Source: Candidatus Latescibacterota bacterium (lineage in GTDB: Bacteria > Latescibacterota > UBA2968 > GCA-2709665). Taken from it: a stretch of 64,000 nt of DNA. The notes below the pieces were generated by a model that saw only the letters and a list, made by a program, of their open reading frames with translations, ran no database searches and was not told where the DNA came from. The stretch's first letter is position 1. Each line of letters starts with the position of its first letter. The position numbers were made by a program, and so were the translations under genes. The stretch spans positions 3,296,001 through 3,360,000 of the forward strand of contig OZ242358.1 in assembly GCA_965208835.1 (NCBI GenBank). Direction: 5' to 3'. Shown here one piece after another: positions 1 to 64,000 of this stretch.

Positions 1-7
1 GATGCAA

Positions 8-145
8 GATGCGTTCATGTTTGATAATGCCGCTTGCATTCGAAAATGCGTTGAAATCCCCCCACCGCATCAGCCGTCGCCGGCCCTTCGACAGGCTCAG
101 GGAACGGCTCGACTTCTGCGACTACCCCTCAAGGGGGGAGTGATT
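8..145 (+). repeat. Palindromic repeat (ATCCCCCCACCG...CCCCTCAAGGGGGGAGTGAT family), copy 1, with a 23-nt unit at 84-106
   Basis: Both flanks align with 7909-8222. Confidence 0.8.
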
Positions 146-182
146 TGATCACTAAGCTGGCGCTCGCATTCCCTGTCACCTA

Positions 183-218
183 TCTGGTTGCGGCTGAGCA
201 GAGCGAAGCCGCGCCAGG
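183..218 (+). repeat. Short palindromic element end (TCTGGTTGCGGC...GCCGCGCCAGG)
   Basis: GCGGCT/AGCCGC inverted repeat just downstream of the PD40 gene. Confidence 0.45.
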
Positions 219-235
219 CGCAGAACACCGAACAC

Positions 236-1048
236 TCACGCCTCGATCACTGGTCCCCAATCCGGAGCGAAATCGTTGGCCTGACTGTTGGATATGTTGA
301 TCAGGTTCCCGCCGTCGAAATCGACCCGGTAAATCTGTTGGCGGCCGTCCTCTTTGGCTGTAAAGACGATTCGCTCGCCGGTCGGAGACCACGAAATCTC
401 GCCAACGCCACCTTCAAGATTCGTGAGGCGTCTGGGATCGGACCCGTCTGCATTCATCACGTAGACCTGCGTGTCACCGTCGCGGTCCGATTTGAAGGCA
501 ATCCACCTGCCGTCCGGCGACCATGCAGGACCGTCGTCGTCGCTCTGCGAAACGTGCAGCCGCCGCTGGCCGCTGCCGTCGGGGTCCATGACGTATATCT
601 GCGACTTTCCATCGCGGTCCGTCGTGAACGCAATCTGAAAGCCGTCGGGAGAGTAAGTCGACTCGAGTTCGCGCGCCGGACGATCGGTCAGGTTTCGCTG
701 GTTGGAGCCGTCGCGGTTCATCGCGTAGATCTCCACGTTGTCGTCTCGATCGGTGGTAAAGATGATCGTCTGCCCATCCGGCGACCAGTGCGGACGTAGA
801 TCCGGAGCTGAATTACGGGTCAGTCGTCTCGGTCGGCTTCCGTCTGCATCGATCAAATAGATTTCTCCTTTGCCGTGACGGCGGTCGCAGTACGCGATGC
901 AGTCTCCGTCGGGCGACCATCGCGGATGATCTTCCTCCCACCCGTCGGTACGGGTAATGTTCGTCTGATCGCTTCCGTCCGGGTTCATTACGAAGAGATC
1001 GAAGGTCCCATCCCGATCGCTGACGAACGCGATCTTCGAAGCTTTCAC
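236..1048 (-). CDS. TolB-like PD40 (WD40-like) beta-propeller protein
   Basis: Repeated P.WSPDG..I.F.SDRDG...IY.M..DGS motifs. Confidence 0.9.
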   Translation of the reverse strand: MKASKIAFVSDRDGTFDLFVMNPDGSDQTNITRTDGWEEDHPRWSPDGDCIAYCDRRHGKGEIYLIDADGSRPRRLTRNSAPDLRPHWSPDGQTIIFTTDRDDNVEIYAMNRDGSNQRNLTDRPARELESTYSPDGFQIAFTTDRDGKSQIYVMDPDGSGQRRLHVSQSDDDGPAWSPDGRWIAFKSDRDGDTQVYVMNADGSDPRRLTNLEGGVGEISWSPTGERIVFTAKEDGRQQIYRVDFDGGNLINISNSQANDFAPDWGPVIEA

Positions 1049-1202
1049 AGGTGTACTCTCTCAGACGGTTGGTGTCAAATTGGGGCCCGGAAAACGTCCG
1101 GTTCGGCCCGGGAGCGAGGGCAGACTGTCTTCGGTCGCACGGCGCCCGTGGCCGATTTGGAATAATTCGGAAACGACGATTGTGGACAGGTGTGAACGGA
1201 GC

Positions 1203-1883
1203 TTATGCCTCGTGTTTCCTCAGCACGAGAAGCTCATCTTCCGTCGAAGCTTCGAGCGTAAAATTGAAACGGTTGACATCCACGCACATGTCGACGTCTC
1301 GTGGATTTATGCCCGGGTAGCCCTCTGCTGCTGCCTGACGGATATCGATCGCCGCCCTGGATTCGGATGCTCTGCGAAGGTACGGGGCCGGATCGGTTCC
1401 GGGATCTCGAATAAGTGCATCGATATATTCGGCGCAGGAGAGATCCTCTTCAGCCGTTCCGTCCTCGCCAGTTACCACATAGGTCAATTCATCGGGCACC
1501 AGATTGCGTAATCTCCGGGCGACTGCCGATGCGCAGACGAAGCCCGTGCAGATCAATGGCCTGCAGTGGCGGACGGCAACGGCGCCGATCGTTCCGGCGG
1601 TTGTCCGCTGCACGATGGTCTTGCCAAGGATATCCGCTCCCTGAAGGTCGGCGGGCGAATTGTACAGATCGAAACCCTCAGCCGGCGCGCCGTCCTTCAA
1701 TGCCAGAGATCCTGGAAATCGCGACTTGAGTTCAATGGCTTCTTCGAGCTCCTTGACCAGAATCATACGAGCGGCGCCAAGATGCAAGGCCCAGGCGGCG
1801 ACGGTATACGCCCGCATCACGTCGATGACAACCGCGGCACCCGAGACCGAGTCACACTCACCGATTCCTACAAACCTTGCCAT
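1203..1883 (-). CDS. 2-phosphosulfolactate phosphatase (ComB family)
   Basis: VVIDVMRA, NSP, TTAGT, EDLSCA motifs. Confidence 0.85.
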   Translation of the reverse strand: MARFVGIGECDSVSGAAVVIDVMRAYTVAAWALHLGAARMILVKELEEAIELKSRFPGSLALKDGAPAEGFDLYNSPADLQGADILGKTIVQRTTAGTIGAVAVRHCRPLICTGFVCASAVARRLRNLVPDELTYVVTGEDGTAEEDLSCAEYIDALIRDPGTDPAPYLRRASESRAAIDIRQAAAEGYPGINPRDVDMCVDVNRFNFTLEASTEDELLVLRKHEA

Positions 1884-1895
1884 GAAATAGTCCCT

Positions 1896-2717
1896 TCAAT
1901 GAACGCGTTCCGGATATGGATTCTCGGGAAGTCTAACTCCCCCTACCCAGGCTACATGGTGTGTGGTCTCGATTTCACCGGATGATGTCGTGTTGCGTTC
2001 AGCGAACAGTTTCAGGCGAGGGTCATCACAACTCGGAAGGGTTCCTCCGGCCCATGCCCAGATGGAACATTGGAACTGCAGCCATTCGTAGACATCCGGA
2101 TAGATTCTCTTTTCGACGACGTCGGCTGCAAGACGAATCCCTACACCGCTCCTCTCCATAGAGACCCGCATCTGGTCCTGAACCGTGATCGTCTGAGACA
2201 GCCGTGTGCTATTTCCAAAGACTTCCTTCACCTCTTGATGGTGCAGCTCCCCTATCAGTTCACAGAAGATGAAACCGCCCGGCTTCAGGACACGCAATGC
2301 AGCATTAACACCGAAGCTGTCATACCCGATGGGCGCGCGTTCGGAGTAGACGAAGTCGAAGGACTCGGGCTCCAGGACACGACCATCCGCGAGAAAATCG
2401 AGACGCTTGAACTCTACGTTTTGTACTTGTCTCGCTGCCCGGTCTTTTTCAGCCAGTTCGACGTGGCTGGGGTCGTTGTCGACCCCGAGCGCCGAGCCAA
2501 GGCGATCCGCATTCAGCAGAAGCGTCACACCGTTACCGCAACCGATGTCCAGCACCCGCATCTCCCGGCGAAACCGCGAAGCGATAACCTCGCTGGTCCG
2601 GGGCGCAATATGTCCGTCGGTGCGGTACTTCGCCGGCTTCGAGCCGTAGAAGGAGTGTTCCTGATTCAGGATCGACTTCAGACGGTCCCGGTCAAATTCC
2701 ACAGATCGAATCTCCAA
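1896..2717 (-). CDS. Class I SAM-dependent methyltransferase
   Basis: VLDIGCGNG, FDFVYS, LRVLKPGG. Confidence 0.9.
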   Translation of the reverse strand: MEIRSVEFDRDRLKSILNQEHSFYGSKPAKYRTDGHIAPRTSEVIASRFRREMRVLDIGCGNGVTLLLNADRLGSALGVDNDPSHVELAEKDRAARQVQNVEFKRLDFLADGRVLEPESFDFVYSERAPIGYDSFGVNAALRVLKPGGFIFCELIGELHHQEVKEVFGNSTRLSQTITVQDQMRVSMERSGVGIRLAADVVEKRIYPDVYEWLQFQCSIWAWAGGTLPSCDDPRLKLFAERNTTSSGEIETTHHVAWVGGVRLPENPYPERVH

Positions 2718-2780
2718 TCGTTCGTCGCGGAACTGAAGTCGCGAAAGGGATCAGACGTTTGTCGCGTCAAAAAGACCTAA

Positions 2781-3446
2781 CTATGACGGTTCGTTTCGAA
2801 TAGAGAAGAAATACGGATGCGCTTCTTTCTGTCCATCATCGGCCGCAATCCCGCCTCCAACGATACCTTCCTGTTCAATCTCAAACCCGGTTTCAGCGAG
2901 AATCTTCCTGTACGTTCCGGGCCCAAAGTTGCTCCAATACATGGTTTCGCCGAGGAAGTCATCCTCAGTGTATCCGGGCCCGTCATCTTTCGGTGCAACC
3001 GTAAACAGAAGGAGTCCGCCCGGCCTGAGCCATCGCGCGAACCGCCGAAAGAGTTCTCGATGCTCCTGTCTCGGAATATGGAAGATCGCGTAGTAGCTGA
3101 CAATTGCATCGAAGCAGGCCGCGGGGAATCCGGTTTCCAGAACGTCGGCGCGGATGAACGTGGCTGAAGGGACATTTTTTCTCGCCATACCGATCATGCT
3201 CGATGAGATATCGACCCCGGTAACTTCCAATTTATCAGCCAGTTGACGCGATACGGGAATGCCCGCGCCGCACCCGACGTCAAGGACTCCGGAGCCCGGC
3301 GCAAGGCGTTCTTCGATCAGATTGAGTTCCACACCGGCCGCGGGACTTCGCTGGTTCGCATAGTCCATCGCGCATCGGTCGTAGGCCGCCCTGACAAACG
3401 CTCGATAATCGGTTTCGGGATCGTTTGCAATCTTTAATGACATCAC
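2781..3446 (-). CDS. Class I SAM-dependent methyltransferase
   Basis: VLDVGCGAG, FDAIVSYYAIFH, WLRPGG. Confidence 0.9.
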   Translation of the reverse strand: MMSLKIANDPETDYRAFVRAAYDRCAMDYANQRSPAAGVELNLIEERLAPGSGVLDVGCGAGIPVSRQLADKLEVTGVDISSSMIGMARKNVPSATFIRADVLETGFPAACFDAIVSYYAIFHIPRQEHRELFRRFARWLRPGGLLLFTVAPKDDGPGYTEDDFLGETMYWSNFGPGTYRKILAETGFEIEQEGIVGGGIAADDGQKEAHPYFFSIRNEPS

Positions 3447-3950
3447 ACCTGCCCAAAAACGGATTTGATTAACTGCGAAAAGACGAATAGACGAGAATAC
3501 GAAACGGCGAAAAGGCGAAACTACGAATTACACGAATAAATGCGAATAACACCAGAAAACGAAAGACGAAACGGCGAATAGACTAAAAACCAGAAAAAAG
3601 GCTGAAAGACAAAAGCATAACTACGAATGGCGCGAATTTACACGAAAAAGACGGTGGTGATAGTCGTCCGCAGCCATTGGCGAAACGAGTCGGTCCTGCC
3701 TTCGCGAAGACTGTCATCCTGAGGACTTGCCCTGCTTGTGCTGAGCCTGTCGAAGCAAGCCTGCGGTCCCTGAGCTTGGCGAAGGGTCGAAGGGGCCCCC
3801 AGGCCAACGAAGGATCTACTGCAGCATCGGATCATTCACGTGGGATTTTCACGTGTCGATACCTGAGAGGCAGCACGTCCGCCCGCAGCACGGGACGGAG
3901 GCGGCGAGAGATTTTTCGACATCTCTCAGAATGACATGCGTTGCAACAAA
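3447..3950 (+). repeat. Composite repeat island: CGAA-rich tract, TGTCATCCTGAG...CTCAGAATGACA REP doublet and nested 23-nt units
   Basis: Blocks align with 58658-59242; inverted termini at ~3712 and ~3936. Confidence 0.8.
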
Positions 3951-4029
3951 CACCGACTGATGACCACCCGGTTTTCGTCATCCGGGTCGGACCTGTACAA
4001 AATCGCCAATTGAAGCCGCTTTTCGAGCC

Positions 4030-4226
4030 TAACCTTGATTCGCAAGTCATCGGGGACGTTAATTCGAATATGTGCTTGTAAATAAAGGCGATTAAACAGC
4101 GGATTACCAGGATACACCAGGTCACTGGACGTGAACGGAAAAAACGTCATTCTATACGTCGATATTGCCCCGTTTCGGAGGGTTCTATCGCGTCGCCGCG
4201 TTGCTGTTTTCTTCGGATTGAGGCTA
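4030..4226 (-). mobile_element. 197-bp MITE, copy 1
   Basis: Imperfect TIRs TAACCTTGATT / ATTGAGGCTA; reverse complement aligns full length with 35942-36138. Confidence 0.8.
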
Positions 4227-4265
4227 ATCTCTGAAAATCCGAAGGTTCCTGGACACCAGTCTCCA

Positions 4266-6635
4266 TTACTCTTCACGAATGGCGTCTACGGGATTCAGCC
4301 TGGCCGCCCGAAGGGTTTGTCCGGCGACAATAAACATAACGATCGATAGAGAAAGCAACGTCGAATAAACAAACACATCCGCACCCATCTGAACTCGATA
4401 GGAGAAATCCAGAAGCCATAGGGACATCACATAATATGCGACAGGCCACGCCAGGAAACCGGCCACGAGACCCATGGGTGCGAACTTTCTCAATTGCATC
4501 GCCACAACCCGCCATTTCGATGCCCCCAGAACTCGACGAATGCCAATCTGTTTCTTGTCCCGTTCAACCGTCGATTTGACGAATCCCGCCAGACCGATTC
4601 CGGCCAACATCAGCGTGATGGAAACGCAAATGCCGACGATTTTCTTTAACGCGTGTTCTTCCGAGTACAATCGTTCGAACCGATCTGTCAGGAATCCGCT
4701 ATTCGACGGGAATGCCGTCCGGGGCGCAACTCGTGACCATGTCTGATGAATCCAGTCTACTGCATCGTCTGTACGTTCCGGATGGATTCTTGCCAGAATG
4801 GGGGCGCTACTTTCAACGAGGAAGATGCCAAGTGGTTCGACCGGATTTTGCTGTGACATGAAATGAAAATCCTCGACCACCCCCACAACGGTTCGACGTT
4901 TCCTCCACCAGGTGATTTCCTCCCCGATCGGCGAGTTCAATCCCAGCAGCCTTACCGCAGTTTCATTGAGAAGGCACGTGCGTTGATAATCATCCTGGAT
5001 CGAGAAATCTCTTCCTTGTTTGATTTCAATGCCCAGGGTCTCCAGGTAGCGACGACTCGCCGGGAGACTCCGGATGGATATATTGCCAGTAACTGAACGA
5101 CCTCGCGCCGTGTAGCTTTGCAGATTCCCTCCCGGGATGCCGCCGGATGCAACATCGAGAATGGATGGCGATCGTTTCAACTCCCGCTCAATCGTCAACC
5201 GTTGAGAAGCCGACAACCCCGGAGTCGAAAAATAGAAGACCTGTTCGGGCGACAGACCCAGTTTCTTCTTGTCGACGTGGTCCAGCTGCAAGTATACGAT
5301 TGAAGCAACAATCAGCAGAAGTGTGGAAATCCCAACCTGAAACAGGAACAGCACATTCCGCAACCACGCTGCCGTTCTGAATGCCAATCTGCCTTCCACG
5401 ATATTTGCGGGCTGTGCCCTGTGCAGCCAGAGAGCTGGAGACGTCCCAACTCCAACGAACAGAAGGAGGAGAAGCACGAAGCATGCTGCGATCACGCCGG
5501 CAACCTGTTCAAACTCGTAAGCCTGGACCGTGAGCGTGACGCGATTCAACCAGGGCAGACACAAAGTCGCGATCGTGACAGAAGCCAGCAGCACTATTGT
5601 GACGATCAAGAGAGAATCTGCCGCTATCTGAAAAACCGGTTCGGATCGCCTTGCCCCAAAAACCCTTCTGGCTCCAATTTCCCTCGAGCGGTCCAGAAAT
5701 CGGGCCGTGTTGAAATTCACAACATTGGTACAGACACCGGCCAAAATGAAAATTGCCAGGACTGCAGGGACGTAGATATAGACGGATCGGCTGAGACTCA
5801 CGTTGGCCGAAAACTGTTGATTCTGCGATGGGTCAAGATGGATATCCGTCAATGGCTGGAGAGAGAGCTGAAAGCGTTTGGCATCTCGATTTCCGAAGAA
5901 TCCCCGAATGAATTCGCGTTCCTGCGCAGCGAAGTCACTGGAGGTATCGCCTTCATCAAGCAGCACGTACGTGCAAACGGACATCCAGCGTTTGGAATTA
6001 AAATAGGTCGGGAGATGATTGGTAACACTGTCAATTGAGAACAGATAGTCAAAGGAAATGTGCGAATTGCGGGGAACGTCCTTCAGGACACCGGTTACCG
6101 TCAAGAAATACGATTTGCCCTTGAATTCCCCCGCTTTGATGACCCTTTCCAGTGGATCTTGATTCCCAAACAGCTCTCTCGACAGGGATTCTGTAATTAC
6201 AATTGAAAAGGGCCTTGCGAGCGCAGTCCGTGCGTCTCCCTTGACCAGTGGAAAGGTGAATATATCAAATACGCTGGCATCGACACTGTAACCCGACGCG
6301 CGGATATTGCGGTCCTGGAACTCGACCACTCTGTTAAAGCGGAAAAACCGGACGTAGTCATGGACAAAGGGATATTCTTCAGTCAGACGCGGTCCCATGA
6401 ACCACGCGGACTGATGCCAGATGCGTTCACCGTTATCGAATTTCTGACGCACTGACAGACGGAATATCCTCTCGACATTCTTGTGAAACCTGTCATAGCT
6501 GAGTTCATTCTGTACGTAGACTGCAATCAATAGTACGGCAGCGATACCAATGGCCAGGCTCGAGATGTTTATGGTTGATGCGACCTTGTGTCTTTTCAGG
6601 TTTCGCCACGAAACGATGAGGTGCGATTTCAACAT
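4266..6635 (-). CDS. ABC transporter permease, duplicated MacB/FtsX type
   Basis: ELSYDRFH, LQPLTDIHL, REIGARRVFGA, GIRRVLGAS, NPVDAIREE. Confidence 0.92.
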   Translation of the reverse strand: MLKSHLIVSWRNLKRHKVASTINISSLAIGIAAVLLIAVYVQNELSYDRFHKNVERIFRLSVRQKFDNGERIWHQSAWFMGPRLTEEYPFVHDYVRFFRFNRVVEFQDRNIRASGYSVDASVFDIFTFPLVKGDARTALARPFSIVITESLSRELFGNQDPLERVIKAGEFKGKSYFLTVTGVLKDVPRNSHISFDYLFSIDSVTNHLPTYFNSKRWMSVCTYVLLDEGDTSSDFAAQEREFIRGFFGNRDAKRFQLSLQPLTDIHLDPSQNQQFSANVSLSRSVYIYVPAVLAIFILAGVCTNVVNFNTARFLDRSREIGARRVFGARRSEPVFQIAADSLLIVTIVLLASVTIATLCLPWLNRVTLTVQAYEFEQVAGVIAACFVLLLLLFVGVGTSPALWLHRAQPANIVEGRLAFRTAAWLRNVLFLFQVGISTLLLIVASIVYLQLDHVDKKKLGLSPEQVFYFSTPGLSASQRLTIERELKRSPSILDVASGGIPGGNLQSYTARGRSVTGNISIRSLPASRRYLETLGIEIKQGRDFSIQDDYQRTCLLNETAVRLLGLNSPIGEEITWWRKRRTVVGVVEDFHFMSQQNPVEPLGIFLVESSAPILARIHPERTDDAVDWIHQTWSRVAPRTAFPSNSGFLTDRFERLYSEEHALKKIVGICVSITLMLAGIGLAGFVKSTVERDKKQIGIRRVLGASKWRVVAMQLRKFAPMGLVAGFLAWPVAYYVMSLWLLDFSYRVQMGADVFVYSTLLSLSIVMFIVAGQTLRAARLNPVDAIREE

Positions 6636-6738
6636 TCAGTTGCTCATCCTGAAAGACAACTCCAGCGTTTCTTACTCGCCGGATATCTTAGTCACATAGC
6701 GAGTCGGAATTTCGGCGCTGTGTTCCACGGAGTGAGTA

Positions 6739-7107
6739 CTACCCGTTCTTGTCCTGCGCGATACACAGACTGTTACCGTCGGGATCCTCGAAGCTGAACT
6801 CGATATTGCCCCAGCTCTGGTCCCAGAGCTTTCCAACCGCAATACCCGCCTGCCCATACTCCTCGTAGACGGCCGCCGCGTCCTCGACATAGATCTGAAC
6901 CGTACGCTTCCCGGGCGGACCGTCGCCGGGAAACGAGGAGACGACAATGTGGGCCGAATCCCGGACGACACCCATGTAGCACGGGTCCCGCTTTGTCGGG
7001 TCGGGCCGCCACGCGTACACCCGGCGAAACCCGAGCTTTCCGCAGTAGAACTCCTCCGCAGCCACCGAACTCGATATGCCCAGAATTGGTACCGCCTCTT
7101 TGAACAT
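6739..7107 (-). CDS. VOC/glyoxalase/bleomycin-resistance family protein
   Basis: AVPIL...FYCGKLGF...WGNIEFSFEDPDGN; start moved to MFKEAV. Confidence 0.85.
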   Translation of the reverse strand: MFKEAVPILGISSSVAAEEFYCGKLGFRRVYAWRPDPTKRDPCYMGVVRDSAHIVVSSFPGDGPPGKRTVQIYVEDAAAVYEEYGQAGIAVGKLWDQSWGNIEFSFEDPDGNSLCIAQDKNG

Positions 7108-7254
7108 TTCATCGGCTCCATTCGATCTAACGATCACCCTGTCAAAAAGGTACGGAATTACGAACCCGAGCGATCCGTCGGTGGTCCGAGGTCGCGCGAT
7201 AAGGATCATGCTCGCACCGCCCATCCGCGGTCTCTATGAACCTTCCTGTCACGA

Positions 7255-7749
7255 TCAGTCCGACTCCTCGACGGCCAGAGACCGGACCGTCACGGTCGAA
7301 CCCCACCCCGGCCCGATGCAAACGGGACCCGCCAGACCCCGATAATCGATCCGGTGAAACTCATCTCCGCTATCTCCCTGGTTCGTAAACCTGAGTTCAT
7401 CGTCGACAAGAATCCGCATGAAATCCCTTTCGATCACCCAGGATACCTTGACCCAGGTATCCTGGGGAATCCGTCCCTGCCCCCTCACGTGGAACGGATG
7501 ACCATACACCGGTTCGTAGCAGGCCAACTGATCGGGTACGGCTTCCCAGTTCAATATAACGTGCCCCTTCGCGAAATGGAGACGCAGGTTTGTCGAATCC
7601 GTCTTCGCCTCCGCTTCGATCGTCAGCGGTACCTCGTATGCCCCGCGGGTCCGGACGTAGCCATATCCCGATAGAACAAGATGCTCACTGTCGCATTTTG
7701 CGACACATTGGCTGACCGGCAGCATATCGGAGAGTCGGATCACTTCCAT
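7255..7749 (-). CDS. Hypothetical protein, possible beta-sandwich domain
   Basis: 164-aa ORF with AAGGA RBS, co-oriented. Confidence 0.65.
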   Translation of the reverse strand: MEVIRLSDMLPVSQCVAKCDSEHLVLSGYGYVRTRGAYEVPLTIEAEAKTDSTNLRLHFAKGHVILNWEAVPDQLACYEPVYGHPFHVRGQGRIPQDTWVKVSWVIERDFMRILVDDELRFTNQGDSGDEFHRIDYRGLAGPVCIGPGWGSTVTVRSLAVEESD

Positions 7750-7908
7750 CGAATGTTCCTTTAAATCTGACCAGCCCCTGGTGCGCGACCACTGATTCCA
7801 TCAACTCGATCCACAGTGGCACGGATCACAATGCCCTATTACGCTGGCACGAGGGACCGGTAGAAGAATTCCCGATTATTCGATTCTTACAACAAGATAT
7901 CTACGCGA

Positions 7909-8222
7909 GATGCGTGCGTGTTTGGTCATGCCGCTTGCATTCGGTAATGTGTTGAAATCCCCCCACCGAATCAGCCGTCGCCGTCCCCTTCGACATTTCG
8001 ACAGGCTCAATGCAAGCAGGCTCAGCGACAACAGATTCAGGGCAGGTAATGGGTCTCCTGACAACCGCTTAATGACATCCAATGAACTGAATAATGCGTG
8101 GTCATTGAGCTTGTCGAAATGCCCGCCACTTAACAGCCCTTCGACAGGCTCAGGGCAACGCCTTCGTCTAGCATGGGAACCGGCTCGGCTTCTGCGACTC
8201 CCCCTCAAGGGGGGAGTGATTG
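7909..8222 (+). repeat. Palindromic repeat copy 2, expanded by several 23-nt units
   Basis: Aligns with 8-145; units at 7986-8031 (nested), 8099-8121, 8137-8159. Confidence 0.8.
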
Positions 8223-8317
8223 AACCGTTAAACGATCTCGCGTGTTCACTTCCACATACGTCGAGCGAGGCGGCTCCCTTAAACGAGCCAGACACTGGCA
8301 TATCATCTCCCCCTTGT

Positions 8318-9100
8318 TCAGGCTTTCCGGAGGATCACGTAGACATTTCCAAGTTCCCCGATCAGTTCCTCATCGTCTTCCAACGCTTCGAAATTCTCCC
8401 CGAATATTGCAGCGACTTCGAAACTGCCTGATCTGCGAGCCAACTCCTCAAGATCGGAGAAAAGCCAGAGCCTCAACGTATGACGTTCCTCGAAGCGATC
8501 TGTCTCTGCGTTCTGTTCGACCTCGAACGTACAAACCTGGTGACTCAATTTTGTTTCACTGTCTTCGTTCAGGATTCTCCACGACGTACTCACACGGATG
8601 CCGCCGCGTTCCAGCGCCCAGAAATCACCGGCCGGAAGTTCGCCTTTGTGAGCGAAGTTTAGATGGAGAACATAGACACCATTTTCACGGAGTGATGAAC
8701 CGGTCGCTCTCAGATGCGAGACGACTTCGTCATCCGAATGGAGGTATCCGATGCTGTTGATCGAATTCACCGCGGCATCGAATTCGCCCGGTATTTCAGC
8801 GGATGCCATTTCGGCCTGCATCACTCGGGCGTTCTTCCCATCCATTGCAATTGAGTCCCTTGCAAATTGTACCATGACGGCCCTGTCGTCATAGCCTGTG
8901 ACCTGAAACCCGGAGCCAGCCAGCGCTCGCACCATTCGCCCCGTTCCACAGGCCGGTTCGAGAATATGTTTCACCGGGATGCGATTCAAAGACGCGTTTG
9001 AAGAAGCGTATCTCGTCAGAGAGATCCCATGAGAAGGCAATGTCATAGATCTCCGGATGGCTGTAGAGTTCGAACGTGTCTCTCTCTTTGTGCGTGATCA
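8318..9100 (-). pseudogene. SAM-dependent methyltransferase, frameshifted near 8980
   Basis: N-terminus LYSHPEIYDIAFSWDLSDEIRFFKRVFESH is in a different frame from PVKHILEPACGTGR. Confidence 0.75.
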
Positions 9101-9181
9101 GTTTTTGCCACCTTTCACTCGACGTTTTCTACTGCAACAAAACCCGTGCCAGCAAACTGCACCGCGCAGGGATCACAACAA

Positions 9182-10063
9182 TCAACAATCCATCAGCCCA
9201 AGCGTTCGGGAAGTACTCTCACAGATCTGTCTGACAGTGTCGATCTCGTTGGTGGACAGGGGACCGATTTCCGGGTCGTCGTCTTGAGACAGGACCAGTT
9301 CGTTCGAGTCTATCCACTTCCACCGCTTGGGATCGAGCCCTGAACCCGTGAGGTATTCATCGTCGAAGTCTCGAAGCACCGGAAATTCGTGCTCCAGCGT
9401 CACTCGTTCTTCAAGCGCGCCACCCAGCAACCCCTCGAGGGTCTCCCGAGGGTAGCGACACAGGACGTCGTACCGAACGAACAGATCAACCAGCCGGCGG
9501 TCCTGCCACAGCTTTGAATTGACGGCGTTCCACTGGTTTGCAACCTGAGTGATTTTGTCGGAAGATACCATTTCCCGCCATCCGCGCGGCTTGACGCCCC
9601 ACCAGCCATCTTCCGGGCCGCGCGATCCGTCGACGTGCCGGAACCGTTTGAGCAGAGAGAAGGTATTCGAGACCGGCTTTCTGACAACGGCAACAACGAA
9701 CATGCCAGGCAGAATCGCCTTGATCCAGGGAAGCCGAACCGTACTGTACGGGCACTTGCTGATCCCCAATTCCGTTGGTCGGGAATCAAGTCTGGCTTCC
9801 GTATCCCTGCGTACGTACTCCACCGCGTCCGGAGTTGCATCGTCGACGCCAATCTCATGACCCTCCTCTCCCGAATTTCGCTGGTAGACGACACCGGCAG
9901 GAAACGCGGTGGGTGCAAATGACGGCCTGTTGCCCCAGTCTATTCCGCCTTCAGTCTTTCCCCGCCCTCCGAGAAACTCAGCCATGCCGGTGTTCTCGAG
10001 CAGTCTGACCAGGAGGGAAGTGCCTGATTTCTGAAGCCCTGCGACGTGGATGATTCTCTTCAA
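9182..10063 (-). CDS. Sulfotransferase family protein
   Basis: GLQKSGTSLL PAPS loop, VVRKP...S, VRYDVL. Confidence 0.8.
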   Translation of the reverse strand: MKRIIHVAGLQKSGTSLLVRLLENTGMAEFLGGRGKTEGGIDWGNRPSFAPTAFPAGVVYQRNSGEEGHEIGVDDATPDAVEYVRRDTEARLDSRPTELGISKCPYSTVRLPWIKAILPGMFVVAVVRKPVSNTFSLLKRFRHVDGSRGPEDGWWGVKPRGWREMVSSDKITQVANQWNAVNSKLWQDRRLVDLFVRYDVLCRYPRETLEGLLGGALEERVTLEHEFPVLRDFDDEYLTGSGLDPKRWKWIDSNELVLSQDDDPEIGPLSTNEIDTVRQICESTSRTLGLMDC

Positions 10064-10083
10064 TTCGATTTCCTCGAAATATC

Positions 10084-10168
10084 ACCGACGCCGGTAGAGC
10101 AAGTATGGTCTGTCCAGCGCGACGTCGAGTTCAGCGACGGGTCCCGGCCCGACCATCGCGTGTTGCTG
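10084..10168 (-). repeat. Degenerate attC-like site
   Basis: ~85 bp between genes, ends CGCGTGTTGCTG on +. Confidence 0.35.
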
Positions 10169-10178
10169 GCGGGGTTCC

Positions 10179-10562
10179 CTAAAGCGGTTGCCCTATGTCT
10201 ATTCGATTGCCATCAGGGTCTGCGATGACGAAGTCCCGAAGACCGTATTGCTGATCGCGCAGTCCCTTGATGATCCGTACTCCCGACTTGCTGAGGTGAT
10301 CGAAAAGCGCATTCGCGTCACTCACCTTCAGGTGCACGACGTTGTGTAACTGTGGCTTCTTGTCACTGCTCAACGAGAGGTGAAGCTCGGCCCGGTCTCT
10401 CTTCATAATCACAAAGCCGACTGGATTTCCGTTCTCGAACGTCTTGCGCATTCCCAACATCGACGCGTAGAATGAAACGGACTTCTCGACATTGCTGACT
10501 GCAATGCAGGGCGCCATGCGCCCTAACTCGACTGAATCCGGGAAATTCGATGAATCGCCCAT
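10179..10562 (-). CDS. VOC family protein
   Basis: FYASMLG...YGLRDFVIADPDGNRIDIG; GGAGG RBS. Confidence 0.9.
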   Translation of the reverse strand: MGDSSNFPDSVELGRMAPCIAVSNVEKSVSFYASMLGMRKTFENGNPVGFVIMKRDRAELHLSLSSDKKPQLHNVVHLKVSDANALFDHLSKSGVRIIKGLRDQQYGLRDFVIADPDGNRIDIGQPL

Positions 10563-10788
10563 GAACGCTACCTCCTTTGTTGACCAGAGGATCCGTAACT
10601 GAGGCAGTGCTCAATGCAGGACAATGGCCGGTTTTAGTAACCGAGGCGGTGCTCGGATCGATGATCGGGCCGGGTGTTACTTCGAAAGATGTCGAGAACT
10701 GCTCGCTGTTTCTGGTTACGCGACGTCGTGATTGCGCATTCTGTCCGGTTGACTCCGATTGCCCATTCGGGATTTTGAGAATCCCTAC

Positions 10789-10813
10789 GAACCTTCCGGC
10801 CTTCTATTACGTC
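10789..10813 (+). promoter_or_regulatory. Putative ECF-type autoregulatory promoter
   Basis: GAACC-N16-CGTC just upstream of AGGAGG and the ATG of the ECF gene. Confidence 0.6.
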
Positions 10814-10829
10814 ATGAAATCAGGAGGAC

Positions 10830-12152
10830 ATGGCCCGAATGCATCCACAGCCGCCCAGAGAACTCGTCAGGCAATCCTTAGTGGGAAACCCCGAGGCGTT
10901 TGTGGCCGTTGTACGTCACTTCGAAGATAGACTGGCGACTCTCATTAGATACTTCGTTGACGATGAAGACGATGCGGCAGACGTGTTTCAGGACACGGTC
11001 CTCCAGGCGTGGGTGACTCAGCACCAGCTTCGGGATCCATCCAGGTTCGGTCCGTGGCTCTTTCAGATCGCGAGAAACCGCTCCCGTGATTTCCTTAGAC
11101 GAAAGCACAGAAGAGAACTGCCGACTTCGCAAAATGAACTGGAGCGTATCCTGAATCAGTCGCGGACAACTACACTCGAACAAGCGGAATCGGTTCGACG
11201 GATCATGCGCGCAATAGAGAAAATACCAGATTTCGAAGCTGACGCCATCAAAGACTTCTACTTCAGAGGACTCAAGATTTCCGAAATCGCAACTCGTACC
11301 GGACGCCCCGACGGCACTATCAAACGCAGGCTTTCAACCGGACGCAATCGAATACGTGATGTACTCGGCGTGTCACCCCAAAGAGGGAGGCCTACAATGC
11401 CGGAAACCGACTCTCAGGGATTTATTCATCGATTTCCTCGAGAACGGCCCACCATACAAATCAACAGATCAGAACGTACACCCTTCTCTGTGGACTGCCA
11501 GGAGCTAAGATGGTGGTTCGCGGTGCCCAAAGTCGACGAGTCGGTGCTCGTCGCAACCTATAGTCCAGACCAGTGGACATTGACGTCGGTGATGAGAATG
11601 GAGGCAACCGGTATCGCCGAGGTCCACGGCGTCGAAGGGATCGAAATCGAGGTCACTGAATCCGATACGCAAACGTCCCTGGCCTGCAGGGTCTGCACAA
11701 TCGTCGGACGTCTCACAGAAGAGAGGGCTCAGTACCTGGCTGTCTTTCAACGAAACGGCAAGTTCAGCGTCGAAACCTTCCTGAGTGAGGCCTTCTGGCG
11801 GGATTCTATGCGGAAGCTTGAACCTCAGGGGTCATTTGACGAGGCGGCGCCCCGGATATTTGCCAGAACCGACGAATCATCTGATGAATCCGGGGCCGGG
11901 AATCACGAGGTCCGAATAGACGGTCGTTTGTTCTCGTGTTTACGGGTTCTTGAGCTCGAGGGAATTCCCGAAGAGCCAGATTCCATCTTCACGGAGAGTT
12001 TCGTGACCTCCGAAGGCCGCACCTTACTCAGGAGACACTACTGCCACCCTGAATGCGAAAACGTCCCCGTCGATCATTCCGTAGAGGTCGATGTGGACGG
12101 AGCCAAATTCGTACATTGGTACGACAATTTGACGGATAGTGCACTGAAATAG
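10830..12152 (+). CDS. ECF sigma-70 factor with C-terminal extension of unknown function
   Basis: Region 2 DAADVFQDT...WLFQIARN; region 4 EIA...GTIKRRLSTGR; ~250-aa extension. Confidence 0.9.
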   Translation: MARMHPQPPRELVRQSLVGNPEAFVAVVRHFEDRLATLIRYFVDDEDDAADVFQDTVLQAWVTQHQLRDPSRFGPWLFQIARNRSRDFLRRKHRRELPTSQNELERILNQSRTTTLEQAESVRRIMRAIEKIPDFEADAIKDFYFRGLKISEIATRTGRPDGTIKRRLSTGRNRIRDVLGVSPQRGRPTMPETDSQGFIHRFPRERPTIQINRSERTPFSVDCQELRWWFAVPKVDESVLVATYSPDQWTLTSVMRMEATGIAEVHGVEGIEIEVTESDTQTSLACRVCTIVGRLTEERAQYLAVFQRNGKFSVETFLSEAFWRDSMRKLEPQGSFDEAAPRIFARTDESSDESGAGNHEVRIDGRLFSCLRVLELEGIPEEPDSIFTESFVTSEGRTLLRRHYCHPECENVPVDHSVEVDVDGAKFVHWYDNLTDSALK

Positions 12153-12216
12153 TGTTGATCCGGGCTCGTTCGCGTTGTCTTTCTGCCGCGGCCGGCATGC
12201 CAGTCGCCGCTGCCCC

Positions 12217-12774
12217 TTATGCGCTTAGAGTACCTTTCATGTCATGCGCGAATCGGTACAGTTCGCCGAAGTCTGCAGACTCGGGACCGAACAGCTCCGC
12301 CGCTCGTCTAAAGTGGACTGTCCGTACTTCCACAATTCTGCTGTTTAAATCCGGATCGGGTCTTTTCACTGTGTTTTGTACCACGTTTGCCCACGATACG
12401 ACCCGAACGTGTTCGGGGTACGGAAAGTGGGATAGCCGGGGGCGGTCGACTCCGGACACGCAGTAGTACATTCCGATCGGATGGAGATTTCCAGGAATGC
12501 TCCCCGTCTCCTCCAACAGCTCGCGGCGCCCAGCCTCCTCCCATGTCTCCCCGGGTTCGAGCGTTCCTCCCGGCAATACCCATTTCCCGTTGGAACGCCT
12601 GGTGGCGAGACAGTGGCTGTCGGAGATAAACGGAATGACATAGGCGGAGCCGCAGATCGTCGAGGCCGATTCCTCTTCAAATCTGCGGAAGTGGACATTG
12701 GGACGAAGCTGCCCCATCAAGCCACTCAGCGTGGGGTATTTCGCGATGATCGTGTCGAAGTGTGTCCCGTCCAT
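12217..12774 (-). CDS. NUDIX hydrolase
   Basis: GGTLEPGETWEEAGRRELLEETG. Confidence 0.9.
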   Translation of the reverse strand: MDGTHFDTIIAKYPTLSGLMGQLRPNVHFRRFEEESASTICGSAYVIPFISDSHCLATRRSNGKWVLPGGTLEPGETWEEAGRRELLEETGSIPGNLHPIGMYYCVSGVDRPRLSHFPYPEHVRVVSWANVVQNTVKRPDPDLNSRIVEVRTVHFRRAAELFGPESADFGELYRFAHDMKGTLSA

Positions 12775-12852
12775 GTTGAGGCCGCATCAGGTTATCCGTC
12801 GCCGCGATATCCACCGCCGGCAAGAGTCGGAATGGAATCCAAAGCGGCGGAT

Positions 12853-13533
12853 TCAAACCTCGCCCCAGCTCTTGAGCAGGTCAGGATCGGCGCCACCGTC
12901 TTCCAGAACGGGGAACAGGTGCGCGTGTTTCATCCTTACGGCCGCATCGCACAACAGCCGCGTATACGGCTTCACGAGCGCACCCTCGCTGATCAGCCAC
13001 CGGCTGAGTTGCTCGTGGCCTCCCGTCACCGCATAGTGCAGTGGGGTCACACGCCAGACGGAGTCGTCGTCCTGTTCTTCGGTCAGCAGACGCGGATCTG
13101 TCTGCAGGCACTGCTTTGCGCGGTCCACGTCCCCCAGATAACACGCCGAATAGATATCTATGACGGATCCCGCTTTAATCAGCATGTCAGCGATTTCGAG
13201 CCTGCGATAGCGCTTCGCGATACAATAGGGCTTAAGGAGCACCGGTATCTCCGCGCGAGTCCGGCCGGGGACATTGGGATCGGCTCCCGCACGTAACAAG
13301 AACCGCACGATGTTTATCCGGTTGCCGCGCGTCGCTTCCCACAGAAACGTCCGATTGTGCCCGCCGCTCTTGGCAAGCAGCAGCGACGGGTCAAGCTCGA
13401 GGTGCCGCTTTACAGCATTCAAATCGCCTCGCCGTACCTCTTTTAATATCTTGTCGATACCGAAGCGGCCGCTGTGTCCTGAGCGCGGCTTGACTTCATC
13501 TCCCCATCCATGGTCGTCAGTCTTCGGGCCCAT
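12853..13533 (-). CDS. Ankyrin repeat protein
   Basis: RTFLWEA...LLRAGADPN; TPLHYAVTGGH; start uncertain. Confidence 0.85.
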   Translation of the reverse strand: MGPKTDDHGWGDEVKPRSGHSGRFGIDKILKEVRRGDLNAVKRHLELDPSLLLAKSGGHNRTFLWEATRGNRINIVRFLLRAGADPNVPGRTRAEIPVLLKPYCIAKRYRRLEIADMLIKAGSVIDIYSACYLGDVDRAKQCLQTDPRLLTEEQDDDSVWRVTPLHYAVTGGHEQLSRWLISEGALVKPYTRLLCDAAVRMKHAHLFPVLEDGGADPDLLKSWGEV

Positions 13534-13652
13534 CGTCTGCGTTCCCGTCAATACCGAAATCAATATTTGATTACGTCCTGCCGTTCGCGAACCGGGACCC
13601 CGGCTTCATAGCCATGCCTGAGCGTTTCGAGAGAAAGCCGAATGGTTCTCAA

Positions 13653-14597
13653 TTACACCAACCGTTTCACCAGACCATAATCCACCAGTTGGCGCACCCT
13701 GTACCCTGCGCCGAAGTAGATCTCCTGGGCCGGGTTGTTCAGTCCTGTATGGAGCGTATTGCGTGCTACACCCCGTTTCTTGAACTCCGCGCACATCAGA
13801 TTAAACAATACCGTACCGATCTTGCCCCGCCGGTAGTCCGGACGCGTCCCGATCCCGGTAAAGCCGCCCCTTCCATCCGTTCCAATGCGGACCGGTCCGG
13901 CAAAACCCACCACCACAGGACCGTCCGTCGCGATCAGCACGGGATTGGGCGGATCACCGTCCAGACTGGACTTTACAGAAGCCTCCCAGCCACCCGGGAA
14001 CAGTGCCTCCATAAACTCACACAGCGCCTTCCGATGTTCTGCTTCGCAAAATCCGAAAAGGATGCCACGAGATCGGTTGTCTTCGATATAGCTCTTTATC
14101 TCATTACGAAGCTCAAATTCCGCGAACGTCGTTTCCATAAACAGACTCACCGACCCGCGGTTGCGGAATCCCTGATTCAGGAAAAACGTATAGGCTGGCG
14201 TCTTCATATCGACGCCTGTCGCGAATGTGATCGGATTGCCCTTGTATCCGATACGCATCTCCGTCTTGCCGCAGCCAGATAGAAATCTCTCCGCGGCATC
14301 CGCGAGCCTGCCCCCAACCCCGATTCGCCGATAATCCGAATCCACGATCAACACGCTCAGGAATCCCGTCTCTTCGACACCGGGCGCGACGGCCAGCACG
14401 AACCCCACAACCCTGCCTTCCACCTTCGCTGTAATCGCTCCCTCCCGGTCAAAGTCCGGATGCGCCAGGACCCGTTGCCGAAAACCCGCTTCATCCATCC
14501 GAAAATCGTATTTCCGGTCTGCAAACGTCCGCTGCCAGAGGTCCATCACCTGCGCCAGGTCTTCGTCTTTCCAGGGTGCAATCGATATCTTGTCCAT
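13653..14597 (-). CDS. Tandem GNAT acetyltransferase
   Basis: VDSDYRRIGVG and TRPDYRRGKIG motif A copies. Confidence 0.88.
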   Translation of the reverse strand: MDKISIAPWKDEDLAQVMDLWQRTFADRKYDFRMDEAGFRQRVLAHPDFDREGAITAKVEGRVVGFVLAVAPGVEETGFLSVLIVDSDYRRIGVGGRLADAAERFLSGCGKTEMRIGYKGNPITFATGVDMKTPAYTFFLNQGFRNRGSVSLFMETTFAEFELRNEIKSYIEDNRSRGILFGFCEAEHRKALCEFMEALFPGGWEASVKSSLDGDPPNPVLIATDGPVVVGFAGPVRIGTDGRGGFTGIGTRPDYRRGKIGTVLFNLMCAEFKKRGVARNTLHTGLNNPAQEIYFGAGYRVRQLVDYGLVKRLV

Positions 14598-14618
14598 ATC
14601 TCCAGTCCACAAATCCGT

Positions 14619-15014
14619 TTAAGTGCCTGGAAGGAAAGCGACGGCTTCGATCTCGACCAGATAATCGGGGTGAGCGAGGCCGCTGACGAATAACAGCGTG
14701 TTAGGCGGGAACGCGTCCGTGAAGAAGCGGTTTCGGACACGGCGAAAGGCATCCAGATGACCGCGATCGGTCAGGTAGGTAGTCAGCTTGACGATGTCTT
14801 CAAGACTCCCGCCGAGTTCCTCCAGGATGGCCTGAAGATTCGCGTAGACCTGGTGAGTCTGCGCCTCGATGTCGCCCTTCCCTACCAGGTTGCCGCCAGG
14901 GTTCAGGGCGATCTGGCCGGCGATGTACACGGTGTCACCGGCCTTTGCGACGTGTGAATACCCCACCCCCACCGTCGAGTGTACGCTCGCCGGATGTATA
15001 ATCTCACGGGCCAT
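14619..15014 (-). CDS. RidA/YjgF family protein
   Basis: YSHV...YIAGQ...PPNTL...LVEIEAVA. Confidence 0.92.
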   Translation of the reverse strand: MAREIIHPASVHSTVGVGYSHVAKAGDTVYIAGQIALNPGGNLVGKGDIEAQTHQVYANLQAILEELGGSLEDIVKLTTYLTDRGHLDAFRRVRNRFFTDAFPPNTLLFVSGLAHPDYLVEIEAVAFLPGT

Positions 15015-15099
15015 TGTTCCCGACCTCCTATATCATCGTGTTGTGATTACCTCGATGCGAAGAGAGACAACAGTCAGATTGGCTACGAAAAGCTTGAAT

Positions 15100-15290
15100 G
15101 CGGGGAGACGGGAGAGGTGAGACGGTAGAAAAAAAGGCGGGTAGAGGTAAGAGGGTAGACGGTAGATGAAATCCGTGCCCGCCATATTTTCCCTTCTTGC
15201 CTTCGGCACGAAGAGAATCCTCACGAGACAGGCAATCTCTCCCCTCTACCGGCTCCCGTCTACCCGCTTCTGAGGGGCCGGGGGAGAGGT
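15100..15290 (+). repeat. GGTAGA-repeat / TCTACC-repeat inverted low-complexity element
   Basis: Purine-rich GGTAGA units at 15124-15166 facing TCTACC units at 15245-15264. Confidence 0.6.
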
Positions 15291-15309
15291 CCCGAACACG
15301 GCCATTATC

Positions 15310-15400
15310 CCGGTGTATCCTGGTAATCCGCAGTTTAATCGCCTTTATCAACTTGCACATAATGGCATTAACGTCCACGAAAACATACGAATCCTGGTTA
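15310..15400 (+). mobile_element. Partial copy of the 197-bp MITE
   Basis: GGTGTATCCTGGTAATCCGCAGTTTAATCGCCTTT...CGAATCCTGGTTA matches the other two copies. Confidence 0.75.
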
Positions 15401-15808
15401 GTTTCTGCCGCTCAATCTTCCGCCTATCCAGGCCATCGGTATGTACGCGCCAACCAGATCCACGACGTAAAACAGGACGGGCCCCCCTATCATGAAGGCG
15501 TTGGCGATGCCGCCAATCAGGAAGAGTCCGCCAACCACCATCGCTGCCGCCACCCTGCAGCTTGCGGCGATGAGCGCGGCCAGATACGCGCCCACAAGGG
15601 TCCCCAGCGCATGTGCAAGGAACGGGAAAATGAAGTGCTTGAACTCAAACAGGTGCATGGAAGACTTGATGGATTCCACGTTGGTCACGTCGACGCCATC
15701 GGGAGGCGGAATGACATATGGCCCTACCGTGACCAGAATCATATTGGCTATACTGCCGACAACACAACCAACGATAACGGCAAGGACGTTCTTCAGCTTG
15801 GACTTCAT
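15398..15808 (-). CDS. Hypothetical membrane protein
   Basis: About four hydrophobic segments; FIFPFLAHALGTLVGA; GAGGTGA RBS. Confidence 0.8.
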   Translation of the reverse strand: MKSKLKNVLAVIVGCVVGSIANMILVTVGPYVIPPPDGVDVTNVESIKSSMHLFEFKHFIFPFLAHALGTLVGAYLAALIAASCRVAAAMVVGGLFLIGGIANAFMIGGPVLFYVVDLVGAYIPMAWIGGRLSGRN

Positions 15809-15840
15809 GAATCACCTCGTGAGTTAAGACTTCGTTTGGC

Positions 15841-15865
15841 GGGCGCCCACAAAGGACGCCCCTAT
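15841..15865 (-). repeat. GTAG-type REP-like palindrome, degenerate
   Basis: GGGCGCCCACAAAGGACGCCCCTAT. Confidence 0.5.
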
Positions 15866-15928
15866 AAAACTACGGAGATTCAGTCAGGGCTTTGGGCGGG
15901 CGTCGGGGCGTGTCGACTGCAGCAACTT

Positions 15929-16987
15929 TCAGCCCGCGAGACGTGGCAGCACGTTTTCCGCTCTTCCCTGCACGAATAAGTCTTCCTTGTGGAGAAACTC
16001 CGGCCGGTCGGGAGAAATCGAAACGATCTGTATGCCGCTGTCGCGGGCATAACTGATCAACCCATGCTCGTCTCTCCCGAGCCCGACTGCCAGAAGGACG
16101 TTGCCTTCAGATAGCCACGCCCATCCCCTCGCAACCGGTTTGAAGTCGTCAGGTTTCTTCAGGTGGACGTTCACGGATCCCGCCCTCTCGTGGAGCTTGT
16201 CTTCATTGCCTGTAATGACGTGACGAACGCGCCCTCTTTCCTCGAGATCCGCCAGAGCCCGGTGCGCATCGTTGGGTTTCGCCTGTATGAATGCAGCTTG
16301 AAACCTCGCAAGAATCCTCGCGAGTTCTCGAGGCCTTTCGATCATGAATTCCGCTACGGCGCCAGGAAACGGTTCATGCAACGGGAAGTGCCGCTCCAAT
16401 CCCTGTGCGCCTCTGAAGGTCGGGATGCCGCTGCCTGCGGAAATTCCGGCTCCCGTGAGGGCAACCACGGGGTTTTGTGAAACGAGAGATTGCAGGTCTG
16501 AAACCGCGATCTCTTTTGCGGCTTTTGGACACGCTCTCGTGCTGACCGGGTAGTATTCGTTTCTGGCTACAAGTGGATCATTCGTCTCCCTTGCTTTCGA
16601 CTCGAAGCGACTGAAATGGACTTCTCTCAGATTCGCTGAGTCGCCGTAGCTCAGCAAAAGGTGACTTGCCGTGGTTCCTACGGCACTCTTGGCGAAAGTG
16701 AACTCAACATTCCAGTCGGCAAGCCGATGAGCCGGCTTTCCCGATCCTGGACCCAACTTCTCTCTGAGTTGCTCCAGCCAGCCACCCTGTACATCATCCG
16801 CAATTTTTCCCGAGCAAGCCACGCATAGACCAAGCAGGTCTATGCGTCCCGCTACGTCCACTCCAAATTTACCGTAGAATCCAAACGTCCGGCCAGGGCC
16901 CAGAAAGGTCCAATCGAAGTTTGTGAAACTTCCCCAGATCAATCTGTAGGATTCAAGCTGCGAGCGCGTGAGATTGAGAACGAACAT
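15929..16987 (-). CDS. Atypical Sir2/sirtuin family protein with N-terminal extension
   Basis: LTGAGISAGSGIPTFRG, PNDAHRALA, ITGNEDKLHERAG. Confidence 0.8.
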   Translation of the reverse strand: MFVLNLTRSQLESYRLIWGSFTNFDWTFLGPGRTFGFYGKFGVDVAGRIDLLGLCVACSGKIADDVQGGWLEQLREKLGPGSGKPAHRLADWNVEFTFAKSAVGTTASHLLLSYGDSANLREVHFSRFESKARETNDPLVARNEYYPVSTRACPKAAKEIAVSDLQSLVSQNPVVALTGAGISAGSGIPTFRGAQGLERHFPLHEPFPGAVAEFMIERPRELARILARFQAAFIQAKPNDAHRALADLEERGRVRHVITGNEDKLHERAGSVNVHLKKPDDFKPVARGWAWLSEGNVLLAVGLGRDEHGLISYARDSGIQIVSISPDRPEFLHKEDLFVQGRAENVLPRLAG

Positions 16988-17071
16988 TTCAAGAATGCAT
17001 CTAGCAAGCGCTGGTTAACGCCTTCGACGCTCCGAACAACGCCGTTGACCGCTGTGCGGGATTCAAAGAGT

Positions 17072-17905
17072 CTAGCCGAGTTTTCTCTCCAGCCATTCGA
17101 TGGCAAAGTCCGCCAGGTCCCTCGCGTCGAACAGATACGAGTCCGCGGCGCCAACCATCCCTCTGGCGACGCTTCCGCGATCGAGATATTCTATTACTAT
17201 GCGCTGGAAATAATCTCCGTGGAGACGGTCAACGATTCCGTTGGACGTATCGAACTGCTCGAACGCGATCCATTCGCACCTGCCATCGCGCAACACCGGC
17301 CATCGATACCGCTAAGTTCTCTTATGGGGTATGGCGGACATATGTTCCGCGTAGTGAAGAATGGTCAGGCTATCGAACAGCGGTCCCAGCAGAAGTACCT
17401 TCCCCCCAACGTCGCACAGTTTTTCAAGAGGGGAACCCGCGCCATATCCGAACTGCAACGGATGGTCTGCCGTAATCCATTCCGCCTTTACCCCGACAGC
17501 CGCAACTCGCGCCTCGGGATGGTCGCTGCAACGCACCTCGGGCCACGTGCGCAGGAACTCCGTAAGAATGCTCCAGCGACGATTGGCCCGAGTCCGATAC
17601 GGGTCGAACGGTGGACACTCTGCCAGGTATGCGTCCTTCCAGTCGTCCGGCCAATCGTCGAGTTCGTTCAAGGGCTCCTCACACTTGATGTACATCATCA
17701 AGGTCCCCGTTGAACCGATCACGTCCAGGATCGCCCGAAGCACCATATCAGGACCCCCGACGATCCAGCCGACCGCCTTGACGGAAGCATGGAGCATCAC
17801 CGTGTCGCCTGATGCAAGCCCCAGGCTCGACAGATCAGACATCAATCTGCTTCGTGTGATCACTGGTAGGTCTGTGTTGACCATACTGACTGTCTCCCGC
17901 GTCAA
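17072..17905 (-). pseudogene. Aminoglycoside 3-N-acetyltransferase AAC(3) family, interrupted by in-frame TAG at 17312-17314
   Basis: MLHASVKAVGW, GTLMMY, SDHP, VLLLG, TILHYAEH; frame continues RYRWPVLRDG. Confidence 0.85.
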
Positions 17906-17922
17906 GGAAGACCTTGCAGGGC

Positions 17923-18012
17923 AGATAACGTGTCGATGCGCCGATCGGTGAAGCGGGCGGTCGAAGGCCTGGACGCCGCTTGCTCTCCTTGGGTGTCTGG
18001 CTCGTATTGCAT
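17923..18012 (-). repeat. Degenerate attC-like site
   Basis: AGATAAC...CTCGTATTGCAT on +, just upstream of the AAC(3) start. Confidence 0.35.
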
Positions 18013-18118
18013 ACGACGTTTCGGATGTTCCTACGAATCAGGCGCAGGTTCTTGTCGGCCAGGATGGATGCCCCACGTTCGCAGGCAGCCTGCAAGGCGG
18101 TCTGGCTACCCTCTTTGT

Positions 18119-19360
18119 CTATCGTGCAAACACCAGTATTGCATCGCATCGGCGGCGCTCCTTGCGAACGCCACCCCGGTGAATATCGGAATAACTATTC
18201 ACCACCTCTCCCCGGACCACCATCGTGCTGGATCCACCTCCGTCCAGGTTATAGGCATTGTACGCGCCAAGACCGGCAAGGAGATCCGTGAGCTCCGGAA
18301 GGGTCATCCCCATCGCCAGATTGGGCTGACGACCATCAGCGACGATCAGCCAAAGCGTGCTATTGTCCTTTGATATCCCTATCGCCGTCCTGGGATGTCT
18401 CAGGTCATAAAACCACGGCTCAAAGGACTCGGCGCTGTAATCAGTAAACCGCCGGCCATCTCGAATCAGCAGTGTCCCGGCGCTCGTATAGCTGCAATCT
18501 TCCAATGGAAGCGGGCTACCCGGATTCTCCCGGGAGATCAGCTGATGGCTGATCTTCGCCTTTGAACCCACCCGGGCGTGCTGCTTCAACCAGTCGGCAT
18601 ACTTGCCGGACCCGGAAAGGACGTATCCGTTGGAAGGGATGAGATTGGATCCGACATTGTCGCGGATGGCTGAAACCGTATCCTCCCGCACGATTGCCTC
18701 GACACCATTTCGGTCGGTGAGTGTACTTCGGTTCCACTCCGGTGTATAGAGGATGAGGTCATTCTTGTCGAGTTCTACTTTTTCGGCCCCTTCTTTATCC
18801 CATCCACGGACTTCGTTTCGCCTCCGGTTGATTCCGGTCACCTCGCTCTCTTCACTTTCATCCATTGTCACCGTTATACTCAACAGTGGTTCCGCGACGA
18901 TCATGGTCTGCCTGTCGTTCCTCGTACAGATTCCAACGCTCCTGCGACCGGGCGATCGCGGTTCGCTCAGGATCTTGCCATCCAGAACAAAGAACTCGCT
19001 TGGATCGCCGTGAAAGATGTTCCATGCATTGTTTGAAAAGGAGTATCCTGCATTCACGGCGACAAGGGCGTTGTATCTCCTTGCCATATCGCTTGTCGCC
19101 TCCTGCCCGATGATCTGATTCATCGCCATGACCATCTTCAATCGGTACTTCCGCAGGTCTATCTCCGCCACGTGGATGTTCTGGGGAAGACCCTCGCCGG
19201 TCGAGTCCGCAGAAATATGCGTTCGAACCACTCCGGGTGCGACCTCGGTCACCGTCGCTTCCACTTTGGCATTCAAGGGTGGAATCTCGTTCGCACCGAT
19301 TGTAAACCCGCTCGACAACAGTGCTGCCAACAACAGCTGGATGCTCGTTCGCTTGTTCAT
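18119..19360 (-). CDS. Phosphodiester glycosidase (NAGPA-like) family protein, secreted
   Basis: Signal peptide; AVNAGY; RHPRTAIG; DGRQ; NLDGGGSST. Confidence 0.9.
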   Translation of the reverse strand: MNKRTSIQLLLAALLSSGFTIGANEIPPLNAKVEATVTEVAPGVVRTHISADSTGEGLPQNIHVAEIDLRKYRLKMVMAMNQIIGQEATSDMARRYNALVAVNAGYSFSNNAWNIFHGDPSEFFVLDGKILSEPRSPGRRSVGICTRNDRQTMIVAEPLLSITVTMDESEESEVTGINRRRNEVRGWDKEGAEKVELDKNDLILYTPEWNRSTLTDRNGVEAIVREDTVSAIRDNVGSNLIPSNGYVLSGSGKYADWLKQHARVGSKAKISHQLISRENPGSPLPLEDCSYTSAGTLLIRDGRRFTDYSAESFEPWFYDLRHPRTAIGISKDNSTLWLIVADGRQPNLAMGMTLPELTDLLAGLGAYNAYNLDGGGSSTMVVRGEVVNSYSDIHRGGVRKERRRCDAILVFAR

Positions 19361-19535
19361 CCCAATCTCCCAACTGAACGATCTACCAAAATTACCGTCT
19401 GTACACGTTCGCCGCGGTCCAGGACGCAACAATCATACGAGTTGCGACGGGTTCCTTTGAGGCACATTCACCACAGCATTTATACCTCGGGTATCCGTCG
19501 TGACTGAAAGGTCCGAAATGCTCCGTTCATATGTC

Positions 19536-19621
19536 TTCTAACGTTCTGTGGGGCTGCGAGCCTACGAAGTAGGTTGCTCGAGTGCGAGAACGCACCGTAA
19601 CTAGGCACAGGCGTGTTGTGC
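19536..19621 (-). repeat. attC-like site (86 bp)
   Basis: Minus strand GCACAAC...GTTAGAA, CTGTG/CACAG arms, internal hairpin. Confidence 0.55.
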
Positions 19622-19633
19622 GATGAGTTGACC

Positions 19634-20425
19634 TCAACAGCTTCCGTACTCCGGATCAGAGAAGGTTTGCACTCGATACCAATACCGGTATAACTCGCTG
19701 AAACCATACTTGCGTTGCAGAGCCAGAGCTGGCTCGTTGTTAGCCAACACCTGCAGGTATGCCAGACGGGCTCCCTGCTCAAATCCCCACTTTAGCCGTG
19801 CCTCAAGGAGCCGACGGCCAAAGCTCTGTCCCCGATGCTCGGGATCTACCAGCAAGTCAAAGAGACCTATGATTGAGCCCGAAACAACTGCGCGGGCGCA
19901 ACCTACGGATTTACCATCAGTCCGGGCGATAACATAGGCCGACGGAGTGGAGGTGGCGTTGAGCAGACTGCGAAATACCTCAGAGTGCTGATTGCGATCA
20001 GACAGACCTCTCCAGGTTTCGAACCACTCATCTGTTGCACATTCGTATAGCGATACGGCAGAGGAGCTATCGGGACTGGCCTCAAGTCGCTTGGTTTGAA
20101 CCAGCGTTTCGGCGTCACTGGAGTATTGACGCTGGGCCAATGTCTCGTCCAAATTCCCAGGTTTACAGGTTGGAAAAATCTTGAAAAGACAAGGTAGCGA
20201 TGCCCGCGCGTACGCAGCTTCACAATGAACCAGCTTCTCCTGGAGCTGGGTTGTGGATCCGTACAGCGGGACTACACAATTGGCACGGCGACTGTATCCC
20301 TCAGACATTCGAACGATCCAGCCGTCGTAGAACTCTGTTTGCAACGCGGGTAGCCCGTTCAACGCGGCCTCTTCCAGCGTTGCGACGAGCTCTGTGTTGT
20401 TCGTTGAATCAATAGCGTTCGTCAT
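19634..20425 (-). CDS. GNAT acetyltransferase
   Basis: GYSRRANCV; VDPEHRGQSFG; YLQVLANNEPA. Confidence 0.9.
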   Translation of the reverse strand: MTNAIDSTNNTELVATLEEAALNGLPALQTEFYDGWIVRMSEGYSRRANCVVPLYGSTTQLQEKLVHCEAAYARASLPCLFKIFPTCKPGNLDETLAQRQYSSDAETLVQTKRLEASPDSSSAVSLYECATDEWFETWRGLSDRNQHSEVFRSLLNATSTPSAYVIARTDGKSVGCARAVVSGSIIGLFDLLVDPEHRGQSFGRRLLEARLKWGFEQGARLAYLQVLANNEPALALQRKYGFSELYRYWYRVQTFSDPEYGSC

Positions 20426-20427
20426 AG

Positions 20428-20525
20428 GAATAACATCACGCCAGTTTGCAAACCTGCGAATGTGGGTTGCCGAGGGCCAGGCGCCGACAGGCGCGGAGCT
20501 CAAATTGCTGCGCGGCAGGATGTGG
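20428..20525 (-). repeat. Degenerate attC-like site
   Basis: AACATCACGCC/GGCAGGATGTG arms; AACCTGC..GTGGGTTGCCGA core. Confidence 0.5.
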
Positions 20526-20608
20526 AATACTCTGCGTCTGATTGAACATACTTGGTTTCATTTGTACCCAGCCATTCGGTCGAATGCGTCCCAACAAGGG
20601 GTGCGGTT

Positions 20609-21511
20609 TCAGGCATTCGTAACCGTTTCAAGGTCGCGACACGCTTTCAGCAAAGCCTCTTGAATGTTCAGAAACTCCAGATACCCGTGTGGCATTGGAT
20701 ACCTGGCGCTGTCGAACGGCTTAAACGGATCTATGATCTTCTGCCTTGCAAAGGCGTAGAGCGCTTTCTGGTGCTCTGTCGCCTCTGGCGCCCGATCAAA
20801 GGAGATTCCACAATTATTGCGCCACAATCGAGAATCAACCGTATCGGCCATCGCCTGAATTCGCGAGTCTCGATTCTCGAACTTCGAGTTCAGGAAGTTG
20901 GACAGTCTCCCGGCCTGCACGTGTGGTTTTCGCCCGACATCTTCGTATCCAACAAAAAGCCGGTGCGCAGCGTCTTCGGTGTGGCGCAGGATCAGCGTCA
21001 TCATGTGCTGCCAGCGCAGCAGATTCATCGCCACGAACGAAAGCCGCACTTTCAAATTGGACGGCATGATGAACTTCTGCCACGACACGGCTGTATCCAG
21101 AGGGTGGCGAACTGTGATTATATAAATCGCATCTCCCCATATCTGTTTGAAAAACGGGAGATAATGACAGAGCGCAGGATCCTTCCAGAACCAGGGGCCG
21201 CCCTCGTCCATCTCTGACATCAGGGCAGCGGCTTTTGTTCGATACTCCGGGTCAGAAGCATAATTTCCGATTCGATGTTGAAAGTCACGGTCCCACCAAG
21301 TCGCCCCGGAAGCAAAATCCCCTAACTCGGCCAAAAAATCCCATAACGGCAGGTATTCCCAATAGCCGCGGGGCGCATGCGCATCTGCCGCGTGCAGCTT
21401 TTCCGAAGCGCCTGCATACGCGCCCCATGTGTGCACCATCTCGGCAACCACGGATGTCCCGCTCCGCTCGACACCAAGTACGATAATAGGTTGGCTTTCA
21501 GAGCAGGTCAT
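20609..21511 (-). CDS. Sulfotransferase family protein
   Basis: GVERSGTS, WKDP, VRHPLDTAVSW. Confidence 0.85.
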   Translation of the reverse strand: MTCSESQPIIVLGVERSGTSVVAEMVHTWGAYAGASEKLHAADAHAPRGYWEYLPLWDFLAELGDFASGATWWDRDFQHRIGNYASDPEYRTKAAALMSEMDEGGPWFWKDPALCHYLPFFKQIWGDAIYIITVRHPLDTAVSWQKFIMPSNLKVRLSFVAMNLLRWQHMMTLILRHTEDAAHRLFVGYEDVGRKPHVQAGRLSNFLNSKFENRDSRIQAMADTVDSRLWRNNCGISFDRAPEATEHQKALYAFARQKIIDPFKPFDSARYPMPHGYLEFLNIQEALLKACRDLETVTNA

Positions 21512-21543
21512 TTCGAGTGCCCTTGTGGACTTCCGCCAATGAC

Positions 21544-21630
21544 GCATTACGTTTAGCCGCGCACGAATCCAGGCGTGGTGACGTCCAGGCGCCGCGTCGC
21601 CGAATCAGGGAACGAGCGTACCTGTTGAAG
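21544..21630 (-). repeat. Degenerate attC-like site (87 bp)
   Basis: GCATTAC...GTTGAAG on +. Confidence 0.35.
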
Positions 21631-21639
21631 TCAAGGTCT

Positions 21640-22383
21640 TCAGGCCGCGGTCAGCAGGATAGGGCGGCCATCGGTAATGACAACGGTATGCTCATAATGA
21701 GCCGAGAGAGATCCGTTCGAGGTTCTCATGGTCCAACCGTCGCTGTCTTCAACCGCCCGGGCCGGATTCTCGGCAATCAGTGGCTCGATCGTGATCACAA
21801 GACCATTCGTAAGCGGCGTCGAATCGAGCGGATTATAGGTATTGGCAACGATGGGGTCTTCATGGATGACGCGACCGACTCCATGCCCCGTAAGCCCACT
21901 GACAACCCGGAATCCTTGTCGCGTCACCTCTCGCTCTACGGCACGGCCGATGCAATTGATCGGTTCGCCCGCACGGGCTACGGCCACCGCCTCTTCGAAT
22001 GCCGTGCGGGCGCACCGGCACAATCTGACCGCTTTCGGGGAGCATGGAGGAATCGGGATGGTTATTGCTGCATCTGCAATGTAGCCGTTCAGTTCCGCGG
22101 TGACATCCAGGCTTACAATGTCACCCTCTTCAAGCACTCGATCACCCGGAATACCGTGGACGATTTCGTCATTGACGCTGATAAGATTGACGCCGGGAAA
22201 ACCGTAAAATAACCGGGGTGCGGACGTTGCGCCGTACCGCTCGAGCACCAACTCGCCGGCGCGGTCGACGTCCGATGTGGTTACTCCGGCGCGGACGGAA
22301 CCCGCCATTTCCCTCAACGTGGCGGCAACCACCTGCCCGGCCTTCGCGAGGCCTTCGAAATCTTCACGACATTCTATCGACAA
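21640..22383 (-). CDS. map: Type I methionyl aminopeptidase
   Basis: SVNDEIVHGIP, GHGVGRVIHEDP, TIEP, SAHYEHT; TTG start after GGGAG. Confidence 0.93.
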   Translation of the reverse strand: MSIECREDFEGLAKAGQVVAATLREMAGSVRAGVTTSDVDRAGELVLERYGATSAPRLFYGFPGVNLISVNDEIVHGIPGDRVLEEGDIVSLDVTAELNGYIADAAITIPIPPCSPKAVRLCRCARTAFEEAVAVARAGEPINCIGRAVEREVTRQGFRVVSGLTGHGVGRVIHEDPIVANTYNPLDSTPLTNGLVITIEPLIAENPARAVEDSDGWTMRTSNGSLSAHYEHTVVITDGRPILLTAA

Positions 22384-22521
22384 CGACCGACTCCCTTTGA
22401 ATGGTATAACTCTCAATAGTGATTTACGCCGAAGGATGGCGTCTACGATGGTGTTCGCCGAGGTCGTGAAGGGGCGGGATCTTCCACTCAGCGATGCCGA
22501 ATGGGCGCCAAGAGGAACCAA

Positions 22522-23301
22522 TCAGCCTCTTTCTTTGAGTATCGGAGCCGTCAGATCGGATAGCCGTTTGCGTTGGTTGCCCGCTTCGTCAAAGTTCGAC
22601 GGGTCCAGCCAGATTTCAAAGGCCTTTCGCAAAGCAGGCCATTCGGAGTCAATAGCGGCAAACCAGGAGGTGTCCCGGTTTCGTCCGTTATAAACCTTGG
22701 CATTTCGAAACACGCCTTCATACGACAATCCGAGCCGTTCAGCAGCAGCTCGAGAAGCAACATTGAGACTATCACATTTCCACGAGTATCGTCGGAATCC
22801 AAGGTCAAACGCATGCCGCATCATGAGATACATTGCCTCTGTGGCGGCTGGTGTCCGTTTCAAACGCCCGGGGAAGTAGAGATGTCCAACCTCAATGCAG
22901 CCATTCAGCAGGTCGATATTCACGTAACTTGCTAAACCGAGAACCTTGCCCACGCTGCTGGGCCTTATTGCGAAGAAGAGAGGATCGCTCTGGAGACACC
23001 CGGAGAGCCAGTGACGGTAATCCTCGAAACTCTCGAACGGCCCATAGGCGAGGTACGTCCAACTGGCTCCATCTTCATCCGATGAAATTGCGTTGTAGAG
23101 TTCGCACGAGTGCTCGTCCAGATTCAAGGGCTCTAGACGGCAGTACCGGCCCTCCATGACTTCCCTGGCAGGAGGCCGACACGGTTCCCAATCTGGAATC
23201 GGAAATCCAATGGGTAGTCCTTGATCACTAAAAAACGAGCTCAATGGGTCGAGGATCCTTTCTCTGAGTTTTCGTTTTCGCGTGCGTTGAAGCTCAGTCA
23301 A
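22522..23301 (-). CDS. RimJ/RimL-type GNAT acetyltransferase
   Basis: IEVGH, ATEAMYLMM, WKCDSLN...AAERLG, GRNRDT. Confidence 0.9.
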   Translation of the reverse strand: MTELQRTRKRKLRERILDPLSSFFSDQGLPIGFPIPDWEPCRPPAREVMEGRYCRLEPLNLDEHSCELYNAISSDEDGASWTYLAYGPFESFEDYRHWLSGCLQSDPLFFAIRPSSVGKVLGLASYVNIDLLNGCIEVGHLYFPGRLKRTPAATEAMYLMMRHAFDLGFRRYSWKCDSLNVASRAAAERLGLSYEGVFRNAKVYNGRNRDTSWFAAIDSEWPALRKAFEIWLDPSNFDEAGNQRKRLSDLTAPILKERG

Positions 23302-23306
23302 CTGGG

Positions 23307-23395
23307 ATATAACGCTCTCACAGGCCGCGAATATGCAGGGTTAGGCAATCTGAGAGAGACGAATGTCCGAAGCCGCCGCCAGAAGAGTGATAGGC
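23307..23395 (-). repeat. Degenerate attC-like site (89 bp)
   Basis: ATATAACGCTCT...AGAGTGATAGGC arms. Confidence 0.45.
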
Positions 23396-23423
23396 TGTGC
23401 GTCCTGGCATCAGGACGAACCCT

Positions 23424-23852
23424 TCAATTTTCGGCGATTCCTATTGCCGCCCTGACGCGACCGAAAAGTCGAGGCTGTATTTGGGGATACGTCAGGTTAT
23501 CTGGAAGATCTGAAAGGAAGGCAAGCTCTTCGATTTCAGAATGCGGATTTTCAGCCATTTCGGTCACAACGGCATAGAAGAGTCTCCCGTGGTCGATGTT
23601 CCCGTCATGTTCTACCGAGTAACTGCAGACCTCCCGGATTTCCCAAGCGCACGCTCCGGTTTCCTCGGATAGTTCTCTCGTGGCAGCCGCCAGGGGTGTT
23701 TCCTCTGGCTCGATATGTCCGCCAGGAATCTCCCAGCTTTCACGATCTTTGTGCCTGCAAAAAATCCACTTTCCACCGGTCTGAGCGGCGATTGCCACGT
23801 AGGTTAGATTTGCATCTGGAACGTCCCCCGATTCGTGGAACGAGATGGTCAA
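23424..23852 (-). CDS. NUDIX hydrolase
   Basis: GGHIEPEETPLAAATRELSEETG. Confidence 0.9.
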   Translation of the reverse strand: MTISFHESGDVPDANLTYVAIAAQTGGKWIFCRHKDRESWEIPGGHIEPEETPLAAATRELSEETGACAWEIREVCSYSVEHDGNIDHGRLFYAVVTEMAENPHSEIEELAFLSDLPDNLTYPQIQPRLFGRVRAAIGIAEN

Positions 23853-24040
23853 GTCCCAAAGTCTCCCTATATGTCAGACAGGCGTAGTCACATTGGAGGT
23901 GTTGGTGAAAACGCCGGAACGTAGCAAAGGATAAGATTAATCATGACAAAGGCAGCCCCTAATGCGGCTCAGCGCAGGCTCCCCCGCCCGAGTGGGTTTG
24001 GATCTGTGATTCGACCACGCGACTTTCACACAGCGAAACT

Positions 24041-24871
24041 TCAGGGCTGTCGACCATCGACGTCTTTAATCCCATACTCTCGGGCTAAATCGGGGACCTC
24101 CAGATATGGTCTCACGTCGACCTTGCTCATCACCTCCGGGTCTGCAGCCAACGCCGCTATCGCCCGGCCGTCGTATACTGGCGTAAACGTCTTCTCCAGG
24201 TCTTCAGGTCGGGTGTTCACGTCAGGCACCCAGGTTCGCATGTATTGGTGTTCGTCGCCAAGCGACAACAGGATAGCTGCTATTCCGTTCTCCCGACACT
24301 CTTCTGCCATACCATGCGTCATTCTGTATATCGCGGACTTGAACGTGTCATAGAACAGATTCGAGTGGAACTTGCTGTCCGGATTGATCCCACTGGTGGT
24401 GTTGACGATCAGACCGTGTCCCTGCTCCAGCATGATCGAAATTGCGCCCCGAGCAGCCGTCATATGGGATCTCAATCCGGCTCCGTGCATGAGTTCCCAC
24501 TGTCGTATCAGAAGCTCCCAGAACAGTTTACGCCCCCAGAATCCATCGCCCATCTCGTAGCCGCCCCAGGCGTTGTTCACGAGCAAATCCAGCCTTCCTT
24601 GTTCGCTCTTTACTCGAATGAAGAGTTCCTCAACCTGCTCATCCATCGTGTGATCTACCCGGACAGGAATCCCCTCGCCACCCCCGTGAGTCACCGTTTC
24701 AGCCGTGTCTTCAATGGTTTCGCTGGGGATGTCCGTGGTCTGGTTCCCGCGGATGCTGCGTCCCGTCACGTATACAGTCGCGCCTGCCTCGCCGAGCGCT
24801 GTGGCAATGCCCTTCCCCCCTCCGCGGCTTGCTCCGGTCACGACGGCTACTTTGTTTGCCAACGTCTTCAT
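24041..24871 (-). CDS. SDR family oxidoreductase (DHRS1-like)
   Basis: TGASRGGGKG, LVNNAWGG, YDTFK. Confidence 0.9.
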   Translation of the reverse strand: MKTLANKVAVVTGASRGGGKGIATALGEAGATVYVTGRSIRGNQTTDIPSETIEDTAETVTHGGGEGIPVRVDHTMDEQVEELFIRVKSEQGRLDLLVNNAWGGYEMGDGFWGRKLFWELLIRQWELMHGAGLRSHMTAARGAISIMLEQGHGLIVNTTSGINPDSKFHSNLFYDTFKSAIYRMTHGMAEECRENGIAAILLSLGDEHQYMRTWVPDVNTRPEDLEKTFTPVYDGRAIAALAADPEVMSKVDVRPYLEVPDLAREYGIKDVDGRQP

Positions 24872-25045
24872 CTTCCGGATGTCCTGTCCCTTATCTCACT
24901 GACCCATAACGATCCGCTCTACAGAAGCAGATTTGCCCTGGTCAATCTGTCATCCGCACCTTTGCGGGCCCCGTAAGCAAAGCCGCCGCGAGAACCTGGC
25001 AGAATGCAGCCGCCGGCAGCGTGAAAGGCATTGAACGCGGCAGGC

Positions 25046-26260
25046 TCAAGCGCGCAGGCGCTCGAGGCATTCCTCATACGCTTCGAAGCGCTCGCCTTCG
25101 CGCTCCTCGGGATCTACCTTTTTGAGGAACAACGCGCTGCCCGGTTTCTTTCCGGTAAACTCGCGGTGGCTTCTGATGTGCGCCGGGTTCTCACCGCTCC
25201 ACTTGACCTCGCCATCCTGCAGATACACGAAATTCCCGCCGTGTTCCTCGATCATCGATTGCATTCGATCGCGATAGAAGAGTCCCTGTTCGCAAGCCGT
25301 TTCCCTCACCGTGGCCATGATTTCAGGTGGATCTTCCTCCTCAGAGTCAAACTCGTTCAGTGGACCCTCGACCTCACTCTCGAAGTCGATTTCGTCGAGA
25401 TCCACCGTCCCGAATCCGCTCTGCGCCGCGACGAGCAGATGGTTGCGGTCGCGGCGGAATGGCGGCGTGGGCCAATCGGACGCCGGATCGTGCCCCATCA
25501 GGCTCGCGCCCACCGCGTCGGTGGCGATGATCTGGTCGCCCGCGATGAGGGTGTTACACACGCGTCCCTCGCCGTCCCACTCACGACCCCACTGACCGGT
25601 CGTGGCGTCGATGACATTGAGACACGGATTGGTAATGCGCGCCAGATCGGGGAGTACGTAGGACAGCCGGATCGCGTGGTGGAAATAGGTGCGCACGCGA
25701 CCCTCCGGCGGGATCGTGGGCGTGAGGCCGAACAGGTTCTTTGTGCAAAGCGTGACGCCCATGAAGAGATGGTTCTTCATCTTCGCGACGGAGACGGCCT
25801 CATCCGCTTCGCTGAAGCACCGGCTGAGTGTGTAGCGCTGGAACATGCAGCCGCCTCCGGGCACGTCATACTCGGCGAAGGGCGGATAATTCGACTCCGC
25901 GTGTTCCACGTCGAATTCCTCGAGCAACGGAAGGTAGTTGAAGTAGTCCGTCGCGGCCCCGGACGCGTCCCGGCAGAACGTATCGGCGGCGACAAGTGAC
26001 GCCGAGGTCCGCTCGCGCAGGAGGCGGAGGACAGCTCGACAGACGGAATCGTCGACGAGCTCTCGTCGGCGGCCTTCGAAGTGAACCACATTCGTATGCC
26101 CCATGTTGAACTTGAGCGCGATGCGGCCCGCCTTTTCCAGCTTCTCCCAGGAGCGCGCCAGGGGGGCGGTCGCCCGTACCAGGTTCTCGTAGACCTCCTC
26201 GTCGGAAGCCCGGTGATCGCACTCTACTGCACGAACGCTGAATTCACGGTCCATTTCCAT
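25046..26260 (-). CDS. DUF362 domain protein
   Basis: LKFN, AKMKNH...TLCTKNLFG, IATDAVGASLMG. Confidence 0.8.
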   Translation of the reverse strand: MEMDREFSVRAVECDHRASDEEVYENLVRATAPLARSWEKLEKAGRIALKFNMGHTNVVHFEGRRRELVDDSVCRAVLRLLRERTSASLVAADTFCRDASGAATDYFNYLPLLEEFDVEHAESNYPPFAEYDVPGGGCMFQRYTLSRCFSEADEAVSVAKMKNHLFMGVTLCTKNLFGLTPTIPPEGRVRTYFHHAIRLSYVLPDLARITNPCLNVIDATTGQWGREWDGEGRVCNTLIAGDQIIATDAVGASLMGHDPASDWPTPPFRRDRNHLLVAAQSGFGTVDLDEIDFESEVEGPLNEFDSEEEDPPEIMATVRETACEQGLFYRDRMQSMIEEHGGNFVYLQDGEVKWSGENPAHIRSHREFTGKKPGSALFLKKVDPEEREGERFEAYEECLERLRA

Positions 26261-26345
26261 TCTCTCCTTGTGTTATTCCGGCCTGACGCATGAAATTGAA
26301 AAAGCCGCAGCCCGTCGTGTCAGGCAGTCCTTCGGGTGCTACTTC

Positions 26346-27305
26346 CTATTCGAGGAGTTTCAGCGCGGTCGTCCGGTCCCAGCCTCCTGGCGTCGGACCC
26401 TGGTATGCGGCGAGGATTTCCAACACCCTGGCGAGGGAGTGTAGTTTCAGAACCAGCTCCTGTTCGATACTCAGCGGTCGGTAGGTCCGCCAGAAGCGTT
26501 CTGCCAATTCTGGTGTCTTTAGGAAAACGCTCAGATACAGATCCCTCGAGTCGGTGAATGCAGGTGCAAACGCAGCATTTTCGAAATCCAGAACCGCTAC
26601 CAGATTAAGGGTCTCCGGATCGACACGAAGATTATGCAACTGAAAGTCATGATGGACAAGAGCATCGACTTCCGCTGCCCCCAAAGTCTCGGCTTGGTCG
26701 GTCCAGAGCGCAATGCAGCGATCGAGGATGTCTTTTCCCAGCCAGCCTTGCTTCCGGAGGTCCCCGATTGCCCGCTGGAATCGGTTCTCCTCGGACTTCC
26801 GCCACTCGCTTCCAGTCATCGGGTTACCGAGAATGGCGACGATATTCGGACCGACAGGAGTCGAGTGGAGGTCATGCATTTGAGACGCGCATTGCGTAAG
26901 GATCTTCTCCTTGTCTTCGAAACCAATCTCGCTCCACACCCGGTCGCCATCGACGCCACCCGCGTATTCTATGAGAGCATGGGGATAAGCGACAACGGCG
27001 TCGCCGGATGAGACGTGGATCCAGTCAGGCGTGGGCACCGCAGATTCGCGCTGGACAATTCTGACAACCCCCTCTTCCCTTCGCATTACGTCGTCGTCTG
27101 AACATCTGACCCAGACCTTCAACACAATCAAGTGGCGACCGGGCAATTCCAGCAAGAAGATCGCGTTCACCTCGCCACGCCTCAATCGGCGGATCGAGGT
27201 CGGTTCCGGGATGCCGGCCTTTAAACAAATGGCCCGCGCGATTGGAAGCGAAAGATCATAATCGACGAATTCCCGGTATGTCAGGAGTGGTTTTGGAGCA
27301 GTCAT
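26346..27305 (-). CDS. APH-like phosphotransferase
   Basis: HHDFQLHN and VLDFE kinase motifs. Confidence 0.85.
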   Translation of the reverse strand: MTAPKPLLTYREFVDYDLSLPIARAICLKAGIPEPTSIRRLRRGEVNAIFLLELPGRHLIVLKVWVRCSDDDVMRREEGVVRIVQRESAVPTPDWIHVSSGDAVVAYPHALIEYAGGVDGDRVWSEIGFEDKEKILTQCASQMHDLHSTPVGPNIVAILGNPMTGSEWRKSEENRFQRAIGDLRKQGWLGKDILDRCIALWTDQAETLGAAEVDALVHHDFQLHNLRVDPETLNLVAVLDFENAAFAPAFTDSRDLYLSVFLKTPELAERFWRTYRPLSIEQELVLKLHSLARVLEILAAYQGPTPGGWDRTTALKLLE

Positions 27306-27330
27306 AGGCAAGCGGGAAATGGTCCAACAA

Positions 27331-27702
27331 TCACCTCGACCAATCACTGTCGTAGGCCGCACGAAAATTCAACGGTGGCGATGTGACTGACATGTAGACA
27401 AAGGTCTGGGTACCGGAATTGACAAACCCGTGAAGGTCACCTTCCTCAAACCGAACAACGTCACCTTCAGCGAATCTCGCTACCTCACCGTTATCCAGAA
27501 GCAGATTTCCGGAACCCTGTAAGGCAATCCATATCTGTTCCGATGCGCTATGTCGATGCGGAGGATTCTTGCCGCCAGGAGGGACCATGACCTGTGTAAT
27601 CGTAACCCTCTGCGACGATGAGTTCTCTGGAAACAGCAGTTGTCGAGATTCAATCCCAAAATTGATGAACACCTGGATGTCCGAGGAACGAATCAGTTCC
27701 AT
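27331..27702 (-). CDS. Cupin domain protein
   Basis: PHRH..SEQIW...G; GDLHGFVN. Confidence 0.9.
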   Translation of the reverse strand: MELIRSSDIQVFINFGIESRQLLFPENSSSQRVTITQVMVPPGGKNPPHRHSASEQIWIALQGSGNLLLDNGEVARFAEGDVVRFEEGDLHGFVNSGTQTFVYMSVTSPPLNFRAAYDSDWSR

Positions 27703-27727
27703 ATCGAATCCTTCTCAACCATTTTTC

Positions 27728-27830
27728 GGCGAACATTATGTTGGCTTGCGACTCGCTTAGCTGGTTGCCGATGCGCAAGGCGACTGACGAGTGGCGCACA
27801 CGGCTCTGAACATCAATTGGACGTGTGTTC
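27728..27830 (-). repeat. Degenerate attC-like site
   Basis: GGCGAAC...GTGTTC; core GCGACTCGCTTAGCTGGTTGCCGATG shared with 44044. Confidence 0.5.
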
Positions 27831-28270
27831 TACTTGTGTGTTTCTATTGACTTTATCAGTAAGCCAATCTTGTCGTCGTATCCGGCAACAAGCCTGGGAA
27901 GTGTTTTGATTTCAGCCCAAAAGAAATCGAACGGATGGATAAGAGATCCGTCCTCCGAATGCTCTCCGTAACGCCACGTTTCTTCTGTTGGCCCTTCCAC
28001 AGACAGATGGTAGAACCAGCGATGTTGCAGTTCATCGCTCCCGCAAAACCTCATGTCCATTGTATCCCGCGCAAGGAATCGCACATATCTGAGCGCGGTC
28101 AATCCCGTCTCCTCTTCTGCTTCTCGCATCACCGCACCCCGAGGATTCTCTCCCGGCTCAATCGTCCCCGCGGGAACCTGAATGCCGGCTTCCGAAGACC
28201 CGGGTTGCGTAAAGAGGAGTAGCCGGCTCCCATTGGTGATATATGCGTAAGCTCTGTGACGGGTTTTCAT
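27830..28270 (-). CDS. NUDIX hydrolase
   Basis: AGTIEPGENPRGAVMREAEEETG. Confidence 0.9.
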   Translation of the reverse strand: MKTRHRAYAYITNGSRLLLFTQPGSSEAGIQVPAGTIEPGENPRGAVMREAEEETGLTALRYVRFLARDTMDMRFCGSDELQHRWFYHLSVEGPTEETWRYGEHSEDGSLIHPFDFFWAEIKTLPRLVAGYDDKIGLLIKSIETHK

Positions 28271-28409
28271 TGGTGACGGAGTTCTTGAGACCCAGGTCTC
28301 TTATGAGCTACAAAATACTCGACACCCCCGAAGCCGGAGGTGCCGTGTTAACCGATGTGGAGGTCTGCCGGATCACGGTAGAGTTCAAATCGCAACAACC
28401 GCGCCCTGG

Positions 28410-28895
28410 TTATCCTCGTTCATTTGCTGTCAGTGCATCCGACCAACGTCCGGCCATTTTCCTCAATTCTTCCTCGTGAATTGGCCAATCGTGAAGCGTG
28501 GCAGGATCGAAGTCAGCGTCATTAGCAGTCCGTTGATAAAGTCGCTCTGCAGGCGAGGCCGAGCCATTGTGGACGAAGACAAGGCGCGCAACCGAGTCCC
28601 ATCCTGCGATTCGGCGATGGCGCGCAACGCAGTATTTCGACCGCAAGGGCCGGCCGTAGCCCGGATGGGCTTTTTCAACGGGCTGCTGAGACCAGACGAG
28701 TGTATGCACTTCAGAATCGATGCGCACCTGATTAAATAGCACTTCATCTACCAGTGGTCCGAACAACTCGCCCTCAAGTACCGGTCGAAAATCGATATCC
28801 TGAGTCGTCTCATCGTTAAATCGGACATGAATCCGATAGGGCCCGACAATCTCGAACGAAACGACTCGGTAAATTGGATGACGCATTTTATCCAA
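28410..28895 (-). CDS. DUF2442 family protein with a 55-codon in-frame insertion
   Basis: VRFND...IDFRPVLEGELFGPL...TLVWS[insert]NDADFDP. Confidence 0.8.
   Translation of the reverse strand: MDKMRHPIYRVVSFEIVGPYRIHVRFNDETTQDIDFRPVLEGELFGPLVDEVLFNQVRIDSEVHTLVWSQQPVEKAHPGYGRPLRSKYCVARHRRIAGWDSVARLVFVHNGSASPAERLYQRTANDADFDPATLHDWPIHEEELRKMAGRWSDALTANERG
28524..28688. mobile_element. 165-bp MITE
   Basis: TIRs AGCAGTCCGTTGATAAAGTC / GGCTTTTTCAACGGGCTGCT. Confidence 0.85.
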
Positions 28896-28955
28896 ACTCG
28901 CTGTGCACCGAACTTGAAGATTTGCAGTGAAGCACTTGTACCAATCGGCTTCCCG

Positions 28956-29104
28956 GGAGCGAGGGCATCCTGCCCTCGACGGCTGACTCGCGCGGCTCTG
29001 GCGCCATCATTTTCAATATGATCTCGGATGCAACGGCAACCATTGGCCCTTGATTCGAGTTTTGATGGGTTACAGGAAGTTCGAGGGCAGGATGCCCTCG
29101 CTCC
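28956..29104. repeat. REP doublet (REPIN-like)
   Basis: Perfect 24-bp inverted repeat GGAGCGAGGGCATCCTGCCCTCGA, each arm palindromic. Confidence 0.85.
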
Positions 29105-29399
29105 GCATGTTCGTGGATCAAGCCGCAAAAGAGGGCAGATTGTCCTCGGTCGCAGGACGCTCGTGTCCGTTTCGAAACCCTGGGGGAAATGTAACGAAAT
29201 CTACAACGGTAAGCAAAATCCGAATCGGGACAGGTGGGATTCAGTTTCTGCTCCTCGGAGTAACTCCAATAAACTCTTCAAACCGCGATTTCATAAGCTG
29301 ACGCCAATCGACCGGGTTTTCGATTCAAGCTGACGGCTGATCGATGCCCTTCCTGTTTCCGGACGGTCGGATTATGGCAATCAATTTCCGAGCGCGGAA

Positions 29400-30041
29400 C
29401 TACGGCCATTTGTAATGCCGTATCTTGGGATCGCGGTAGGTCGCCCGGGTGTCCCACCACATTGCGATGCCGATGCCGCCGCCGTCATACCTGGCATCGG
29501 CCACCTGGTTGACGAGTTTACCGTCGATATAGGTGGTCAGCGAGCGGTGCCGGGCCGATATGATGAGGTGGTACTCGCGCCCCTTCTCCAGTGCGTAGTT
29601 GACGACACTGAGCTTGGTGACACCGTGGATGCCCGGCTCACGCAACGTGACGTTGATCGTCTGCCAGGCGTAATCGAATTCGACGAAGTAGAAGCCCTTT
29701 CTGTCGTCGGTCGCGCGGAAGGGGAACTGCATGCACGAGCCCTCTTCCAGCGTGACGAAAAGCGAATACTCGTAGTTCTTCCATCCGGTATCACCCTGGA
29801 AAATATGCGACTTGCGTTCGCCGTCCAGCTTCCCGACAATGGCGTCGCCATCGCGAGACCACCCTTCGGATGACGCCGTCGATAGCCAGCCCTCGAGGCC
29901 CGTGCCCTGAAGAAGCGACTGCCAGGGGATGATCAGGCCGTCAGGGCGGCTCCGGCCATAGTCGTTGTCAGCGCCGGCATCCGCGTCGACCGTCGAAACA
30001 GAGAAGACAAACGTGAGAAGGCACACGAAGAGGATATTCAT
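29400..30041 (-). CDS. DUF1080 (3-keto-disaccharide hydrolase-like) secreted protein
   Basis: Signal peptide; GTGLEGW...WSRDGDAIVG; YIDGKLV; GGIGI. Confidence 0.7.
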   Translation of the reverse strand: MNILFVCLLTFVFSVSTVDADAGADNDYGRSRPDGLIIPWQSLLQGTGLEGWLSTASSEGWSRDGDAIVGKLDGERKSHIFQGDTGWKNYEYSLFVTLEEGSCMQFPFRATDDRKGFYFVEFDYAWQTINVTLREPGIHGVTKLSVVNYALEKGREYHLIISARHRSLTTYIDGKLVNQVADARYDGGGIGIAMWWDTRATYRDPKIRHYKWP

Positions 30042-30129
30042 ATCATCGTCCTGTTACGTTGTAATCACGCGTTGGACGACCTCCAGGCAGCGAAGGGCAT
30101 CAGCCGACAACTGAACACTCTGACTGCGT

Positions 30130-31128
30130 CTAGCCTTCTACCTCTCGCCCGTAGACCGTGCGAATCACGTCCTCGATATCGGGCTCCTGGACGGACACGT
30201 CTCGCACCCGATAGCGGGCCGATAACTCCGCGATGAGTGCGGACGCAGACACCTGGCTCCTCGCAAAGCGGATGCGGACGACGTTGTTCCGCCTTTCGAG
30301 GATCTCCGCGTGGGGATGCGCGAAGCCGCTCAGCGGCTCGCCGTCGCCGGGATCGCACTCGACGATCAGATAGCGGTGAGGGGTGATTGAGTCGACGAGC
30401 GCCGCCAGCGGACCATCTTCGATAATGCGTCCCTGGTTGATGATGATGAGTCGCTCACAGAGTTCCTCCACGTCGTCGAGGTCGTGGGTGGTCAGCAGCA
30501 CGGTGGTGCGCCGGCGCCGGTTGATGTCCAGGATGAATGTACGGATCGCCGCTTTCACCTCGATGTCCATGCCTATCGTGGGCTCGTCGAGAAACAGGAT
30601 ATCCGGCGCGTGCAGCATGGCGCCGGCCAACTCCCCGCGCATGCGTTGCCCGAGGGACAACTGCCGCACCGGTGTGTCGAGAAGATCGCCGATGCCGAGC
30701 ACCTCGCAGAGCTCGGCCAGGCTCCGCTCGAAGTCGTCGCCGGCAACGCGGTAGATCCGCTTGAAAAGCTCGTAGGATTCGCCCAGGCGAAGGTCCCAGT
30801 TCAGTTGGCTGCGCTGGCCGAACACGGCGCCAATGCGCTGTACGACCGCCCGCCGTTGCCTCTGGGGCGAGAGGCCGACGACGGAGACGCGCCCGGACGT
30901 TGGATAGAGGATGCCCGAAAGCATCTTTATCGTCGTCGACTTCCCCGCGCCATTCGGACCGATGAATCCCACCAGCTCGCCCGGCTCGATCGCAAAGCTC
31001 ACGTCGCGCACCGCGTACACTTCACGCCGGTTGGGCCGGAACAAGCCCTTTACCGCACCGGCCAGCCCCTTTTCCTTCCCGGTCACGCGGAACGTCTTGC
31101 AAACCCTCTCCAGTTCAATATGCGCCAT
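30130..31128 (-). CDS. ABC transporter ATP-binding protein
   Basis: GPNGAGKS, LSLGQRMR, FLDEPT. Confidence 0.95.
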   Translation of the reverse strand: MAHIELERVCKTFRVTGKEKGLAGAVKGLFRPNRREVYAVRDVSFAIEPGELVGFIGPNGAGKSTTIKMLSGILYPTSGRVSVVGLSPQRQRRAVVQRIGAVFGQRSQLNWDLRLGESYELFKRIYRVAGDDFERSLAELCEVLGIGDLLDTPVRQLSLGQRMRGELAGAMLHAPDILFLDEPTIGMDIEVKAAIRTFILDINRRRRTTVLLTTHDLDDVEELCERLIIINQGRIIEDGPLAALVDSITPHRYLIVECDPGDGEPLSGFAHPHAEILERRNNVVRIRFARSQVSASALIAELSARYRVRDVSVQEPDIEDVIRTVYGREVEG

Positions 31129-31131
31129 GAT

Positions 31132-31947
31132 CTACGACCCTGCACTTTCATAGCGGCGGAGGCCGGCGGCAAAGACAGCCAACGCCAGGACGAGCATGGC
31201 GACACCCACAACGGGCGTCCACAGAGCCACGTCGAGTGGCAGCGACGTGTTTGCACTCTGGCCGAGGAAGTCGCAGGCGGGGTAGAACCCGATGAAGCCG
31301 AGGGGCAGAACAAAGGTCAATAGCGCCTGCAGGGGCCACGGGTACACGGTCAGCGGATAGAACGTCCCACGCGCCATCAGTTCCATGCTGGCGTCCACCA
31401 GGGGCTGGCTTCGCATGGTCCAGAACGCGATGGAGCTGATGAGGGTGAGGTAGGACCAGTAGATCAGGGTCCCGCCGGCGATGACGAGGAGTACCTCGGC
31501 GACATTGAGCGGGGTCCAGACAAAGCCGGACAGCCTGGCCCCGTAGAGGAAGTAGCCCGCTCCGATGCCCAGGTGCACGAGGCCGACGACATTGATTCTG
31601 TGGCAGGAAAAGTGGAACGTGATCTCCAGAGGTCTGAGAAGCATCAGGTCGAACTCGCCGCGCGTGACAAACCGATCGATCTGCCGCGACTGAAATGACA
31701 GAATGGACATGACGCCGCGGCTCATCAGGCTCAGCCCGTACAGAAACGCAAGCTGTGAGAAGGTCCATCCCGACAGCGGCTGGAACCGGTCGACCAGTAC
31801 CTTGAGGGCGACGCCGATCCAGATGTAGTTGAAGCCCAGACCGAGGCAGATGCTCAGCAGTGAGAACGGATACTCCAACGCCCGTTGCATCGACAAACGG
31901 CCATACATGGCTCCAACGGACAGGTGATGACGCAAGTCGGCGATCAC
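31132..31947 (-). CDS. ABC-2 family permease (DUF990-type)
   Basis: GWTFSQL, GEFDLMLLRP, YPLTVYP, RRYESAGS. Confidence 0.9.
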   Translation of the reverse strand: MIADLRHHLSVGAMYGRLSMQRALEYPFSLLSICLGLGFNYIWIGVALKVLVDRFQPLSGWTFSQLAFLYGLSLMSRGVMSILSFQSRQIDRFVTRGEFDLMLLRPLEITFHFSCHRINVVGLVHLGIGAGYFLYGARLSGFVWTPLNVAEVLLVIAGGTLIYWSYLTLISSIAFWTMRSQPLVDASMELMARGTFYPLTVYPWPLQALLTFVLPLGFIGFYPACDFLGQSANTSLPLDVALWTPVVGVAMLVLALAVFAAGLRRYESAGS

Positions 31948-31955
31948 GGGACTAC

Positions 31956-32747
31956 CTATCCTCCCTGAACGAAGACCCGCCGCTGGGCGCGTTTCCAGAC
32001 AAAACCCGCGAGCAGGGCGAATACCACAACCCAGAGAACCTGCACGGAGAGGATGTGGACGACCTCTGCGGCAGTGACGCGACCGATGTAGATCTCCAGC
32101 GGCGCCTGGAACATGTACTGAAAGGGCAGCCACCGCGAAACATTGGCGATGAAGTCGGGAAACAGCCACATGGGCACCAATCTTCCCGACAGGGCAAAGA
32201 CAAGGCTGGTCTTCACCGCACTCACGTCCCCAAAGTCGGTGACCCAGAATGCCGTCATGCCCACCAGGACGCTGAGCAGCCACAGGAGCAGGAAGCTCAG
32301 CGCACAGCTCGGCAGAAACAGCAGCCACGCGCCCACGCCCGCCGGCAGCGGTGGAGCCACAAAAAGCAGCGAGATGGCCAGCAGGGGCAGGGCGAACTGC
32401 GTAACGGCAGTCAGCGAACGCCCCACATCTTCGGTCATCCAGTACCAGACGAGGTTCACCGGCCGGATCAGATCGAGCGCGATCTCGCCTGCGCGGATCT
32501 TTGCAAAGAGCACGTCGTCGATGCTGACAGTGAAGCATGCATTCATCAGCACGGCGACGACGGCATACGTGACCATCTGCGCCTCGGTGACCCCGGCGAC
32601 CTCGTCGATCCCGCGATACGCGGTGCGCCAGAGGAAGACGGAGCCAAGGAGGAAGAACAGGTTCCGCCCGATTGACGACAGATACTCGAAGCGGTAGGCC
32701 AGCGCGTTGAGCAGCTGGAGCTTCAGCAGGTAGGTGTAAAGGTGCAT
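31956..32747 (-). CDS. ABC-2 family permease (DUF990-type)
   Basis: GEIALDLIRP, LSGRLVP, WLPF, VQGG. Confidence 0.9.
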   Translation of the reverse strand: MHLYTYLLKLQLLNALAYRFEYLSSIGRNLFFLLGSVFLWRTAYRGIDEVAGVTEAQMVTYAVVAVLMNACFTVSIDDVLFAKIRAGEIALDLIRPVNLVWYWMTEDVGRSLTAVTQFALPLLAISLLFVAPPLPAGVGAWLLFLPSCALSFLLLWLLSVLVGMTAFWVTDFGDVSAVKTSLVFALSGRLVPMWLFPDFIANVSRWLPFQYMFQAPLEIYIGRVTAAEVVHILSVQVLWVVVFALLAGFVWKRAQRRVFVQGG

Positions 32748-32781
32748 GGATGGTTGGATCCGGAAGCGTGATTCTCGACGT

Positions 32782-33759
32782 TCAATCTATGCCTTCGATT
32801 GCAGCCTCGCCCATACGAATCGCCACATGCGGGAGAGCGAGTATACGGTCATCCAGTTCCCAGGTTTTCCGATTGGGCGATCTCGGGCTCCATTTCCGGT
32901 GGAGTTGGCAGAGTCGTCTGGCATACCAGGCCGCGAAGATGAGAGGGAGTGCGGTACGTTCATCTTCGGAGGGAGGCCGTACTGAGAAATACCCCGCCAC
33001 GAATCGCTGCATTTCCTCATCTGAAAGCTGTCGACCCACGGTCCCGATCAGCCATTGAATCCGGACCATCACCACGTCCACAAGCGCCGGAGCGAAGTGA
33101 GCCGAATTGAAGTCGGTGAACCGAATCTCACCAGACGGGGAAGTGATCGTATTCCAACTTCGCACGTCTCCGCGACACAAGAGCCAACGGACGTTCATCC
33201 TGTTCGGCGTGTTGTTCAACTGTGCTCGAAGCCGGGTGACCGCATCTGCCGCGTTCGAGGAGAACGTCGTCCTCTTGCAATACTCGAGAGCGTCAGAGAT
33301 GTACAGCCGCGCATCCTTGACTTCTGAACTGAAGATTGGAAAGTCTTCGCTCGCATCGTGAACCCGTGCGAGAGCCTCCCCCACGTTGCCGAGCGTATCG
33401 ACGCGGTCTACAACCTCTCCTTCCAGGAAGCTCTCGACCGAAATCACCAGGTCTCGGACGGATTTGTACAGCCGACCATCCGTGGTTGGACGGATGTCGG
33501 GACACGGCGCGCCGCGCTCGGCAAGGTGTCGAACGAATTCCACAATGGTTTTGGGATGGACCGAACCGTCCCAACCCGGATTCACGCGGAACACAACGCG
33601 TCCGTCCCGCAGACTGTCACAAAAGAAGACGCACTGTGAGTTCGCCCTGCAGACGTTGTTCACTTCCAGATCCCAGAATCGCTTGCAGAGATCCACAATC
33701 TCTCGCTGGTCGGGCAGCGGGCCCGTTTCGTCTCTGGATCTGGGATATATGGCTTCCAT
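32782..33759 (-). CDS. APH/homoserine-kinase-like phosphotransferase
   Basis: GEALARVH, CRGDVRSWN, FTDF. Confidence 0.8.
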   Translation of the reverse strand: MEAIYPRSRDETGPLPDQREIVDLCKRFWDLEVNNVCRANSQCVFFCDSLRDGRVVFRVNPGWDGSVHPKTIVEFVRHLAERGAPCPDIRPTTDGRLYKSVRDLVISVESFLEGEVVDRVDTLGNVGEALARVHDASEDFPIFSSEVKDARLYISDALEYCKRTTFSSNAADAVTRLRAQLNNTPNRMNVRWLLCRGDVRSWNTITSPSGEIRFTDFNSAHFAPALVDVVMVRIQWLIGTVGRQLSDEEMQRFVAGYFSVRPPSEDERTALPLIFAAWYARRLCQLHRKWSPRSPNRKTWELDDRILALPHVAIRMGEAAIEGID

Positions 33760-33867
33760 TGGTTTTCCGGGCCCCGAACCGGCCTTAGCGGTTACGCGAA
33801 GGGCGTAAGATCTAAGCCGTGGGCGGACGTGTCTGTTGAAGCTGTGCACCCTGCTTCCGCCCGGATT

Positions 33868-34506
33868 TCAGGGAACAGTGTACTTTGTCCACCAGCGATG
33901 GTCCATAGTGAACTCCATGTTTTCTACCAGATGACCGATTACGGATTCCACCTGGGCTTCATCCGGTAGATTGTCGATAAGCCTGTAACTTTTGCCATTG
34001 GAACACTCGCGATCTGAGTAGAAGTCGATCCCGTCGTCGCTCTCGGGTGCCCGGTATCGTTGGCCCCCCATGACAACCACAGCTCCTCGATTGAGTTTTC
34101 TATGGACGTTCTCCACCAGCCGGTGCCAATCAGAATACGGCACATGATTGATGAAGTTGAAGTGAAATGCAGCATCGAAACGCTCATCTAGCTGGCCTAA
34201 ATCGAATGCGTCAGATTGGACGAACTCAACGTTTGCCTCGTTCACTAAACTACGTCCGATTGCCAGGATCTGTTCCGACGTGTCCGTTGCTAATACCGAT
34301 TCAGCTGTTTGCGCGATGTGTTTCGTCCATCGTCCCCCTCCAGCTGCGAGTTCCAGCACCTTGCGACCGGAAAATGCCCGCTGGATTTGTTCTATTGTGC
34401 GTCTCTGTTCGACGCTCAAGTTGGCTTCATCGTCAATGTAGGATTGCCGCACGACGTCCCAGTCGTAAGAATATTTGGCGCCGTCGTAGTATTCGATCAT
34501 CTGCAT
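33868..34506 (-). CDS. Class I SAM-dependent methyltransferase
   Basis: VLELAAGGGRWT, FDAAF; start uncertain. Confidence 0.85.
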   Translation of the reverse strand: MQMIEYYDGAKYSYDWDVVRQSYIDDEANLSVEQRRTIEQIQRAFSGRKVLELAAGGGRWTKHIAQTAESVLATDTSEQILAIGRSLVNEANVEFVQSDAFDLGQLDERFDAAFHFNFINHVPYSDWHRLVENVHRKLNRGAVVVMGGQRYRAPESDDGIDFYSDRECSNGKSYRLIDNLPDEAQVESVIGHLVENMEFTMDHRWWTKYTVP

Positions 34507-34860
34507 GCGGTACGAATGCGAATTCAGATCTACCAAGAACACCTCCGATCTATCCTGTCCCGCTTGGGAAAAACACTCACTGCCTGGACCAGGTATCGCA
34601 ATTTCAACTGAATTCTTCACCGCTTGTGGCCCATTCGTGAGGGGTGACCGCAGGCGCCGGGTAGCGGACGCCGTACAGAATCCCCACCGGACAGCCTTCC
34701 CAGTGGGGATCCAATTTGGTATCGGTCGACATTAGAGACCAACATCATTGGGCCGACTGACGGCCTTCCATTCAGTATCTGCAGCGCCGGGGAATCTCGC
34801 GCATGCGATTCCGTCTGTTTGTGGATAACCTCTCCTGGCTTTCGCACGTGGAGGCATTGG

Positions 34861-35919
34861 TCAGAGCCGTACCCAGTCTTTGAGGTCTGCATGCTCGAAT
34901 ATCATCTCGCGCTGTATCTGCAGATCCTGTCCCAGGCCGGCTTCGAGGGCTCTCTCATACATGGCAATGGCGATCCCGACGTCAACGTAGGCCAGACCCA
35001 CTGCGTTAAAGTAGATTCTTTCGTCGTCGTTTTCCCTCCCCGGCTTCGTACCACGGACCAATTCCACGAGATTCGCGTACAAGTCGTCATCCGCCAGCAG
35101 GCCCTCCTTGTACATACGACTGAGCGTCTGTGTTCTATGTTTCACGGTCTCCCAGTCATCGCATACAATCTTATCGCACAGTTTCGCCACGTTGTATTCA
35201 TCCTCCCATCCACCAATGTGACTGTAGAAAGCACCGGGTTTCATCCAGTCCGCCTTAAGCAGCGGCGCCTGTGCACTGGTTGCCGTGACAATGATGTCCG
35301 CTCCGTCAACGGCACGTTCGAGGTCTGAATTCGCCATCGAAAAATCCATATCGGGAACGATTGCAGACATTTCCCTTGTAAACTGTTCTTCCTCGGCACC
35401 CAGCTTCGCGGCCACACGACATGTCGTCAGTGAAGGTATGGCAGTCTTCATCGCGATCAGATGCATCTTTGCCTGTTCACCGGCCCCGATGAATCCGATC
35501 GATGTTGCGTCCTGACGCGCCAGATATTTGGCGGCCAGTGCGCCGATGCTTCCAACCCGAATGTTGGAACACAGGGTGCCTTCCATGAACGCGATCGGGA
35601 ATCCATGGACAATCTCGGACAGGATGATCACTGCCGAGAGATTCTGAATCCCGTGTTTGACCGGATTCGGTGGAAAGACCGACACCCACTTCATGCCGCA
35701 AATTTCCTTATCCTTGAACGTCGCCGGCAGGCAGTTGATTCTCTCCTGGGTTTCATCGTTGAAGATCTGCACGATCTTGTCAGGAAACAGAACGTCTCCT
35801 TTGTCAAAGGCACGAATCGCCGATTCGGCAGCGTCCATCGCCATCCGGATATCCAGGCATCCGGCGGCAAGGAGGTCTTCCTGTGAAAAGAAACGGCAAT
35901 GAATGTCATGGCGAGGCAT
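34861..35919 (-). CDS. Ornithine cyclodeaminase/mu-crystallin family protein
   Basis: KWVSVFPPN, IGAGEQA, IVTAT, GLAYVD. Confidence 0.9.
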   Translation of the reverse strand: MPRHDIHCRFFSQEDLLAAGCLDIRMAMDAAESAIRAFDKGDVLFPDKIVQIFNDETQERINCLPATFKDKEICGMKWVSVFPPNPVKHGIQNLSAVIILSEIVHGFPIAFMEGTLCSNIRVGSIGALAAKYLARQDATSIGFIGAGEQAKMHLIAMKTAIPSLTTCRVAAKLGAEEEQFTREMSAIVPDMDFSMANSDLERAVDGADIIVTATSAQAPLLKADWMKPGAFYSHIGGWEDEYNVAKLCDKIVCDDWETVKHRTQTLSRMYKEGLLADDDLYANLVELVRGTKPGRENDDERIYFNAVGLAYVDVGIAIAMYERALEAGLGQDLQIQREMIFEHADLKDWVRL

Positions 35920-35941
35920 CAGTGATCCTTCCGTTTAGAAT

Positions 35942-36138
35942 TAGCCTTAATTTCACAAAAATCGCAACGTGGCATGGCGACGAAACTTTCCGAAACGGGC
36001 TGAAATGGTCGTTAGGAAGGACGCTTATTCAGTTCACGTCCAGCGACCTGGTGTATCCTGTAAATCCGCAGTTTAATCGCCTTTGTCTACGTGCATATTT
36101 CCGGTCTTACGTCCCCGAAAAATTTCGAATCAAGGTTA
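35942..36138 (+). mobile_element. 197-bp MITE, copy 2
   Basis: TAGCCTTAATT...AATCAAGGTTA; same length as and aligns with 4030-4226. Confidence 0.8.
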
Positions 36139-36141
36139 GAA

Positions 36142-36720
36142 TCAGATTTCCCAGTTCGACACGTATGATCGGCTCTTGAGTCGCTCCGCAAGCTCAATCA
36201 GTACAGATAGTGACTTGCTCAATCTGGCCGTCGTCGCGTCGTCGAGTTCGCCTCCCTCACCCCAATTGTCGCCGTGCGCATAGACATTGTAGGGGCTGAC
36301 AATGCACTTGAAATCCAGCATCAGGGAGGTTGCGAGAGAAGCAAACGCCATATAGCTGTGCGGATAGCTGGCCGAATTGACAAACATCACGACCTTGTCA
36401 TAGAAAGCGCCTCTGCGCGATCCGCCAGGTGGCGTCGAGCCCATATATTCGACGAATTTCTTGAGCTCCGCGCAACACGCCCAGTTGTAGACCGGACTGG
36501 CCAATATGACCGCATCGGCTGCCGTAATCATCTTGTGGCACGATTGGTAAACCTCGGATGAATAGATCTCGTCGTCGTCGAAATTCGGCGGATCAAGTTG
36601 CCGAAGATCGATGAAGTCAACAGAATGCCCCTTGTCCTCCAGGGCTATCCGACACAGGTCAGCAAGCACCCTGCTCCGACTGCGGGCATCGAGACTGCTG
36701 CTGACGACTGATATTTTCAT
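36142..36720 (-). CDS. NADPH-dependent FMN reductase
   Basis: SSLDARSRS, ASPVYNW...LKKF. Confidence 0.88.
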   Translation of the reverse strand: MKISVVSSSLDARSRSRVLADLCRIALEDKGHSVDFIDLRQLDPPNFDDDEIYSSEVYQSCHKMITAADAVILASPVYNWACCAELKKFVEYMGSTPPGGSRRGAFYDKVVMFVNSASYPHSYMAFASLATSLMLDFKCIVSPYNVYAHGDNWGEGGELDDATTARLSKSLSVLIELAERLKSRSYVSNWEI

Positions 36721-36759
36721 CCAGGACTTCCTTCCTGATCGACCGGCATCGCCTGGCCT

Positions 36760-36875
36760 ACGACATTCTTGCCACCGGCGAACCCACTTATCGTAGCGAA
36801 TGTGGGTTGCGCGAGGTCGCGGGAGCGAACGCGACCGGCGCTCAGGCGGATCCGTTATTCGGCGTGTTGTTCTAC
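36760..36875 (-). repeat. Degenerate attC-like site
   Basis: GCGAACCCAC...GTGGGTTGC core; ends GTGTTGTT. Confidence 0.4.
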
Positions 36876-36910
36876 CTGAGCCAAACTCTTGGTGGGCAGG
36901 CTTCTTCCCC

Positions 36911-37702
36911 TTATGCAAAGGCCAGTTTGTACAGCCTCGCGGCTTGTTCGAAGGCCAGCCGCACGAATTCTTCCCTCTCCTTCACCCTCGAATGTTCTGT
37001 CAGAACTTCAAGTGTTACCGGCCCACCGTAGTCGGTGTTGCGGATACGCCCGCACAGATTCTCCCAGTCAATAAACCCATCGCCGGGAATGACATGGTCA
37101 ACATATTCCCGGACCCGGTCTGACAAGTGAAGTGCCAGAAGCCGATCTGACACATCCTCGAGCAATGTGAAGGGCCTGGGACCTCCCATTTGATCATGTG
37201 AAGAATCATAGCAAAACCCGAAAACATCACCTGGTAAATTGTCAAGAGCGCGTCGAACAAGATCCGTGGCGGGTCCGGGATGAACATTCTCCAGTGCTAA
37301 TCTAACTCCGTTGTCCCGAAGGATTGAAGTCAGAGCCTCGCAGGTGGCGAGCGCCGCCTCGAGGTGTTCATGCATTTCCCTGGACTCTAGGACGAATGGC
37401 CCGGCGTGCACCACAACCGTCGGTACATCGAGAAAGGCCGCGGATTCAACCGTGGCGGCCAGGGTCGAATGCGCCTGCGGAAGGTGAAGTGGTTTGCCGT
37501 GAATTGTGTCCATACGCAGGTTGCAGTCAAGCAGTAGATTCCGCAAACCGGATCTCCTCGCGTCTCCAAGGTAGCTCGAATGTGGCTCTTGTGCTCCAAG
37601 CGAAACATGCGTGAATCCTGCCTCAGCTATCAAGGGAAGCAAATCCTCAAGTGGACAGTCGTATGCAAAGGACGTAGCTATGGATGTCTTTGGTCGGCTC
37701 AT
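36911..37702 (-). CDS. Sugar phosphate isomerase/epimerase (TIM barrel)
   Basis: LALENV, YDSSH, HLSD, DHVIPGDGFIDW, LEV. Confidence 0.88.
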   Translation of the reverse strand: MSRPKTSIATSFAYDCPLEDLLPLIAEAGFTHVSLGAQEPHSSYLGDARRSGLRNLLLDCNLRMDTIHGKPLHLPQAHSTLAATVESAAFLDVPTVVVHAGPFVLESREMHEHLEAALATCEALTSILRDNGVRLALENVHPGPATDLVRRALDNLPGDVFGFCYDSSHDQMGGPRPFTLLEDVSDRLLALHLSDRVREYVDHVIPGDGFIDWENLCGRIRNTDYGGPVTLEVLTEHSRVKEREEFVRLAFEQAARLYKLAFA

Positions 37703-37874
37703 GTGCTCTCGCTACACACTGGCTCCGCTTACACTCCCGCAACGTGCCGGCTCCGGTCCCCACGATTCATCGCCCGTTCACCCGGGTTGAACCCAATCGC
37801 CAGGCAGCGCATGCTCCGAAACGCAAATATGAAGCTATAATTCTGATCCAGCCAACTCTCTCCCGGTATTCTAT

Positions 37875-38771
37875 TCAGCTCGGCGCTTGAGCAAAAGACG
37901 CAACAGAAGACGTGACCGCGTGGCCTCCCGCCAACCTTCGTCTCTCAAGACGACTCTGAAGTTCTTCGTACTCCCAGTTCCCGCTCTCGGCCTCCTCACG
38001 CCATTTCATGTTGTATGTCTCTCGCTTGCATACGTCCAGGTTTTTCGGGGCCAGCGTGAGCCACGTCTTCCCTGAGGTAACACTTCCGAAGCCGTTGAAG
38101 CAGGGGGAGTGCATGTAGAGCAGGTTCTTTGCCATGTACGTCAGATAGTCTTCCGAGCTATACCTGGCTCCGTTGTGACTCAATTCGTCGTTGCAGAAAA
38201 TCGTCCTGTGTCGGCATAGGCGGTCCCTGGTTTCCCATGGATTCATAATCAATCCGTCAGAGTCACGCAGATACGCATTGTACGAAGGGTCAACCATCAC
38301 CCACTTCGAGCGAGAAGTACACCAGACCACCGATACCACATGATTATCATAGTCGTACGGATTCAGCGGATTCAGAGATACCAATCTGCTCCGCAATCCA
38401 ATCGAAAGGCAGGCCTCTGTAAGCACGATAGACAGCATGTAGCAGTTGATACCACAGTCCTCACCCTTGCCGAACGAATACCTGAGAAGTCCCGAAGCGT
38501 TCATGGGCACCGATTCGCAGACTTCGGGCCGCGATTTGGTTATGTCGCCTCTGTGGCATACGCCTTCAGACATCCACTGCATCAAGTTCAGGACCTTTGA
38601 CCACTCGTCTCCTCCTCCCGCAACCTGATCAAGGCTATATTCTTCGCGCAGACTTTCGAGCTCAGGATGCGAGAGTTCATATTGGAAGCGAGGCGCCGAC
38701 TCATCCGGTGAGGAGTCAAACTCGTCAAACAAGCGTAAGAGCCCGCAGTTTAGCATGAACTGGTAATTCAT
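37875..38771 (-). CDS. Transglutaminase-like domain protein
   Basis: INCYML, HVVSVVW, KWVMVDP (Cys-His-Asp). Confidence 0.8.
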   Translation of the reverse strand: MNYQFMLNCGLLRLFDEFDSSPDESAPRFQYELSHPELESLREEYSLDQVAGGGDEWSKVLNLMQWMSEGVCHRGDITKSRPEVCESVPMNASGLLRYSFGKGEDCGINCYMLSIVLTEACLSIGLRSRLVSLNPLNPYDYDNHVVSVVWCTSRSKWVMVDPSYNAYLRDSDGLIMNPWETRDRLCRHRTIFCNDELSHNGARYSSEDYLTYMAKNLLYMHSPCFNGFGSVTSGKTWLTLAPKNLDVCKRETYNMKWREEAESGNWEYEELQSRLERRRLAGGHAVTSSVASFAQAPS

Positions 38772-39026
38772 CGTTACTTCCTCAATTAATGTTGATTCTC
38801 TCTTCCCATCGCAGACATTGTCCTTGCGGGCTGCGAACCTGCGTCAGCAGGATTGGCGAAGTGGCGAAATCATCGAGCCACAGCCCGTCGTTTTGCACGT
38901 TTGCGACGCGCACCCTCAGGCCAAGCTCTAAGGTGGCTGAAATACAATGCACGCCCGAAGGGTTTCCGGCTCTCCGGCCATTGTACCCCGGGGACGCCTC
39001 TCAGTCATTTGGCCTTGCGCTACTTA

Positions 39027-39770
39027 CTATCGAACCTTGCAGATGACCACCTGCTTGCTCGCGTCACCGGAGAATGCCGCACCGTCGAAATTTCCAACTC
39101 GGGATTCAATGAGAAATCCATTGTAGTGAAGAAGAGCTTCAAGCTCGGCGGGGAACAGCATTCTCAGTCGCAATTCATGTCGAGAGACCTCCTGGTCGGC
39201 TTCGTCGAGAATCCGGTACGTGCCCGCATTTAACTGAAGCGCACGGTCGTACCGCCCCTGTAATTCAACGCGGAGCCGATGACCAGTTTGCGGATCTGAA
39301 ATGGTCTTGACCGGGGACCACCTGTCAGGATCGAGACTGCGCCATGACAGGCTCGGGTTGAACACATCAAACGCGAAGCATCCGCCTTCCGCCAGAGACT
39401 CGCGTACGCACCCAAGCGCGCGCTCAATGTCATCGCGGGTGTGCAGATGGAGGAACGAGTTGTTCGCTACGAAAATGAGGCTCTGTGGTATGGGCGGCCG
39501 ATATGAACGGAAATCGTCTTCAACCCAGTCAATCGTCAGACCTTCCTCCAAAGCCTTTTTCTTGCCGGTTTCGAGCATTGAATTTGATGGGTCCACAGCG
39601 GTTACCGAAGACCCGCGCTTCGCGAGCGGTATCGCTATCCGACCGGTGCCCGCGCCAAGTTCGAGAACGGGTCCAGGATACTGTGCAGCAAGACCCAGGT
39701 AGAAATCGATACCGTCATCGTGACCAAACAGGGCGTCGTAGAGGAAACCATCGTCGTAGATCGAAGACAC
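39027..39770 (-). CDS. Class I SAM-dependent methyltransferase
   Basis: VLELGAGTGR, NSFLHL, ELEALLHYNGF. Confidence 0.92.
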   Translation of the reverse strand: MSSIYDDGFLYDALFGHDDGIDFYLGLAAQYPGPVLELGAGTGRIAIPLAKRGSSVTAVDPSNSMLETGKKKALEEGLTIDWVEDDFRSYRPPIPQSLIFVANNSFLHLHTRDDIERALGCVRESLAEGGCFAFDVFNPSLSWRSLDPDRWSPVKTISDPQTGHRLRVELQGRYDRALQLNAGTYRILDEADQEVSRHELRLRMLFPAELEALLHYNGFLIESRVGNFDGAAFSGDASKQVVICKVR

Positions 39771-39871
39771 GCAGACACCTCGTTGGAAGGGACTCGCTCT
39801 GGATGGGGTGATTGCCGGTTGTGTGCATGATTTTCCGAGATCGGGTGGTTGGGCAATCCATCGCCATTTGC

Positions 39872-39957
39872 GTGTAACATCCTCGCCGTGCGCGAACTGC
39901 CGCAGGCAGTTGCAGCGAAAGTGCCTGAGCAGCGACCCGCGCCCGGTCGTGTTAGCC
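39872..39957 (-). repeat. attC-like site (86 bp)
   Basis: Minus strand GGCTAAC...GTTACAC; CCGTGCGCG/CGCGCCCGG arms; AACTGCC-GCA-GGCAGTT hairpin. Confidence 0.6.
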
Positions 39958-39985
39958 GCCGAATCTATCTGTACACCAGCATGGT

Positions 39986-40534
39986 TCAGAAATGACTCGG
40001 ATTGTCGATGCGAAACGCAAGTTGTGTGATCTTGCCTTCCCCGAATACGCTCTCCTCAACTTTATCCAGCTGAGGAACTCTTGTGAAGCCGACCTTTGTG
40101 AATAGATTGATGCTGGGCTGATTATGTTCATATATACCTGCGACTATGTAATTCAATCCAAGTTCGCGGAAGATATAGTCCACGGAGAGACGAACGGCTT
40201 CCGTCCCGTATCCCTGGAATCTATATTGCTCGTAAATCCAAATCCCCAAGTCAGGCTCTCGGTGTGCAGGAGCTAGACTGGAACGACCAATGGGCGTTTG
40301 ATCCTGCAAATTGACAATCGTCGCATTGAACCGCTGTGGGGGTCTGTCAGGGTTCGTGAAATTTGCCAGGAAGTATTCGTACCCCTCATCCTCGTGTCTG
40401 GAGTTAAAGTTACGCTGTGTTTCCGAGTCCTTCCAAGTCTCGTAGAATGGCCTGTAGTCCTCATGTAAGAACTCCGCAAGGGCGACTTCCCTCCCTCGTC
40501 TGTAAAAGGATCGTGTCGAGACCGCTGAGCACAT
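39986..40534 (-). CDS. RimJ/RimL-type GNAT acetyltransferase
   Basis: YRFQGYGTEA, NQPSINLFTKVGF; start uncertain. Confidence 0.85.
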   Translation of the reverse strand: MCSAVSTRSFYRRGREVALAEFLHEDYRPFYETWKDSETQRNFNSRHEDEGYEYFLANFTNPDRPPQRFNATIVNLQDQTPIGRSSLAPAHREPDLGIWIYEQYRFQGYGTEAVRLSVDYIFRELGLNYIVAGIYEHNQPSINLFTKVGFTRVPQLDKVEESVFGEGKITQLAFRIDNPSHF

Positions 40535-40554
40535 GGTCATCCTCAGCCCAGGAG

Positions 40555-40700
40555 CGTGTCGCAAAAGACGACGCTCCACGAATTTGCCCTGCTGACGATT
40601 GTTACTTTCAGACCCCAGAATCGCTACAGAGATCCCTAATTTCTCGCTGGTCAGGCAGCGCGCCCGTTTCGTCTTTGGATCTGGGATATTGGGCTTTCAT
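40555..40700 (-). pseudogene. 5' stub of a paralog of the phosphotransferase at 32782-33759
   Basis: MKAQYPRSKDETGALPDQREIRDLC vs MEAIYPRSRDETGPLPDQREIVDLC, then frameshift and truncation. Confidence 0.85.
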
Positions 40701-40814
40701 TGATTCTCTCAGCCCGGAACCGGCCGTAACGGCGCATTGTAGGTAACGTTTTGTGGATTAATGAACCGGCTTAGCCGGTCGGCGAAACCCAGGCCGCGTG
40801 AAGGCGGCGCAGCA

Positions 40815-40976
40815 TTAACCCACTGTAATCGGTCGTGGAAACTCCGTGAACTGGGCGCCTACAATAGCAGTGTGATTCAGTGAAAAATATCGCCCCGTTT
40901 GATGACTGAGCAGCAACCCTTCGCTCCCAAATTCTTGAGAAACAAACCGATCGTCACATCGTCCATACGTCTTCAT
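40815..40976 (-). pseudogene. Truncated PqqD/RiPP-recognition-element protein (53 aa)
   Basis: FVSQEFGSEGLLLSHQTGRYFSLNHTA; AAGGGG RBS; below the ORF-track cutoff. Confidence 0.6.
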
Positions 40977-41035
40977 TTCATGTCCCCTTTATCAAAATCG
41001 AGTACGTCATTTCGATGAGCTTGCTTTACTCATAA

Positions 41036-42874
41036 CTATGCCTGATTGTCCGTGTAACGAATTGCTTGCCGCGTGAACATTGATGAGTACACGCCCTTGA
41101 TCGACATCAACTCCTCGTGCGTGCCCTCCTCCACGACTCTACCATCTTCAAGGACAACGATCCTGTCAGAAATTCTAGCAAGGGAAAGCCGATGTGTAAT
41201 AATCACGGAAGTTTTGTCCTTAGCAATGTCTGCCAGAAGGGAGTGTATTTCATGCTCCGATTTCGGATCCAGGGCCGCAGTAGGCTCGTCCAGGATTACC
41301 AAGCCGCATCGCGACAGCCTCAGGAAGGCTCGAGCAAGTGCTACCCGCTGCCACTCCCCCCCGGATAGTTCAATACCGTCATCGAGTTCCCTTGTTAAGT
41401 GCCTGTCCATAAATCCTGGCCGCGTCTTAAGAACTTCATGAAGTCCGGCACCGGTGGCTGCGGCTTCAATAGCATCCCTATCACACAGGTTGTCAATTGA
41501 CCCGATGCCAATGTTCTCTGCCCCCGAAAGCGGAAACCGGGCGAAGTCCTGCATCACCGTACCGATTCTTCGTCTTAGATCCACTAAGCCAATTTCCCTG
41601 ATATCCATACCATTCCAGGAAATTGATCCCTTCACAGGGTCGAAGAGCCGACATAGCAACTTTACAAGCGTGGTTTTTCCTGCTCCGTTCTCTCCAACAA
41701 TTGCAACTGTCTCCCCGTCTCGAATTCTCAGATTAATGTCTTTCAGTACAAGACGAGTCTCACCGGGATACGAGAAGGACAGTCCGTCAATGTCAATGAC
41801 TGACTCATCTCGTTCAACGATTTCTCCGCCTTGATCCTTCAGTTCCGGTTCAAGATTGAGAATGCGAAAGATAGGCCCGGTAGCTAACCCAACAGTCCGA
41901 AGCTCGGACGCATTGCTGACCACGATGAAGATGCCGCGCTGTACCTGGAACACAAGACCAGCGTAGAGCGCTAGATCGCCGACCGAAAAACGCCCATCCA
42001 AGACTGCGAGAACAACGTACACGAACGGCGCACCTACTCCGACAACGCTGAGTAGCGACCAAAATAGAATCTGATAAGTTCCACGCCTCGTCACCTCGTA
42101 GCTTTCTCTGAAGGCAGACCAAAACTTTTCCTTCCAGCGATCGAGTATCAACGACTGGATCCCGAACAACCGAAGCTCCTTTGCGAATTCCTTCGAAGTC
42201 AGGATCCTTTCGAAAATCCCGACCTGCCTTTGAAGACTTGCTTGTCGCGCCTCTACGTTCCACTCCTTTTGTTCGTAATAGAACTGAACACAAACGGACG
42301 GCACCATCAGGCCGAAAATCACGAGCGGAACCCACCACTCGATCGAAGCTGACAGAACCAATACAGGAATCACCACGAACGTTCCGATCAAGAGATTCCC
42401 AACTACGGCGGTAAGACTCCTTAGTCTGCCAACTCCGCGAAGCGCAAGCTCGAGTTCGTTCAATAGCTCGGGTGTCTCAAAAAGTGCTATATCGTTAAAC
42501 ATTGCGATCTTATGATATACCCTCTCCTTTATTCTGCCCTCAACAACCCGCCCAAAAATCCCCACTCGGAATCCCTGAATCGTCTCGATGGAGTCCATCA
42601 GAAGATTGCATGTAACAAAGGCAATCATCCCGACGATAAGAGCAACTGACAAAGATGCATCAACTGAATAGTCCTTGTGCTCCACGACTTCATCAATTAC
42701 TATCTTCTGAATGTACAGGATCGCAGCTGGTCCTGACCCGAGGCCTAGCGTTAGGACAACCAGGCGCACTGTCTGACTTGGGGCAGTACGGACAACCATT
42801 GCCACGCTGGCACAAACGTTTCGAAACTCTTTTGTCATTTCTCTGATTAGGAAATTCATTCGATGATCAGACAT
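41036..42874 (-). CDS. ABC exporter, fused permease/ATPase
   Basis: AKELRLFG, GENGAGKT, LSGGEWQR, LDEPT. Confidence 0.93.
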   Translation of the reverse strand: MSDHRMNFLIREMTKEFRNVCASVAMVVRTAPSQTVRLVVLTLGLGSGPAAILYIQKIVIDEVVEHKDYSVDASLSVALIVGMIAFVTCNLLMDSIETIQGFRVGIFGRVVEGRIKERVYHKIAMFNDIALFETPELLNELELALRGVGRLRSLTAVVGNLLIGTFVVIPVLVLSASIEWWVPLVIFGLMVPSVCVQFYYEQKEWNVEARQASLQRQVGIFERILTSKEFAKELRLFGIQSLILDRWKEKFWSAFRESYEVTRRGTYQILFWSLLSVVGVGAPFVYVVLAVLDGRFSVGDLALYAGLVFQVQRGIFIVVSNASELRTVGLATGPIFRILNLEPELKDQGGEIVERDESVIDIDGLSFSYPGETRLVLKDINLRIRDGETVAIVGENGAGKTTLVKLLCRLFDPVKGSISWNGMDIREIGLVDLRRRIGTVMQDFARFPLSGAENIGIGSIDNLCDRDAIEAAATGAGLHEVLKTRPGFMDRHLTRELDDGIELSGGEWQRVALARAFLRLSRCGLVILDEPTAALDPKSEHEIHSLLADIAKDKTSVIITHRLSLARISDRIVVLEDGRVVEEGTHEELMSIKGVYSSMFTRQAIRYTDNQA

Positions 42875-42977
42875 TGTGCCCCGGAACGAGATATTGTCAG
42901 ATGATGTGGATGGCGTGGCGGCCGCTTTCGGGCGAAGCCCTAACGGGCAAACACAGTGGGCATAACATAGCAGATGT

Positions 42978-43943
42978 TTATTTAGAAGTGGCTCTTGAAG
43001 TCTCGGCGGAGTCCTCACTTCTTCCAATCGCGCCTATCGAACCAAGCATCGAGCCGATCATGACCAGAAGGGCTCCTGCCAGACTGAGGCTGTTGAGTTC
43101 TTCCGGCTTAAGGAGATCCGGAAGCATAGGAGCAAAAAGGGTCATACCTGCTACTGTGATAAGGGGTGTCGTGGCAAGGACAACGCCGACTCTGGATGCC
43201 TCGATGTGGTCAAGTGCTTCTGCAAAACTCAGATAGGAAATGAGTGTAATCAGCGCACAAAGTGTAAGCAATGCAGATTGGAGCCGACTCAATTGAAACA
43301 ACTCAGTGGGATGCGAAAACGGCAAAAAGATCAGTGAGCCCGCCAGATAGATGAGAAACATAATTGACTCAGAGGGAAGAGATTTCAGCAATTGCTTCTG
43401 AGATAAGGCGTATACGGCCCAGGATGCGGCGGCAGCAATCGTGATCAGAATCCCGGGTAACAGTGAACCGGCACCCGAGAGGATTTCTGAATACCGCTGA
43501 TTGAAAAACAGAACCAACCCGATGATCAATGTGATGAGTCCAAGACCTTGTAACGTACTGAAAGATTCCCGGAAGATGCCAAGACTGCCTATCAACAAGA
43601 ACATGGGCGCTGCTTGAATGACCACTTGAACGGTGCTGGGCGATACAAATTCCAATCCCCACAGGTAGAGTGCGAAATTTCCACACAATCCTGCAACTGC
43701 TAGGAATAATAGTAGAAGCTTGAAACCCCGGAGTCGAAAGGCTTGAGAAAGCCCATTTTTTCGGGCAACGACTATTGCCAATAATAGGGCAGCTACGCCG
43801 AAGCGGAACCATGTGATCGTAATCACATCCAGACTGCTCAACAAGCCTTTCAGGACAATGGGCAATATTCCGAATAGAAGTGCTGTCAAGATGGACAGCA
43901 TCAATCCATATTGCCAGTGACCGGTAGGTCTATGGATATTCAT
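42978..43943 (-). CDS. DMT/EamA family transporter
   Basis: About ten TM segments; ITWFRF; SFAEALDHIEASRV. Confidence 0.9.
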   Translation of the reverse strand: MNIHRPTGHWQYGLMLSILTALLFGILPIVLKGLLSSLDVITITWFRFGVAALLLAIVVARKNGLSQAFRLRGFKLLLLFLAVAGLCGNFALYLWGLEFVSPSTVQVVIQAAPMFLLIGSLGIFRESFSTLQGLGLITLIIGLVLFFNQRYSEILSGAGSLLPGILITIAAAASWAVYALSQKQLLKSLPSESIMFLIYLAGSLIFLPFSHPTELFQLSRLQSALLTLCALITLISYLSFAEALDHIEASRVGVVLATTPLITVAGMTLFAPMLPDLLKPEELNSLSLAGALLVMIGSMLGSIGAIGRSEDSAETSRATSK

Positions 43944-44043
43944 CCAACGGTTCCGATTTGCTGTTATCGAGTTCTGTGCCTGATTTGGCAATTGGGGTGG
44001 TTGTGTTCTTACGACACGTTCGTGTTATCGTCGTTACTGCTTT

Positions 44044-44100
44044 CGAACTCGCTAATCGAGTTGCCGATGGACAAGGTGGCGTAGCCCGCAGCCAGCCGTT
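44044..44100 (-). repeat. Core of the attC-like family
   Basis: CGAACTCGCTAATCGAGTTGCCGATGGACAAGG, similar to 27748-27780. Confidence 0.45.
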
Positions 44101-44108
44101 GCTTTTTT

Positions 44109-44615
44109 TTACGAGATCGTCCCCTGAATCCGAATGGTTCCCTCCAACAGTATCTCCCCGTGCTCGTCCTTCCGCTCGGCCTGCCAGTATCTTCGCGCCC
44201 TCTCGAACATCGATGCAAGGGTTTCCGACGCTTCGAAGTAACTTATCAGGTTCATATCGGCAGTGAACGCGCGCGCGCATTCAAGAATCTCGACATCATA
44301 CAGTTCGCACGCTTCCCTGTGGGAGTCGAATCGTCTGGCCGCACTCGCTTCCGGCCAGAGAAAGAGGCATTCAAACCGACTTGGCCTATTTGGAAATTCC
44401 CGTTGCCGAACGGTCTCCCACGCGAGTTCCAACATCGCACGACCTGTCTCGGCGGCATTTGGAACCGTTACCGCAGGAGAGCCCGTTTGGACTTCGATCA
44501 GGACCTGACGCATCAGATAGTTCTTGAAGTCTCCGGGCCTTACAACGGTTCCGGAGCAAAGGCCGGACTTCGCCGACCAATACAGGTGAGTTCCCGGTCC
44601 GATTTCACGAGACAT
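44109..44615 (-). CDS. DUF2441 family protein
   Basis: ELAWETVRQREFPNRPSRFECLF...ARRYW...EILLEG. Confidence 0.75.
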   Translation of the reverse strand: MSREIGPGTHLYWSAKSGLCSGTVVRPGDFKNYLMRQVLIEVQTGSPAVTVPNAAETGRAMLELAWETVRQREFPNRPSRFECLFLWPEASAARRFDSHREACELYDVEILECARAFTADMNLISYFEASETLASMFERARRYWQAERKDEHGEILLEGTIRIQGTIS

Positions 44616-44791
44616 TGAATAGGATCTCGCCCACGCGGTTACAGGTTGCAATATGGTTTTTCAGGGCTGCCACGGTATTGTCTTGCACCAATTCACGCCA
44701 GAGAGCCCTTGCGTGAAACGTCCGGAGAACTTGCCGCAGGCAAGCTGGAAAAGGGCTGGGACGCCAAGAGCCGCAAGCGCTGTCGGTTCGA

Positions 44792-44945
44792 TCATACACG
44801 GGCTTGAAGAACGCCATGGGCGTCAGAACCGTTGTCTGATTGATCGAATTGTATCGTACAGTCAGAAAAGCCAGCATCCAGAATCAGCCTGAGATTGGTT
44901 TCCACACTGAGTCTGATATCATAGTTCCATTCTCCCTGTCTGCCT
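44792..44945 (-). pseudogene. Probable C-terminal fragment of a methyltransferase
   Basis: WNYDIRLSVETNLRLILDAGF resembles MTase C-termini; no SAM motif. Confidence 0.35.
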
Positions 44946-44988
44946 CCCGGAAGCTTTGCAATCCACGCGGATATGGCGTGAAGGCATC

Positions 44989-46002
44989 TCAAGACGTTCG
45001 ATCATCGAGGAACCGGATTGCCTCGGCATCGAGCGTCGCACCGCAGTCCGCTAATGCGCGCAACGCCTCGAGCCTGTCTCGTTCGACGGCGAACTGTGCT
45101 GGTGAGCGACCGAAGTTGTCCAGGTCGTCAAGCGAAACACCCCGCATGTGCAGGTACTCGACCATCGCAGGGAGGTTCTCGTTTGCCGCAACGTGCATCA
45201 ACGTGCCTCGTTCTCCGTCAAAGTGGCCGATATTGCATCTCGCATGTAGATCCGCGTCCTCCAGCGCATCCAGGCGTTCGGTCATCTGCGCTTGGACGAG
45301 ATGCCTGGGTGTCAACGAGACGCCCGCCCCTGCGAAGATCTCCATGAGCTCGACGTGACCGTGGTCGGCGATGGTGCCGAGCGCGTCGAAGCCCCACTCG
45401 GTAGTCACGGTGGGGTCGGCGCCGCGTTCAAACAGATACCGGGCGAATCGTTTCATACCCAGCCAGCCAACGTAACCGAGTGGCGTCTCGCCGCCATCCC
45501 CGATCGTGTTTATTGGGGTACCGCGATCGATCAGGAGTGACGCCATCGCAATGTGCTGGTCGGTCGTCTGGTCACCGCCGTCCTTTGCCCATCGTGGCAT
45601 CGCCAGATGCAGAAGTGACGCCCCACGCTCGACGCCAAGCTCCTTTTTGTAGACCCGTGCCCTCGCCAGATAGGGAAACGCATCGAGGATCCCGGCGACA
45701 GTGTCGAAATCCAACGCCTTTACCGCTTCTTTAAGCGCTTCAAACGTCTCGCGGGGTGCGACAGGGATGTTCTCCGAAAAGCATCGACTAAGATGAAATG
45801 GCCCCTCAAACCCACGTTCACGGGCAAGAGCGATGGAACAGTTGTGCGGCGTCGCACCTTCTTGAATAGCCGCATCGCTGAAGGGCTCGAGGATCGGGAA
45901 CGCGTTACGGTAACGCGCAATTGCCTCGCGGTCACCGTTTTGAATTGCCGCATGCATTATCTTTCCATCGGTGCTCTCGTCCGGTCTTGCTTCTGCTGTC
46001 AT
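44989..46002 (-). CDS. Ankyrin repeat protein
   Basis: ASLLHLA, ETPLGY...RGADP, TLMHVAA, GRSPAQFA. Confidence 0.85.
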   Translation of the reverse strand: MTAEARPDESTDGKIMHAAIQNGDREAIARYRNAFPILEPFSDAAIQEGATPHNCSIALARERGFEGPFHLSRCFSENIPVAPRETFEALKEAVKALDFDTVAGILDAFPYLARARVYKKELGVERGASLLHLAMPRWAKDGGDQTTDQHIAMASLLIDRGTPINTIGDGGETPLGYVGWLGMKRFARYLFERGADPTVTTEWGFDALGTIADHGHVELMEIFAGAGVSLTPRHLVQAQMTERLDALEDADLHARCNIGHFDGERGTLMHVAANENLPAMVEYLHMRGVSLDDLDNFGRSPAQFAVERDRLEALRALADCGATLDAEAIRFLDDRTS

Positions 46003-46131
46003 ATATGTTCCTTTGGGGCTGGGCGGCAAACTCACTCAGCGCGCATTGGCATAGCCGCGGCATTACCGAACAGCCACGGAAATTCGTTTCTGGTTGGATG
46101 AACCAGGAAAATTGGGCAAACCCACCATACA

Positions 46132-47574
46132 TCACCTACCCTTCAATCCCGCCAGATATTCGGCGACTTCGTTTTGTCCCGCGTGCCGTGCCCAGTCTTC
46201 CGGCGTGGCGTTGTGTCGATGATCTCTGATGTTTATGTCGATTCCTTTGCCGACGAGATAGACCACCTGTTCCATTCGACCGGCGAAGGCGCATTCGTGC
46301 AGAATGCTGGCCGGCTCGTGGGTACTCCATCTGGTGTTGATATTCGCGCCGTGATCCAGGAGATAGTCCGCGACTTGATAATTGCCGTTCTGCACAGCCC
46401 ATGCCAATGCCCTGTCGACGATCTCCTGAACGCCGACCAATGGTGATTCCCCGGGTGGGCAGGAATACAGGGATGGATCGCCCAACCTCGGGAAGCCGTT
46501 GGTGAACCTCTTTGCGACAGCTTCCATGTTGCCCAGACCGGCAGCGTGGGGCAGATCGTCAGGCACGGGCCAGATCTGCGACAGGGCCGGAACATAGTCG
46601 GCATTCCCGTATTCGAGAGCATAGAGGATGGCGCGCGACGCCGGCGGTTCAGCCACCGTAGTTATGGCCGCGCCGCTCGTGATCACGGCTTTGATCACCG
46701 GGAGTTTTCCTTCGGAGCAGGCCGCGACTGCAAGCAGCATCTCCTGGGTCTCGAGATAGCGGGGACCGAGAAGAAAGGGTTCGGTCGAAAACAGATCGCG
46801 GATGGATTCCGAGTCTCCGTCGTCCAGGGCAGCGAGCAGGCGCAATTCCACGGCCCGACGCCAGATCAGGCCGGGTTCGCCGTCCGCCTCCCGGTACGAG
46901 CGCGCCTGTCTTCCCCCTTCCGGCCGCTGTTCCAGGAGGAAGTCGACAAAGTCCGTTCTCCCCTGCCATGCCTCCACCCTTGTCCGGAGATCGTCGTCGA
47001 GCTGAAGGCAACAGCCTATCAGGAAGTGCGCGATGTCGCGATGACCCAGCCGGCAGGCGTAGAGAAACGCGTCGGCAACGATCAACGGATCATCCGCGGG
47101 ATCGGGCCAGTCCGCCTCAGCACCGTTGTATCCGGTACGCAGTTCCGCCTCCGGGCGTCCGACGTCGGACAGGAAGCCGGCAGGGTCGAAACATCCCCGC
47201 ACGCTTTCGAGATCGCCCCTCGCGGTCAACGTTCGGAGGTTTTCCGGCAGTACGCCCTTCTCGTCAAACAGCGCCAGCATGCCGTGGGCGCCGGTGTCGA
47301 TTGCCCTCAAGTAGACACGGGGATCCATAACCGCGCCAGCGTCGAGCAGAAGGCGGGCACAGTCGGGCCGGTTGTAGACGCCTTCATTCTCGGCGCCGGG
47401 AAAGTTGGCATACGAAATGGTGGCGTAAAGCAGAACGCCGCACTCGTCGTCCGGATTGTACCACATGAGCAGGCCCGGGTGCTCCGCAACGAGACTCTCA
47501 AGGCGAGCGGTATCGTTGGCGTCGATGGCCTTCACGGCTGCTTCTACAGCCCAATTCAACTCAGGAGCGGGCAT
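46132..47574 (-). CDS. Ankyrin repeat protein
   Basis: ALAWAVQNG...LLDHGANIN; ILHECA...KGIDIN. Confidence 0.85.
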   Translation of the reverse strand: MPAPELNWAVEAAVKAIDANDTARLESLVAEHPGLLMWYNPDDECGVLLYATISYANFPGAENEGVYNRPDCARLLLDAGAVMDPRVYLRAIDTGAHGMLALFDEKGVLPENLRTLTARGDLESVRGCFDPAGFLSDVGRPEAELRTGYNGAEADWPDPADDPLIVADAFLYACRLGHRDIAHFLIGCCLQLDDDLRTRVEAWQGRTDFVDFLLEQRPEGGRQARSYREADGEPGLIWRRAVELRLLAALDDGDSESIRDLFSTEPFLLGPRYLETQEMLLAVAACSEGKLPVIKAVITSGAAITTVAEPPASRAILYALEYGNADYVPALSQIWPVPDDLPHAAGLGNMEAVAKRFTNGFPRLGDPSLYSCPPGESPLVGVQEIVDRALAWAVQNGNYQVADYLLDHGANINTRWSTHEPASILHECAFAGRMEQVVYLVGKGIDINIRDHRHNATPEDWARHAGQNEVAEYLAGLKGR

Positions 47575-47589
47575 CGGTATTTCTGTCTC

Positions 47590-48541
47590 CTACATGAGAT
47601 AGCGAAACGCATCCCTGGCACGCTGGAGCCTGGTTGTATCATCAACCAGACGGGCCAACCTGTGGAAACCATAGAGTGTTTTAATCCGATGAGTAAGCCT
47701 GGCGCGATCTCTCCTCAGGGCGCCGGATTCCCAATAGATCCGGGGTGCAGGGATCCTCTTCAGCCGGCGCTTCCGTCCCGAGTTCGTCCTCGACATACGG
47801 CAGCGATCTCCACAGGCGAACATGACGATGGTGAGCCTCAAGTCCTTCCTGCGCCAGGTCATGGTAGCCACACTCATAGAGATCGATCAGCGAAGCGGCA
47901 TGGTTGATAACGTGCCACAATCCCCCGTATCCCTGTCTCCGTTCGGCAGCTGTCTCAAGAAGCTCATCCAACACCGCTTCGATCATGCCCTCCAGATTGG
48001 AATACGGTGGAAAGTCTCGTTGTTCCGGCAACGTGATCATGTCTCCGTCGATCCGACCCTTTTCCCTCCCGTAGTAACCGCTGCCAGCCGATGCCCGGTC
48101 AAAGCCCCCGATCAATCTGCATAAGCCATCGATGATAGACGATGTTGCGTGCTGGGGGTACTCCTGAAGCGCCCGAATGGAAAGAGAGGCGAAGATCACG
48201 TTGTGACCTGAGGAGCGTGTTTCTCCGATGTTCCTGGAGAGGACCTGTGCGATGCGGTCAATCTGATCTACCTGCACGGCTTCGTCCGGATACGGCACAA
48301 ACAGTTCCGACGTTGTGATGGATCCGCCTTCGCCGGGGTCGAATACCGACTCTCCATTGAGGACACGATCCAGTTCTTTCTCTATACCCGCATGAACCTT
48401 CCTGTCCAATTCACCGTGTTCCTTACTGAAGAGATAGCCGGCGACCAGGGTAGCGCCCAAATGTCCGGTCATGGTATTCGCAAGGTGGGCTCGGCTCAGT
48501 CCCAACAGCCCCTTTTCCAGATACTCAGGTCTAACCGCCAT
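47590..48541 (-). pseudogene. Hypothetical protein, probably frameshifted near 47738
   Basis: ...EEDPCTPD continues as YWESGALRRDRARLTHRIKTLYGF...FRYLM in another frame ending next to the following gene. Confidence 0.6.
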
Positions 48542-48645
48542 ATATCATCTCCACGTCTTGACGGCGTCAGTCAGGCAACTCCCAAATGGATTTCCGTCGC
48601 ATTTTGCAACAGATTCTTATTGATAACGAGTCCGCGGGACGTCGG

Positions 48646-49398
48646 CTATTGCCTTTCGTAGAGGGATGCAATCGGGAGATAGCCGGAAGTAACCGGCAAC
48701 GCGCGCTCGACGATCCGGCCTCGCTGAACCTGGAGCGACCAGGCTCCGGATTCGGCATTGGCGGAGATGACCCTGTACCCGTCCGGCGTGAACGCGACGG
48801 CGCAGTCATTGTCGATGGCGAGGCCGTTTCCACCCTTTCGCTTCAGCATATCGTGGAAGTCCTGCCTTCTGGGTACGCCGGTGGTATCACTGTTGTAGTG
48901 AGGACACGCCAGCCCGCTCAGCAGTCCCATGCCGGTGACGGCTATGTAGCGCCAGTCGTCGGGGCTGTAGAAGGAAATCGAGTCGCTGTGCCCACGGTCG
49001 AACCAGCAGATCGCTCCTGCGCTCACGCCGCAGAGGACGGCGCCATTCGTATGAGCTGACCTGAGCAAGGTGTCGACGCCAAGCCGCCGCCATCGGCGCA
49101 TCATCTTGAGCGTGTTTCCACCACCGACGTAGATGATGTCGGCCCAGGCGATCTTCTCGGCGATAGACCCCGGCGATGGCGGTTGGCCAAGCAGGTAGAG
49201 CACGTCGGTGTCGCACCCGTAGCTCTCTCGATACGCTCTGTCGAATGCTTCCCAGTACTCGACCGAATCGCTGCTTGCCGTCGGGATGAACAGGGCGTTT
49301 GGGTTCGATGATCCCGACAGCTTGATGATTTCCACGTCGATGGGCCGGGTTGCCAGGGTGCTGATGTCTCCGCCACCTATTGCGACGATGCTTCCCAT
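48646..49398 (-). CDS. Peptidase E (S51 family)
   Basis: IGGG, FIPTAS, YVGGGNT, GVSAGA, CPHY. Confidence 0.92.
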   Translation of the reverse strand: MGSIVAIGGGDISTLATRPIDVEIIKLSGSSNPNALFIPTASSDSVEYWEAFDRAYRESYGCDTDVLYLLGQPPSPGSIAEKIAWADIIYVGGGNTLKMMRRWRRLGVDTLLRSAHTNGAVLCGVSAGAICWFDRGHSDSISFYSPDDWRYIAVTGMGLLSGLACPHYNSDTTGVPRRQDFHDMLKRKGGNGLAIDNDCAVAFTPDGYRVISANAESGAWSLQVQRGRIVERALPVTSGYLPIASLYERQ

Positions 49399-49453
49399 CA
49401 CATGACCCCGTAGGTAGTCAATCTGTGAGCAGCGCGAGACCTGCGTACCGCAT

Positions 49454-50224
49454 TTATGCGGCAAGCGAATCGTAATTCTCTTTCAGCCACGTGTTTTCTT
49501 CTTTCAGTTCCGCAAGATCTCCACGTTGGTAGAAGATGGACCATGGGAGGAGTCCCTGGCTGCCCAGAGTCTCGGTCCTGCGGTACTCTTCCAATTGCAA
49601 ATCGCTCAAGGTGTCCAGGATTGCGCTGGTATCCGTGCCGTAAGTGTCAGAGAGTACTGCTAACCTGGACCTGAGATCCGGCTTATCGGAAAACCCGGCT
49701 TTACTCCAGTGCGCTTCGCTTCGGAGAGGCACCGCGTACCAGGCAAACTGACTGACATCGCAGAGGGGATCACCCGGCTCGGCAAAATCCCAGTCGATTA
49801 TTCCTTTCAGGTTTCGCCCTTCCCAGACCGTATTCCAGGGTCCAAGATCCCCGTGTCGGATGATCATCCCGGGTCGCCAGGCTACATTGGGAACATACCA
49901 TTCGGCATCCTCGGGCGGCTCGAAATCCCTCACTGCATTGTGATATCGGGACAGAAAAAGCGCGACCTCGGCAAGGCCCTTTTCCTCGAGCATCACCTCC
50001 GGCCATGGTCGCCGGACAACCTCTCCAGGGATAAACGAAAGCACCTCGCGCCCGAGTTCGTCGAATCCGAGGACACGAGGAACTCCTGAAAACCCGACCG
50101 CCTCCAGGTAGCGCAGCAGGGCGTGCACGGCCGGCGTCCACCTGTGGACAGGTCTGCGCACGGTGTCTCCAATCCGCACAACGGGATTGACGCTTCCCCG
50201 GGCGGACTCACCCTCTTGCAGCAT
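49454..50224 (-). CDS. APH-like phosphotransferase
   Basis: GDTVRRP, HGDLGPWN, IIDWD; start uncertain. Confidence 0.9.
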   Translation of the reverse strand: MLQEGESARGSVNPVVRIGDTVRRPVHRWTPAVHALLRYLEAVGFSGVPRVLGFDELGREVLSFIPGEVVRRPWPEVMLEEKGLAEVALFLSRYHNAVRDFEPPEDAEWYVPNVAWRPGMIIRHGDLGPWNTVWEGRNLKGIIDWDFAEPGDPLCDVSQFAWYAVPLRSEAHWSKAGFSDKPDLRSRLAVLSDTYGTDTSAILDTLSDLQLEEYRRTETLGSQGLLPWSIFYQRGDLAELKEENTWLKENYDSLAA

Positions 50225-50280
50225 CGTCAGATTCTCCCGAGCCTGATTCGTAATTGCCCTCTTGTCTGGCCGCATGTCTC

Positions 50281-50368
50281 GCCACGATATACAAGCTTGC
50301 GAACCGTGAAGGTGGCTGCCGACAACCTGAACGGCAACGGCGCCGCAGCACAAGACGTGCTGTTAGCG
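50281..50368 (-). repeat. attC-like site
   Basis: Clearly homologous to 55876-55966; ends TGTTAGCG. Confidence 0.6.
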
Positions 50369-50391
50369 GACGTCGCCAGTAGCATTTATCG

Positions 50392-51264
50392 TCAGATCAG
50401 ATCCGGTTCAGGGAGTCCAAGTTCCTTGACCGTCCACTGAAGACCTGTAATGAGCTGCGCCTGCTGCAGTTTGCGAACCAACGGCGTGTGGGGCAGGTCC
50501 GGCAACCCCGCACGCGAAGCGAAATACCCCGTAACATACGACGCCAGATGACCGGCGTCCGCAAGAATGTCCTGTGGAGGCGGCCCACCCTCGTGACAGA
50601 GACCGGGCAGCCAGAAGGCAATGTCGAGATCGGGATTGCCGGAGCAGGCGTTGTTCCAGTCGATTAGAACGGCCCGGCTGGCACGAAAGCAGATGTTGTC
50701 GCTTCTCACGTCAAGGTGGACAAGCGCTTTGCCTTCAGGTACCACTCTATCGTGCGCCATCAGGAGGGCGGGCAGACACTTTGTCAACCACGATTCGCTT
50801 GCGACGCGTATTGACAGGAAGGCCTCCGGGTGCGCGGCAACTTCGTGCCAACCGCGATGCGTGAAGATCTCCTGATATTCGGGCACACTCACCTGGCTCC
50901 CATGTATCGTTGCCAGACTGTCAAGAACCAAATCGACGCGAGCAGGCGTCCAGGGCGGTGGCCACGCGTTCCCGGTCAGGTCCTCCAATATCAATAACGG
51001 AGGTTCCTCCTCATCATAGGCCAATACAGCCGCCATGAAATCGCCGGAAAGCTGGCGGTAGACCGAAATCTCGGAATGCAGCCACGCGCTGGTGCGCCGG
51101 TCCGCAGCGCACTTCGCAAATGCCGTGTTTCCGTCCCGGAATCTTACGATTCTCCGGCAGGCGTTTGTGTAACCTCCCTGAACCGGTAACAACTGGTACA
51201 CTTCTCGTCCGGTCAGGTCCGCTATTCGCGATTCAAGTCCGTCGCACCAGGTGTCCGGTCCCAT
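50392..51264 (-). CDS. APH-like phosphotransferase
   Basis: HLDVRSDN, LIDWN; start uncertain. Confidence 0.88.
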   Translation of the reverse strand: MGPDTWCDGLESRIADLTGREVYQLLPVQGGYTNACRRIVRFRDGNTAFAKCAADRRTSAWLHSEISVYRQLSGDFMAAVLAYDEEEPPLLILEDLTGNAWPPPWTPARVDLVLDSLATIHGSQVSVPEYQEIFTHRGWHEVAAHPEAFLSIRVASESWLTKCLPALLMAHDRVVPEGKALVHLDVRSDNICFRASRAVLIDWNNACSGNPDLDIAFWLPGLCHEGGPPPQDILADAGHLASYVTGYFASRAGLPDLPHTPLVRKLQQAQLITGLQWTVKELGLPEPDLI

Positions 51265-51310
51265 AAATAACTCGCCATTCTCCCACCGATTCATCACGTC
51301 CAGTTGAAAC

Positions 51311-51400
51311 GTGGTCATTGCCTTTGCTGCCTGCACTGAGCCTGCGGTCCCTGAGCCTGCCGAAGGGCCGAAGTGGCTTGTCGAAATGTCGAAATGCCCG
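51311..51400 (+). repeat. Multiply nested 23-nt hairpin units
   Basis: CCTGCACTGAGCCTG[CGGTCCCTGAGCCTGCCGAAGGG]CCGAAGTG followed by two TCGAAATG tails. Confidence 0.8.
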
Positions 51401-51404
51401 CGCT

Positions 51405-52031
51405 TCACTTCGTCAGGAAATTCCTGCCGTACCGATATGCGATCTCGAGATTCCTCGCCGTGTTGCACGATGTTGCAAAATGATCCGCCATCCCAGAGAG
51501 AAGTGCAAACTCACAATGCTTCACACCCGCGTCAGGGCGGAGGCGATCATGGGTGTATAACCGCCTCATGGCTTCAGCAATTCCGGACTCTACCAATCCC
51601 TCTAAGGTATTTCCGACAGGACAGAGAACGAGCGCTCTTTCCATGGAGAGGCGTGGAAACGGATGGGTCTCCATGGCGAGTTGGTACTCGTAGGCGTATC
51701 CGCAGACCCAGACCCGGTCGAACCATCCCTTCAACTTCGCCGGACAGTCGCTCCACCAGACCGGAAAGACAAAGGCCAGACCGTCTGCCCTGCTGATCTT
51801 GCTGTGTTCGACTTCCACGTCCGACGGTATGGGGAGGGTGGGGCGATTGCCCTGGACGTTCATCTCGCGAGTGTACTCATCCGGAGTCATCTCGCATTTG
51901 AAGTCCATTTCGTACAAGTCCCCGATCTCGTAGGAATGTCCACCGTCGTCGAATCCTCGACACAATTCGGCCAATACCTCCCCGGTAAAAGACCTCCTCG
52001 TCGGATGCGCGAAGACAATGTATGCGTGCAT
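51405..52031 (-). CDS. NAD(P)H-dependent oxidoreductase (flavodoxin-like fold)
   Basis: FAHP..RSFT, FPVWWSDCPAKLKGWFDRV. Confidence 0.92.
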   Translation of the reverse strand: MHAYIVFAHPTRRSFTGEVLAELCRGFDDGGHSYEIGDLYEMDFKCEMTPDEYTREMNVQGNRPTLPIPSDVEVEHSKISRADGLAFVFPVWWSDCPAKLKGWFDRVWVCGYAYEYQLAMETHPFPRLSMERALVLCPVGNTLEGLVESGIAEAMRRLYTHDRLRPDAGVKHCEFALLSGMADHFATSCNTARNLEIAYRYGRNFLTK

Positions 52032-52105
52032 CAAGGGACCTCCGCCGGCAGCGGTGCAGGCCACGGCGCTGGACAACACGGCGCTGTTTTCGAAAGTAGT
52101 CTCAA

Positions 52106-52873
52106 TCAGGCATGCGCCGTAACGACCGGCTGAAAGTAACCTGACTGTTCAGGCGTATGCCAGGCGACTTTCGAGAATCCGGCGGACTCCAGGGCCAGAG
52201 TGAGCTCCTTGCGCCTGATTGCCCGGTAGCGGGTCCTTAGCTCTCTTACCTGCCATCCATTCGGTGCCCGGGTCATGATGAATTGCCGAATCAGACAGGT
52301 ATCTGAATTCTTCGACCAGTCCCAGACCTGAAACGTAATGACCTCGCGCTCCGAGGCACCCTGAACATTCGCACCCTCAAACGACGGTTTTTCCGCGAGC
52401 AACCGATCGTAATCTCGAATACTGGCAACAAACAGTCCATCAGCCTTCAGTGTGCGCCTGATGCTTCGGAGAGCGGAAGTCAGGTCTTCATCGGTCAGGA
52501 GATGAGGCAGTGAGTTATCGCAACTGATCACAACGTCGAACTTGCGGGCGAAGGCACGTTCCACTTCCCGAACATCGGAAACGGCGAACTCAATCTTCAG
52601 ACCCCGGTCGGCTGCTTCTGATTTCGCCCTGGCAATCGCCTTCGGGCTGAGATCTGACGCGAAGACTTCGTATCCCTGCTGCGCCAGGCCAATTGTCTGG
52701 GTGCCGATTCCACATGAACAGTCCAGGACAAGCGACGCACTTGCCGTCGATTCACGTTGAATCAACCGATCCAGTACGCACGACTGCCGTTCGATTGCCG
52801 ATTCCCACTCCGCGTAGACGTGATGGTAGTCAGCAGCCAGGTCATCGTAAAAACGTCTGACGTCTTCGCTCAA
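52106..52873 (-). CDS. Class I SAM-dependent methyltransferase
   Basis: VLDCSCGIGTQ, DNSLPHL. Confidence 0.92.
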   Translation of the reverse strand: MSEDVRRFYDDLAADYHHVYAEWESAIERQSCVLDRLIQRESTASASLVLDCSCGIGTQTIGLAQQGYEVFASDLSPKAIARAKSEAADRGLKIEFAVSDVREVERAFARKFDVVISCDNSLPHLLTDEDLTSALRSIRRTLKADGLFVASIRDYDRLLAEKPSFEGANVQGASEREVITFQVWDWSKNSDTCLIRQFIMTRAPNGWQVRELRTRYRAIRRKELTLALESAGFSKVAWHTPEQSGYFQPVVTAHA

Positions 52874-52950
52874 CGTCGGCGACTCCCTCGAATGAGTCTA
52901 TTCCCGAAAACGTCCCCACGGGCATTGAACTTGCTGAAGGCAAGTCAGAT

Positions 52951-53035
52951 CGGAAACGCGAACGCGCCGGAGCCGCAGTCCGGCGTGTCAGCGGTAGCCG
53001 CTTCCTGCCGCCTTTATCGCTACGCGATGTTGGCG
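52951..53035 (-). repeat. Degenerate attC-like site (85 bp)
   Basis: CGGAAACGCG...CGCGATGTTGGCG. Confidence 0.4.
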
Positions 53036-53039
53036 CGGA

Positions 53040-53816
53040 TCAAGTGCCTGCCGCAGCTGACTTTTCCTGCATTTGATCTTTGATCCATTCCATCCACTCA
53101 ACCAGTTGAGACAGATATTCGTCTACTTCGTTCTCACTCGGCTGTACGGGATGAACATAGATTTCAGAGGTTCTTCTCAGAAAACCTTGCCAATCCGGAG
53201 AGACCTCTTCCAGCAGCGGAAGAACCTCGGACCCCTTGAGGGAATACCTGCTTCCGCTTGCCATGAGGAGATAACCGCCACCCAGCACGGCCAGGCGTCC
53301 GAGCTTGCGGAGGCGCAAAGAGGTCTCTTCAGGAAGGGAGAAATCGGTCGTGTTCTCCTCCAGCAATCCCGCTGCAAATCGGACCAGTACCCTGGGGTCG
53401 CGGAACGCGCCAATGGGATCGGGGGGTGGGATTTCCATCCCTTTGATCAGATCCTCTCCCCAGACAAGTGTGGCATCGTGGCAAAGTCGCGTTGCGACCT
53501 CGGAAACCCTGTCTACAGATCGCGGTGTGACAAGCCCGTGAAGTGAGAGGAACTCTCTACGAAGGGATGCCTCGGATTCCCGTAGCCGGAACCTGTCCGC
53601 ATCGGTGACGGCGTCAATTACAAATGGATGCAAGTCAAGATCGGAGACTTCGGGTACCGCTTCGTTCCGATGAACACTTCCCCACACGTAGACTGAGACA
53701 AGCCGTTCATCGAATAGGTCGCAATACACCGAAACGTGGTCCACCACGGCGTCTCTGAAGAAGCCATCCGCGATGGAGTCGAGATTGACAAACCTGTCGA
53801 GATCTTTCCCCGCCAC
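53040..53816 (-). CDS. Nucleotidyltransferase domain protein
   Basis: VYVWGSVHR....SDLD pol-beta motif. Confidence 0.75.
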   Translation of the reverse strand: MAGKDLDRFVNLDSIADGFFRDAVVDHVSVYCDLFDERLVSVYVWGSVHRNEAVPEVSDLDLHPFVIDAVTDADRFRLRESEASLRREFLSLHGLVTPRSVDRVSEVATRLCHDATLVWGEDLIKGMEIPPPDPIGAFRDPRVLVRFAAGLLEENTTDFSLPEETSLRLRKLGRLAVLGGGYLLMASGSRYSLKGSEVLPLLEEVSPDWQGFLRRTSEIYVHPVQPSENEVDEYLSQLVEWMEWIKDQMQEKSAAAGT

Positions 53817-53891
53817 GACACCTCCTTCACGCTCGGGCGACACGGTGGCCTTCACACGAAGATGATCACCGTCGATGCCAAATGGCGCCCT

Positions 53892-54659
53892 CTAATTTGG
53901 CCGCTCTTTTTGCGCTTCAATCAGGAATTTCCTTGCCGTGAACGCCAGCTCATTGCCGCTGTCAAGTCGGTGTTTCAGCCTCAATAGATGCTCCACGTGC
54001 GTTTCGACAGAAAACCCGGGTACAAGCCAGGGAACAGCCTTCAAGTAGTAGACCACGGCGCCCACGTCGGCGAAAGCCAGCCGGCCAGACCAGTCTTCGG
54101 CATTGAGCATAGTCAGGCCTTTCGTTCTCAATTGAGCCACGTTCCTTTCGAGGGTGGATCCGGGCGATTGCGGTTTCACGTCAAACGCTGCCAGCAAGTC
54201 ACAGGCCCATAACCCGTGAACCTGCTGGGTCAGGAATGTACCGCCCGGCGTGAGAATACGGGCAACTTCATTGGGATTGAATGCGGAATGGCGATTCAGA
54301 ACGAGATCGAACTCGCTATCGGAAAACGGCACTGGATCGCGATTGGATAATCGAACATCGACAACTCTCGCTCCCAATGGAACGAGACGCTCTGTTGCCA
54401 GCTTGCGGTTCGGTGCATATTCCTCCGTTGCCACAACCACTTCAGGCCAGAATTCCTGTAAGTTCAGGAACCGCTCACCCCCGCCTGTCCCCATGTCAAC
54501 GACAGATGAGCATCGGCGCATGAGGTCAGCGGCTCGAGAAGAAAAAGACCATGGAGCTTGCTCTTCAAACATCCTGCCATCCAGCCAGGAAAAATCCCAT
54601 CCCGAGAAGAGCTGTTCCTCTTCACATCTCCAACTATCGACAAGCTTGTCTAGACTCAT
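53892..54659 (-). CDS. Class I SAM-dependent methyltransferase
   Basis: FSGWDFS, DMGTGGGE, FDLVLNRH, FLTQQV. Confidence 0.92.
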   Translation of the reverse strand: MSLDKLVDSWRCEEEQLFSGWDFSWLDGRMFEEQAPWSFSSRAADLMRRCSSVVDMGTGGGERFLNLQEFWPEVVVATEEYAPNRKLATERLVPLGARVVDVRLSNRDPVPFSDSEFDLVLNRHSAFNPNEVARILTPGGTFLTQQVHGLWACDLLAAFDVKPQSPGSTLERNVAQLRTKGLTMLNAEDWSGRLAFADVGAVVYYLKAVPWLVPGFSVETHVEHLLRLKHRLDSGNELAFTARKFLIEAQKERPN

Positions 54660-54736
54660 ATTGCGCGTTATCCGGAAACGGTGTCGGTTAATTGATTGAC
54701 CACGCCCTCATTTTTTGTTTGAAGTTATGCCCTGTT

Positions 54737-54822
54737 GCCTGACGGTCCGGAACTCACGAACCCGTCGAAGCCGGATTGGGCGGAGGCCGGGACGGCCGAA
54801 GCGGTGGGTACTCGTGTTATGC
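54737..54822 (-). repeat. attC-like site (86 bp) overlapping the upstream stop codon
   Basis: Minus strand GCATAAC (TAA is the stop of 54817-55860)...GTCAGGC. Confidence 0.6.
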
Positions 54823-55860
54823 GAAAGCGAGTTCGCTGGATACGCTATCCGGTTCTTTCGAGACCACCTCGGCCCATATGGATGCTGTTTGATCCAGTAA
54901 CAACTTGAGTTGAGACTCTTGTAGATCCTCATTGAGGAGCCACGAACCCGTTTCACCACTTCGAACTGCATACCACGTATAGGCAAACAGGACATCGCGT
55001 TTGTCATCGAGCTCCGTGATCTCCTCGCCCACGGCCAGGCGGGATGGATACGACGTGACGTGCCGCTCTGCAACATCAGCGGGAGCCCTGGCAAACCTTG
55101 CTTCTACCTCATCCGCGGTAAGAGAAAGCAGTCGGATGAGGCGATTCGCAATTCCTTCTTCCTGGTGCTCGTGAGCCAGAACGGAAAAACGGGTGAAGAC
55201 TCTTCCGAAGGACCGATCTCCGTGCCCCCACCTTTCCATCAGATATGGGACTGTCACACGCGCGAGTTCCTGAATAGAGATCCCTGCCTCAATCAGACGA
55301 CCTGCGTCCAGATATGACTGAACCCGCTGAGCGAGAGCGGTTACACGTCTGACTCGCTCGATTTGGCGCGCATGGACAACCGTTGGGTTAAATCGACCAT
55401 CGGAGAGCAGCACAACAAATGCGGGAGTATCGCAATCCTCAGACCCGTGAACTGATTGACCGAGATGGCTCTTGTCAGTCGCATGGAAAGTTCTTTCATC
55501 GGCCATCAGTTCATCCAGGTGACGCTTGCCTTTGATCAGGTCGTCCGCCTCGTCGGCTGTAAAATGAAGTCGCCCAGCGTCAACAGACGTCGGCCACGTG
55601 TCTCGAGCCCATTCTCTCGTGATGGCTAACGCAAGCTCGTCCACTCTTTTTGGAAGACTGCTGTCCGCCTCCCTGGACGCAATGTAGATGAGGTCTATAT
55701 CAGATAAAGGCCACGCCACTCCTCGACCAATGCTACCCCCGAGAATTACACCCGCAACGCCAGGAGCAGATGCGATCCGTTCGATGGCTTCAACGGTTCG
55801 CTTCTGGAGAACAAGCTCCCAGTTTTCCAGGTGTGCCCGGAAGAGATCCGCCCTGAACAA
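54817..55860 (-). CDS. Nucleotidyltransferase domain protein
   Basis: GGSIGRG....SDIDL. Confidence 0.75.
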   Translation of the reverse strand: MFRADLFRAHLENWELVLQKRTVEAIERIASAPGVAGVILGGSIGRGVAWPLSDIDLIYIASREADSSLPKRVDELALAITREWARDTWPTSVDAGRLHFTADEADDLIKGKRHLDELMADERTFHATDKSHLGQSVHGSEDCDTPAFVVLLSDGRFNPTVVHARQIERVRRVTALAQRVQSYLDAGRLIEAGISIQELARVTVPYLMERWGHGDRSFGRVFTRFSVLAHEHQEEGIANRLIRLLSLTADEVEARFARAPADVAERHVTSYPSRLAVGEEITELDDKRDVLFAYTWYAVRSGETGSWLLNEDLQESQLKLLLDQTASIWAEVVSKEPDSVSSELAFA

Positions 55861-55875
55861 ATCGAACTCACTTTC

Positions 55876-55966
55876 GCAAAACGTCTCGCCGGATTGCGAA
55901 CCCGACCAGCCGGTTGCCGAAGGCCAGCGCGGCGATGGCGCCGCAGCGCAAAACGTGTTGTTATCG
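55876..55966 (-). repeat. attC-like site
   Basis: GCAAAAC...GTTATCG; homologous to 50281-50368. Confidence 0.6.
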
Positions 55967-56003
55967 GACGATGCATTTCGGCCGCGTCTGACTATGCAGT
56001 CCG

Positions 56004-56612
56004 CTAATCCGACAGGAACCCTTGCCAGCGATGACCTTCAGGATACAAGACTTCCAACCCGGCTCCCAACCATCTCTTTGACTCGGCGGACATCAGCGGC
56101 AGGCACGTTTCAAAGTCCAGATCATCTTTCGAACGAGGATTCCCGGCTTTGTACAGCAGTTGAACCTCGATCCGTATGCAGGGAACACTTCTGTATGCGA
56201 CGATCAAGTCTCCTCGTTGCCCGCCAATCAGTCTGCTGCGTTTGCTGAACCACCTGTCGCCTTGGCTCTCAGTTAACATGATCTGAAGCTGCCATGCCTT
56301 TATGCTGGTATGGCCCCATATGTCAAATATCCCGTAAGGCAAGTACTCTGATTCCGCCCAGGGTCGCAATGAACCAGCCGGATCAGCCGCGTACAGATGC
56401 CAATTCGAGAGCCAGCGCTGTACTTCGAGTTGCTGATCCCGGTACACGATGACGTCTATATCGCCGTGGCCCCTGACGCGCTTTCCCGCGAACTGCTCAA
56501 CCGCATAGCCGCCAGCGAGTCCCCACATGAAAGGAGCGCCAGCGAACAATTGCGTCAATTCCTGGACTGACAAGGGTTGCCACTGGCTTAGGGGAATCTC
56601 AGGAGTGGTCAT
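56004..56612 (-). CDS. ANT(2'')/Lnu-like nucleotidyltransferase
   Basis: WGLAGGYAVE...RGHGDID; LLYKA...KDDLDF. Confidence 0.85.
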   Translation of the reverse strand: MTTPEIPLSQWQPLSVQELTQLFAGAPFMWGLAGGYAVEQFAGKRVRGHGDIDVIVYRDQQLEVQRWLSNWHLYAADPAGSLRPWAESEYLPYGIFDIWGHTSIKAWQLQIMLTESQGDRWFSKRSRLIGGQRGDLIVAYRSVPCIRIEVQLLYKAGNPRSKDDLDFETCLPLMSAESKRWLGAGLEVLYPEGHRWQGFLSD

Positions 56613-56760
56613 ACAGTTCGCGTTCTGCGCTTAAATGACGTCCGCAAACGCGCAAGCATTGCAGAAGCGGCACTTCATCAAATAGTGTGAGGGGTTTCTG
56701 GCACTCTGTCAGTGACTCACGCAGGGCCGTTTGAGTGAAGCGACGAAGGAGCGGAGAAAT

Positions 56761-58575
56761 TTACAGATCTTCATTCGGCATCTGCGGATGTTGGGCAGGA
56801 AAGAGCGCATCCAGGAGCTCAGCCGCATCGCCAGTAAGCAACATATCCGACCGATCGGCAATCTCAATTGGCGCTTCTTTTCCAATGATGATTTGTGCAA
56901 ACTCATGACCACTTTCAACGCTGTTGTCTGCTTTGCCACCAGGTTGCGCAGAGACTTCACCGTTGTCGATGGATAGAATTACAGACTGATCCGGGATGGA
57001 GATCTGTAATGTGCCTATGAAATCTCTGAGATGCGACTTTCGTAATCGTCGAGATAACTCCGGTGCGATCTTGGTCAGCGTCGTCTCAAGGTTGATGATG
57101 CGAATCTGGTTCCCCGTCCGACCATTGTGGTTTCTGGCTGAATAAAGATGAGGCAACTGCCGCACGCGTCGTGCCAGCGCGCTGCGCCAGGGTAGTCGGA
57201 CGAATTGCACCCTGGGTCCCCGGTATTGCCGGGCAAGTTGCCCTAAAACGCGCAGGATCTGTTCCGGATCACCGGCTGAATCCGTATGACGCAGGTCGCG
57301 CCCCTCGTGATCTTTCTCTGTATTCGGGCCATCGTAGAGATAACCCACCGCACGTCCGGTTTTATCGTTGAAAATGTACGCCGTCCACGGATCGTCGTCT
57401 TCCGGCGGGCATTTGCCTCTTCGGTATGTTGGACGGACGGTCGTGCCGGTCAATCCGTCGTGCCATCGATTGTGAAGTTCAGCCAGGTCTCTGCGCCCGT
57501 GAATCACGTTGACATGTACTTCCCCCAGCTCTATTTCCGGGGCTGCTTCGGGCAGGTGCTCGGTGTCTATAAAATACGTCTCCTGATCCGGCCAGGCAAG
57601 CACGTAGCCGAAATTCGCAAAGCGATCGAGCGGTTCGGTACGTGTACACGACATATCATAACCATGGGCATACATGGCGTCCAGCGCCGCCTGAATTGTT
57701 GCCGCGTAGATCCCCTCATCCCGATAGTCGGGATGCACGGTCGGCAGATTGATGCCCCCGGTCCGAACCGTTGCGCTGCCGATACGCATCGAGAGATCAT
57801 AAATGCCCGCGTGTGTGACCACATCACCATCCAGCGTTCCGATCCGCGACGTCTGCCAGTCGTAGTGACTGTGCGCGATGCGTCCGGCGCGACACTGACG
57901 GCCGATGGCGTTCCAGCGCCTGTCCAGCAACTCATAGATACCTTCGCTATGGTTCGTTTGATCAGGCGCCAGGATTTCTCGCACACGGTCAATGAACCGA
58001 TCGTCCCGCGAAGGCCGGTTCTCATGCATATTGTCCTTCACCATATCGAATAGCCTTTCCTTGAGCCGTTTCCGCGCAGACCGCAGACGGTTCTTCACGA
58101 CGGCGACTGACACACCCAGAAAAGCGGCCACTTCCCGCTGTGAATAATCCGAGATGTAGAACAAAGACACGGCCTGACGCTCGTTTTCGTGCAACGTGTC
58201 GATCGCTTCTCGCACAAGGCACCGCATCTCGTTTTCTTCTGTTGTTCGATCCGGATGTTGCTCTTCCGATGCGATCTCGACGAGTTGCTCCATCGATACA
58301 ATCTCGACCTTCTTACCCCGGCGCGTCATCCGATCGCAATGTTTGAACACGATCTTGCGTAACAAAGCAGGAAAGGCGAAGACGTCGTACACCCGCTCCA
58401 GATTCACCCACGCCTCTGTAAACGCCTCCTGCGCCGCGTCCTGCGCCAGGTGAAAATCCCTCAACAATGCGTACCCGTATCCCACCGCGAGATCTTGAAA
58501 GTGTGCCACAATCTGCTCGTAGGCCTTCAGATCTCCTCGCTTTGCGCGTTCAAATATCGGCTTCAGTGTCTCCAT
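56761..58575 (-). CDS. ECF sigma-70 factor fused to an Eis-like GNAT/SCP2 module
   Basis: LAQDAAQEAF; EVAAFLG...VKNRLRSAR; GGI...VHPDYRDEG; C-terminal SCP2-like segment. Confidence 0.88.
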   Translation of the reverse strand: METLKPIFERAKRGDLKAYEQIVAHFQDLAVGYGYALLRDFHLAQDAAQEAFTEAWVNLERVYDVFAFPALLRKIVFKHCDRMTRRGKKVEIVSMEQLVEIASEEQHPDRTTEENEMRCLVREAIDTLHENERQAVSLFYISDYSQREVAAFLGVSVAVVKNRLRSARKRLKERLFDMVKDNMHENRPSRDDRFIDRVREILAPDQTNHSEGIYELLDRRWNAIGRQCRAGRIAHSHYDWQTSRIGTLDGDVVTHAGIYDLSMRIGSATVRTGGINLPTVHPDYRDEGIYAATIQAALDAMYAHGYDMSCTRTEPLDRFANFGYVLAWPDQETYFIDTEHLPEAAPEIELGEVHVNVIHGRRDLAELHNRWHDGLTGTTVRPTYRRGKCPPEDDDPWTAYIFNDKTGRAVGYLYDGPNTEKDHEGRDLRHTDSAGDPEQILRVLGQLARQYRGPRVQFVRLPWRSALARRVRQLPHLYSARNHNGRTGNQIRIINLETTLTKIAPELSRRLRKSHLRDFIGTLQISIPDQSVILSIDNGEVSAQPGGKADNSVESGHEFAQIIIGKEAPIEIADRSDMLLTGDAAELLDALFPAQHPQMPNEDL

Positions 58576-58657
58576 CTCGATCCTCTGATTGTGAAGGCCT
58601 TCACCGATAATATCCCATTTGGACTGCATTGGGTGTACTTATCCTGAGTTTTTCTCA

Positions 58658-59242
58658 TACCTGTCCAAAAACGGATTTGATTAACTACGAAAATCGCGAA
58701 ATAAACGGCTGGAAAAATCGTCCAAGACCATTGGCGAAACGAGTCGATCCTACCTTTGCGAAGACTGTCATGTTGAGGACTTGCCTCGAGCGTGTCGAAA
58801 GGCCATCAGGCAGTCGATGCGTCCGCGCACAAGCTCATCTACAAAGGGCATGTAGTACACGTACAATCGAGAATACGGGAGATTCTTCGCTGCGCTGTGA
58901 TTGACGCGCTTTGCGATTGCCCGTGGTGAAACGCTGAGCCCACACCTTCGCAGAGCATGTTATCCTGAGAAGGCCCGCGCGCTCAGAATGGCATGTTTAA
59001 AGATTGTCATGCACGTGGCTTCCCGTTGTCATCCATAGGACCTGCCCTGAGCGTGCTTGCATTGAGCTTGTCGAAATGTCGAAGGGTGCCCCCAGGCCGA
59101 CGAAGGATCTACTGCAGCATCGGTCCCTCCCCGTGTGATTTGCACGTGTCGATACCTGAGGGGCAGCACGTCCGCCTGCAGCGCGAGACCGAAGCGCCGA
59201 CAGATGCTTAACTCCGCTCGGAATGCCATGTATTGCAACAAA
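58658..59242 (+). repeat. Composite repeat island, copy 2
   Basis: Shares blocks with 3447-3950; 23-nt units at 58780-58802 and 59041-59086 (nested). Confidence 0.8.
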
Positions 59243-59384
59243 CGCGAGAGTGCGAGACCGTGCCGTTCGATGGGATCCGAACTGCCTGTGGTGTATTCGA
59301 GACGAGTAGACGGAAAGGAATGGCGGGAGGACTTTGAGTGGCTGGTCTGTTGGGGTTTCTTGTCTTTGCCTTCTATATGCATCT

Positions 59385-59438
59385 GTCTATCGACAAGCTT
59401 GCCTAGACTCATATTGCACGTTATCTGGAGACGGTGTC
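59385..59438 (-). pseudogene. 5' stub duplicating the leader and start of the methyltransferase at 53892-54659
   Basis: CTATCGACAAGCTTGYCTAGACTCATATTGCRCGTTATCYGGARACGGTGTC occurs in both places. Confidence 0.8.
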
Positions 59439-60564
59439 AGGCCGGGGTTCCGCGCCAGAAATCGTTGTACGCCGCCAGCGGCCCTTCACCGTGCGGCCCG
59501 GTAGCCAGGTCGAGCCCCCCGAAGAGATAGACGGCCCCGCCCCCCACTGCCATAACGGGGATTCGCTTCACACCGGGACGTTTGGCGGCGACAGAATAAT
59601 CCTTCGCGCCGTTGTGTGGATACAGACAGTCCCACCGGCCGGCTCGAAGATCGTACTGCCACAGATCGTTCAACTGGGGGTGCTCCCCTTCCCCTCCTGC
59701 AAATCCTCCGAACAGATACAGGTGATCTCCGATCACAGCGTATCCCAGCCCGTACCGGGGGGAAGGCCGTGCAACGTCATCCGGCCGGTTCTCCTCAATG
59801 CAGGTCCAGGCGCCTCCGCCGGGATCGTATTCCCACAGATCGTTGTAGAACTCCGGCGTTCGATCCTGGCTGTCCCGGCCGCCCCACAGGTAGAGCCTGC
59901 CGTTCCAGCCGACCAGCACGGGACAGTACCGTTTCGGCGGCCAACCGTTGCGCCCATTCGATGCAGGCCCCAGGTGCTCCCATTTCCCGGCCGGCGCCTT
60001 GTAGCTCCACAGCTGTGCATGCGTCATCGCGCCGTGTCCACCCATCACATACAGGCAATCGCCCAGAACGGCCGCGCCCCTACTCCCCGATCCGGCGGGA
60101 CGATGCCCATCCGCCATTATTCCCGATGTGCGCCCGTCGTCGGGCTCTATCAGCTCCCACGAGGCAGTCTTCGGATCGTAGGCCCAGAGATCGTTCAGCT
60201 TGATCTCCCCCTTGCCGGGGCCCCGCACTGAGGACCCGCCAAAAAGATAAAGCCTGCCGTTCAAGGGCACCCAGGTCGTGAGCTTCCGGGTACACGGTCT
60301 GGTATCGGACGGTTTGAACCCGATGCGCCCATCGTGGTCTTCCAGCCGCGTCCACCTGCCTCGACCCGGGTCGTAACGCCACAGGTCGTTCAGTGAACCC
60401 TGGACAGAGAGATCTCCAGGCCCTTTCGGCTGGCCGTACATCACTTTTATTCCCCCGAACAGATAGACGCAACCATCGCAGCTCAACATCCCGCCGAAGG
60501 CCGCCCGCCTGCAGGGTACATCCTCGGCCTGTTCCTGGTCGGGATGCAGCAGTTCCCACTTCAT
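59437..60564 (-). CDS. Kelch repeat protein
   Basis: Repeated LYLFGG....NDLW.YD....W. Confidence 0.9.
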   Translation of the reverse strand: MKWELLHPDQEQAEDVPCRRAAFGGMLSCDGCVYLFGGIKVMYGQPKGPGDLSVQGSLNDLWRYDPGRGRWTRLEDHDGRIGFKPSDTRPCTRKLTTWVPLNGRLYLFGGSSVRGPGKGEIKLNDLWAYDPKTASWELIEPDDGRTSGIMADGHRPAGSGSRGAAVLGDCLYVMGGHGAMTHAQLWSYKAPAGKWEHLGPASNGRNGWPPKRYCPVLVGWNGRLYLWGGRDSQDRTPEFYNDLWEYDPGGGAWTCIEENRPDDVARPSPRYGLGYAVIGDHLYLFGGFAGGEGEHPQLNDLWQYDLRAGRWDCLYPHNGAKDYSVAAKRPGVKRIPVMAVGGGAVYLFGGLDLATGPHGEGPLAAYNDFWRGTPA

Positions 60565-60608
60565 CGTGGACCTCCGCACGGCCTGACATGTGATTCTGCG
60601 AGATGGCT

Positions 60609-62066
60609 TCAGGACGCGTAAAGAGCAAACAGCCTGGCGCGGTCCAGGTACACTTTAACCTTGACCCCGCCGCGAGCCTGTGAGACCATCTTCTCTTCGA
60701 GTCCACCTTCGTTATCCCCGACTGCGCCTTGCGGATCGCTTTTCCATTGTACCCGGTATTCTGTTTCATTCGCCGAGAAGGGGATGCAGTCTTCTTTGCC
60801 GAAACCCGGCACGACCCGGTCAAACGGATCGACGACCTCCACTCGAATTGAACCGCCGGTCGCATCGGCGTTGATCCACAACGAAGTGGGCCGGATACCC
60901 AGCGGGACCGTGGTCACCACCCCCTGCGCCTCCGTCTTCAGACAGACCAGCCGGTCCTTTTCGATCTTTGCCAGATTGATTCCCCGCCGGGATTCTTCAT
61001 CGTAGCGCGTCCCCTCGCCGTGCAATTCATTTGAGCAGCTGTGATAGACCCAGATCTCGTCGCCGCGGACAAAGGGGGAATGAGACGGATAGACACTTCC
61101 GCTGTCGTGGCTGCCGCGGGGGCCGCATTCAAGAATGGGTTCGCGGTTGCCCGCCCGGTGCCAGGTCCGGCCGTTCTTCGAGTAGGTCAACTGAATGTCC
61201 ATCCGGTTCATCCATTCCGGCATCCAGTCTTCGATCCGGTTCCGGGCGATCCACCCCTCGTTGAGCGTGTGAAACACGGACAGGAAGCCGATGCGAAAGC
61301 CGCGATACGCCACCGAACTCATTCCGTAAAACTCCCGGTCCTGCGGGGGATCGAACTCATCGGGTGCGACGATGATCTTGCGCGGGGTCCAGTTTTCGAA
61401 ATCATCGCTTTCAGCCATGCAAATGATGCGCACGTTAGGCCGGCCCCGCAGAAAGACGACGTAGCGGTGGATTCTTGTATCCCAATAGGCGACCAGGTGG
61501 GTATCCGAGCCCTGTGGAATGACCGGATTGAGCCAGCGCCGGGGCACGTCCCAATGAATCCCGTCGGCAGAATACGCCACACAGACCGGCTGGACGATAC
61601 CGGCGAATATCATGTCTCCGCTCTGGAACATAAAGAGCATCTTGTAGCGTTTGGCGGGGTCTGTTTCGATGGGGTCTTTCATGACTCCTGTCCCGGCCCC
61701 CCATCTCAGGAAGGGAAAGACCAGGTTGTTCTCTTTGCTGCCGGCGTCCTCGACGAGGTTGAGGACGGGTTTTTCCCAGTGGATCCCGTCCTTCGACACG
61801 GCGTAGGCCAGTCCGTCCGCACTTTCGCCACGCGCATCGCTCAATCTCCGGCTCACGCCGTACCACATCTTGAAGATATTTTCGTCTTCGTCGTACAGGA
61901 CGTTGACGTAGCCGCCGATCAGCCACTCCTCCTCCCAGGCCCGATCCTTCTCAATCAGAGGCTGGTGCGAAACTTTCTTTGCGGGTACGACCCCTTGCAC
62001 GACGCCGTCGAGATTCTCTACATACGTATTGTCAATGAACAGAAAGGCCGATTTCTCGTCCGTCAT
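60609..62066 (-). CDS. GH32/43-like five-bladed beta-propeller protein
   Basis: FKMWY, YAVSKDGIHWEKP, YSADGIHW, LTYSKNGRTW. Confidence 0.75.
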   Translation of the reverse strand: MTDEKSAFLFIDNTYVENLDGVVQGVVPAKKVSHQPLIEKDRAWEEEWLIGGYVNVLYDEDENIFKMWYGVSRRLSDARGESADGLAYAVSKDGIHWEKPVLNLVEDAGSKENNLVFPFLRWGAGTGVMKDPIETDPAKRYKMLFMFQSGDMIFAGIVQPVCVAYSADGIHWDVPRRWLNPVIPQGSDTHLVAYWDTRIHRYVVFLRGRPNVRIICMAESDDFENWTPRKIIVAPDEFDPPQDREFYGMSSVAYRGFRIGFLSVFHTLNEGWIARNRIEDWMPEWMNRMDIQLTYSKNGRTWHRAGNREPILECGPRGSHDSGSVYPSHSPFVRGDEIWVYHSCSNELHGEGTRYDEESRRGINLAKIEKDRLVCLKTEAQGVVTTVPLGIRPTSLWINADATGGSIRVEVVDPFDRVVPGFGKEDCIPFSANETEYRVQWKSDPQGAVGDNEGGLEEKMVSQARGGVKVKVYLDRARLFALYAS

Positions 62067-62114
62067 TGGTTTCTCCAGGTATTGAATTGCTCGATGATCA
62101 TCAAACGAACTCAC

Positions 62115-62204
62115 AGGGCTTGTCGAAGCGCCCGCGTTTCGGCACCCTTTTCCTTCGCCGACCCTTCGACCCTTCGACAGGCTCAGGGAGCGGCTAAGGG
62201 CGCC
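62115..62204. repeat. Inverted pair of hairpin units with a nested 23-nt insert
   Basis: GCTTGTCGAAGCG ... CCCTTCGA[CCCTTCGACAGGCTCAGGGAGCG]GCTAAGGG. Confidence 0.7.
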
Positions 62205-62311
62205 CGGTCAATGTAGTGGAAAAAGAGGTAGACTTTCGGGTGCTGCCCGTAATGTGTGTCAGTGCGGCCGGGGTGGTGGTTGGGGCTTCCTGGACGCAAG
62301 CCTGGAGCGTT

Positions 62312-63175
62312 CTACTTCAAAGTCTCCACAGCTCTCAAGAGGGATTCAGATGTTACCGAGTAGCCCAGGCGGGCTTCAAAATTGAGAATTGCGACTCGCG
62401 TTTTCCACAGTCCATCCAGAGTCTCAGCCGCTTCATATGTTGTGGTACAGTCGGTTACAACGATAGGCATGTAACCCAGGCGACTCATATTTCTTATGCC
62501 ATGGGGCTTATTCATCAGACATTCATCAGTCTCAAAGCCCATATAGAACAGAGTCTTGATACGCTTTTCAGCAAGGAGCCGATGAAACTGGTCTCCGGAA
62601 TACACCAGCAAATCGCCGTCCTGGGGTTCAACGGGTTCAGGTATCGATATTTCGTCATAGAGTCTCCCCTGAATATTCGCCCAATCCTCCATCCGCCATA
62701 TCAATTCGCTATGCTGACTCTTCCAATTGTCCACCCACTCTTGAGGAGGCCATTGGCCGTTTCGATTCTCTTTTGAGTTTTCGGAAGATGCAGAATTCTC
62801 AGATAGGCTCTGGCGCTCTTCATCGGTTGTCGACAGATTCCATTGAGGGTATTTTTTCAGAAAATCCGATTGATTGCAGTGAAAAATCTGGAAGTCCATA
62901 TCGCGAAGCGTATTTACCAGTGGCCCGACTGTTGTCTCAGTAATTCGGCGTTTTCGTTCAGCGTGGGAGCGACCTCGTTCAAAACTGCGATCACCAAGTT
63001 CTTCGTCATAGGGGCCATCATCCCAGCCAAAATTCCAAAAATCAACCAGCGCAATCCCAACTTCCTTGACGTCAAAAGTAAACGGGACACGACGCCGACA
63101 GAATGTCTCCTCCGTGAATGCCAATCCATCCTGGGGACTGCGTGGCGTATATTCAAGATCAACCGTGAAACCCAT
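62312..63175 (-). CDS. Isochorismatase/cysteine hydrolase family protein
   Basis: LVDFWN, YMGFETDEC, VVTDCT. Confidence 0.75.
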   Translation of the reverse strand: MGFTVDLEYTPRSPQDGLAFTEETFCRRRVPFTFDVKEVGIALVDFWNFGWDDGPYDEELGDRSFERGRSHAERKRRITETTVGPLVNTLRDMDFQIFHCNQSDFLKKYPQWNLSTTDEERQSLSENSASSENSKENRNGQWPPQEWVDNWKSQHSELIWRMEDWANIQGRLYDEISIPEPVEPQDGDLLVYSGDQFHRLLAEKRIKTLFYMGFETDECLMNKPHGIRNMSRLGYMPIVVTDCTTTYEAAETLDGLWKTRVAILNFEARLGYSVTSESLLRAVETLK

Positions 63176-63286
63176 AGGATGGCCTCGCTTTTGGACGCAG
63201 GACGCGCCGTCAGGTCTCTGGGCCGCATTGCACATATCGTTCCGCCGCGTCCAGGAGCTGGCTGCCGGGATGTTGTTGAAACAGTA

Positions 63287-63937
63287 CTAAGTTTGCATAA
63301 GCTCATGGATCAGCGGCGGAACCTGGCGTATATCGGTCAGTTGCCGCAGGGCGCCGGTGAAGTCCAGGCCGCGCGTCAGGCCCTGCGGTATGACGATGCA
63401 GCGCAGCCCGGCCGCAAGAGCGGCGCGCAGCCCCCGGTCCGAGTCTTCAATGGCGACGCATTCGGCGGCGCTGAGGCCGTTTTTCCGCATGGCCGTGAGG
63501 TAGGGCTCGGGGTCGGGCTTGGAATGCAGGTAGTCTTCACGCATGAGCGTGAAATCAATGTAGTCCAGCATGCCGGTAGCGGCGTGGATGATCTCAAAGT
63601 GCTCCCGCCGCGAACTGGTGACGATGCCCATACGCACCGTACCGTGGAGTTGGCGCAGCACCTGGCGCGCGCCGCCGATGACGGGCACGCCGGCCCTCAC
63701 GAGTTCGGTGAAGCGGGCGTTGCGCCGGATGCGGGCGGTCTCCAGCGTCTGTTCGTCTATGCCGTGTTCGGCCGCAATCCTCCTGAGGCCGTCGCTGGAC
63801 TTGAGGAAGAACTCGATGAAACGGGCTTCGCTCAGGCCGACGTCGAGGGTTTCCAGGATTTCGCGGCAGGCCTGGAAGTACAGGCCTTCGGTGTCGACCA
63901 GGACGCCGTCGTTGTCCCAAAGAATGGCTTTCAGCAT
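63287..63937 (-). CDS. HAD family phosphatase
   Basis: WDNDGVLVDTE, VTSS, KPDPEPY, IEDS. Confidence 0.93.
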   Translation of the reverse strand: MLKAILWDNDGVLVDTEGLYFQACREILETLDVGLSEARFIEFFLKSSDGLRRIAAEHGIDEQTLETARIRRNARFTELVRAGVPVIGGARQVLRQLHGTVRMGIVTSSRREHFEIIHAATGMLDYIDFTLMREDYLHSKPDPEPYLTAMRKNGLSAAECVAIEDSDRGLRAALAAGLRCIVIPQGLTRGLDFTGALRQLTDIRQVPPLIHELMQT

Positions 63938-64000
63938 GGTGCTTTAATTCCTTTCCGCCGACCTGCCGGTCTGCGAACCTGTGAATCAGGTTGTCGAAGG

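What the first reader, a model, noticed from the sequence alone, without database searches (positions are those of the whole stretch)
236..63937. 64-kb co-oriented array of ~60 unrelated accessory genes with no recombinase in view
Seen: every credible gene but one is on the minus strand. Neighbours are functionally unrelated apart from one 3-gene ABC unit, there is no housekeeping synteny, and pseudogenes and stubs are interspersed. Known: integron cassette arrays are co-oriented and rich in GNAT, methyltransferase, VOC and NUDIX genes. Inference: this is a very large, old cassette array (CALIN or sedentary integron) or the output of another directional gene-capture process.
Basis: partly seen in the sequence, partly recalled or inferred. 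Interest (0 to 1): 0.75.

Follow-up and report, generated by a model that had tools for sequence, protein, structure and literature searches.

The report
Large integron-like gene cassette array
This 64-kb stretch from an uncultured bacterium is a long row of same-direction accessory genes, many separated by folded recombination sites like those of integrons; the sites, and the only matching recombinase seen in relatives, lack two hallmarks of classical integrons, so it may be a distinct variant of this gene-capture system.

Summary
About 60 of 61 credible genes are on the minus strand; the only plus-strand gene is an ECF-sigma-like gene at 10830-12152. The genes are mostly unrelated accessory enzymes, with at least one pseudogene and one stub.

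The cassette-array reading is largely right. I found a family of ~95-110-nt spacer elements with attC architecture: a 5' YTAAC box, a 3' GTTA box, an inner stem with covariation, an unpaired spacer and a branched tip. The window holds 12 at E<=0.01 plus one cut by the right end, all in the gene orientation, all between 19.5 and 64 kb. Close relatives (MAGs labelled Latescibacterota/Gemmatimonadota) hold 69, all in the gene orientation; 1.02 Mb of unrelated loci hold 0.

Between relatives, single-gene modules are inserted, lost, moved and duplicated, and similarity breaks at the G|TT of the 3' box.

No recombinase lies in the window. One relative (L007) has a broken IntI/Xer-like tyrosine recombinase upstream of its array, followed by a conserved site after which three different cassettes begin at G|TT.

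Two differences from classical integrons: the sites have no extrahelical bases, and that recombinase family lacks the IntI-specific insertion.

Caveats: only about 13 of 57 spacers carry a site, several sites are eroded, and 1-19.5 kb is unexplained.

The parts
236..63937 (-). Co-oriented run of about 60 accessory genes (methyltransferases, GNATs, NUDIX, VOC, APH, ankyrin, kelch, sulfotransferases, ABC units and others)
63960..64000 (-). 3' part of an attC-like site, cut by the window end, just upstream of the HAD cassette; its 3' box is degenerate
   Evidence: nhmmer E=0.0034; half-profile E=0.088; sequence
55873..55971 (-). attC-like site between 56004-56612 and 54817-55860; GTT kept
   Evidence: model R2, 79 bits, E=5.9e-20; sequence
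54734..54827 (-). attC-like site between 54817-55860 and 53892-54659; 3' box degenerate
   Evidence: R2 E=1e-8
52902..52998 (-). attC-like site between 53040-53855 and 52106-52873; GTT kept. The same downstream cassette follows a different site in L004
   Evidence: R2 E=5.2e-12
50276..50373 (-). attC-like site upstream of the APH gene whose ORF is listed as 49454-50353; 3' box degenerate
   Evidence: R2 E=3.3e-11
44019..44117 (-). attC-like site between 44109-44651 and 42978-43991; weak, both boxes degenerate
   Evidence: R2 E=5.1e-4
40738..40836 (-). attC-like site in the 456-nt spacer upstream of 39986-40579; GTT kept
   Evidence: R2 E=3.5e-12
39869..39962 (-). attC-like site between 39986-40579 and 39027-39770; GTT kept
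   Evidence: R2 E=9.9e-14; bottom-strand fold z=-2.7
38810..38903 (-). attC-like site between 39027-39770 and 37875-38771; GTC at the 3' box
   Evidence: R2 E=1.2e-11
36755..36865 (-). attC-like site upstream of the FMN-reductase gene (true start near 36713); GTC at the 3' box
   Evidence: R2 E=1.3e-10; Pfam domain starts at residue 67 of the long ORF
33754..33842 (-). attC-like site upstream of the APH gene 32782-33753; weak, 3' box degenerate
   Evidence: R2 E=0.007
20432..20523 (-). attC-like site upstream of the GNAT gene 19634-20431; 5' half diverged, GTT kept
   Evidence: R2 E=2.7e-10
19533..19626 (-). attC-like site between 19634-20431 and 18119-19432; GTT kept
   Evidence: R2 E=1.9e-5
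10830..12152 (+). The only credible plus-strand gene: ECF-sigma-like protein with a long C-terminal extension
   Evidence: Pfam Sigma70_r2/r4; codon score 28.2
17075..18037 (-). AAC(3)-family acetyltransferase pseudogene, in-frame stop at 17312-17314
59029..59412 (-). Stub ORF whose 5' end and upstream DNA duplicate those of 53892-54659
   Evidence: repeat D15, 92% over 52 nt
3443..3925 (.). Long non-coding spacer sharing ~470-550 nt of repeats with 58630-59205, including a transposon-end-like motif and REP-like repeats; probably MITE-type insertions in the array
   Evidence: repeats D1, D5, D10, D18; 2 matches, 0 expected by chance

Best explanation
The window shows part of a very large chromosomal gene-cassette array of the integron type, at least 64 kb here and continuing at least 10 kb further upstream in relatives. 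It belongs to an uncultured bacterium close to MAGs labelled Candidatus Latescibacterota or Gemmatimonadota.

Shown: mostly single-gene modules all point the same way. In about a fifth of the junctions they are separated by a lineage-specific ~95-110-nt imperfect palindrome with attC layout: a 5' box ending AAC, a 4-nt spacer, an 8-bp inner stem, a branched tip, the inner stem's 3' arm, a 7-nt spacer, and a 3' box beginning GTT.

Shown by comparison between relatives: cassettes are exchanged, inserted, lost and duplicated by recombination at the G|TT of the 3' box.

Inferred: a tyrosine recombinase acts on the folded single-stranded site, as in integrons. The array is old and largely sedentary, because anchor genes are kept in order across species-level relatives. 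It is eroding: sites have lost GTT, many junctions have no site, there are pseudogenes and stubs, and IS and MITE insertions are present.

The window itself is a CALIN-like stretch with no recombinase in view. The platform would lie beyond position 64000.
For: (1) About 60 of 61 credible genes are co-oriented.

(2) Site family. nhmmer found 39 of 39 hits in the gene orientation. Covariance model R1 gave 11 of 11 window hits at E<=0.01 on the minus strand. Model R2 gave 12 of 12. Over the window plus close loci, 57 of 57 hits were in the gene orientation. In 18 close loci, 69 of 69 were. In 62 unrelated loci (1,024,764 bases) there were 0 hits.

(3) Structure. On 22 sites, 77.2% of cells pair against 32-41% when partners are slid by 1-3 columns. 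The covariation score is 0.249 against 0.06-0.09. 0 of 500 shuffles reach the observed values. The AAC/GTT triplet pairs are kept in 17-21 of 22 sites. The L007:4755-4853 bottom strand folds as an R stem, a spacer, an L stem and a three-way tip, with z=-6.6.

(4) Cassette dynamics. Blocks at 85-95% identity break at single-gene boundaries. 62312-63235 is absent in L001, L012 and L014. The kelch gene 59437-60579 is duplicated in L006. 53892-54659 is relocated. Genes from 42-50 kb of the window sit next to the HAD gene in L004, L007, L009, L010 and L017.

(5) Crossover point. Among the 80 sites compared, 21 pairs have different sites but the same downstream DNA (6 distinct cassettes), and 8 pairs have the same site but different downstream DNA (5 independent cases after removing one alignment artefact and orthologous repeats). 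In all printed cases similarity switches at G|TT. The same is seen for the 56004, 54817, 53892 and HAD cassettes.

(6) In L007 a tyrosine recombinase 34% identical to IntI1 (E=8e-39) lies upstream of the array and co-oriented with it. The ~135 nt after it are conserved in 5 copies up to a G|TT. Three different cassettes follow that point, and one of them sits behind an ordinary site in L010.

(7) GC skew is confined to codon position 1 (+0.212). Position 3 is -0.009 and non-coding DNA is 0.000. So nothing in the composition points to a replication-strand explanation.
Against: Only 12 full sites plus 1 truncated site occur among 57 spacers. None lies in 1-19.5 kb or 20.6-33.7 kb. 14 of 57 spacers are under 40 nt, with no room for a site.

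Weak model hits (0.01<E<=5) show no strand preference: 3 minus, 9 plus. Half-profile searches added only 3-4 marginal remnants.

Of the 12 window sites, 4 have no GTT or GTC at the 3' box. The three window sites folded gave z-scores of +0.07, -2.7 and -2.3.

A strict model-free AAC...GTT plus L-stem pattern was no denser in spacers than in coding DNA (0.13 against 0.18 per kb) and missed the 12 sites.

The HAD cassette's 3' end is followed only by a short, internally deleted remnant of a site, and in L012 and L014 by none.

Other loci with HAD homologues (L016, L018, L046) are also largely co-oriented yet show no repeated spacer element, so co-orientation alone is not diagnostic.

IntegronFinder's own attC model could not be run. 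My model does not recognise the class-1 aadA1 attC (best E=0.3 in the region; that site itself scored E=5.7). No recombination has been observed experimentally.
Confidence: 0.78

Rival explanations
1. It is a canonical integron array. A standard IntI with the IntI-specific domain lies elsewhere in the genome, beyond the 10 kb seen upstream or at another locus. The L007 recombinase is only a passenger: a mobile tyrosine-recombinase element, or a cassette that landed in the array.
For: The recombinase family is widespread and often sits on very short contigs or in many copies, as mobile elements do. One distant plasmid homologue lies beside an IS91 transposase (H12). The L007 copy is broken into two frames, and elsewhere only 3' remnants survive inside arrays. 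Arrays attract insertions, for example the IS3-type transposases in L019. Cury et al. report that most CALINs have no nearby intI (PMC4889954, passages read).
Against: No canonical IntI was found in 1.43 Mb of window plus 80 loci. The sites lack the extrahelical bases that a canonical IntI reads, which fits a recombinase without that domain. The recombinase unit ends in a conserved site where three different cassettes begin at G|TT, so it takes part in the same recombination chemistry.
Confidence: 0.3
2. It is an ordinary variable genomic island on the leading strand. Co-orientation reflects replication- or transcription-strand preference. The spacer palindromes are REP-like or terminator elements. 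Differences between relatives come from homologous or illegitimate recombination.
For: Most spacers have no site and many are very short. Microhomology (TTCAA) is seen at the HAD/60609 junction. Other co-oriented loci lack such elements. Genome-wide strand bias could not be measured.
Against: There is no replication-type GC skew at third positions or in non-coding DNA. The sites are ~100 nt with AAC/GTT boxes, two-level pairing and covariation, unlike 20-40-nt REPs. No RAYT or HUH transposase appeared among the 82 ORFs scanned. Breaks between relatives coincide with one triplet in 11 independent comparisons. About 60 of 61 co-oriented exceeds even a 0.8 per-gene bias (own arithmetic, P about 2e-5).
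Confidence: 0.07

Closest known systems
Sedentary chromosomal integrons (for example the Vibrio superintegron) and CALINs, as defined by IntegronFinder (Cury et al. 2016, PMC4889954, passages read)
   Same: A long array of co-oriented, mostly single-gene cassettes of accessory function. The recombination sites are homogeneous within the lineage and have AAC/GTT boxes, L boxes, an unpaired spacer and a variable tip. The crossover is at G|TT. The array is vertically kept but differs at cassette level. The window itself has no integrase, as in a CALIN.
   Different: The sites have no extrahelical bases: L arms are 8 and 8 nt in 49 of 57 sites. Their asymmetry is instead a 4-nt versus 7-nt spacer, longer on the R'-L' arm. 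Many junctions have no site. The host lineage (Latescibacterota-labelled MAGs) is not paired with integron and attC in any paper of the library (0 papers). Gemmatimonadota are listed as integron hosts (PMC8618304, passage).
Integrons with the integrase co-oriented with the cassettes ('inverted' group such as Treponema; archaeal integrons with attI immediately downstream of intI) (PMC4889954 and PMC9668308, passages read)
   Same: In L007 the recombinase gene points the same way as the cassettes. A conserved site directly downstream of it ends in G|TT, where cassettes begin.
   Different: Those integrases carry the IntI-specific additional domain. The L007 family lacks ~41 residues there, has a ~95-aa N-terminal extension, and scores 206-232 bits on TIGR02249 against a cut-off of 265.
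XerC/XerD-type recombinases and Xer-dependent elements (CTX phage integration; pdif modules, the latter recalled from memory)
   Same: This is a tyrosine recombinase without an I2-like domain acting on (presumably) a folded site without extrahelical bases. That combination is what Escudero et al. describe for XerCD with the CTX phage site (PMC4792948, passage read).
   Different: Here there are arrays of dozens of ~100-nt structured sites, all in one orientation, with AAC/GTT boxes and cassette exchange. They are not 28-bp dif-like sites. The recombinase scores higher on the integron-integrase model than on the XerC/XerD models (206-232 against 175-191 bits).
REP elements with RAYT transposases (features recalled from memory)
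   Same: Intergenic imperfect palindromes repeated many times with a fixed orientation relative to genes.
   Different: The length is ~100 nt instead of 20-40 nt. The structure is two-level with covariation. Breaks between relatives fall at the GTT triplet. No RAYT is in view.

Membership tests
Integron (IntegronFinder sense) | intI: a tyrosine recombinase with the IntI-specific additional domain, next to the array | tested here: not met
   There is no tyrosine recombinase in the window (Pfam on 82 ORFs; IntI1 tblastn). The only IntI-like gene in 1.43 Mb of related loci (L007:1176-1988, with intact relatives P0001, P0002, P0008 and P0023) lacks ~41 residues across IntI1 184-250 and stays below the TIGR02249 cut-off. 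That this gap is the 'additional domain' rests on the description 'surrounding patch III' (PMC9668308, passage) and on recall of Messier & Roy 2001, which I could not read.
Integron attC site | R''/R' boxes with the conserved AAC...GTT triplets at the base of an imperfect palindrome | tested here: met
   The C-G pair is kept in 21 of 22 sites, and the two A-T pairs in 20 and 17 of 22. In the 57-site alignment the consensus is T-A-A-C at the 5' box and G-T-T-A at the 3' box.
Integron attC site | L''/L' inner stem, unpaired central spacer, variable terminal structure | tested here: met
   The 8-bp L stem is 83.5% paired, with changes on both sides in 6 of 8 pairs. The spacer is 4 and 7 nt in 39 of 57 sites. 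The tip is branched, with two hairpins showing compensatory changes.
Integron attC site | Two or three extrahelical bases on the R''-L'' arm (Bouvier et al. 2009, PMC2727003, passages read) | tested here: not met
   L arms are of equal length (8, 8) in 49 of 57 sites and R arms (10, 10) in 53 of 57. The L007 and L017 sites fold with uninterrupted L stems, whereas the control aadA1 attC folds with two single-base bulges. Caveat: the alignment was fitted to my own model.
Integron cassette array | Crossover between G and TT of the 3' box, so that cassettes begin with TT | tested here: met
   There are 11 independent comparisons with the switch at G|TT, plus the 56004, 54817, 53892 and HAD junctions and the recombinase-proximal site. 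This is comparative evidence, not experimental.
CALIN | At least 2 attC sites less than 4 kb apart, with no intI within 4 kb | tested here: inconclusive
   With my lineage model, sites at 55.9, 54.8, 52.9 and 50.3 kb, at 40.8, 39.9, 38.8, 36.8 and 33.8 kb, and at 20.5 and 19.6 kb satisfy the spacing rule. IntegronFinder's attC model was not available, and it may or may not accept bulge-free sites.
Sedentary chromosomal integron | More than 19 attC sites, or presence in all genomes of the species (PMC4889954, passage) | tested here: inconclusive
   There are 12-13 sites in the window. The array runs off both ends. Relatives add up to 13 sites within 20 kb (L008). The full extent is unknown.
REP/RAYT | 20-40-nt palindromes plus a RAYT (Y1 HUH) transposase (recalled) | tested here: not met
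   The sites are 89-111 nt in the window. No Y1 transposase appeared among the 82 ORFs.
Leading-strand gene bias | Replication-associated compositional skew parallel to gene orientation; the same bias genome-wide | tested here: inconclusive
   The skew is absent at codon position 3 (-0.009) and in non-coding DNA (0.000). The genome-wide bias is not testable, because only +/-10 kb loci could be fetched.

The most novel reading that the evidence does not exclude
These arrays belong to a distinct branch of integron-like gene-capture systems. The cassette recombinase would be an IntI-related tyrosine recombinase that never had, or has lost, the IntI-specific I2 domain and carries an extra ~95-aa N-terminal domain. 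It is encoded in the same direction as the cassettes, with its attI-like site directly downstream. Its attC sites are correspondingly free of extrahelical bases, so strand and orientation choice would rest on an asymmetric 4/7-nt central spacer. Such a system would be a living example of the Xer-like, I2-less stage that Escudero et al. (PMC4792948) proposed on the road to integrons, or a parallel solution to it.
Probability: 0.4. Interest if true: 0.85.

Novelty: new variant of a known kind. Interest (0 to 1): 0.7.

Why it matters
Integrons are the best-understood natural gene-capture machines, and their definition rests on two coupled features. One is extrahelical bases in the folded attC site. 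The other is the IntI-specific domain that reads them and blocks the second strand exchange.

This array works like an integron: co-oriented cassettes, AAC/GTT-boxed hairpin sites, and exchange at G|TT. Yet its sites lack the bulges, and the only associated recombinase family lacks the domain. If the two are truly partners, this shows that cassette capture does not require the I2/extrahelical-base lock. It would also make the origin of integrons from Xer-like recombinases directly testable.

It also means that standard surveys could miss or misclassify such arrays in uncultured phyla. Those surveys require the IntI C-terminal profile, and their attC models are trained on bulged sites. Even on the conservative reading, this extends very large sedentary cassette arrays to a poorly known lineage whose cassette cargo includes ankyrin and kelch proteins and small-molecule-modifying enzymes.

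Tried and rejected
- Rfam at gathering thresholds: 0 matches. tRNA/tmRNA: 0.
- PADLOC on 32 cassette proteins: only generic domain-level matches (ABC ATPase, ankyrin, a short SIR2 stretch) and no defence system.
- First regex for the hairpin motif: too few hits and no strand bias, so I replaced it with profile searches.
- Half-profiles (5' and 3' halves of the site): only marginal extra hits at 28357-28329, 13595-13573 and 23331-23309.
- Strict model-free attC pattern: no enrichment in spacers, and it missed the model-supported sites. It was uninformative.
- Model R2 on the class-1 integron region of plasmid R100: no cross-recognition. The best hit was E=0.3, and the aadA1 attC itself scored E=5.7.
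- DNA search of the best site against 72,556 plasmids: no match.
- The Gemmatirosa megaplasmid record is held but unannotated and 1.1 Mb long, so I did not scan it.
- Repeat search in other co-oriented HAD loci (L005, L016, L018, L046): no attC-like repeat family.
- tblastn of the intact recombinase relative against plasmids: homologues at <=45% identity in varied contexts. This was not informative about its role, and the 5000-record limit was reached.
- The apparent 'mixed orientation' at both ends of L019 was an artefact of my gene caller. The opposite-strand calls lay inside two long plus-strand ORFs or were IS3 transposases.
- The 5' junction of the recombinase remnants shows no recognisable site.
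- Upstream 10 kb of 7 relatives: I scanned 65 of the 81 greedy ORFs with Pfam and found no integrase. The 16 not scanned were short ORFs, or minus-strand ORFs overlapping better plus-strand ORFs. The six-frame IntI1 tblastn covers them.

Full report
OBSERVATION

The window has about 55% GC. A greedy ORF call gave 60 minus-strand and 18 plus-strand ORFs of at least 60 aa. In Pfam, 56 of 72 minus-strand ORFs had a family at E<=0.001, against 1 of 10 plus-strand ORFs. That one is 10830-12152, an ECF-sigma-like protein. A codon-usage-scored caller trained on window genes gave 60 minus and 2 plus genes, and the second plus call is a weak ORF lying over a minus-strand flavodoxin-fold gene. So about 60 of 61 credible genes point the same way.

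There are no tRNAs and no Rfam families.

A pseudogene and a stub are real. The AAC(3)-family gene at 17075-18037 has an in-frame stop. ORF 59029-59412 duplicates the 5' end of 53892-54659.

IS IT REPLICATION-STRAND BIAS?

The plus strand has negative GC skew throughout, which at first suggested that the minus strand is the leading strand. Splitting by codon position changes that picture. The skew sits entirely at position 1 (+0.212 on the coding strand). Position 3 is -0.009 and non-coding DNA is 0.000. The skew is therefore a consequence of coding orientation, not evidence about replication. Genome-wide strand balance could not be measured, because only +/-10 kb around one gene could be fetched from relatives.

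RELATIVES

One scan of species-representative genomes with the last gene of the window (the HAD hydrolase at 63287-63937) returned 80 loci. The closest are MAGs labelled Gemmatimonadota or Candidatus Latescibacterota, at 83-95% protein identity (L001-L017, L019). Several come from complete chromosomes. The window's own genome is not in the collection.

In these loci the same kind of co-oriented accessory genes continues for the full 10 kb upstream of HAD, that is, beyond window position 64000. Pfam on 65 of 81 ORFs from 7 loci found no integrase.

Protein and DNA comparisons show blocks of 85-95% identity that end at single-gene boundaries:
- 62312-63235 is missing in L001, L012 and L014.
- The kelch gene is duplicated in L006.
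- 53892-54659 sits elsewhere in L001, L012 and L014.
- Genes from 42-50 kb of the window lie beside HAD in other genomes.
- Anchors (HAD, 60609, 59437, 56761, 56004) keep their order.

So the array is inherited vertically but varies cassette by cassette.

THE SPACER ELEMENT

Reading the spacers in gene orientation and the junctions in relatives revealed a recurrent ~100-nt element.

An iterated nhmmer profile found 39 members, all 39 in the gene orientation. Extending them 3' showed that nearly all end in a conserved block with a GTTA box. In some members that box is exactly complementary to a 5' YCTAAC box.

Of the 28 full-length members I aligned 22. I dropped 2 without a recognisable 3' box, 2 with large internal insertions and 2 duplicates.

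With an attC-type structure (outer R stem, spacer, inner L stem, two tip hairpins):
- 77.2% of cells pair, against 32-41% for partners slid by 1-3 columns.
- The covariation score is 0.249, against 0.06-0.09.
- 0 of 500 shuffles reach the observed values.

RNAalifold independently predicted the L stem and both tip hairpins.

Covariance models gave the following:
- R1 gave 11 window hits at E<=0.01, all on the minus strand.
- R2 was rebuilt from 57 hits, all 57 in the gene orientation.
- R2 gave 12 window hits, all on the minus strand and all in spacers between 19.5 and 56 kb.
- R2 gave 69 hits in 18 close loci, all in the gene orientation.
- R2 gave 0 hits in 62 unrelated loci totalling 1.02 Mb.
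- A thirteenth site is cut by the right end of the window.

CROSSOVER POINT

Among the 80 sites with full flanks (the truncated hit L017:1-53 was left out), 22 pairs share both site and downstream DNA. 21 pairs have different sites but the same downstream DNA, involving 6 distinct cassettes. 8 pairs have the same site but different downstream DNA; one of these is an indel artefact and the rest reduce to 5 independent cases. In every printed case the similarity switches at the G|TT of the 3' box. The 56004, 54817, 53892 and HAD cassettes show the same pattern in 2-4 contexts each. This is the signature of integron-type cassette exchange.

WHAT SPEAKS AGAINST A TIDY INTEGRON

- Only about 13 of 57 spacers carry a site, and 14 spacers are shorter than 40 nt.
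- There is no site in 1-19.5 kb or 20.6-33.7 kb.
- Weak hits show no strand preference: 3 minus and 9 plus.
- Half-profiles and a model-free pattern added nothing solid.
- Of the 12 window sites, 6 keep GTT, 2 have GTC and 4 are degenerate.
- Bottom-strand folds of the three window sites tested gave z-scores of +0.07, -2.7 and -2.3, whereas relatives' best sites reach -5.7 and -6.6.
- The HAD cassette is followed only by an internally deleted remnant of a site, and by none in L012 and L014.
- MITE-like and REP-like repeats and IS3 transposases sit in the arrays.

The picture is of an old array that is eroding. For the left third of the window the cassette reading is an extrapolation.

THE RECOMBINASE

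I fetched IntI1 from plasmid R100 and ran a six-frame search of the window plus all 80 loci, 1.43 Mb in total. It found nothing in the window.

It did find L007:1191-1958 at 34% identity over 300 aligned positions (E=8e-39). It also found 86-aa C-terminal remnants at a shared position in L007, L008 and L017, and a shorter DNA remnant occurs in L010.

The L007 gene is co-oriented with the cassettes and lies about 900 nt upstream of that locus's first site. It is broken: the N-terminal ~105 codons are in another frame. Intact database relatives (P0001 at 94% identity, P0002 at 82%) are ~376 aa.

Family properties:
- The catalytic R, K, H, R, H and Y positions align with those of IntI1.
- It has an extra ~95-aa N-terminal region.
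- It lacks ~41 residues across IntI1 184-250.
- NCBIfam scores are 206-232 bits on the integron-integrase model TIGR02249 (cut-off 265, match in two stretches), 205-228 on the XerA/integron-integrase model (cut-off 220), and 175-191 on XerC/XerD.

Where sources name it, the labels are tyrosine-type recombinase/integrase, site-specific tyrosine recombinase/integron integrase, or XerD. Many members sit on short contigs.

The ~135 nt downstream of the gene are conserved in all five copies up to a G|TT. After that point three different cassettes begin, and one of them follows an ordinary site in L010. This is how an attI behaves, or an attC that belongs to the recombinase unit. Archaeal integrons are likewise described with attI immediately downstream of intI (PMC9668308, passage).

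DEPARTURE FROM THE CANONICAL DEFINITION

Bouvier et al. define extrahelical bases as single bases on the R''-L'' arm without a partner, two or three per site, common to all known attC substrates (PMC2727003, passages). IntI recognises them (PMC2095811, passages). IntI is defined by its additional domain (PMC9668308, passage; Messier & Roy 2001 is cited there and in PMC4889954, but I could not read it).

In the 57-site alignment the L arms are 8 and 8 nt in 49 sites and the R arms 10 and 10 nt in 53. The only asymmetry is a 4-nt versus 7-nt spacer in 39 sites, longer on the R'-L' arm.

As a control, the genuine aadA1 attC folds with two single-base bulges, while the L007 and L017 sites have uninterrupted L stems.

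So the sites lack the bulges, and the only associated recombinase family lacks the domain that reads them. Escudero et al. note that XerCD lack I2-like domains, that the CTX phage site has no extrahelical bases, and that integrons may have arisen when a Xer-like ancestor gained I2 (PMC4792948, passages).

Whether the L007-type protein really is the cassette recombinase remains inferred. It could instead be a passenger mobile element, with a canonical IntI elsewhere.

LITERATURE CHECK

- Integrons are listed for Gemmatimonadota (PMC8618304, passage).
- A large array is mentioned on a Gemmatirosa 1.1-Mb replicon (PMC9024848, passage).
- No paper in the library holds integron, attC and Latescibacter together.
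- Searches for integron integrases without the additional domain listed 15 of 19 and 15 of 27 matching papers. None of the listed titles or abstracts describes such a system. I read only the passages named above, and no supplements.

VERDICT

The window is a CALIN-like stretch of a very large, old, eroding integron-type array. Because one defining attC feature and the defining IntI feature were tested and not met, I file it as working like an integron but as a new variant of the kind. The I2-less recombinase link is the bold reading, with probability about 0.4.

Noticed in passing
window 81-109, 8134-8162, 62167-62195 (one orientation); 3758-3796, 51339-51377, 59050-59088 (the other); L006:569-699 and L002:4594-4747: A short REP- or MITE-like repeat (core like CCCTGAGCCTGTCGAAGGG) is scattered in spacers in both orientations. 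In two relatives it is inserted inside the first tip hairpin of an attC-like site.
   Followed up: partly
window 3443-3925 and 58630-59205: Two long non-coding spacers share ~470-550 nt of repeats (D1, D5, D10, D18). These include a 26-nt transposon-end-like motif (2 matches, 0 expected by chance) and a run of 8-nt tandem repeats at 3472-3520. The same end motif recurs upstream of two cassettes in L012. This is probably a MITE family that travels with, or inserts upstream of, cassettes.
   Followed up: partly
window 15297-15401 and 36035-36139; L004 downstream of HAD and of the 52106 homologue: A second spacer element of ~200 nt, unrelated to the attC-like family, recurs in the gene orientation in the window and in L004. 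Its nature is unknown.
   Followed up: no
L011, L013, L015 (GC 0.69-0.71) versus the window and L001-L010 (GC 0.55-0.59): The HAD protein is 85-90% identical between genomes of very different base composition. The high-GC loci have mixed gene orientation and none of the attC-like sites. This suggests recent horizontal transfer of this single gene.
   Followed up: partly
L004, L006, L007, L009, L010, L017 between the homologues of 60609-62114 and 59437-60579: An ~80-nt element beginning GGGGTTCAAC is inserted between two genes that are adjacent (29-nt spacer) in the window, L001, L012 and L014. It has a hairpin but is not a member of the attC-like family.
   Followed up: no
L019:4672-5517 (-) and 8670-9515 (+): Two IS3-family transposase genes (rve, HTH_21) lie in the array. 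One interrupts the metallophosphoesterase cassette next to HAD.
   Followed up: partly
window 56761-58629 (-) and 10830-12152 (+): Two sigma-70/ECF-like proteins have long extensions. One is fused to a GNAT-like region (622 aa). The other (440 aa) is the only plus-strand gene of the window.
   Followed up: no
window 15929-16987 (-): This is a SIR2-domain protein with a ~175-aa N-terminal region of no known family. It has only a weak partial PADLOC match (PDC-S65, E=3.6e-6 over 33 residues).
   Followed up: partly
window 4-182 and 7905-8258: The left end of the window repeats a spacer/ORF-start block found again 7.9 kb further in (D7 at 88%, D4 at 72%). The second copy carries an extra ~175 nt.
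   Followed up: no
L007:856-1988: The recombinase gene is split between two frames within about 25 nt, near 1165-1190. Database ORFs of 214 aa at 97% identity occur on at least 10 contigs of related genomes, so a broken or N-terminally shortened form may be widespread in this lineage.
   Followed up: partly

Follow-up and report, generated by a model that had tools for sequence, protein, structure and literature searches.

The window analysed here, a 64,000-nt stretch of a Candidatus Latescibacterota genome (G000), holds at 3712-3817 a nest of short hairpin units lying on the + strand. Its outermost layer is a TGTC-tagged REP-like palindrome: the left arm (TGTCATCCTGAGGA) occupies 3712-3725, the remaining loop and right arm (GCCCCCAGGCCAACGAAGGATCT) 3795-3817. 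In the loop sits one 23-nt host unit that carries two complete 23-nt units, so that the stretch 3726-3794 reads CTTGCCCTG / insert CTTGTGCTGAGCCTGTCGAAGCA / AGCCTG / insert CGGTCCCTGAGCTTGGCGAAGGG / TCGAAGGG. Reading the letters back confirmed this parse, a host with two inserts inside a REP arm, which an initial sequence-only reading had put forward. The first host piece (nt 1-9: tag CTTG, stem CCCT, then G) lies at 3726-3734 and is followed by insert 1 (3735-3757; stem TGCT/AGCA) after host nt 9 (TG^AGC). The second piece (nt 10-15) lies at 3758-3763, insert 2 (3764-3786; stem CCCT/AGGG) follows after host nt 15 (TGAGCCTG^TCGAA), and the third piece (nt 16-23) closes the host at 3787-3794. 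Of the two inserts, the second is thus at the nt-15 bond and the first, after nt 9, is not.

Arrays of this kind create spurious open reading frames, such as that at 3677-3934, for which there is no Pfam match. No Rfam 15 family matched: at the gathering score the whole window gave 0 hits, and a search of 3600-4000 that admitted E values up to 1 also gave 0. Pieces with many differences were seen in two metagenome runs, X1 and X2.

A unit is built from three parts: a 4-nt tag, a stem of four variable base pairs and a conserved core sequence, TGAGCNTGNCGAA. Exact cores number 163 in the genome against about 2.4 expected (order-0); in the window, 12 matches with at most one mismatch compare with 1.8 expected and a maximum of 5 in 100 shuffles. 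Among 74 distinct units, 56 pair at all three variable stem positions, against 21.4 +/- 3.3 in 5000 shuffles (maximum 34), and six stem types are each represented by at least three distinct units. DNA folds of the 23-mers range from -0.1 to -2.7 kcal/mol with z-scores of -0.4 to +0.6, no more stable than shuffles; the hairpins are thermodynamically weak, so that it is the covariation that argues for the stem. Unit tags read CTTG, CGGT, TGGT or CGCT, with CGTC in 3 of 163. We considered whether the tag could be a target-site duplication of the loop CYTG and rejected this: the two copies would share one side of the hairpin instead of flanking it, and the majority of tags read otherwise.

We propose to describe the unit (23 nt; 24 nt in one subfamily) as a non-autonomous micro-element, in which an unpaired 4-5-nt 5' tag, usually C-initial, precedes a 19-nt hairpin. 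The outer four base pairs vary with compensatory changes and the remaining core TGAGCYTGTCGAA is conserved, probably folding as T-A, G.A, A.G and G-C around a 5-nt loop CYTGT.

Four more nests lie in the window. At 7986-8031 (- strand), a host with one stem mismatch (5' half 8017-8031, 3' half 7986-7993) encloses the unit 7994-8016. The stretch 51312-51396 (+) is a partly eroded four-level nest; its innermost unit (51345-51367) interrupts a host at 51330-51344 and 51368-51375, and 8-nt 3' modules are repeated at 51379-51396 (a period-8 array). At 59041-59086 (+), another copy of the outer REP-like element holds a host (59041-59055 and 59079-59086) with the nested unit 59056-59078. Finally, at 62151-62202 (-), the unit 62170-62192 lies in a variant host (TTAGC^TCGGCGAA) beside an orphan 3' module (TCGAAGGG) at 62162-62169.

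Solo units occupy the central loop of a roughly 200-nt repeat with inverted ends (84-106, -), an inverted doublet at 8099-8159 (8099-8121, +; 8137-8159, -) and another outer REP-like copy (58780-58802, +; slightly degenerate, with a CGAGC core). Such doublets are common, and roughly 95 units in all are solo. The re-read letters bear out the positions and strands first given for these solo units and for the nested units 7994-8016, 51345-51367 and 59056-59078. Five insertions had been assigned to one and the same bond; four of them are at the nt-15 bond, and 62170-62192 is after nt 12.

The sequence-only reading had proposed a genome-wide tabulation of unit lengths and insertion positions, and this now shows a dominant 23-nt length, a smaller 24-nt class and several bonds. 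Excision restores an exact host core at 23 nt in 22 of the 163 units and at 24 nt in 5 of 163, with 0-4 for each other length between 15 and 32 nt. With one mismatch permitted in the restored host, the counts rise to 41 (23 nt) and 13 (24 nt) over a background of up to 5-14 at 27-32 nt. A recursive parser gave a 45/9/5 split, a length spectrum biased because 23 nt is tried first; it also overlooks hosts with two side-by-side inserts, such as 3726-3794. The unit had been held to be exactly 23 nt long: this is indeed the commonest length, and a 24-nt class exists beside it genome-wide.

All 27 exactly restored hosts have the same orientation as their insert, against 0 inverted. Not one of these inserts is identical to its host: mismatches number 1-11 out of 23 positions, and the stem, too, is another in 18 of the 27; the original observation that inserts are unlike their hosts is thus generalised.

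A single insertion bond, as first supposed, did not survive the genome-wide view. Units are inserted after nt 9, nt 12-13 or nt 14-16 of the host, with one site per insert subfamily: AGCA-stem nested units lie after nt 9 (7 of 7 examined), CTCG-tagged units after nt 12-13, and the 24-nt class after TGAGC. The nt-15 junction of the CATT-type nests is ambiguous by 2-5 nt because insert and host have letters in common. One site per subfamily is also expected from homology-templated copying of a few founder nests. Hosts of the form TGAGC^TCGGCGA are filled in 21 cases and empty in 0 genome-wide, which suggests that they may multiply as composites and not by new insertion.

Targets other than units are, in every case, the central parts of palindromes: the loop of the outer REP-like element, the 200-nt repeat and palindromes of the GAAACG^CCCGCGTTTC type. 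The outer element has 30 copies with both anchors in the genome, 9 of them empty. Among its paralogs the inner length is 10-12 nt in 9 (the empty copies), 32-34 nt in 10, 56 nt in 1 and 78 nt in 1. The host of 3726-3794 is found intact in 10 paralogous outer elements. Nesting reaches four or five levels at most.

We then turn to the other genomes of the genus, in which a search for empty and filled alleles had also been suggested. At the locus orthologous to 3726-3794, two congeners (G006 and G009) have the same host, show an exact 23-nt gap in place of insert 1 and hold a different unit, CTTGCATTGAGCTTGTCGAAATG, at the bond of insert 2. The G000 2394132 locus differs from its counterparts in G002 and G013 by two exact 23-nt blocks. 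At G000 4242040-4242091 one 23-nt unit is missing from G009, and the same host contains a 24-nt unit at TGAGC^ in G009 and a 23-nt unit at the nt-15 bond in G000. The nest at the 51345 locus holds a further exact 23-nt unit within it in G009, and in G006 it is one 8-nt module short. The 59056 locus has the nest in G000, the host only in G006 and no complete unit in G009, where a 7-nt CCCTGAG remnant or duplication is kept, so that this is not a clean empty site. The solo unit 58780-58802 is conserved in both G006 and G009.

Orthologous empty and filled alleles thus differ by exactly 23 nt, with no flank duplicated; together with the 27 co-oriented inserts, this upholds the earlier claim of uniform orientation and no target duplication. 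Because exact 23-nt units are present at a locus in one genome and absent from its orthologue in another, and because one host can hold different inserts in different genomes, the unit has gone on moving after the species of the genus separated. All 15 genomes of the genus show the nest signature, against 0 of 26 from neighbouring genera, and its architecture recurs in independent congener assemblies.

Outside the genus we obtained 128 pattern matches at 120 loci. In 16 of them an exact upstream TGAGCNTG precedes the inner core by 8 nt, and in another 10 by 7 nt; the remaining distances between 0 and 12 nt account for 2 only. Among these 26 matches with spacing 7 or 8, the outer stem pairs at 3 of 3 positions in 23. 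The same geometry, 23- or 24-nt inserts after TGAGCNTG, is met in genomes labelled by record title as seven phyla: Planctomycetota, Bacteroidota, Chloroflexota, Binatia, Pseudomonadota, Latescibacterota and Actinomycetota. Core copies number 619 and 337 in two unrelated MAGs and 21 in a Nostoc genome. The literature searched yielded no case of the core, its reverse complement or two peptide motifs in print, and no report of extragenic palindromic repeats nested or inserted in hairpin loops; under looser terms, nothing relevant appeared among the matches listed.

What moves the unit? An HUH/RAYT transposase or a GIY-YIG nuclease had been suggested, and neither is supported by the gene content. 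The Y1/RAYT family (PF01797), which we searched in 41 relatives and five other genomes, has 0 matches in the 97.8%-complete, single-contig G000; the control for this profile matched in 6 of 14 genomes. Of the 14 congeners, six have none and eight have weak partial matches only. Genomes rich in Y1 transposases have few cores, and in the 619-copy genome the 1.5 kb or so to each side of the RAYT-like gene is free of units. We therefore reject RAYT/IS200 as the mover in this genus on its absent or weak Y1 matches; in the other core-rich genomes it is unsupported.

The other families were searched in G000 alone. GIY-YIG gives a single match, in a 651-aa frame that we take for a putative UvrC, and the TnpB zinc ribbon, the IS110 DEDD domain and Relaxase give no match. 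The insertion sequences of G000 are one IS1595-like and one IS3-like element, in two copies each. Type IA topoisomerase, with C four bases before the cut, was also considered: it fits the nt-15 bond and fails at the other bonds and at the 3' end of the unit. By replication strand, 92 of the 163 units are leading and 71 lagging (p = 0.12), a test weakened because units hitch-hike inside inverted doublets; the lack of bias does not favour an IS200/IS605-like mechanism acting on the lagging-strand template.

Altogether, these data show that complete units were gained again and again after the species of this genus had separated, each time in host orientation and with no duplication of the target. 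They also show that the targets are the unpaired centres of other hairpins, most often another unit, but also the TGTC-tagged REP-like loop and the centres of palindromic repeats. We now propose, with a probability of roughly 0.6, that the unit is a non-autonomous micro-element of 23-24 nt that targets hairpin loops and is moved in trans by an activity outside the known hairpin transposases. Of the minimal mobile DNA first envisaged, the discrete, orientation-specific piece inserted whole is retained; its single site and its proposed enzymes are not.

In this scheme, recognition would act on folded single strands, for donor and target alike, and the tag together with the hairpin foot would mark where the unit begins and ends, by analogy with the REP-adjacent tetranucleotide read by RAYT. 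The trans-acting protein would be none of the known hairpin transposases and could be a widespread host enzyme. Finished nests are worn down as their stacked 8-nt 3' modules slip against one another, and they travel inside larger repeats.

A broader version of this proposal is possible, and we offer it tentatively. All these sequences would form one 13-nt-core family of 23-24-nt tag-plus-hairpin modules, mobile across much of Bacteria without a transposase of its own and integrated into apical hairpin loops, its own kind preferred, by an unrecognised and widespread host activity. As for the source of the modules, we speculate that exonucleases could trim single-stranded DNA until a hairpin is left whose 5' tail measures 4-5 nt and whose 3' end is flush; a nicked loop would then capture this piece.

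The micro-element reading has to be weighed against homology-templated copying, in which a few founder nests would have spread by template switching or short-patch gene conversion, with TGAGCNTG and TCGAA plus stem as arms and no dedicated enzyme. Same orientation, exact length and no target duplication would all follow, as would the missing transposase, the lack of a strand bias and the wide range of phyla. The subfamily-specific sites and the junction ambiguity of the CATT-type nests agree with it as well. However, identical CATT-type inserts sit beside a variable core position that can be A, C, G or T depending on the host, so nothing to the left of the insert was co-converted. In the nt-9 class, moreover, the left homology is TG only, with hosts from at least four subfamilies, and units also reside in the non-homologous targets described above. 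The origin of the founder nests would be left unaccounted for, though the geometry recurs with other tags and stems in seven phyla. We regard this explanation as unlikely.

An RNA intermediate is decidedly less probable. Here, transcripts of the unit would be trimmed to a tag-plus-hairpin RNA and, through reverse transcription or RNA-templated repair, written back as DNA into hairpin loops. The strict orientation and the definition of the unit ends relative to the hairpin would suit this route, which Elhai and colleagues reportedly proposed in 2008 for the small dispersed repeats of cyanobacteria, the only precedent of a nested micro-repeat known to us. But RVT_1 has no match in G000 (its control matched in 3 of 14 genomes), and Rfam gave no match at the locus or in the window.

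Arrays could also grow without insertion, through separate slippage duplications of the 15-nt 5' and 8-nt 3' modules with compensatory drift afterwards. Slippage of the 8-nt module is real, as the period-8 array and the allele of G006 one module short attest. By strict counts, 5' and 3' modules are unequal in number in 36 of 163 arrays, and the stacked modules of one array (L103) are all nearly identical. Nonetheless, equal counts prevail in multi-module arrays ((2,2) in 26 and (3,3) in 6), and L103 itself has 5 and 5. Pairing joins the inner 5' modules to the inner 3' modules and the outer ones to each other, the inserts are unlike their hosts, often in the stem itself, and they match subfamilies dispersed elsewhere exactly. 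Orthologues, in addition, differ by single 23-nt blocks and not by 15-nt plus 8-nt steps. Growth by slippage only is close to refuted, and we give it very little credence. An assembly artefact of a repeat-rich region is scarcely credible: Logan contigs of the probable source run do break inside the array (one ends at 3739, the next begins at 3854), but the same host with 23-nt modules is found at orthologous loci of independent assemblies, and the signature extends through the whole genus and to unrelated public genomes.

The question of how REP-like repeats lacking a transposase multiply goes back to their first cataloguing (Di Nocera et al., PMC3733652). The present family gives unusually clean evidence of movement at the 23-nt scale: a fixed length, mapped bonds, empty and filled congeneric alleles, and one geometry shared by distant phyla. 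The usual enzyme candidates are excluded in a complete genome, so the question becomes testable, in a strain that seems to have isolate sequencing runs of its own, and very small DNA may be moving here in a way that has so far gone unrecognised. If the reading as one family moved by a host activity were true, these would be the smallest known mobile DNAs, the origin of transposase-less REP families would be explained, and growth of hairpins from within would be a general way in which bacterial genomes evolve. There is also a practical side, in that such arrays break short-read assemblies.

Several known systems invite comparison. Insertion sequences such as IS1397, an element type said to have been treated by Tobes and Pareja in 2006, reportedly prefer REP palindromes and encode a transposase; they share with our unit the preference for palindromic targets, whereas here the inserted DNA is the 23-nt hairpin itself. 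The terminal inverted repeats and target-site duplication of MITEs derived from DDE transposons are not seen: alleles differ by 23 nt with no duplicated flank. IS200/IS605 elements move by single-strand transposition (summarised in PMC6006769). These elements, of about 0.7-2 kb, insert in an orientation-specific manner without target duplication, next to one target tetranucleotide, and their ends consist of a hairpin and a short guide at its foot. The unit resembles them in its orientation-specific insertion, lack of target duplication and hairpin-defined ends, but G000 has no TnpA and no lagging-strand bias, and the unit is 23 nt long with several target bonds.

With the REP/REPIN-RAYT system (PMC3116915, PMC6006769; available passages) the unit shares inverted doublets (e.g. 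8099-8159), high copy number and non-autonomy. It may also share the short hairpin beside a tetranucleotide: a tag and a covarying stem are present, but the tag is not GTAG and the fold is no more stable than shuffles. It differs in that G000 is without a RAYT gene and congeners have none or weak partial matches; those passages of PMC3116915 and PMC6006769 mention no self-nesting. The CGTC/TGTC-tagged REPs, as set out by Di Nocera et al. 2013 (PMC3733652), have an unpaired 5' tetranucleotide tag by a hairpin, occur in many phyla without a dedicated transposase and lie in some cases inside small palindromes. According to the same text, the tag is CGTC, TGTC or CCTC, the stem has 8-9 bp and starts with A-T, the loop has 4-5 nt and the tail is CCA-like (PMC3733652); the word 'nested' and the string TGAGC are both absent from that paper. 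Relative to these REPs as so described, the unit has 4 Watson-Crick pairs (with a probable T-A, G.A, A.G, G-C extension before the 5-nt loop), no tail, and a CGTC tag in few copies. It is alike in its tag beside a hairpin, its many phyla and the lack of any transposase found, and the outer element (TGTC, a stem starting AT, then GGAT) fits the tag and the A-T start given there.

The closest precedent is the nested small dispersed repeats of Nostoc. These repeats of the Nostocaceae, reportedly published as eight families, are said to be 21-27 nt long, with a hairpin that shows compensatory changes, and to form complex nested insertions in their own copies and in larger small repeats. They are said to have been described as possibly the smallest of all mobile elements, without a transposase ascribed to them and limited to one cyanobacterial subgroup. 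Self-nesting at such lengths, which the sequence-only reading had believed undescribed, thus appears to have been reported before. The unit is like them in being 23 or 24 nt long, dispersed in 163 exact cores and self-nested; compared by description, it differs in occurring in a non-cyanobacterial genus, its 13-nt core recurring in seven labelled phyla. The present analysis contributes the map of insertion bonds, the rule of 23 or 24 nt, and the empty and filled alleles at orthologous loci.

The nest at 3726-3794 (+ strand) reads directly as CTTGCCCTG[CTTGTGCTGAGCCTGTCGAAGCA]AGCCTG[CGGTCCCTGAGCTTGGCGAAGGG]TCGAAGGG, inserts in brackets: a single 23-nt host unit, flanked by TGTCATCCTGAGGA and GCCCCCAGGCCAACGAAGGATCT, that is split at two points (after nt 9 and nt 15) by whole 23-nt units. 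The further nests (7994-8016, 51345-51367, 59056-59078, 62170-62192) and solo copies (84-106, 8099-8121, 8137-8159, 58780-58802) of the sequence-only reading were recovered at these positions on read-back. The locus is intergenic; the ORFs on either side, both on the - strand, are methyltransferase-like (2781-3446) and MacB/FtsX-like (4266-6635). An 85-aa ORF crossing the nested array (3677-3934, + strand) has no Pfam match and is probably a spurious frame made by the repeats. No Rfam family matching the locus or the window was found.

Other repeats lie in the same region. The 8-nt unit CGAAAAGA stands in tandem (~6 copies, 3476-3527) shortly before the outer REP-like element. The hairpin of this element makes up the left end of a longer, ~230-340-nt repeat (3620-3960). 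The right flank of this repeat has ~30 genomic copies at 76-96% identity; by eye, its far end near 3928-3941 resembles an inverted TGTCAT..CTGAG start. A separate ~200-nt repeat without a unit inside adjoins the nest at 4029-4228. It gives 86 BLAST matches in the genome (58 of at least 180 nt, median identity 88%) and many copies at 90-96% identity in congeners, and is missing at the orthologous site of congeners G006 and G009, where alignments skip from 4030 to 4218.

With up to one mismatch, the window has 12 occurrences of the 13-nt core TGAGCNTGNCGAA against 1.8 expected (100 shuffles, largest 5); exact copies number 163 in the 5.18-Mb single-contig genome, where base composition predicts ~2.4. 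The unit is made up of a 4-nt tag, a 4-bp stem with three variable, covarying pairs, and the conserved core. Among the 163 units the tags include TGGT (36), CTTG (28), CGCT (24), CGGT (15) and CCTG (10), with C as first base in 102 and T in 44. All three variable stem positions are paired in 56 of 74 distinct 23-mers, against 21.4 ± 3.3 when 3' ends are shuffled (5000 rounds, maximum 34), the stem types including CCCT/AGGG, CATT/AATG, TCCT/AGGG, TGCT/AGCA, CGCT/AGCG and CACT/AGTG. Covariation is the support for the stem, since nearest-neighbour DNA folding of seven constructs gave hairpins no stabler than shuffles (z -0.5 to +1.4). The core would extend the stem by T-A, G.A, A.G and G-C, enclosing CYTGT as a 5-nt loop. 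The units have no replication-strand bias (92 vs 71; p = 0.12).

Nesting was measured by removing each possible 15-32-nt block around all 163 cores and asking whether an exact host core then spans the junction. Excision of 23 nt regained one at 22/163 units and of 24 nt at 5/163; lengths of 17, 19, 26-28 and 30-32 nt gave 1-4 each, largely at the same loci and with no paired stem regained in the printed hosts, and the remaining lengths gave none. With one host mismatch permitted, the counts rise to 41 (23 nt) and 13 (24 nt), over a background of up to 5-14 at 27-32 nt. A length of exactly 23 nt, as first proposed, describes the peak; to it must be added the 24-nt class, whose five cases all come from one subfamily sited at TGAGC^TTGTCGAA. 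Restored hosts had the orientation of their insert in 27 cases and the opposite in none (any length 19-28), and all 27 inserts differ from their hosts (1-11 positions; in the stem in 18), bearing out the sequence-only reading on both points. The two inserts at 3726-3794 fall outside the 22, because a single removal leaves the host unrestored.

The inner part of the outer element grows by increments that match the unit length. Among 30 copies with both anchors, nine hold no unit (10-12 nt), ten hold one (32-34 nt), one holds a nest (56 nt) and one is the 3726-3794 array itself (78 nt); another has an inner part of 127 nt, three are eroded (58, 61 and 69 nt) and five contain other sequence (30, 74, 76, 83 and 88 nt). 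This series excludes 48 right-anchor matches with no left anchor within 220 nt, mostly chance matches with two mismatches, at least three being real arrays.

The empty and filled alleles anticipated in relatives were found, as exact 23-nt presence/absence at orthologous loci with flanks ~72-95% identical. At 3726-3794, G006 and G009 share the host; the nt-9 insert is missing from it as an exact 23-nt gap, and the nt-15 bond is occupied by another unit, CTTGCATTGAGCTTGTCGAAATG. At 51345, G009 carries an extra exact 23-nt unit inside the nested unit and G006 one 8-nt 3' module fewer. At 59056, the source genome has host and nested unit and G006 the host alone; in G009 complete units are absent and a 7-nt remnant or duplication is present. 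Elsewhere in the source genome, an exact 23-nt insert after nt 9 at 2394132 is missing in congeners G002 and G013, and the opposite arm has one 23-nt unit more than in G013. At 4242040-4242091 one 23-nt unit is missing in G009; the same host unit is filled in G009 with 24 nt at TGAGC^ and in the source genome with 23 nt at the nt-15 bond. Larger unit-bearing repeats (240-390 nt) are likewise present or absent at precise sites. The ~200-nt repeat at 1-220, with G-rich inverted ends (...GGGGGGATTTCAA) and unit 84-106 in its central loop, is present in G006 and lacking from the corresponding position in G009, which alone has related elements (240-320 nt) inserted at precise sites.

The nest signature TGAGCNTGTCGAANNNTCGAA, in which an outer 3' half comes after an inner 3' end, occurs 6-29 times per genome in 15/15 genomes of the genus and is absent from 26 genomes of eight neighbouring genera; the reversed signature gave 0 in every genome scanned. 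Core copies number 39-154 per genome in the genus and 0-3 in other relatives, bar three genomes with 17, 40 and 17. Core abundance is not automatically accompanied by nesting, since the genome with 40, from a neighbouring family, has no nest signature at the nt-15 bond.

Scanning one genome per species for the signature returned at least 120 stretches. By our own arithmetic, 17 specified bases over 596 Gb and two strands give ~70 matches by chance, so the matches needed a test not forced by the pattern. Among the 128 matches listed (120 loci), the inner core is preceded by an exact TGAGCNTG at a distance of 7 nt (23-nt unit) in 10 and of 8 nt (24-nt unit) in 16; at other distances of 0-12 nt this upstream sequence was seen once at 3 nt and once at 6 nt. 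The outer stem is paired 3/3 in 23 of these 26 matches with 7- or 8-nt spacing. Their record titles name Pirellulales, Bacteroidales, Bacteroidia, Flavobacterium, Bacteroidaceae, Litorilinea, Chloroflexia, Candidatus Binatia (five loci), Polaromonas, Xenophilus, Brachymonas, Betaproteobacteria, two Pseudomonadota MAGs, Candidatus Latescibacterota and Terrimesophilobacter. The Latescibacterota-titled locus holds a triple nest whose subfamilies are those of the source genome; another locus (L103) stacks five 16-nt 5' modules and five 8-nt 3' modules. Core copies reach 619 in a 4.1-Mb Binatia MAG and 337 in a 1.8-Mb MAG, with 27 in Terrimesophilobacter, 21 in a Nostoc and 18 in a Polaromonas (reversed-core controls, 0-1). 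The two MAGs are unrelated, with extreme loads of one 13-nt core, and whole 23-nt subfamilies (CGGTCCCT.., CTTGCCCT.., TGGTTCCT..) are common to the 337-copy MAG and the source genome.

A RAYT/HUH transposase had been suggested to move the unit; the domain searches speak against it. Y1_Tnp has no match in the source genome (the control matched in 6/14 genomes), nor have RVT_1, the TnpB zinc-ribbon domain, the IS110 DEDD domain or Relaxase, and the single GIY-YIG match lies within a 651-aa frame that we take to be a putative UvrC. In eight of 14 congeners the Y1_Tnp matches are all weak and partial, within long frames, and six give none, among them G009, where one nested unit is lineage-specific. 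Core counts are 1 and 17 in neighbouring genomes that have 32 and 75 Y1 matches, respectively, and no units lie within ~1.5 kb either side of the RAYT-like ORF of the 619-copy MAG. Insertion sequences in the source genome are very few: IS1595-like (with a DNA methylase) and IS3-like, two copies each. Duplicate 2.5-kb segments (contig C1, 219708-222275 and 5118790-5121357; 99.9-100% identical) code for an IS1595-like transposase beside an N6/N4 DNA methylase, an arrangement suggestive of an insertion sequence with a methylase passenger.

The single insertion bond of the sequence-only reading gave way to several. Grouped by how many letters of the host core precede the cut, the 22 exact 23-nt events comprise four with 2 letters (TG^AGC, unit nt 9), five with 5-6 (nt 12-13), seven with 7-9 (the nt-15 bond) and six whose bond cannot be fixed (5 to 9-10). 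Among nested units the site is tied to subfamily: AGCA-stem units lie after nt 9 in 7/7 nested copies inspected, with hosts from at least four subfamilies, while CCCT units are inserted after nt 12-13 when tagged CTCG or CTTG and after nt 14-16 when tagged CGGT or TGGT. The composite TGAGC^TCGGCGA has 21 filled hosts and no empty one. Founder nests spread by homology-templated copying, the main rival explanation, would account for this tie and for the missing enzyme; however, the nt-9 class has a left homology of 2 nt, and copying leaves unaccounted for both the variable host base beside identical inserts and the origin of founder nests in seven phyla. Nor does it account for non-homologous targets. 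These are palindrome centres as well: the loop of the outer element, GAAACG^CCCGCGTTTC-type palindromes with covarying flanks, GCCGAGC^CGGCGACGGC, and a ~200-nt repeat with 54 copies (15-nt anchor, up to one mismatch), of which ~9-10 hold one unit subfamily replacing two bases. Independent slippage of the two arms, genuine as an eroding process, cannot yield nests with matched inner and outer stems or inserts equal to subfamilies dispersed elsewhere.

Altogether, discrete 23- and 24-nt units have been added whole, in host orientation and without the target duplication whose absence had already been noted, into the central parts of hairpins, repeatedly and recently. For such insertion, donor and target would be folded single strands, with unit ends set by the tag and the hairpin foot, and the activity would act in trans and be none of the known hairpin transposases.

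The closest kind of repeat is the small dispersed repeat (SDR) of Nostocaceae, reportedly 21-27 nt long, with compensatory hairpins and nested in itself. Fixed-length self-nesting had been thought undescribed; the SDRs, as reported, are a precedent for the principle. None of the papers searched prints the core sequence, and searches on nested REPs turned up nothing relevant. The outer element agrees with the TGTC/CGTC-tagged REPs without dedicated transposase described by Di Nocera et al. 2013, in whose account small palindromes enclose some REPs, and from which the word 'nested' and the string TGAGC are absent. PMC3116915 mentions the SDR work of Elhai et al. 2008. For these SDRs, insertion of SDR5 into HIP1 is reported as a possibility, and no SDR is reported to have been found outside Nostocaceae. 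New here are a complete genome in which RAYT, reverse transcriptase, TnpB and IS110 are excluded, the single core common to several phyla, the 23/24-nt rule, the mapped insertion bonds, and the empty and filled alleles at orthologous loci.

Follow-up and report, generated by a model that had tools for sequence, protein, structure and literature searches.

Organisation of the locus

The window, by which the whole 64-kb stretch of DNA analysed here is meant, carries a long run of genes that are co-oriented almost throughout and belong to families of cassette type (75 ORFs scanned). By Pfam, the families of the array are GNAT, methyltransferases, APH-type kinases, NUDIX, glyoxalase, cupin and nucleotidyltransferases. 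Just 3' of these minus-strand genes, and on the plus strand of the window, which is the bottom strand, lie intergenic elements of 85-100 bases. In 11/16 elements the stop of the right-hand gene falls 0-46 nt beyond the element end. The boxes and stems of an element are named, from 5' to 3', R', L', hairpin 1, hairpin 2, L'' and R''. E values refer to two covariance models, R1 and R2; R2, which models the whole element, was scanned over both strands of the window with filters off. The window seeds of R1 include the three marked below.

13568..64000, minus strand: cassette array of about 50 ORFs, nearly all minus-strand, running on past the right window end
13568..13652, plus strand: family element (R1 E = 3.6e-6, R1 seed; no R2 match); R' eroded to TGATTAC; abuts gene 13653-14612, with 0 nt to its stop
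19536..19621, plus strand (bottom strand): family element (R2 2e-9, R2 seed); 12 nt from the stop of 19634-20503
20428..20525, plus strand: family element (R1 1.1e-7, R1 seed; R2 6.9e-5 over 20434-20512, not an R2 seed); R'' eroded, with GTG replacing GTT; R boxes called eroded for 20434-20512
23307..23393, plus strand: doubtful, strongly eroded copy (R1 0.27, R2 0.23)
27728..27830, plus strand: element with a good 5' half (R1 7e-7 on that half, R1 seed) and a divergent 3' half, weak over its full length (R2 0.68); ends at the stop of 27830-28270
36758..36875, plus strand: family element (R2 3.3e-7 over 36758-36860, not an R2 seed); long hairpin-1 loop; R' eroded to GAC
38810..38898, plus strand: family element (R2 5.9e-6 over 38813-38898, not an R2 seed)
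39872..39957, plus strand: family element (R2 1.4e-12, R2 seed); 28 nt from the stop of 39986-40579
40741..40831, plus strand: family element (R2 3.2e-7, not an R2 seed); 11-bp L stem in the predicted fold; R'' eroded to GTA
44023..44105, plus strand: shortened element (R1 3.7e-7; R2 7.7e-4, partial, over 44042-44095); hairpin 1 intact, L' region reduced; 3 nt from the stop of 44109-44651
44713..44792, plus strand: weak, eroded copy (R2 0.019)
50279..50368, plus strand: family element (R2 1.6e-11, R2 seed); R' eroded to CAC; closely related to 55876-55966 (direct repeat D15)
52905..52993, plus strand: weak copy (R2 0.025); corresponds to L014:19234-19322 in a related locus (R2 0.0085)
54737..54822, plus strand: family element (R2 9.9e-7, not an R2 seed); at 54718-54724, 19 nt upstream, stands another R'-like box in eroded form (TTTGAAG)
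55876..55966, plus strand: best window copy (R2 1.8e-16, R2 seed); R' GCAAAAC, 7-nt spacer, L' CGGATTGCG, hairpin 1, hairpin 2, L'', 4-nt spacer, R'' GTTATCG
55899..55915, plus strand: hairpin 1 of element 55876-55966, an example of the conserved internal hairpin (alignment and pair counts)
63953..64000, plus strand: 5' half of one more element, the rest lying past the window end (R1 2e-5, no seed; R2 0.0056, truncated match)

A HAD block common to at least 10 loci ends at 63956-63965, at the start of the last of these elements, whose position at the window end indicates that the array extends beyond the window.

Among the elements listed in the initial annotation, R2 recovered those at 19536, 39872, 54737, 55876, 50279 (given there as 50281) and 36758, along with eroded and partial copies at 20434 and 44042, respectively. 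Those at 44713-44792, 23307-23393 and 27728 are weak (E values above), the one placed at 52951-53035 was mis-delimited and is moved by R2 to 52905-52993, and those at 21544-21630, 10084, 17923 and 33770 had no support at E <= 10. By eye, 21544 and 33770 keep motif fragments. The elements at 13568-13652, 38813-38898, 40741-40831 and 63953-64000 are additions to that list. Recognisable copies are kept at only about 15 of roughly 60 window gene junctions, in keeping with the proposal that the family is mostly eroded, and one element does overlap an upstream stop as had been noticed: GTTATGC, the R'' at 54816-54822, overlaps the stop of gene 54817-55860.

Distribution of the element family

At E < 1e-3, R2 matched 10 copies in the window, 10/10 on the plus strand, and every one of the 15 window matches with E < 1 was on that strand. 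Across 81 sources (the window, 19 related MAG loci and the unrelated loci), 62 matches were obtained at E <= 0.01, of which 21 are seeds. Ten of the 62 are in the window, and the other 52 are spread over 14 of the related loci L001-L019 (a single gene with 10 kb to either side), several of which are close relatives, so that counts across them are not counts of independent events. All 52 are on the minus strand, and orientation relative to the genes is identical in 62/62. In the genome collection, the bacterium is most closely related to MAGs that carry the label Candidatus Latescibacterota or Gemmatimonadota. There were no R2 matches at E <= 0.01 in unrelated loci L020-L080 (about 1.0 Mb), and none of the Rfam families matched the window. 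Among the 81 sources the family occurs only in the window and in 14/19 closely related MAG loci, which agrees with the lineage specificity suggested at the outset.

Structure and covariation

The predicted fold consists of an R box in which RYYYAAC pairs with GTTRRRY, an asymmetric spacer, a 9-bp L stem and a three-way junction. In the internal loop between R box and L stem, the 5' side contributes 7 nt and the 3' side 4 nt. One branch of the junction, hairpin 1, is the extra conserved internal hairpin of the initial annotation; it reads AAC, variable stem, loop, variable stem, GTT, and its base is an invariant AAC/GTT followed by four covarying pairs and a loop that is often GNA. Hairpin 2 forms the other arm.

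Pairing, covariation and spacer lengths were counted in 59 distinct copies, in an alignment fitted to the model; a seed-only MAFFT alignment gives the same covariation picture. In these copies 80.7% of cells are paired, as against 30-42% when the partners are slid, and the covariation score was reached by 0/500 shuffles. Changes on both sides occur in 8/9 L-stem pairs and in 6/7 hairpin-1 pairs, and 87.9% of hairpin-1 cells are paired, so the compensatory stem changes noted in the initial annotation are borne out.

The suspicion that spacer geometry is not canonical was also correct: the R'-L' arm is longer than its partner arm by 2-4 nt (about 3 nt) in 54/59 copies, and no bulged bases are present in the R''-L'' arm of the predicted structure. 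In the canonical control, attC of aadA1 in R100, T38 and G45 bulge on the arm opposite to the one that is longer here, and the family model gave this one control site 6.3 bits and did not recognise it. The two strands of the elements also differ, with C-GNA-G found 131 times on the model strand versus 28 for its complement, and predicted folding energy is lower for the bottom strand in 44/58 elements.

Homology breakpoints

Homology blocks shared with L001-L019 are modular and differ in order among loci. If the elements delimit exchanged modules, then homology between genomes is expected to break at the GTT, a test set beforehand in the initial annotation, and breaks are indeed found at the R' AAC/GTT. 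For instance, window/L004 homology stops at ...GCAAAAC and window/L001 homology starts directly after it (55882|55883). In total, 64 BLAST block ends, spread over 24 distinct elements, lie no more than 8 nt from the C of the R' AAC, most often 1 nt past the C. Among pairs sharing only the distal flank the elements are unrelated in 30/35. Two results fit a plain cassette model less well: among pairs sharing only the gene-proximal flank the elements are clearly related in just 3/7, and 8 BLAST blocks, involving 6 elements, continue from the distal flank across the element as far as R'', which may be ascribed to family-level similarity. In 6/15 adjacent pairs the gene-proximal R'' is complementary, over all of its four outer positions, to the upstream neighbour's R', compared with 7/57 for R''/R' within an element (Fisher p = 0.022).

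A recombinase gene in related loci

Phage_integrase matched none of the 75 window ORFs and just 1/110 ORFs of 270-480 aa in L001-L019. Similarly, a tblastn search of the window and all 80 loci, with IntI1 from plasmid R100 as query, found only the following gene and three fragments of it:

L007:1176-1988, transcribed toward the cassettes: recombinase gene, the sole recombinase found near the arrays

No IntI was seen in the window or the related loci examined, the Xer-like 376-aa type being the only recombinase observed. The best solved relative of the L007 enzyme is VchIntIA (2a3v, E = 5e-41), with two aligned blocks and 27 aa where that chain has 69. It is 34% identical to IntI1, with 49 gap positions concentrated at the region of the IntI-specific insertion, and scores 206 bits on TIGR02249 (cut-off 265). 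This insertion is missing from the 376-aa family, which carries an additional domain of about 95 aa at its N terminus. L007 (two copies), L008, L017, L010 and, weakly, L004 share a conserved stretch, the 131 nt past the recombinase stop; conservation ends at G|TT in every copy, beyond which stand four different sequences (GTTACAC, GTTAGCA, GTTAAGT and GTTATCT). The first cassette of L007 begins with GTTACAC, the exact reverse complement of its own attC R'' (GTGTAAC), and the site holds CGAAC-GTTCG and TAAC-N-GTT motifs similar to the hairpin 1 base.

These features fit an integron-like platform driven by a non-IntI tyrosine recombinase, with the 376-aa Xer-like family as candidate, which would give substance to the initially proposed alternative of a different recombinase's site but is rather improbable. 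The enzyme would act on the elements and on the attI-like platform site that directly follows its own gene, and the missing bulges and extra AAC/GTT hairpin would be adaptations to it. The direction of the gene has a known counterpart in Treponema integrons, where the integrase is transcribed toward the cassettes (PMC3607928); those enzymes are described as integron integrases. The integration site beyond the 3' end is a further likeness, whereas the missing IntI-specific insertion and the extra N-terminal domain set the L007 enzyme apart from them. However, the only full-length copy in 19 related loci is frameshifted relative to P0001, and the remaining copies are C-terminal fragments. The family is also widespread, with relatives at 55-65% identity named for Dehalococcoidia and Clostridia-type organisms, and could thus be an independent mobile element inserting at attC sites, which would equally yield a fixed end and varied following sequence. 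Neither the 376-aa gene nor its 131-nt site was found in the window, and a classical IntI could be encoded beyond the sequence examined. Plasmid pdif modules, which are Xer-dependent, are likewise gene modules bounded by short sites of Xer-type tyrosine recombinases, namely dif-like, 28-bp double-stranded XerC/XerD sites. In contrast, the sites here are structured palindromes of 85-100 nt with covarying stems and AAC/GTT boxes.

A probable attC-type family with atypical geometry

The elements are, with high probability, attC-type sites of a chromosomal cassette array of very large size, which takes up at least 50 kb of the window in an uncultured bacterium. Covariation, position after genes, breakpoints at the R' AAC and R-box complementarity to the neighbouring element together argue that they work like attC. 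Stems that covary, in elements that follow co-oriented single genes, support the branched attC type of the initial annotation, as a lineage-specific variant with a conserved side hairpin and atypical geometry. The bottom strand (window plus) would fold as single-stranded DNA, and a tyrosine recombinase would cleave the 5' R' box between A and C. The cut site could then exchange strands with another folded site or a platform site, so that cassettes would be excised, inserted and reordered. The conserved branched top, strand-biased GNA loops and lopsided spacer may replace, in strand choice, the bulged bases of classical attC.

Sedentary chromosomal integron attC sites, such as the VCR of Vibrio cholerae, are alike in being imperfect palindromes bounded by RYYYAAC/GTTRRRY, with R and L stems, placed after promoterless co-oriented ORFs, with crossover at the distal R box and a lineage-conserved sequence. 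Large attC sites, VCR among them, have been reported to carry a large branched top (PMC2727003, PMC8352920), and taxon-specific conservation of attC is established (PMC8352920). In contrast, the R''-L'' bulges that all known attC sites are described as sharing are absent here, the arm opposite exceeds its partner by about 3 nt (one control, aadA1), one top branch is itself conserved, with its invariant AAC/GTT base beside the L stem, and no IntI is seen in the window and related loci. An attC-type array with no integrase within the sequence examined also resembles a CALIN, defined in IntegronFinder as a cluster of attC sites without integron integrase (PMC4889954). However, it is far larger than the average CALIN, reported there to have 5 sites, and an integrase may lie beyond the examined 64 kb and the 10-kb flanks in relatives.

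A role at the RNA level is unlikely. The elements lie 0-46 nt past stop codons on the transcribed side and the covarying stems would form in RNA too, so that they could be 3'-UTR hairpins that stabilise or punctuate cassette transcripts, with the outer boxes alone serving recombination. However, GNA loops favour the non-transcribed strand and a transcript would carry their complement, no T-run follows the hairpins in the element sequences inspected, no Rfam match was obtained, and the invariant hairpin base is a counterpart of the R box, an indication of a protein-DNA role. A reading as ordinary intergenic repeats, of the kind of REP/MITE-like palindromes or terminators, that play no part in cassette movement is highly improbable, since, although short, GC-rich, palindromic, intergenic and numerous, they keep strict orientation relative to genes and position after stop codons, coincide at their AAC with gene-order breakpoints between genomes, have R boxes complementary to those of neighbouring elements, and show no target-site duplications or transposase-type ends in the sequences inspected.

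Counting against the attC reading, most window gene junctions keep no recognisable copy, and blocks only 19-50 nt apart at 59-63 kb of the window are still reordered between genomes, so that a further process also rearranges this region.

A cassette array with a family of boundary elements

The intergenic elements of the window are attC-like in position, boxes, stems and crossover point, which bears out the main proposal of the initial annotation, a lineage-specific, branched attC type. The family lies within a chromosomal cassette array that is large and in part eroded. The window (64 kb, 55% G+C) holds approximately 75 ORFs, nearly all on the minus strand, and the Pfam families represented are those commonly carried by integron cassettes (GNAT acetyltransferases, small methyltransferases, APH-type kinases, NUDIX, glyoxalase, cupin and nucleotidyltransferases). 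The elements first listed read RYYYAAC ... GTTRRRY on the plus strand, and most are located directly to the left of a minus-strand gene, just past its stop; 11 of 16 window elements end 0-46 nt ahead of a stop codon. No Rfam family reached its gathering score in a scan of the window. A plus-strand unit of four genes, encoding an ECF-type sigma factor (440 aa) and three ORFs without a family, interrupts the minus-strand array at 10830-13570, and DDE transposase genes (PF13701) are inserted in related arrays (L008:14174-15538, L017:1782-3167, and L009:17269-18648).

A plain regular-expression scan for hairpins was too loose for use. Because MAFFT misaligned the 3' ends of untrimmed elements, covariance models were built from trimmed sets and compared with 80 loci fetched around relatives of the last gene of the window, comprising close MAG relatives (L001-L019) and unrelated loci (L020-L080). 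The first model, R1, was built from alignment A4 on the well-aligned 5' half (R' box, spacer, L' box and internal hairpin; 45 positions, 9 pairs). It has 13 matches in the window at E<1e-3, all on the plus strand, of which 12 are seeds and only 63953-63997 is not. Over the 80 loci, R1 has 34 matches at E<=0.1; 33 are on the strand equivalent to the plus strand of the window and all of these lie within closely related loci, and the remaining match, in L049, is weak (E=0.046). The full-length model, R2 (alignment A6; 21 seeds, 4 of them from the window; 91 positions, 23 pairs), finds 10 window copies at E<1e-3, six of which are not seeds (40741, 36758, 54737, 38813, 20434, and 44042). Across 81 sources it has 62 matches at E<=0.01, of which the window accounts for 10 and 14 of the L001-L019 loci for the other 52. 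All 62 have the same orientation relative to genes, and there are no matches at this threshold in the approximately 1.0 Mb of L020-L080. The copies at 13568, 38813, 40741 and 63953 were absent from the initial list, while four listed elements (21544, 10084, 17923, and 33770) have no model support. The limits given for the element at 52951-53035 are off, and the model puts it at 52905-52993. Among 59 distinct copies, element length ranges from 74 to 143 nt, with a median of 90.

Anatomy and covariation of the element

Consensus anatomy of the element, 5' to 3' on the model strand (the plus strand of the window), from 59 distinct copies
R' box, 5' end of the element: RYYTAAC
5' spacer, after the R' box: 7 nt, starting with GT
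L' box, after the 5' spacer: 9 nt, ending in CG
Hairpin 1, after the L' box: AAC, the 5' sides of four variable pairs, a loop, their four partners, and GTT
Linker, after hairpin 1: for example GCCGAAGGCCAAGG
Hairpin 2, after the linker: a second small hairpin
GNAG, after hairpin 2 and before the L'' box: purine-rich
3' spacer, after the L'' box: 4 nt, ACGT, TCGT or TGCT
R'' box, 3' end of the element: GTTRRRY

The AAC and GTT triplets of the R boxes form a standard pair at their three positions in 51/57, 54/57 and 56/58 distinct copies, respectively. The outer four R-box positions pair poorly inside one element, as is expected for arrays. Overall, 80.7% of the paired cells in the 59 distinct copies hold a pair, compared to 30-42% when the partners are slid, and the observed covariation score was not reached in any of 500 shuffles. 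The L stem is 9 bp long with 82.5% of its cells paired, and eight of its nine pairs change on both sides, as do six of the seven pairs of hairpin 1. The MAFFT seed alignment, which is not fitted to the model, agrees (both-side changes in 7/9 L-stem and 5/7 hairpin-1 pairs). These counts thus bear out the extra internal hairpin described by the initial annotation and show selection for it as a stem. It forms one of the arms of a three-way junction atop the L stem, and thus corresponds to a branched variable terminal structure in attC terms. Since the register of hairpin 2 shifts, its pairing in A6 reaches only 62% when it is treated as fixed columns, and it was therefore omitted from the model. 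An extension of hairpin 1 by GC/GC pairs with a bulged G, in the manner of a classical L box, was rejected by eye rather than by formal count, since its second pair does not covary and its bases covary instead within the L stem. The terminal structure above the L stem is variable in this family as in the usual attC sites, but here one of its branches is conserved. Branched tops have been described for large attC sites such as VCR (Bouvier et al., PMC2727003).

Cassette boundaries in related genomes

A genome scan recovered 19 loci with 66-95% protein identity to the HAD gene of the window, from MAGs titled Candidatus Latescibacterota or Gemmatimonadota. BLAST comparisons of the window to these loci show modular blocks, each approximately one gene long, in varying order. 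Breakpoints at the AAC/GTT of the R' box, which the initial annotation had anticipated in relatives, were found, and they are exact at the best element. There, the window and L004 agree through ...GCAAAAC and carry different elements beyond, and the window and L001 differ before ...GCAAAAC and agree from the very next base. Altogether, 64 block ends at 24 distinct elements lie no more than 8 nt from the C of the R' AAC, most commonly one base past it, in agreement with an attC-type crossover between the G and the TT of the distal R' box and an exchange of cassettes as units. Where the distal (R' side) flank alone is shared, 30 of 35 element pairs have an identity of <=0.54 (background median 0.41). 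Where the gene-proximal flank alone is shared, three of seven pairs are clearly related (identity 0.61-0.89).

Passage through a circular form predicts that the 5' end of a cassette holds bases complementary to the R'' box of that same cassette. In accord with this, full pairing of the R'' box with the R' box of the neighbour upstream is seen in 6 of 15 adjacent pairs, compared to 7 of 57 within an element (p=0.022). As counter-cases, six elements have a total of eight blocks that extend from the distal flank across the element to R'', which family-level similarity could explain. A crossover inside hairpin 1 was rejected for the small number of cases, with offsets of 26-30 in four block ends and one junction that starts within the hairpin (window 54763, compared to L004); a crossover at the gene-proximal R'' box was also rejected, and only three blocks start there. 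An intergenic repeat of the REP or MITE type is ruled against by the fixed relation of the elements to gene ends and to gene-order breakpoints.

Arm asymmetry and strand bias

Extra-helical bases are defined on the R''-L'' arm, as a G in L'' and a T 6-8 nt away, and are called common to all known attC sites in the description of Bouvier et al., where VCR2/1 has an R'-L' arm of 31 nt, an R''-L'' arm of 34 nt and a central spacer of 5 nt per arm (PMC2727003). No extra-helical bases were found on the R''-L'' arm in the predicted pairing of the 59-copy model alignment, in which most copies have an L stem without interruption. The unpaired R-L spacer is 7 nt on the 5' side and 4 nt on the 3' side, each in 48/59 copies, and the R'-L' arm is 2-4 nt longer in 54/59. 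For a canonical control, a classical aadB cassette was sought by tblastn of the adenylyltransferase-like protein of the window against plasmids, but only distant non-integron matches were obtained, and the aadA1 attC of plasmid R100 was therefore used instead. Read in the same orientation as the window, this single control has T38 and G45 bulged on its 3' arm, whereas the excess in the family is on the opposite arm. The family model scores the R100 site at just 6.3 bits.

DNA mini-hairpins with a GNA loop closed by a C-G pair are very stable. The motif C-GNA-G occurs 131 times on the model strand, compared to 28 times for its complement, and in 44 of 58 elements the more stable predicted fold is that of the model strand. 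These loop and folding-energy biases are the sole indirect support for a model of recombination as folded ssDNA by an IntI integrase. The lopsided spacer and the GNA-looped branches may provide the strand choice for which bulged bases are responsible elsewhere.

Recombinase and attI-like site

No IntI with its signature extra domain was found in the stretches read, which comprise the window and the 80 loci rather than whole genomes, and none of the 75 window ORFs is a tyrosine recombinase by Pfam. The only tyrosine recombinase found in this set is encoded at L007:1176-1988, by a gene that is frameshifted in L007. Its best solved relative is VchIntIA (E=5e-41), but it is without approximately 40 residues at the site of the IntI signature insertion and scores 206 bits against an integron-integrase cut-off of 265. 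Its family is widespread, with members of approximately 376 aa that have an extra, unassigned N-terminal domain. The 131 nt past the stop of the L007 gene are found in L007 (two copies), L008, L017 and L010, with a weak match in L004. In all copies the conserved part extends as far as G|TT, beyond which there are four different continuations; the one in L007, GTTACAC, is the reverse complement of the R'' box of the first cassette's own element. From its sequence, this is how an attI site would look; the same pattern would equally fit the terminus of an element that inserts at attC sites. An integrase transcribed toward its cassettes is known from Treponema (PMC3607928). It is conceivable, albeit improbable on present evidence, that the arrays represent a sister system to integrons, in which cassettes are moved by an Xer-like, arm-domain-bearing tyrosine recombinase without the IntI signature domain. 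In such a system, folded sites without bulges would be recognised, and the strand to be used would be chosen, through the lopsided spacer and the conserved AAC/GTT side hairpin, with a platform site downstream of the recombinase gene. If the Xer-like enzyme is the recombinase, then cassette platforms would not be exclusive to IntI.

Relation to known attC sites

The family fails one textbook attC feature, the bulged bases, and is without a visible IntI in the stretches read; it is therefore ranked as a variant rather than a plain member of the attC class. Lineage-specific attC families (PMC8352920) and cassette arrays without an integrase (PMC4889954) are described as well known, and the novelty is limited accordingly. 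The features that merit follow-up are the arm asymmetry, which is reversed here, the conserved AAC/GTT side hairpin, and the attI-like site next to a recombinase that is not an IntI. A non-exhaustive search found no literature linking integrons or attC to Latescibacter*. Work on integrase-attC recognition rests on few proteobacterial sites, in which bulged bases, central spacer and top structure jointly set the strand that is used. Here, at least 59 distinct natural sites from a little-studied lineage retain the R and L boxes as well as the crossover point, and yet drop the bulges, reverse the arm asymmetry and add a conserved branch, and thus provide a ready-made test of general structural rules. 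Tools trained on classical attC sites may miss or under-count such arrays.

Junctions and repeats without a recognisable attC

At 59-63 kb in the window, reordered blocks are only 19-50 nt apart with no element between them. Four gene-sized blocks in 59435-63960 (Kelch, a 501-aa ORF, an isochorismatase-like gene, and HAD) have gaps of 19-197 nt without a recognisable attC, and their order and copy number differ in L001-L019. A 52-nt stretch that spans the start codon and leader of two genes is 92% identical between 54634-54685 and 59387-59438; at 59413-59436 the leader is shortened and immediately adjoins the Kelch gene stop, and no attC is present at this junction. The genes for an APH-type kinase and a GNAT protein share approximately 60 N-terminal codons and a 5' leader (33601-33791 and 40543-40732; 75-84% nucleotide identity). 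This homology continues into a hairpin-1-like fragment, which suggests recombination or duplication that does not use the R' box.

Several other repeats are present. One of approximately 190 nt is found at 4029-4228 (inverted), 15297-15423 and 35946-36141, with 70-92% identity between copies, and also in L001 (three copies), L003, L004 (three copies), L012, and L014. Its end, read on the coding strand, consists of two terminator-like hairpins with T-runs after them, and in L004 it occupies the exact place expected for the attC of the metallo-beta-lactamase-fold cassette. It may represent a small RNA, a small gene or a further kind of boundary element. Leader-like segments of approximately 500 nt at 3443-3951 and 58655-59243, 74-92% identical in pieces, are both upstream of unrelated genes, and the former holds CGAA-containing units with an 8-nt period at 3472-3587. 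Finally, the motif CCCTTCGACAGGCTCAGGGA recurs in intergenic DNA at 81-109, 8134-8162 and 62167-62195, and in L002 (~4690-4744) and L006:574-696 it forms an insertion within the top structure of a family attC, which lengthens those elements to at least 123 nt.
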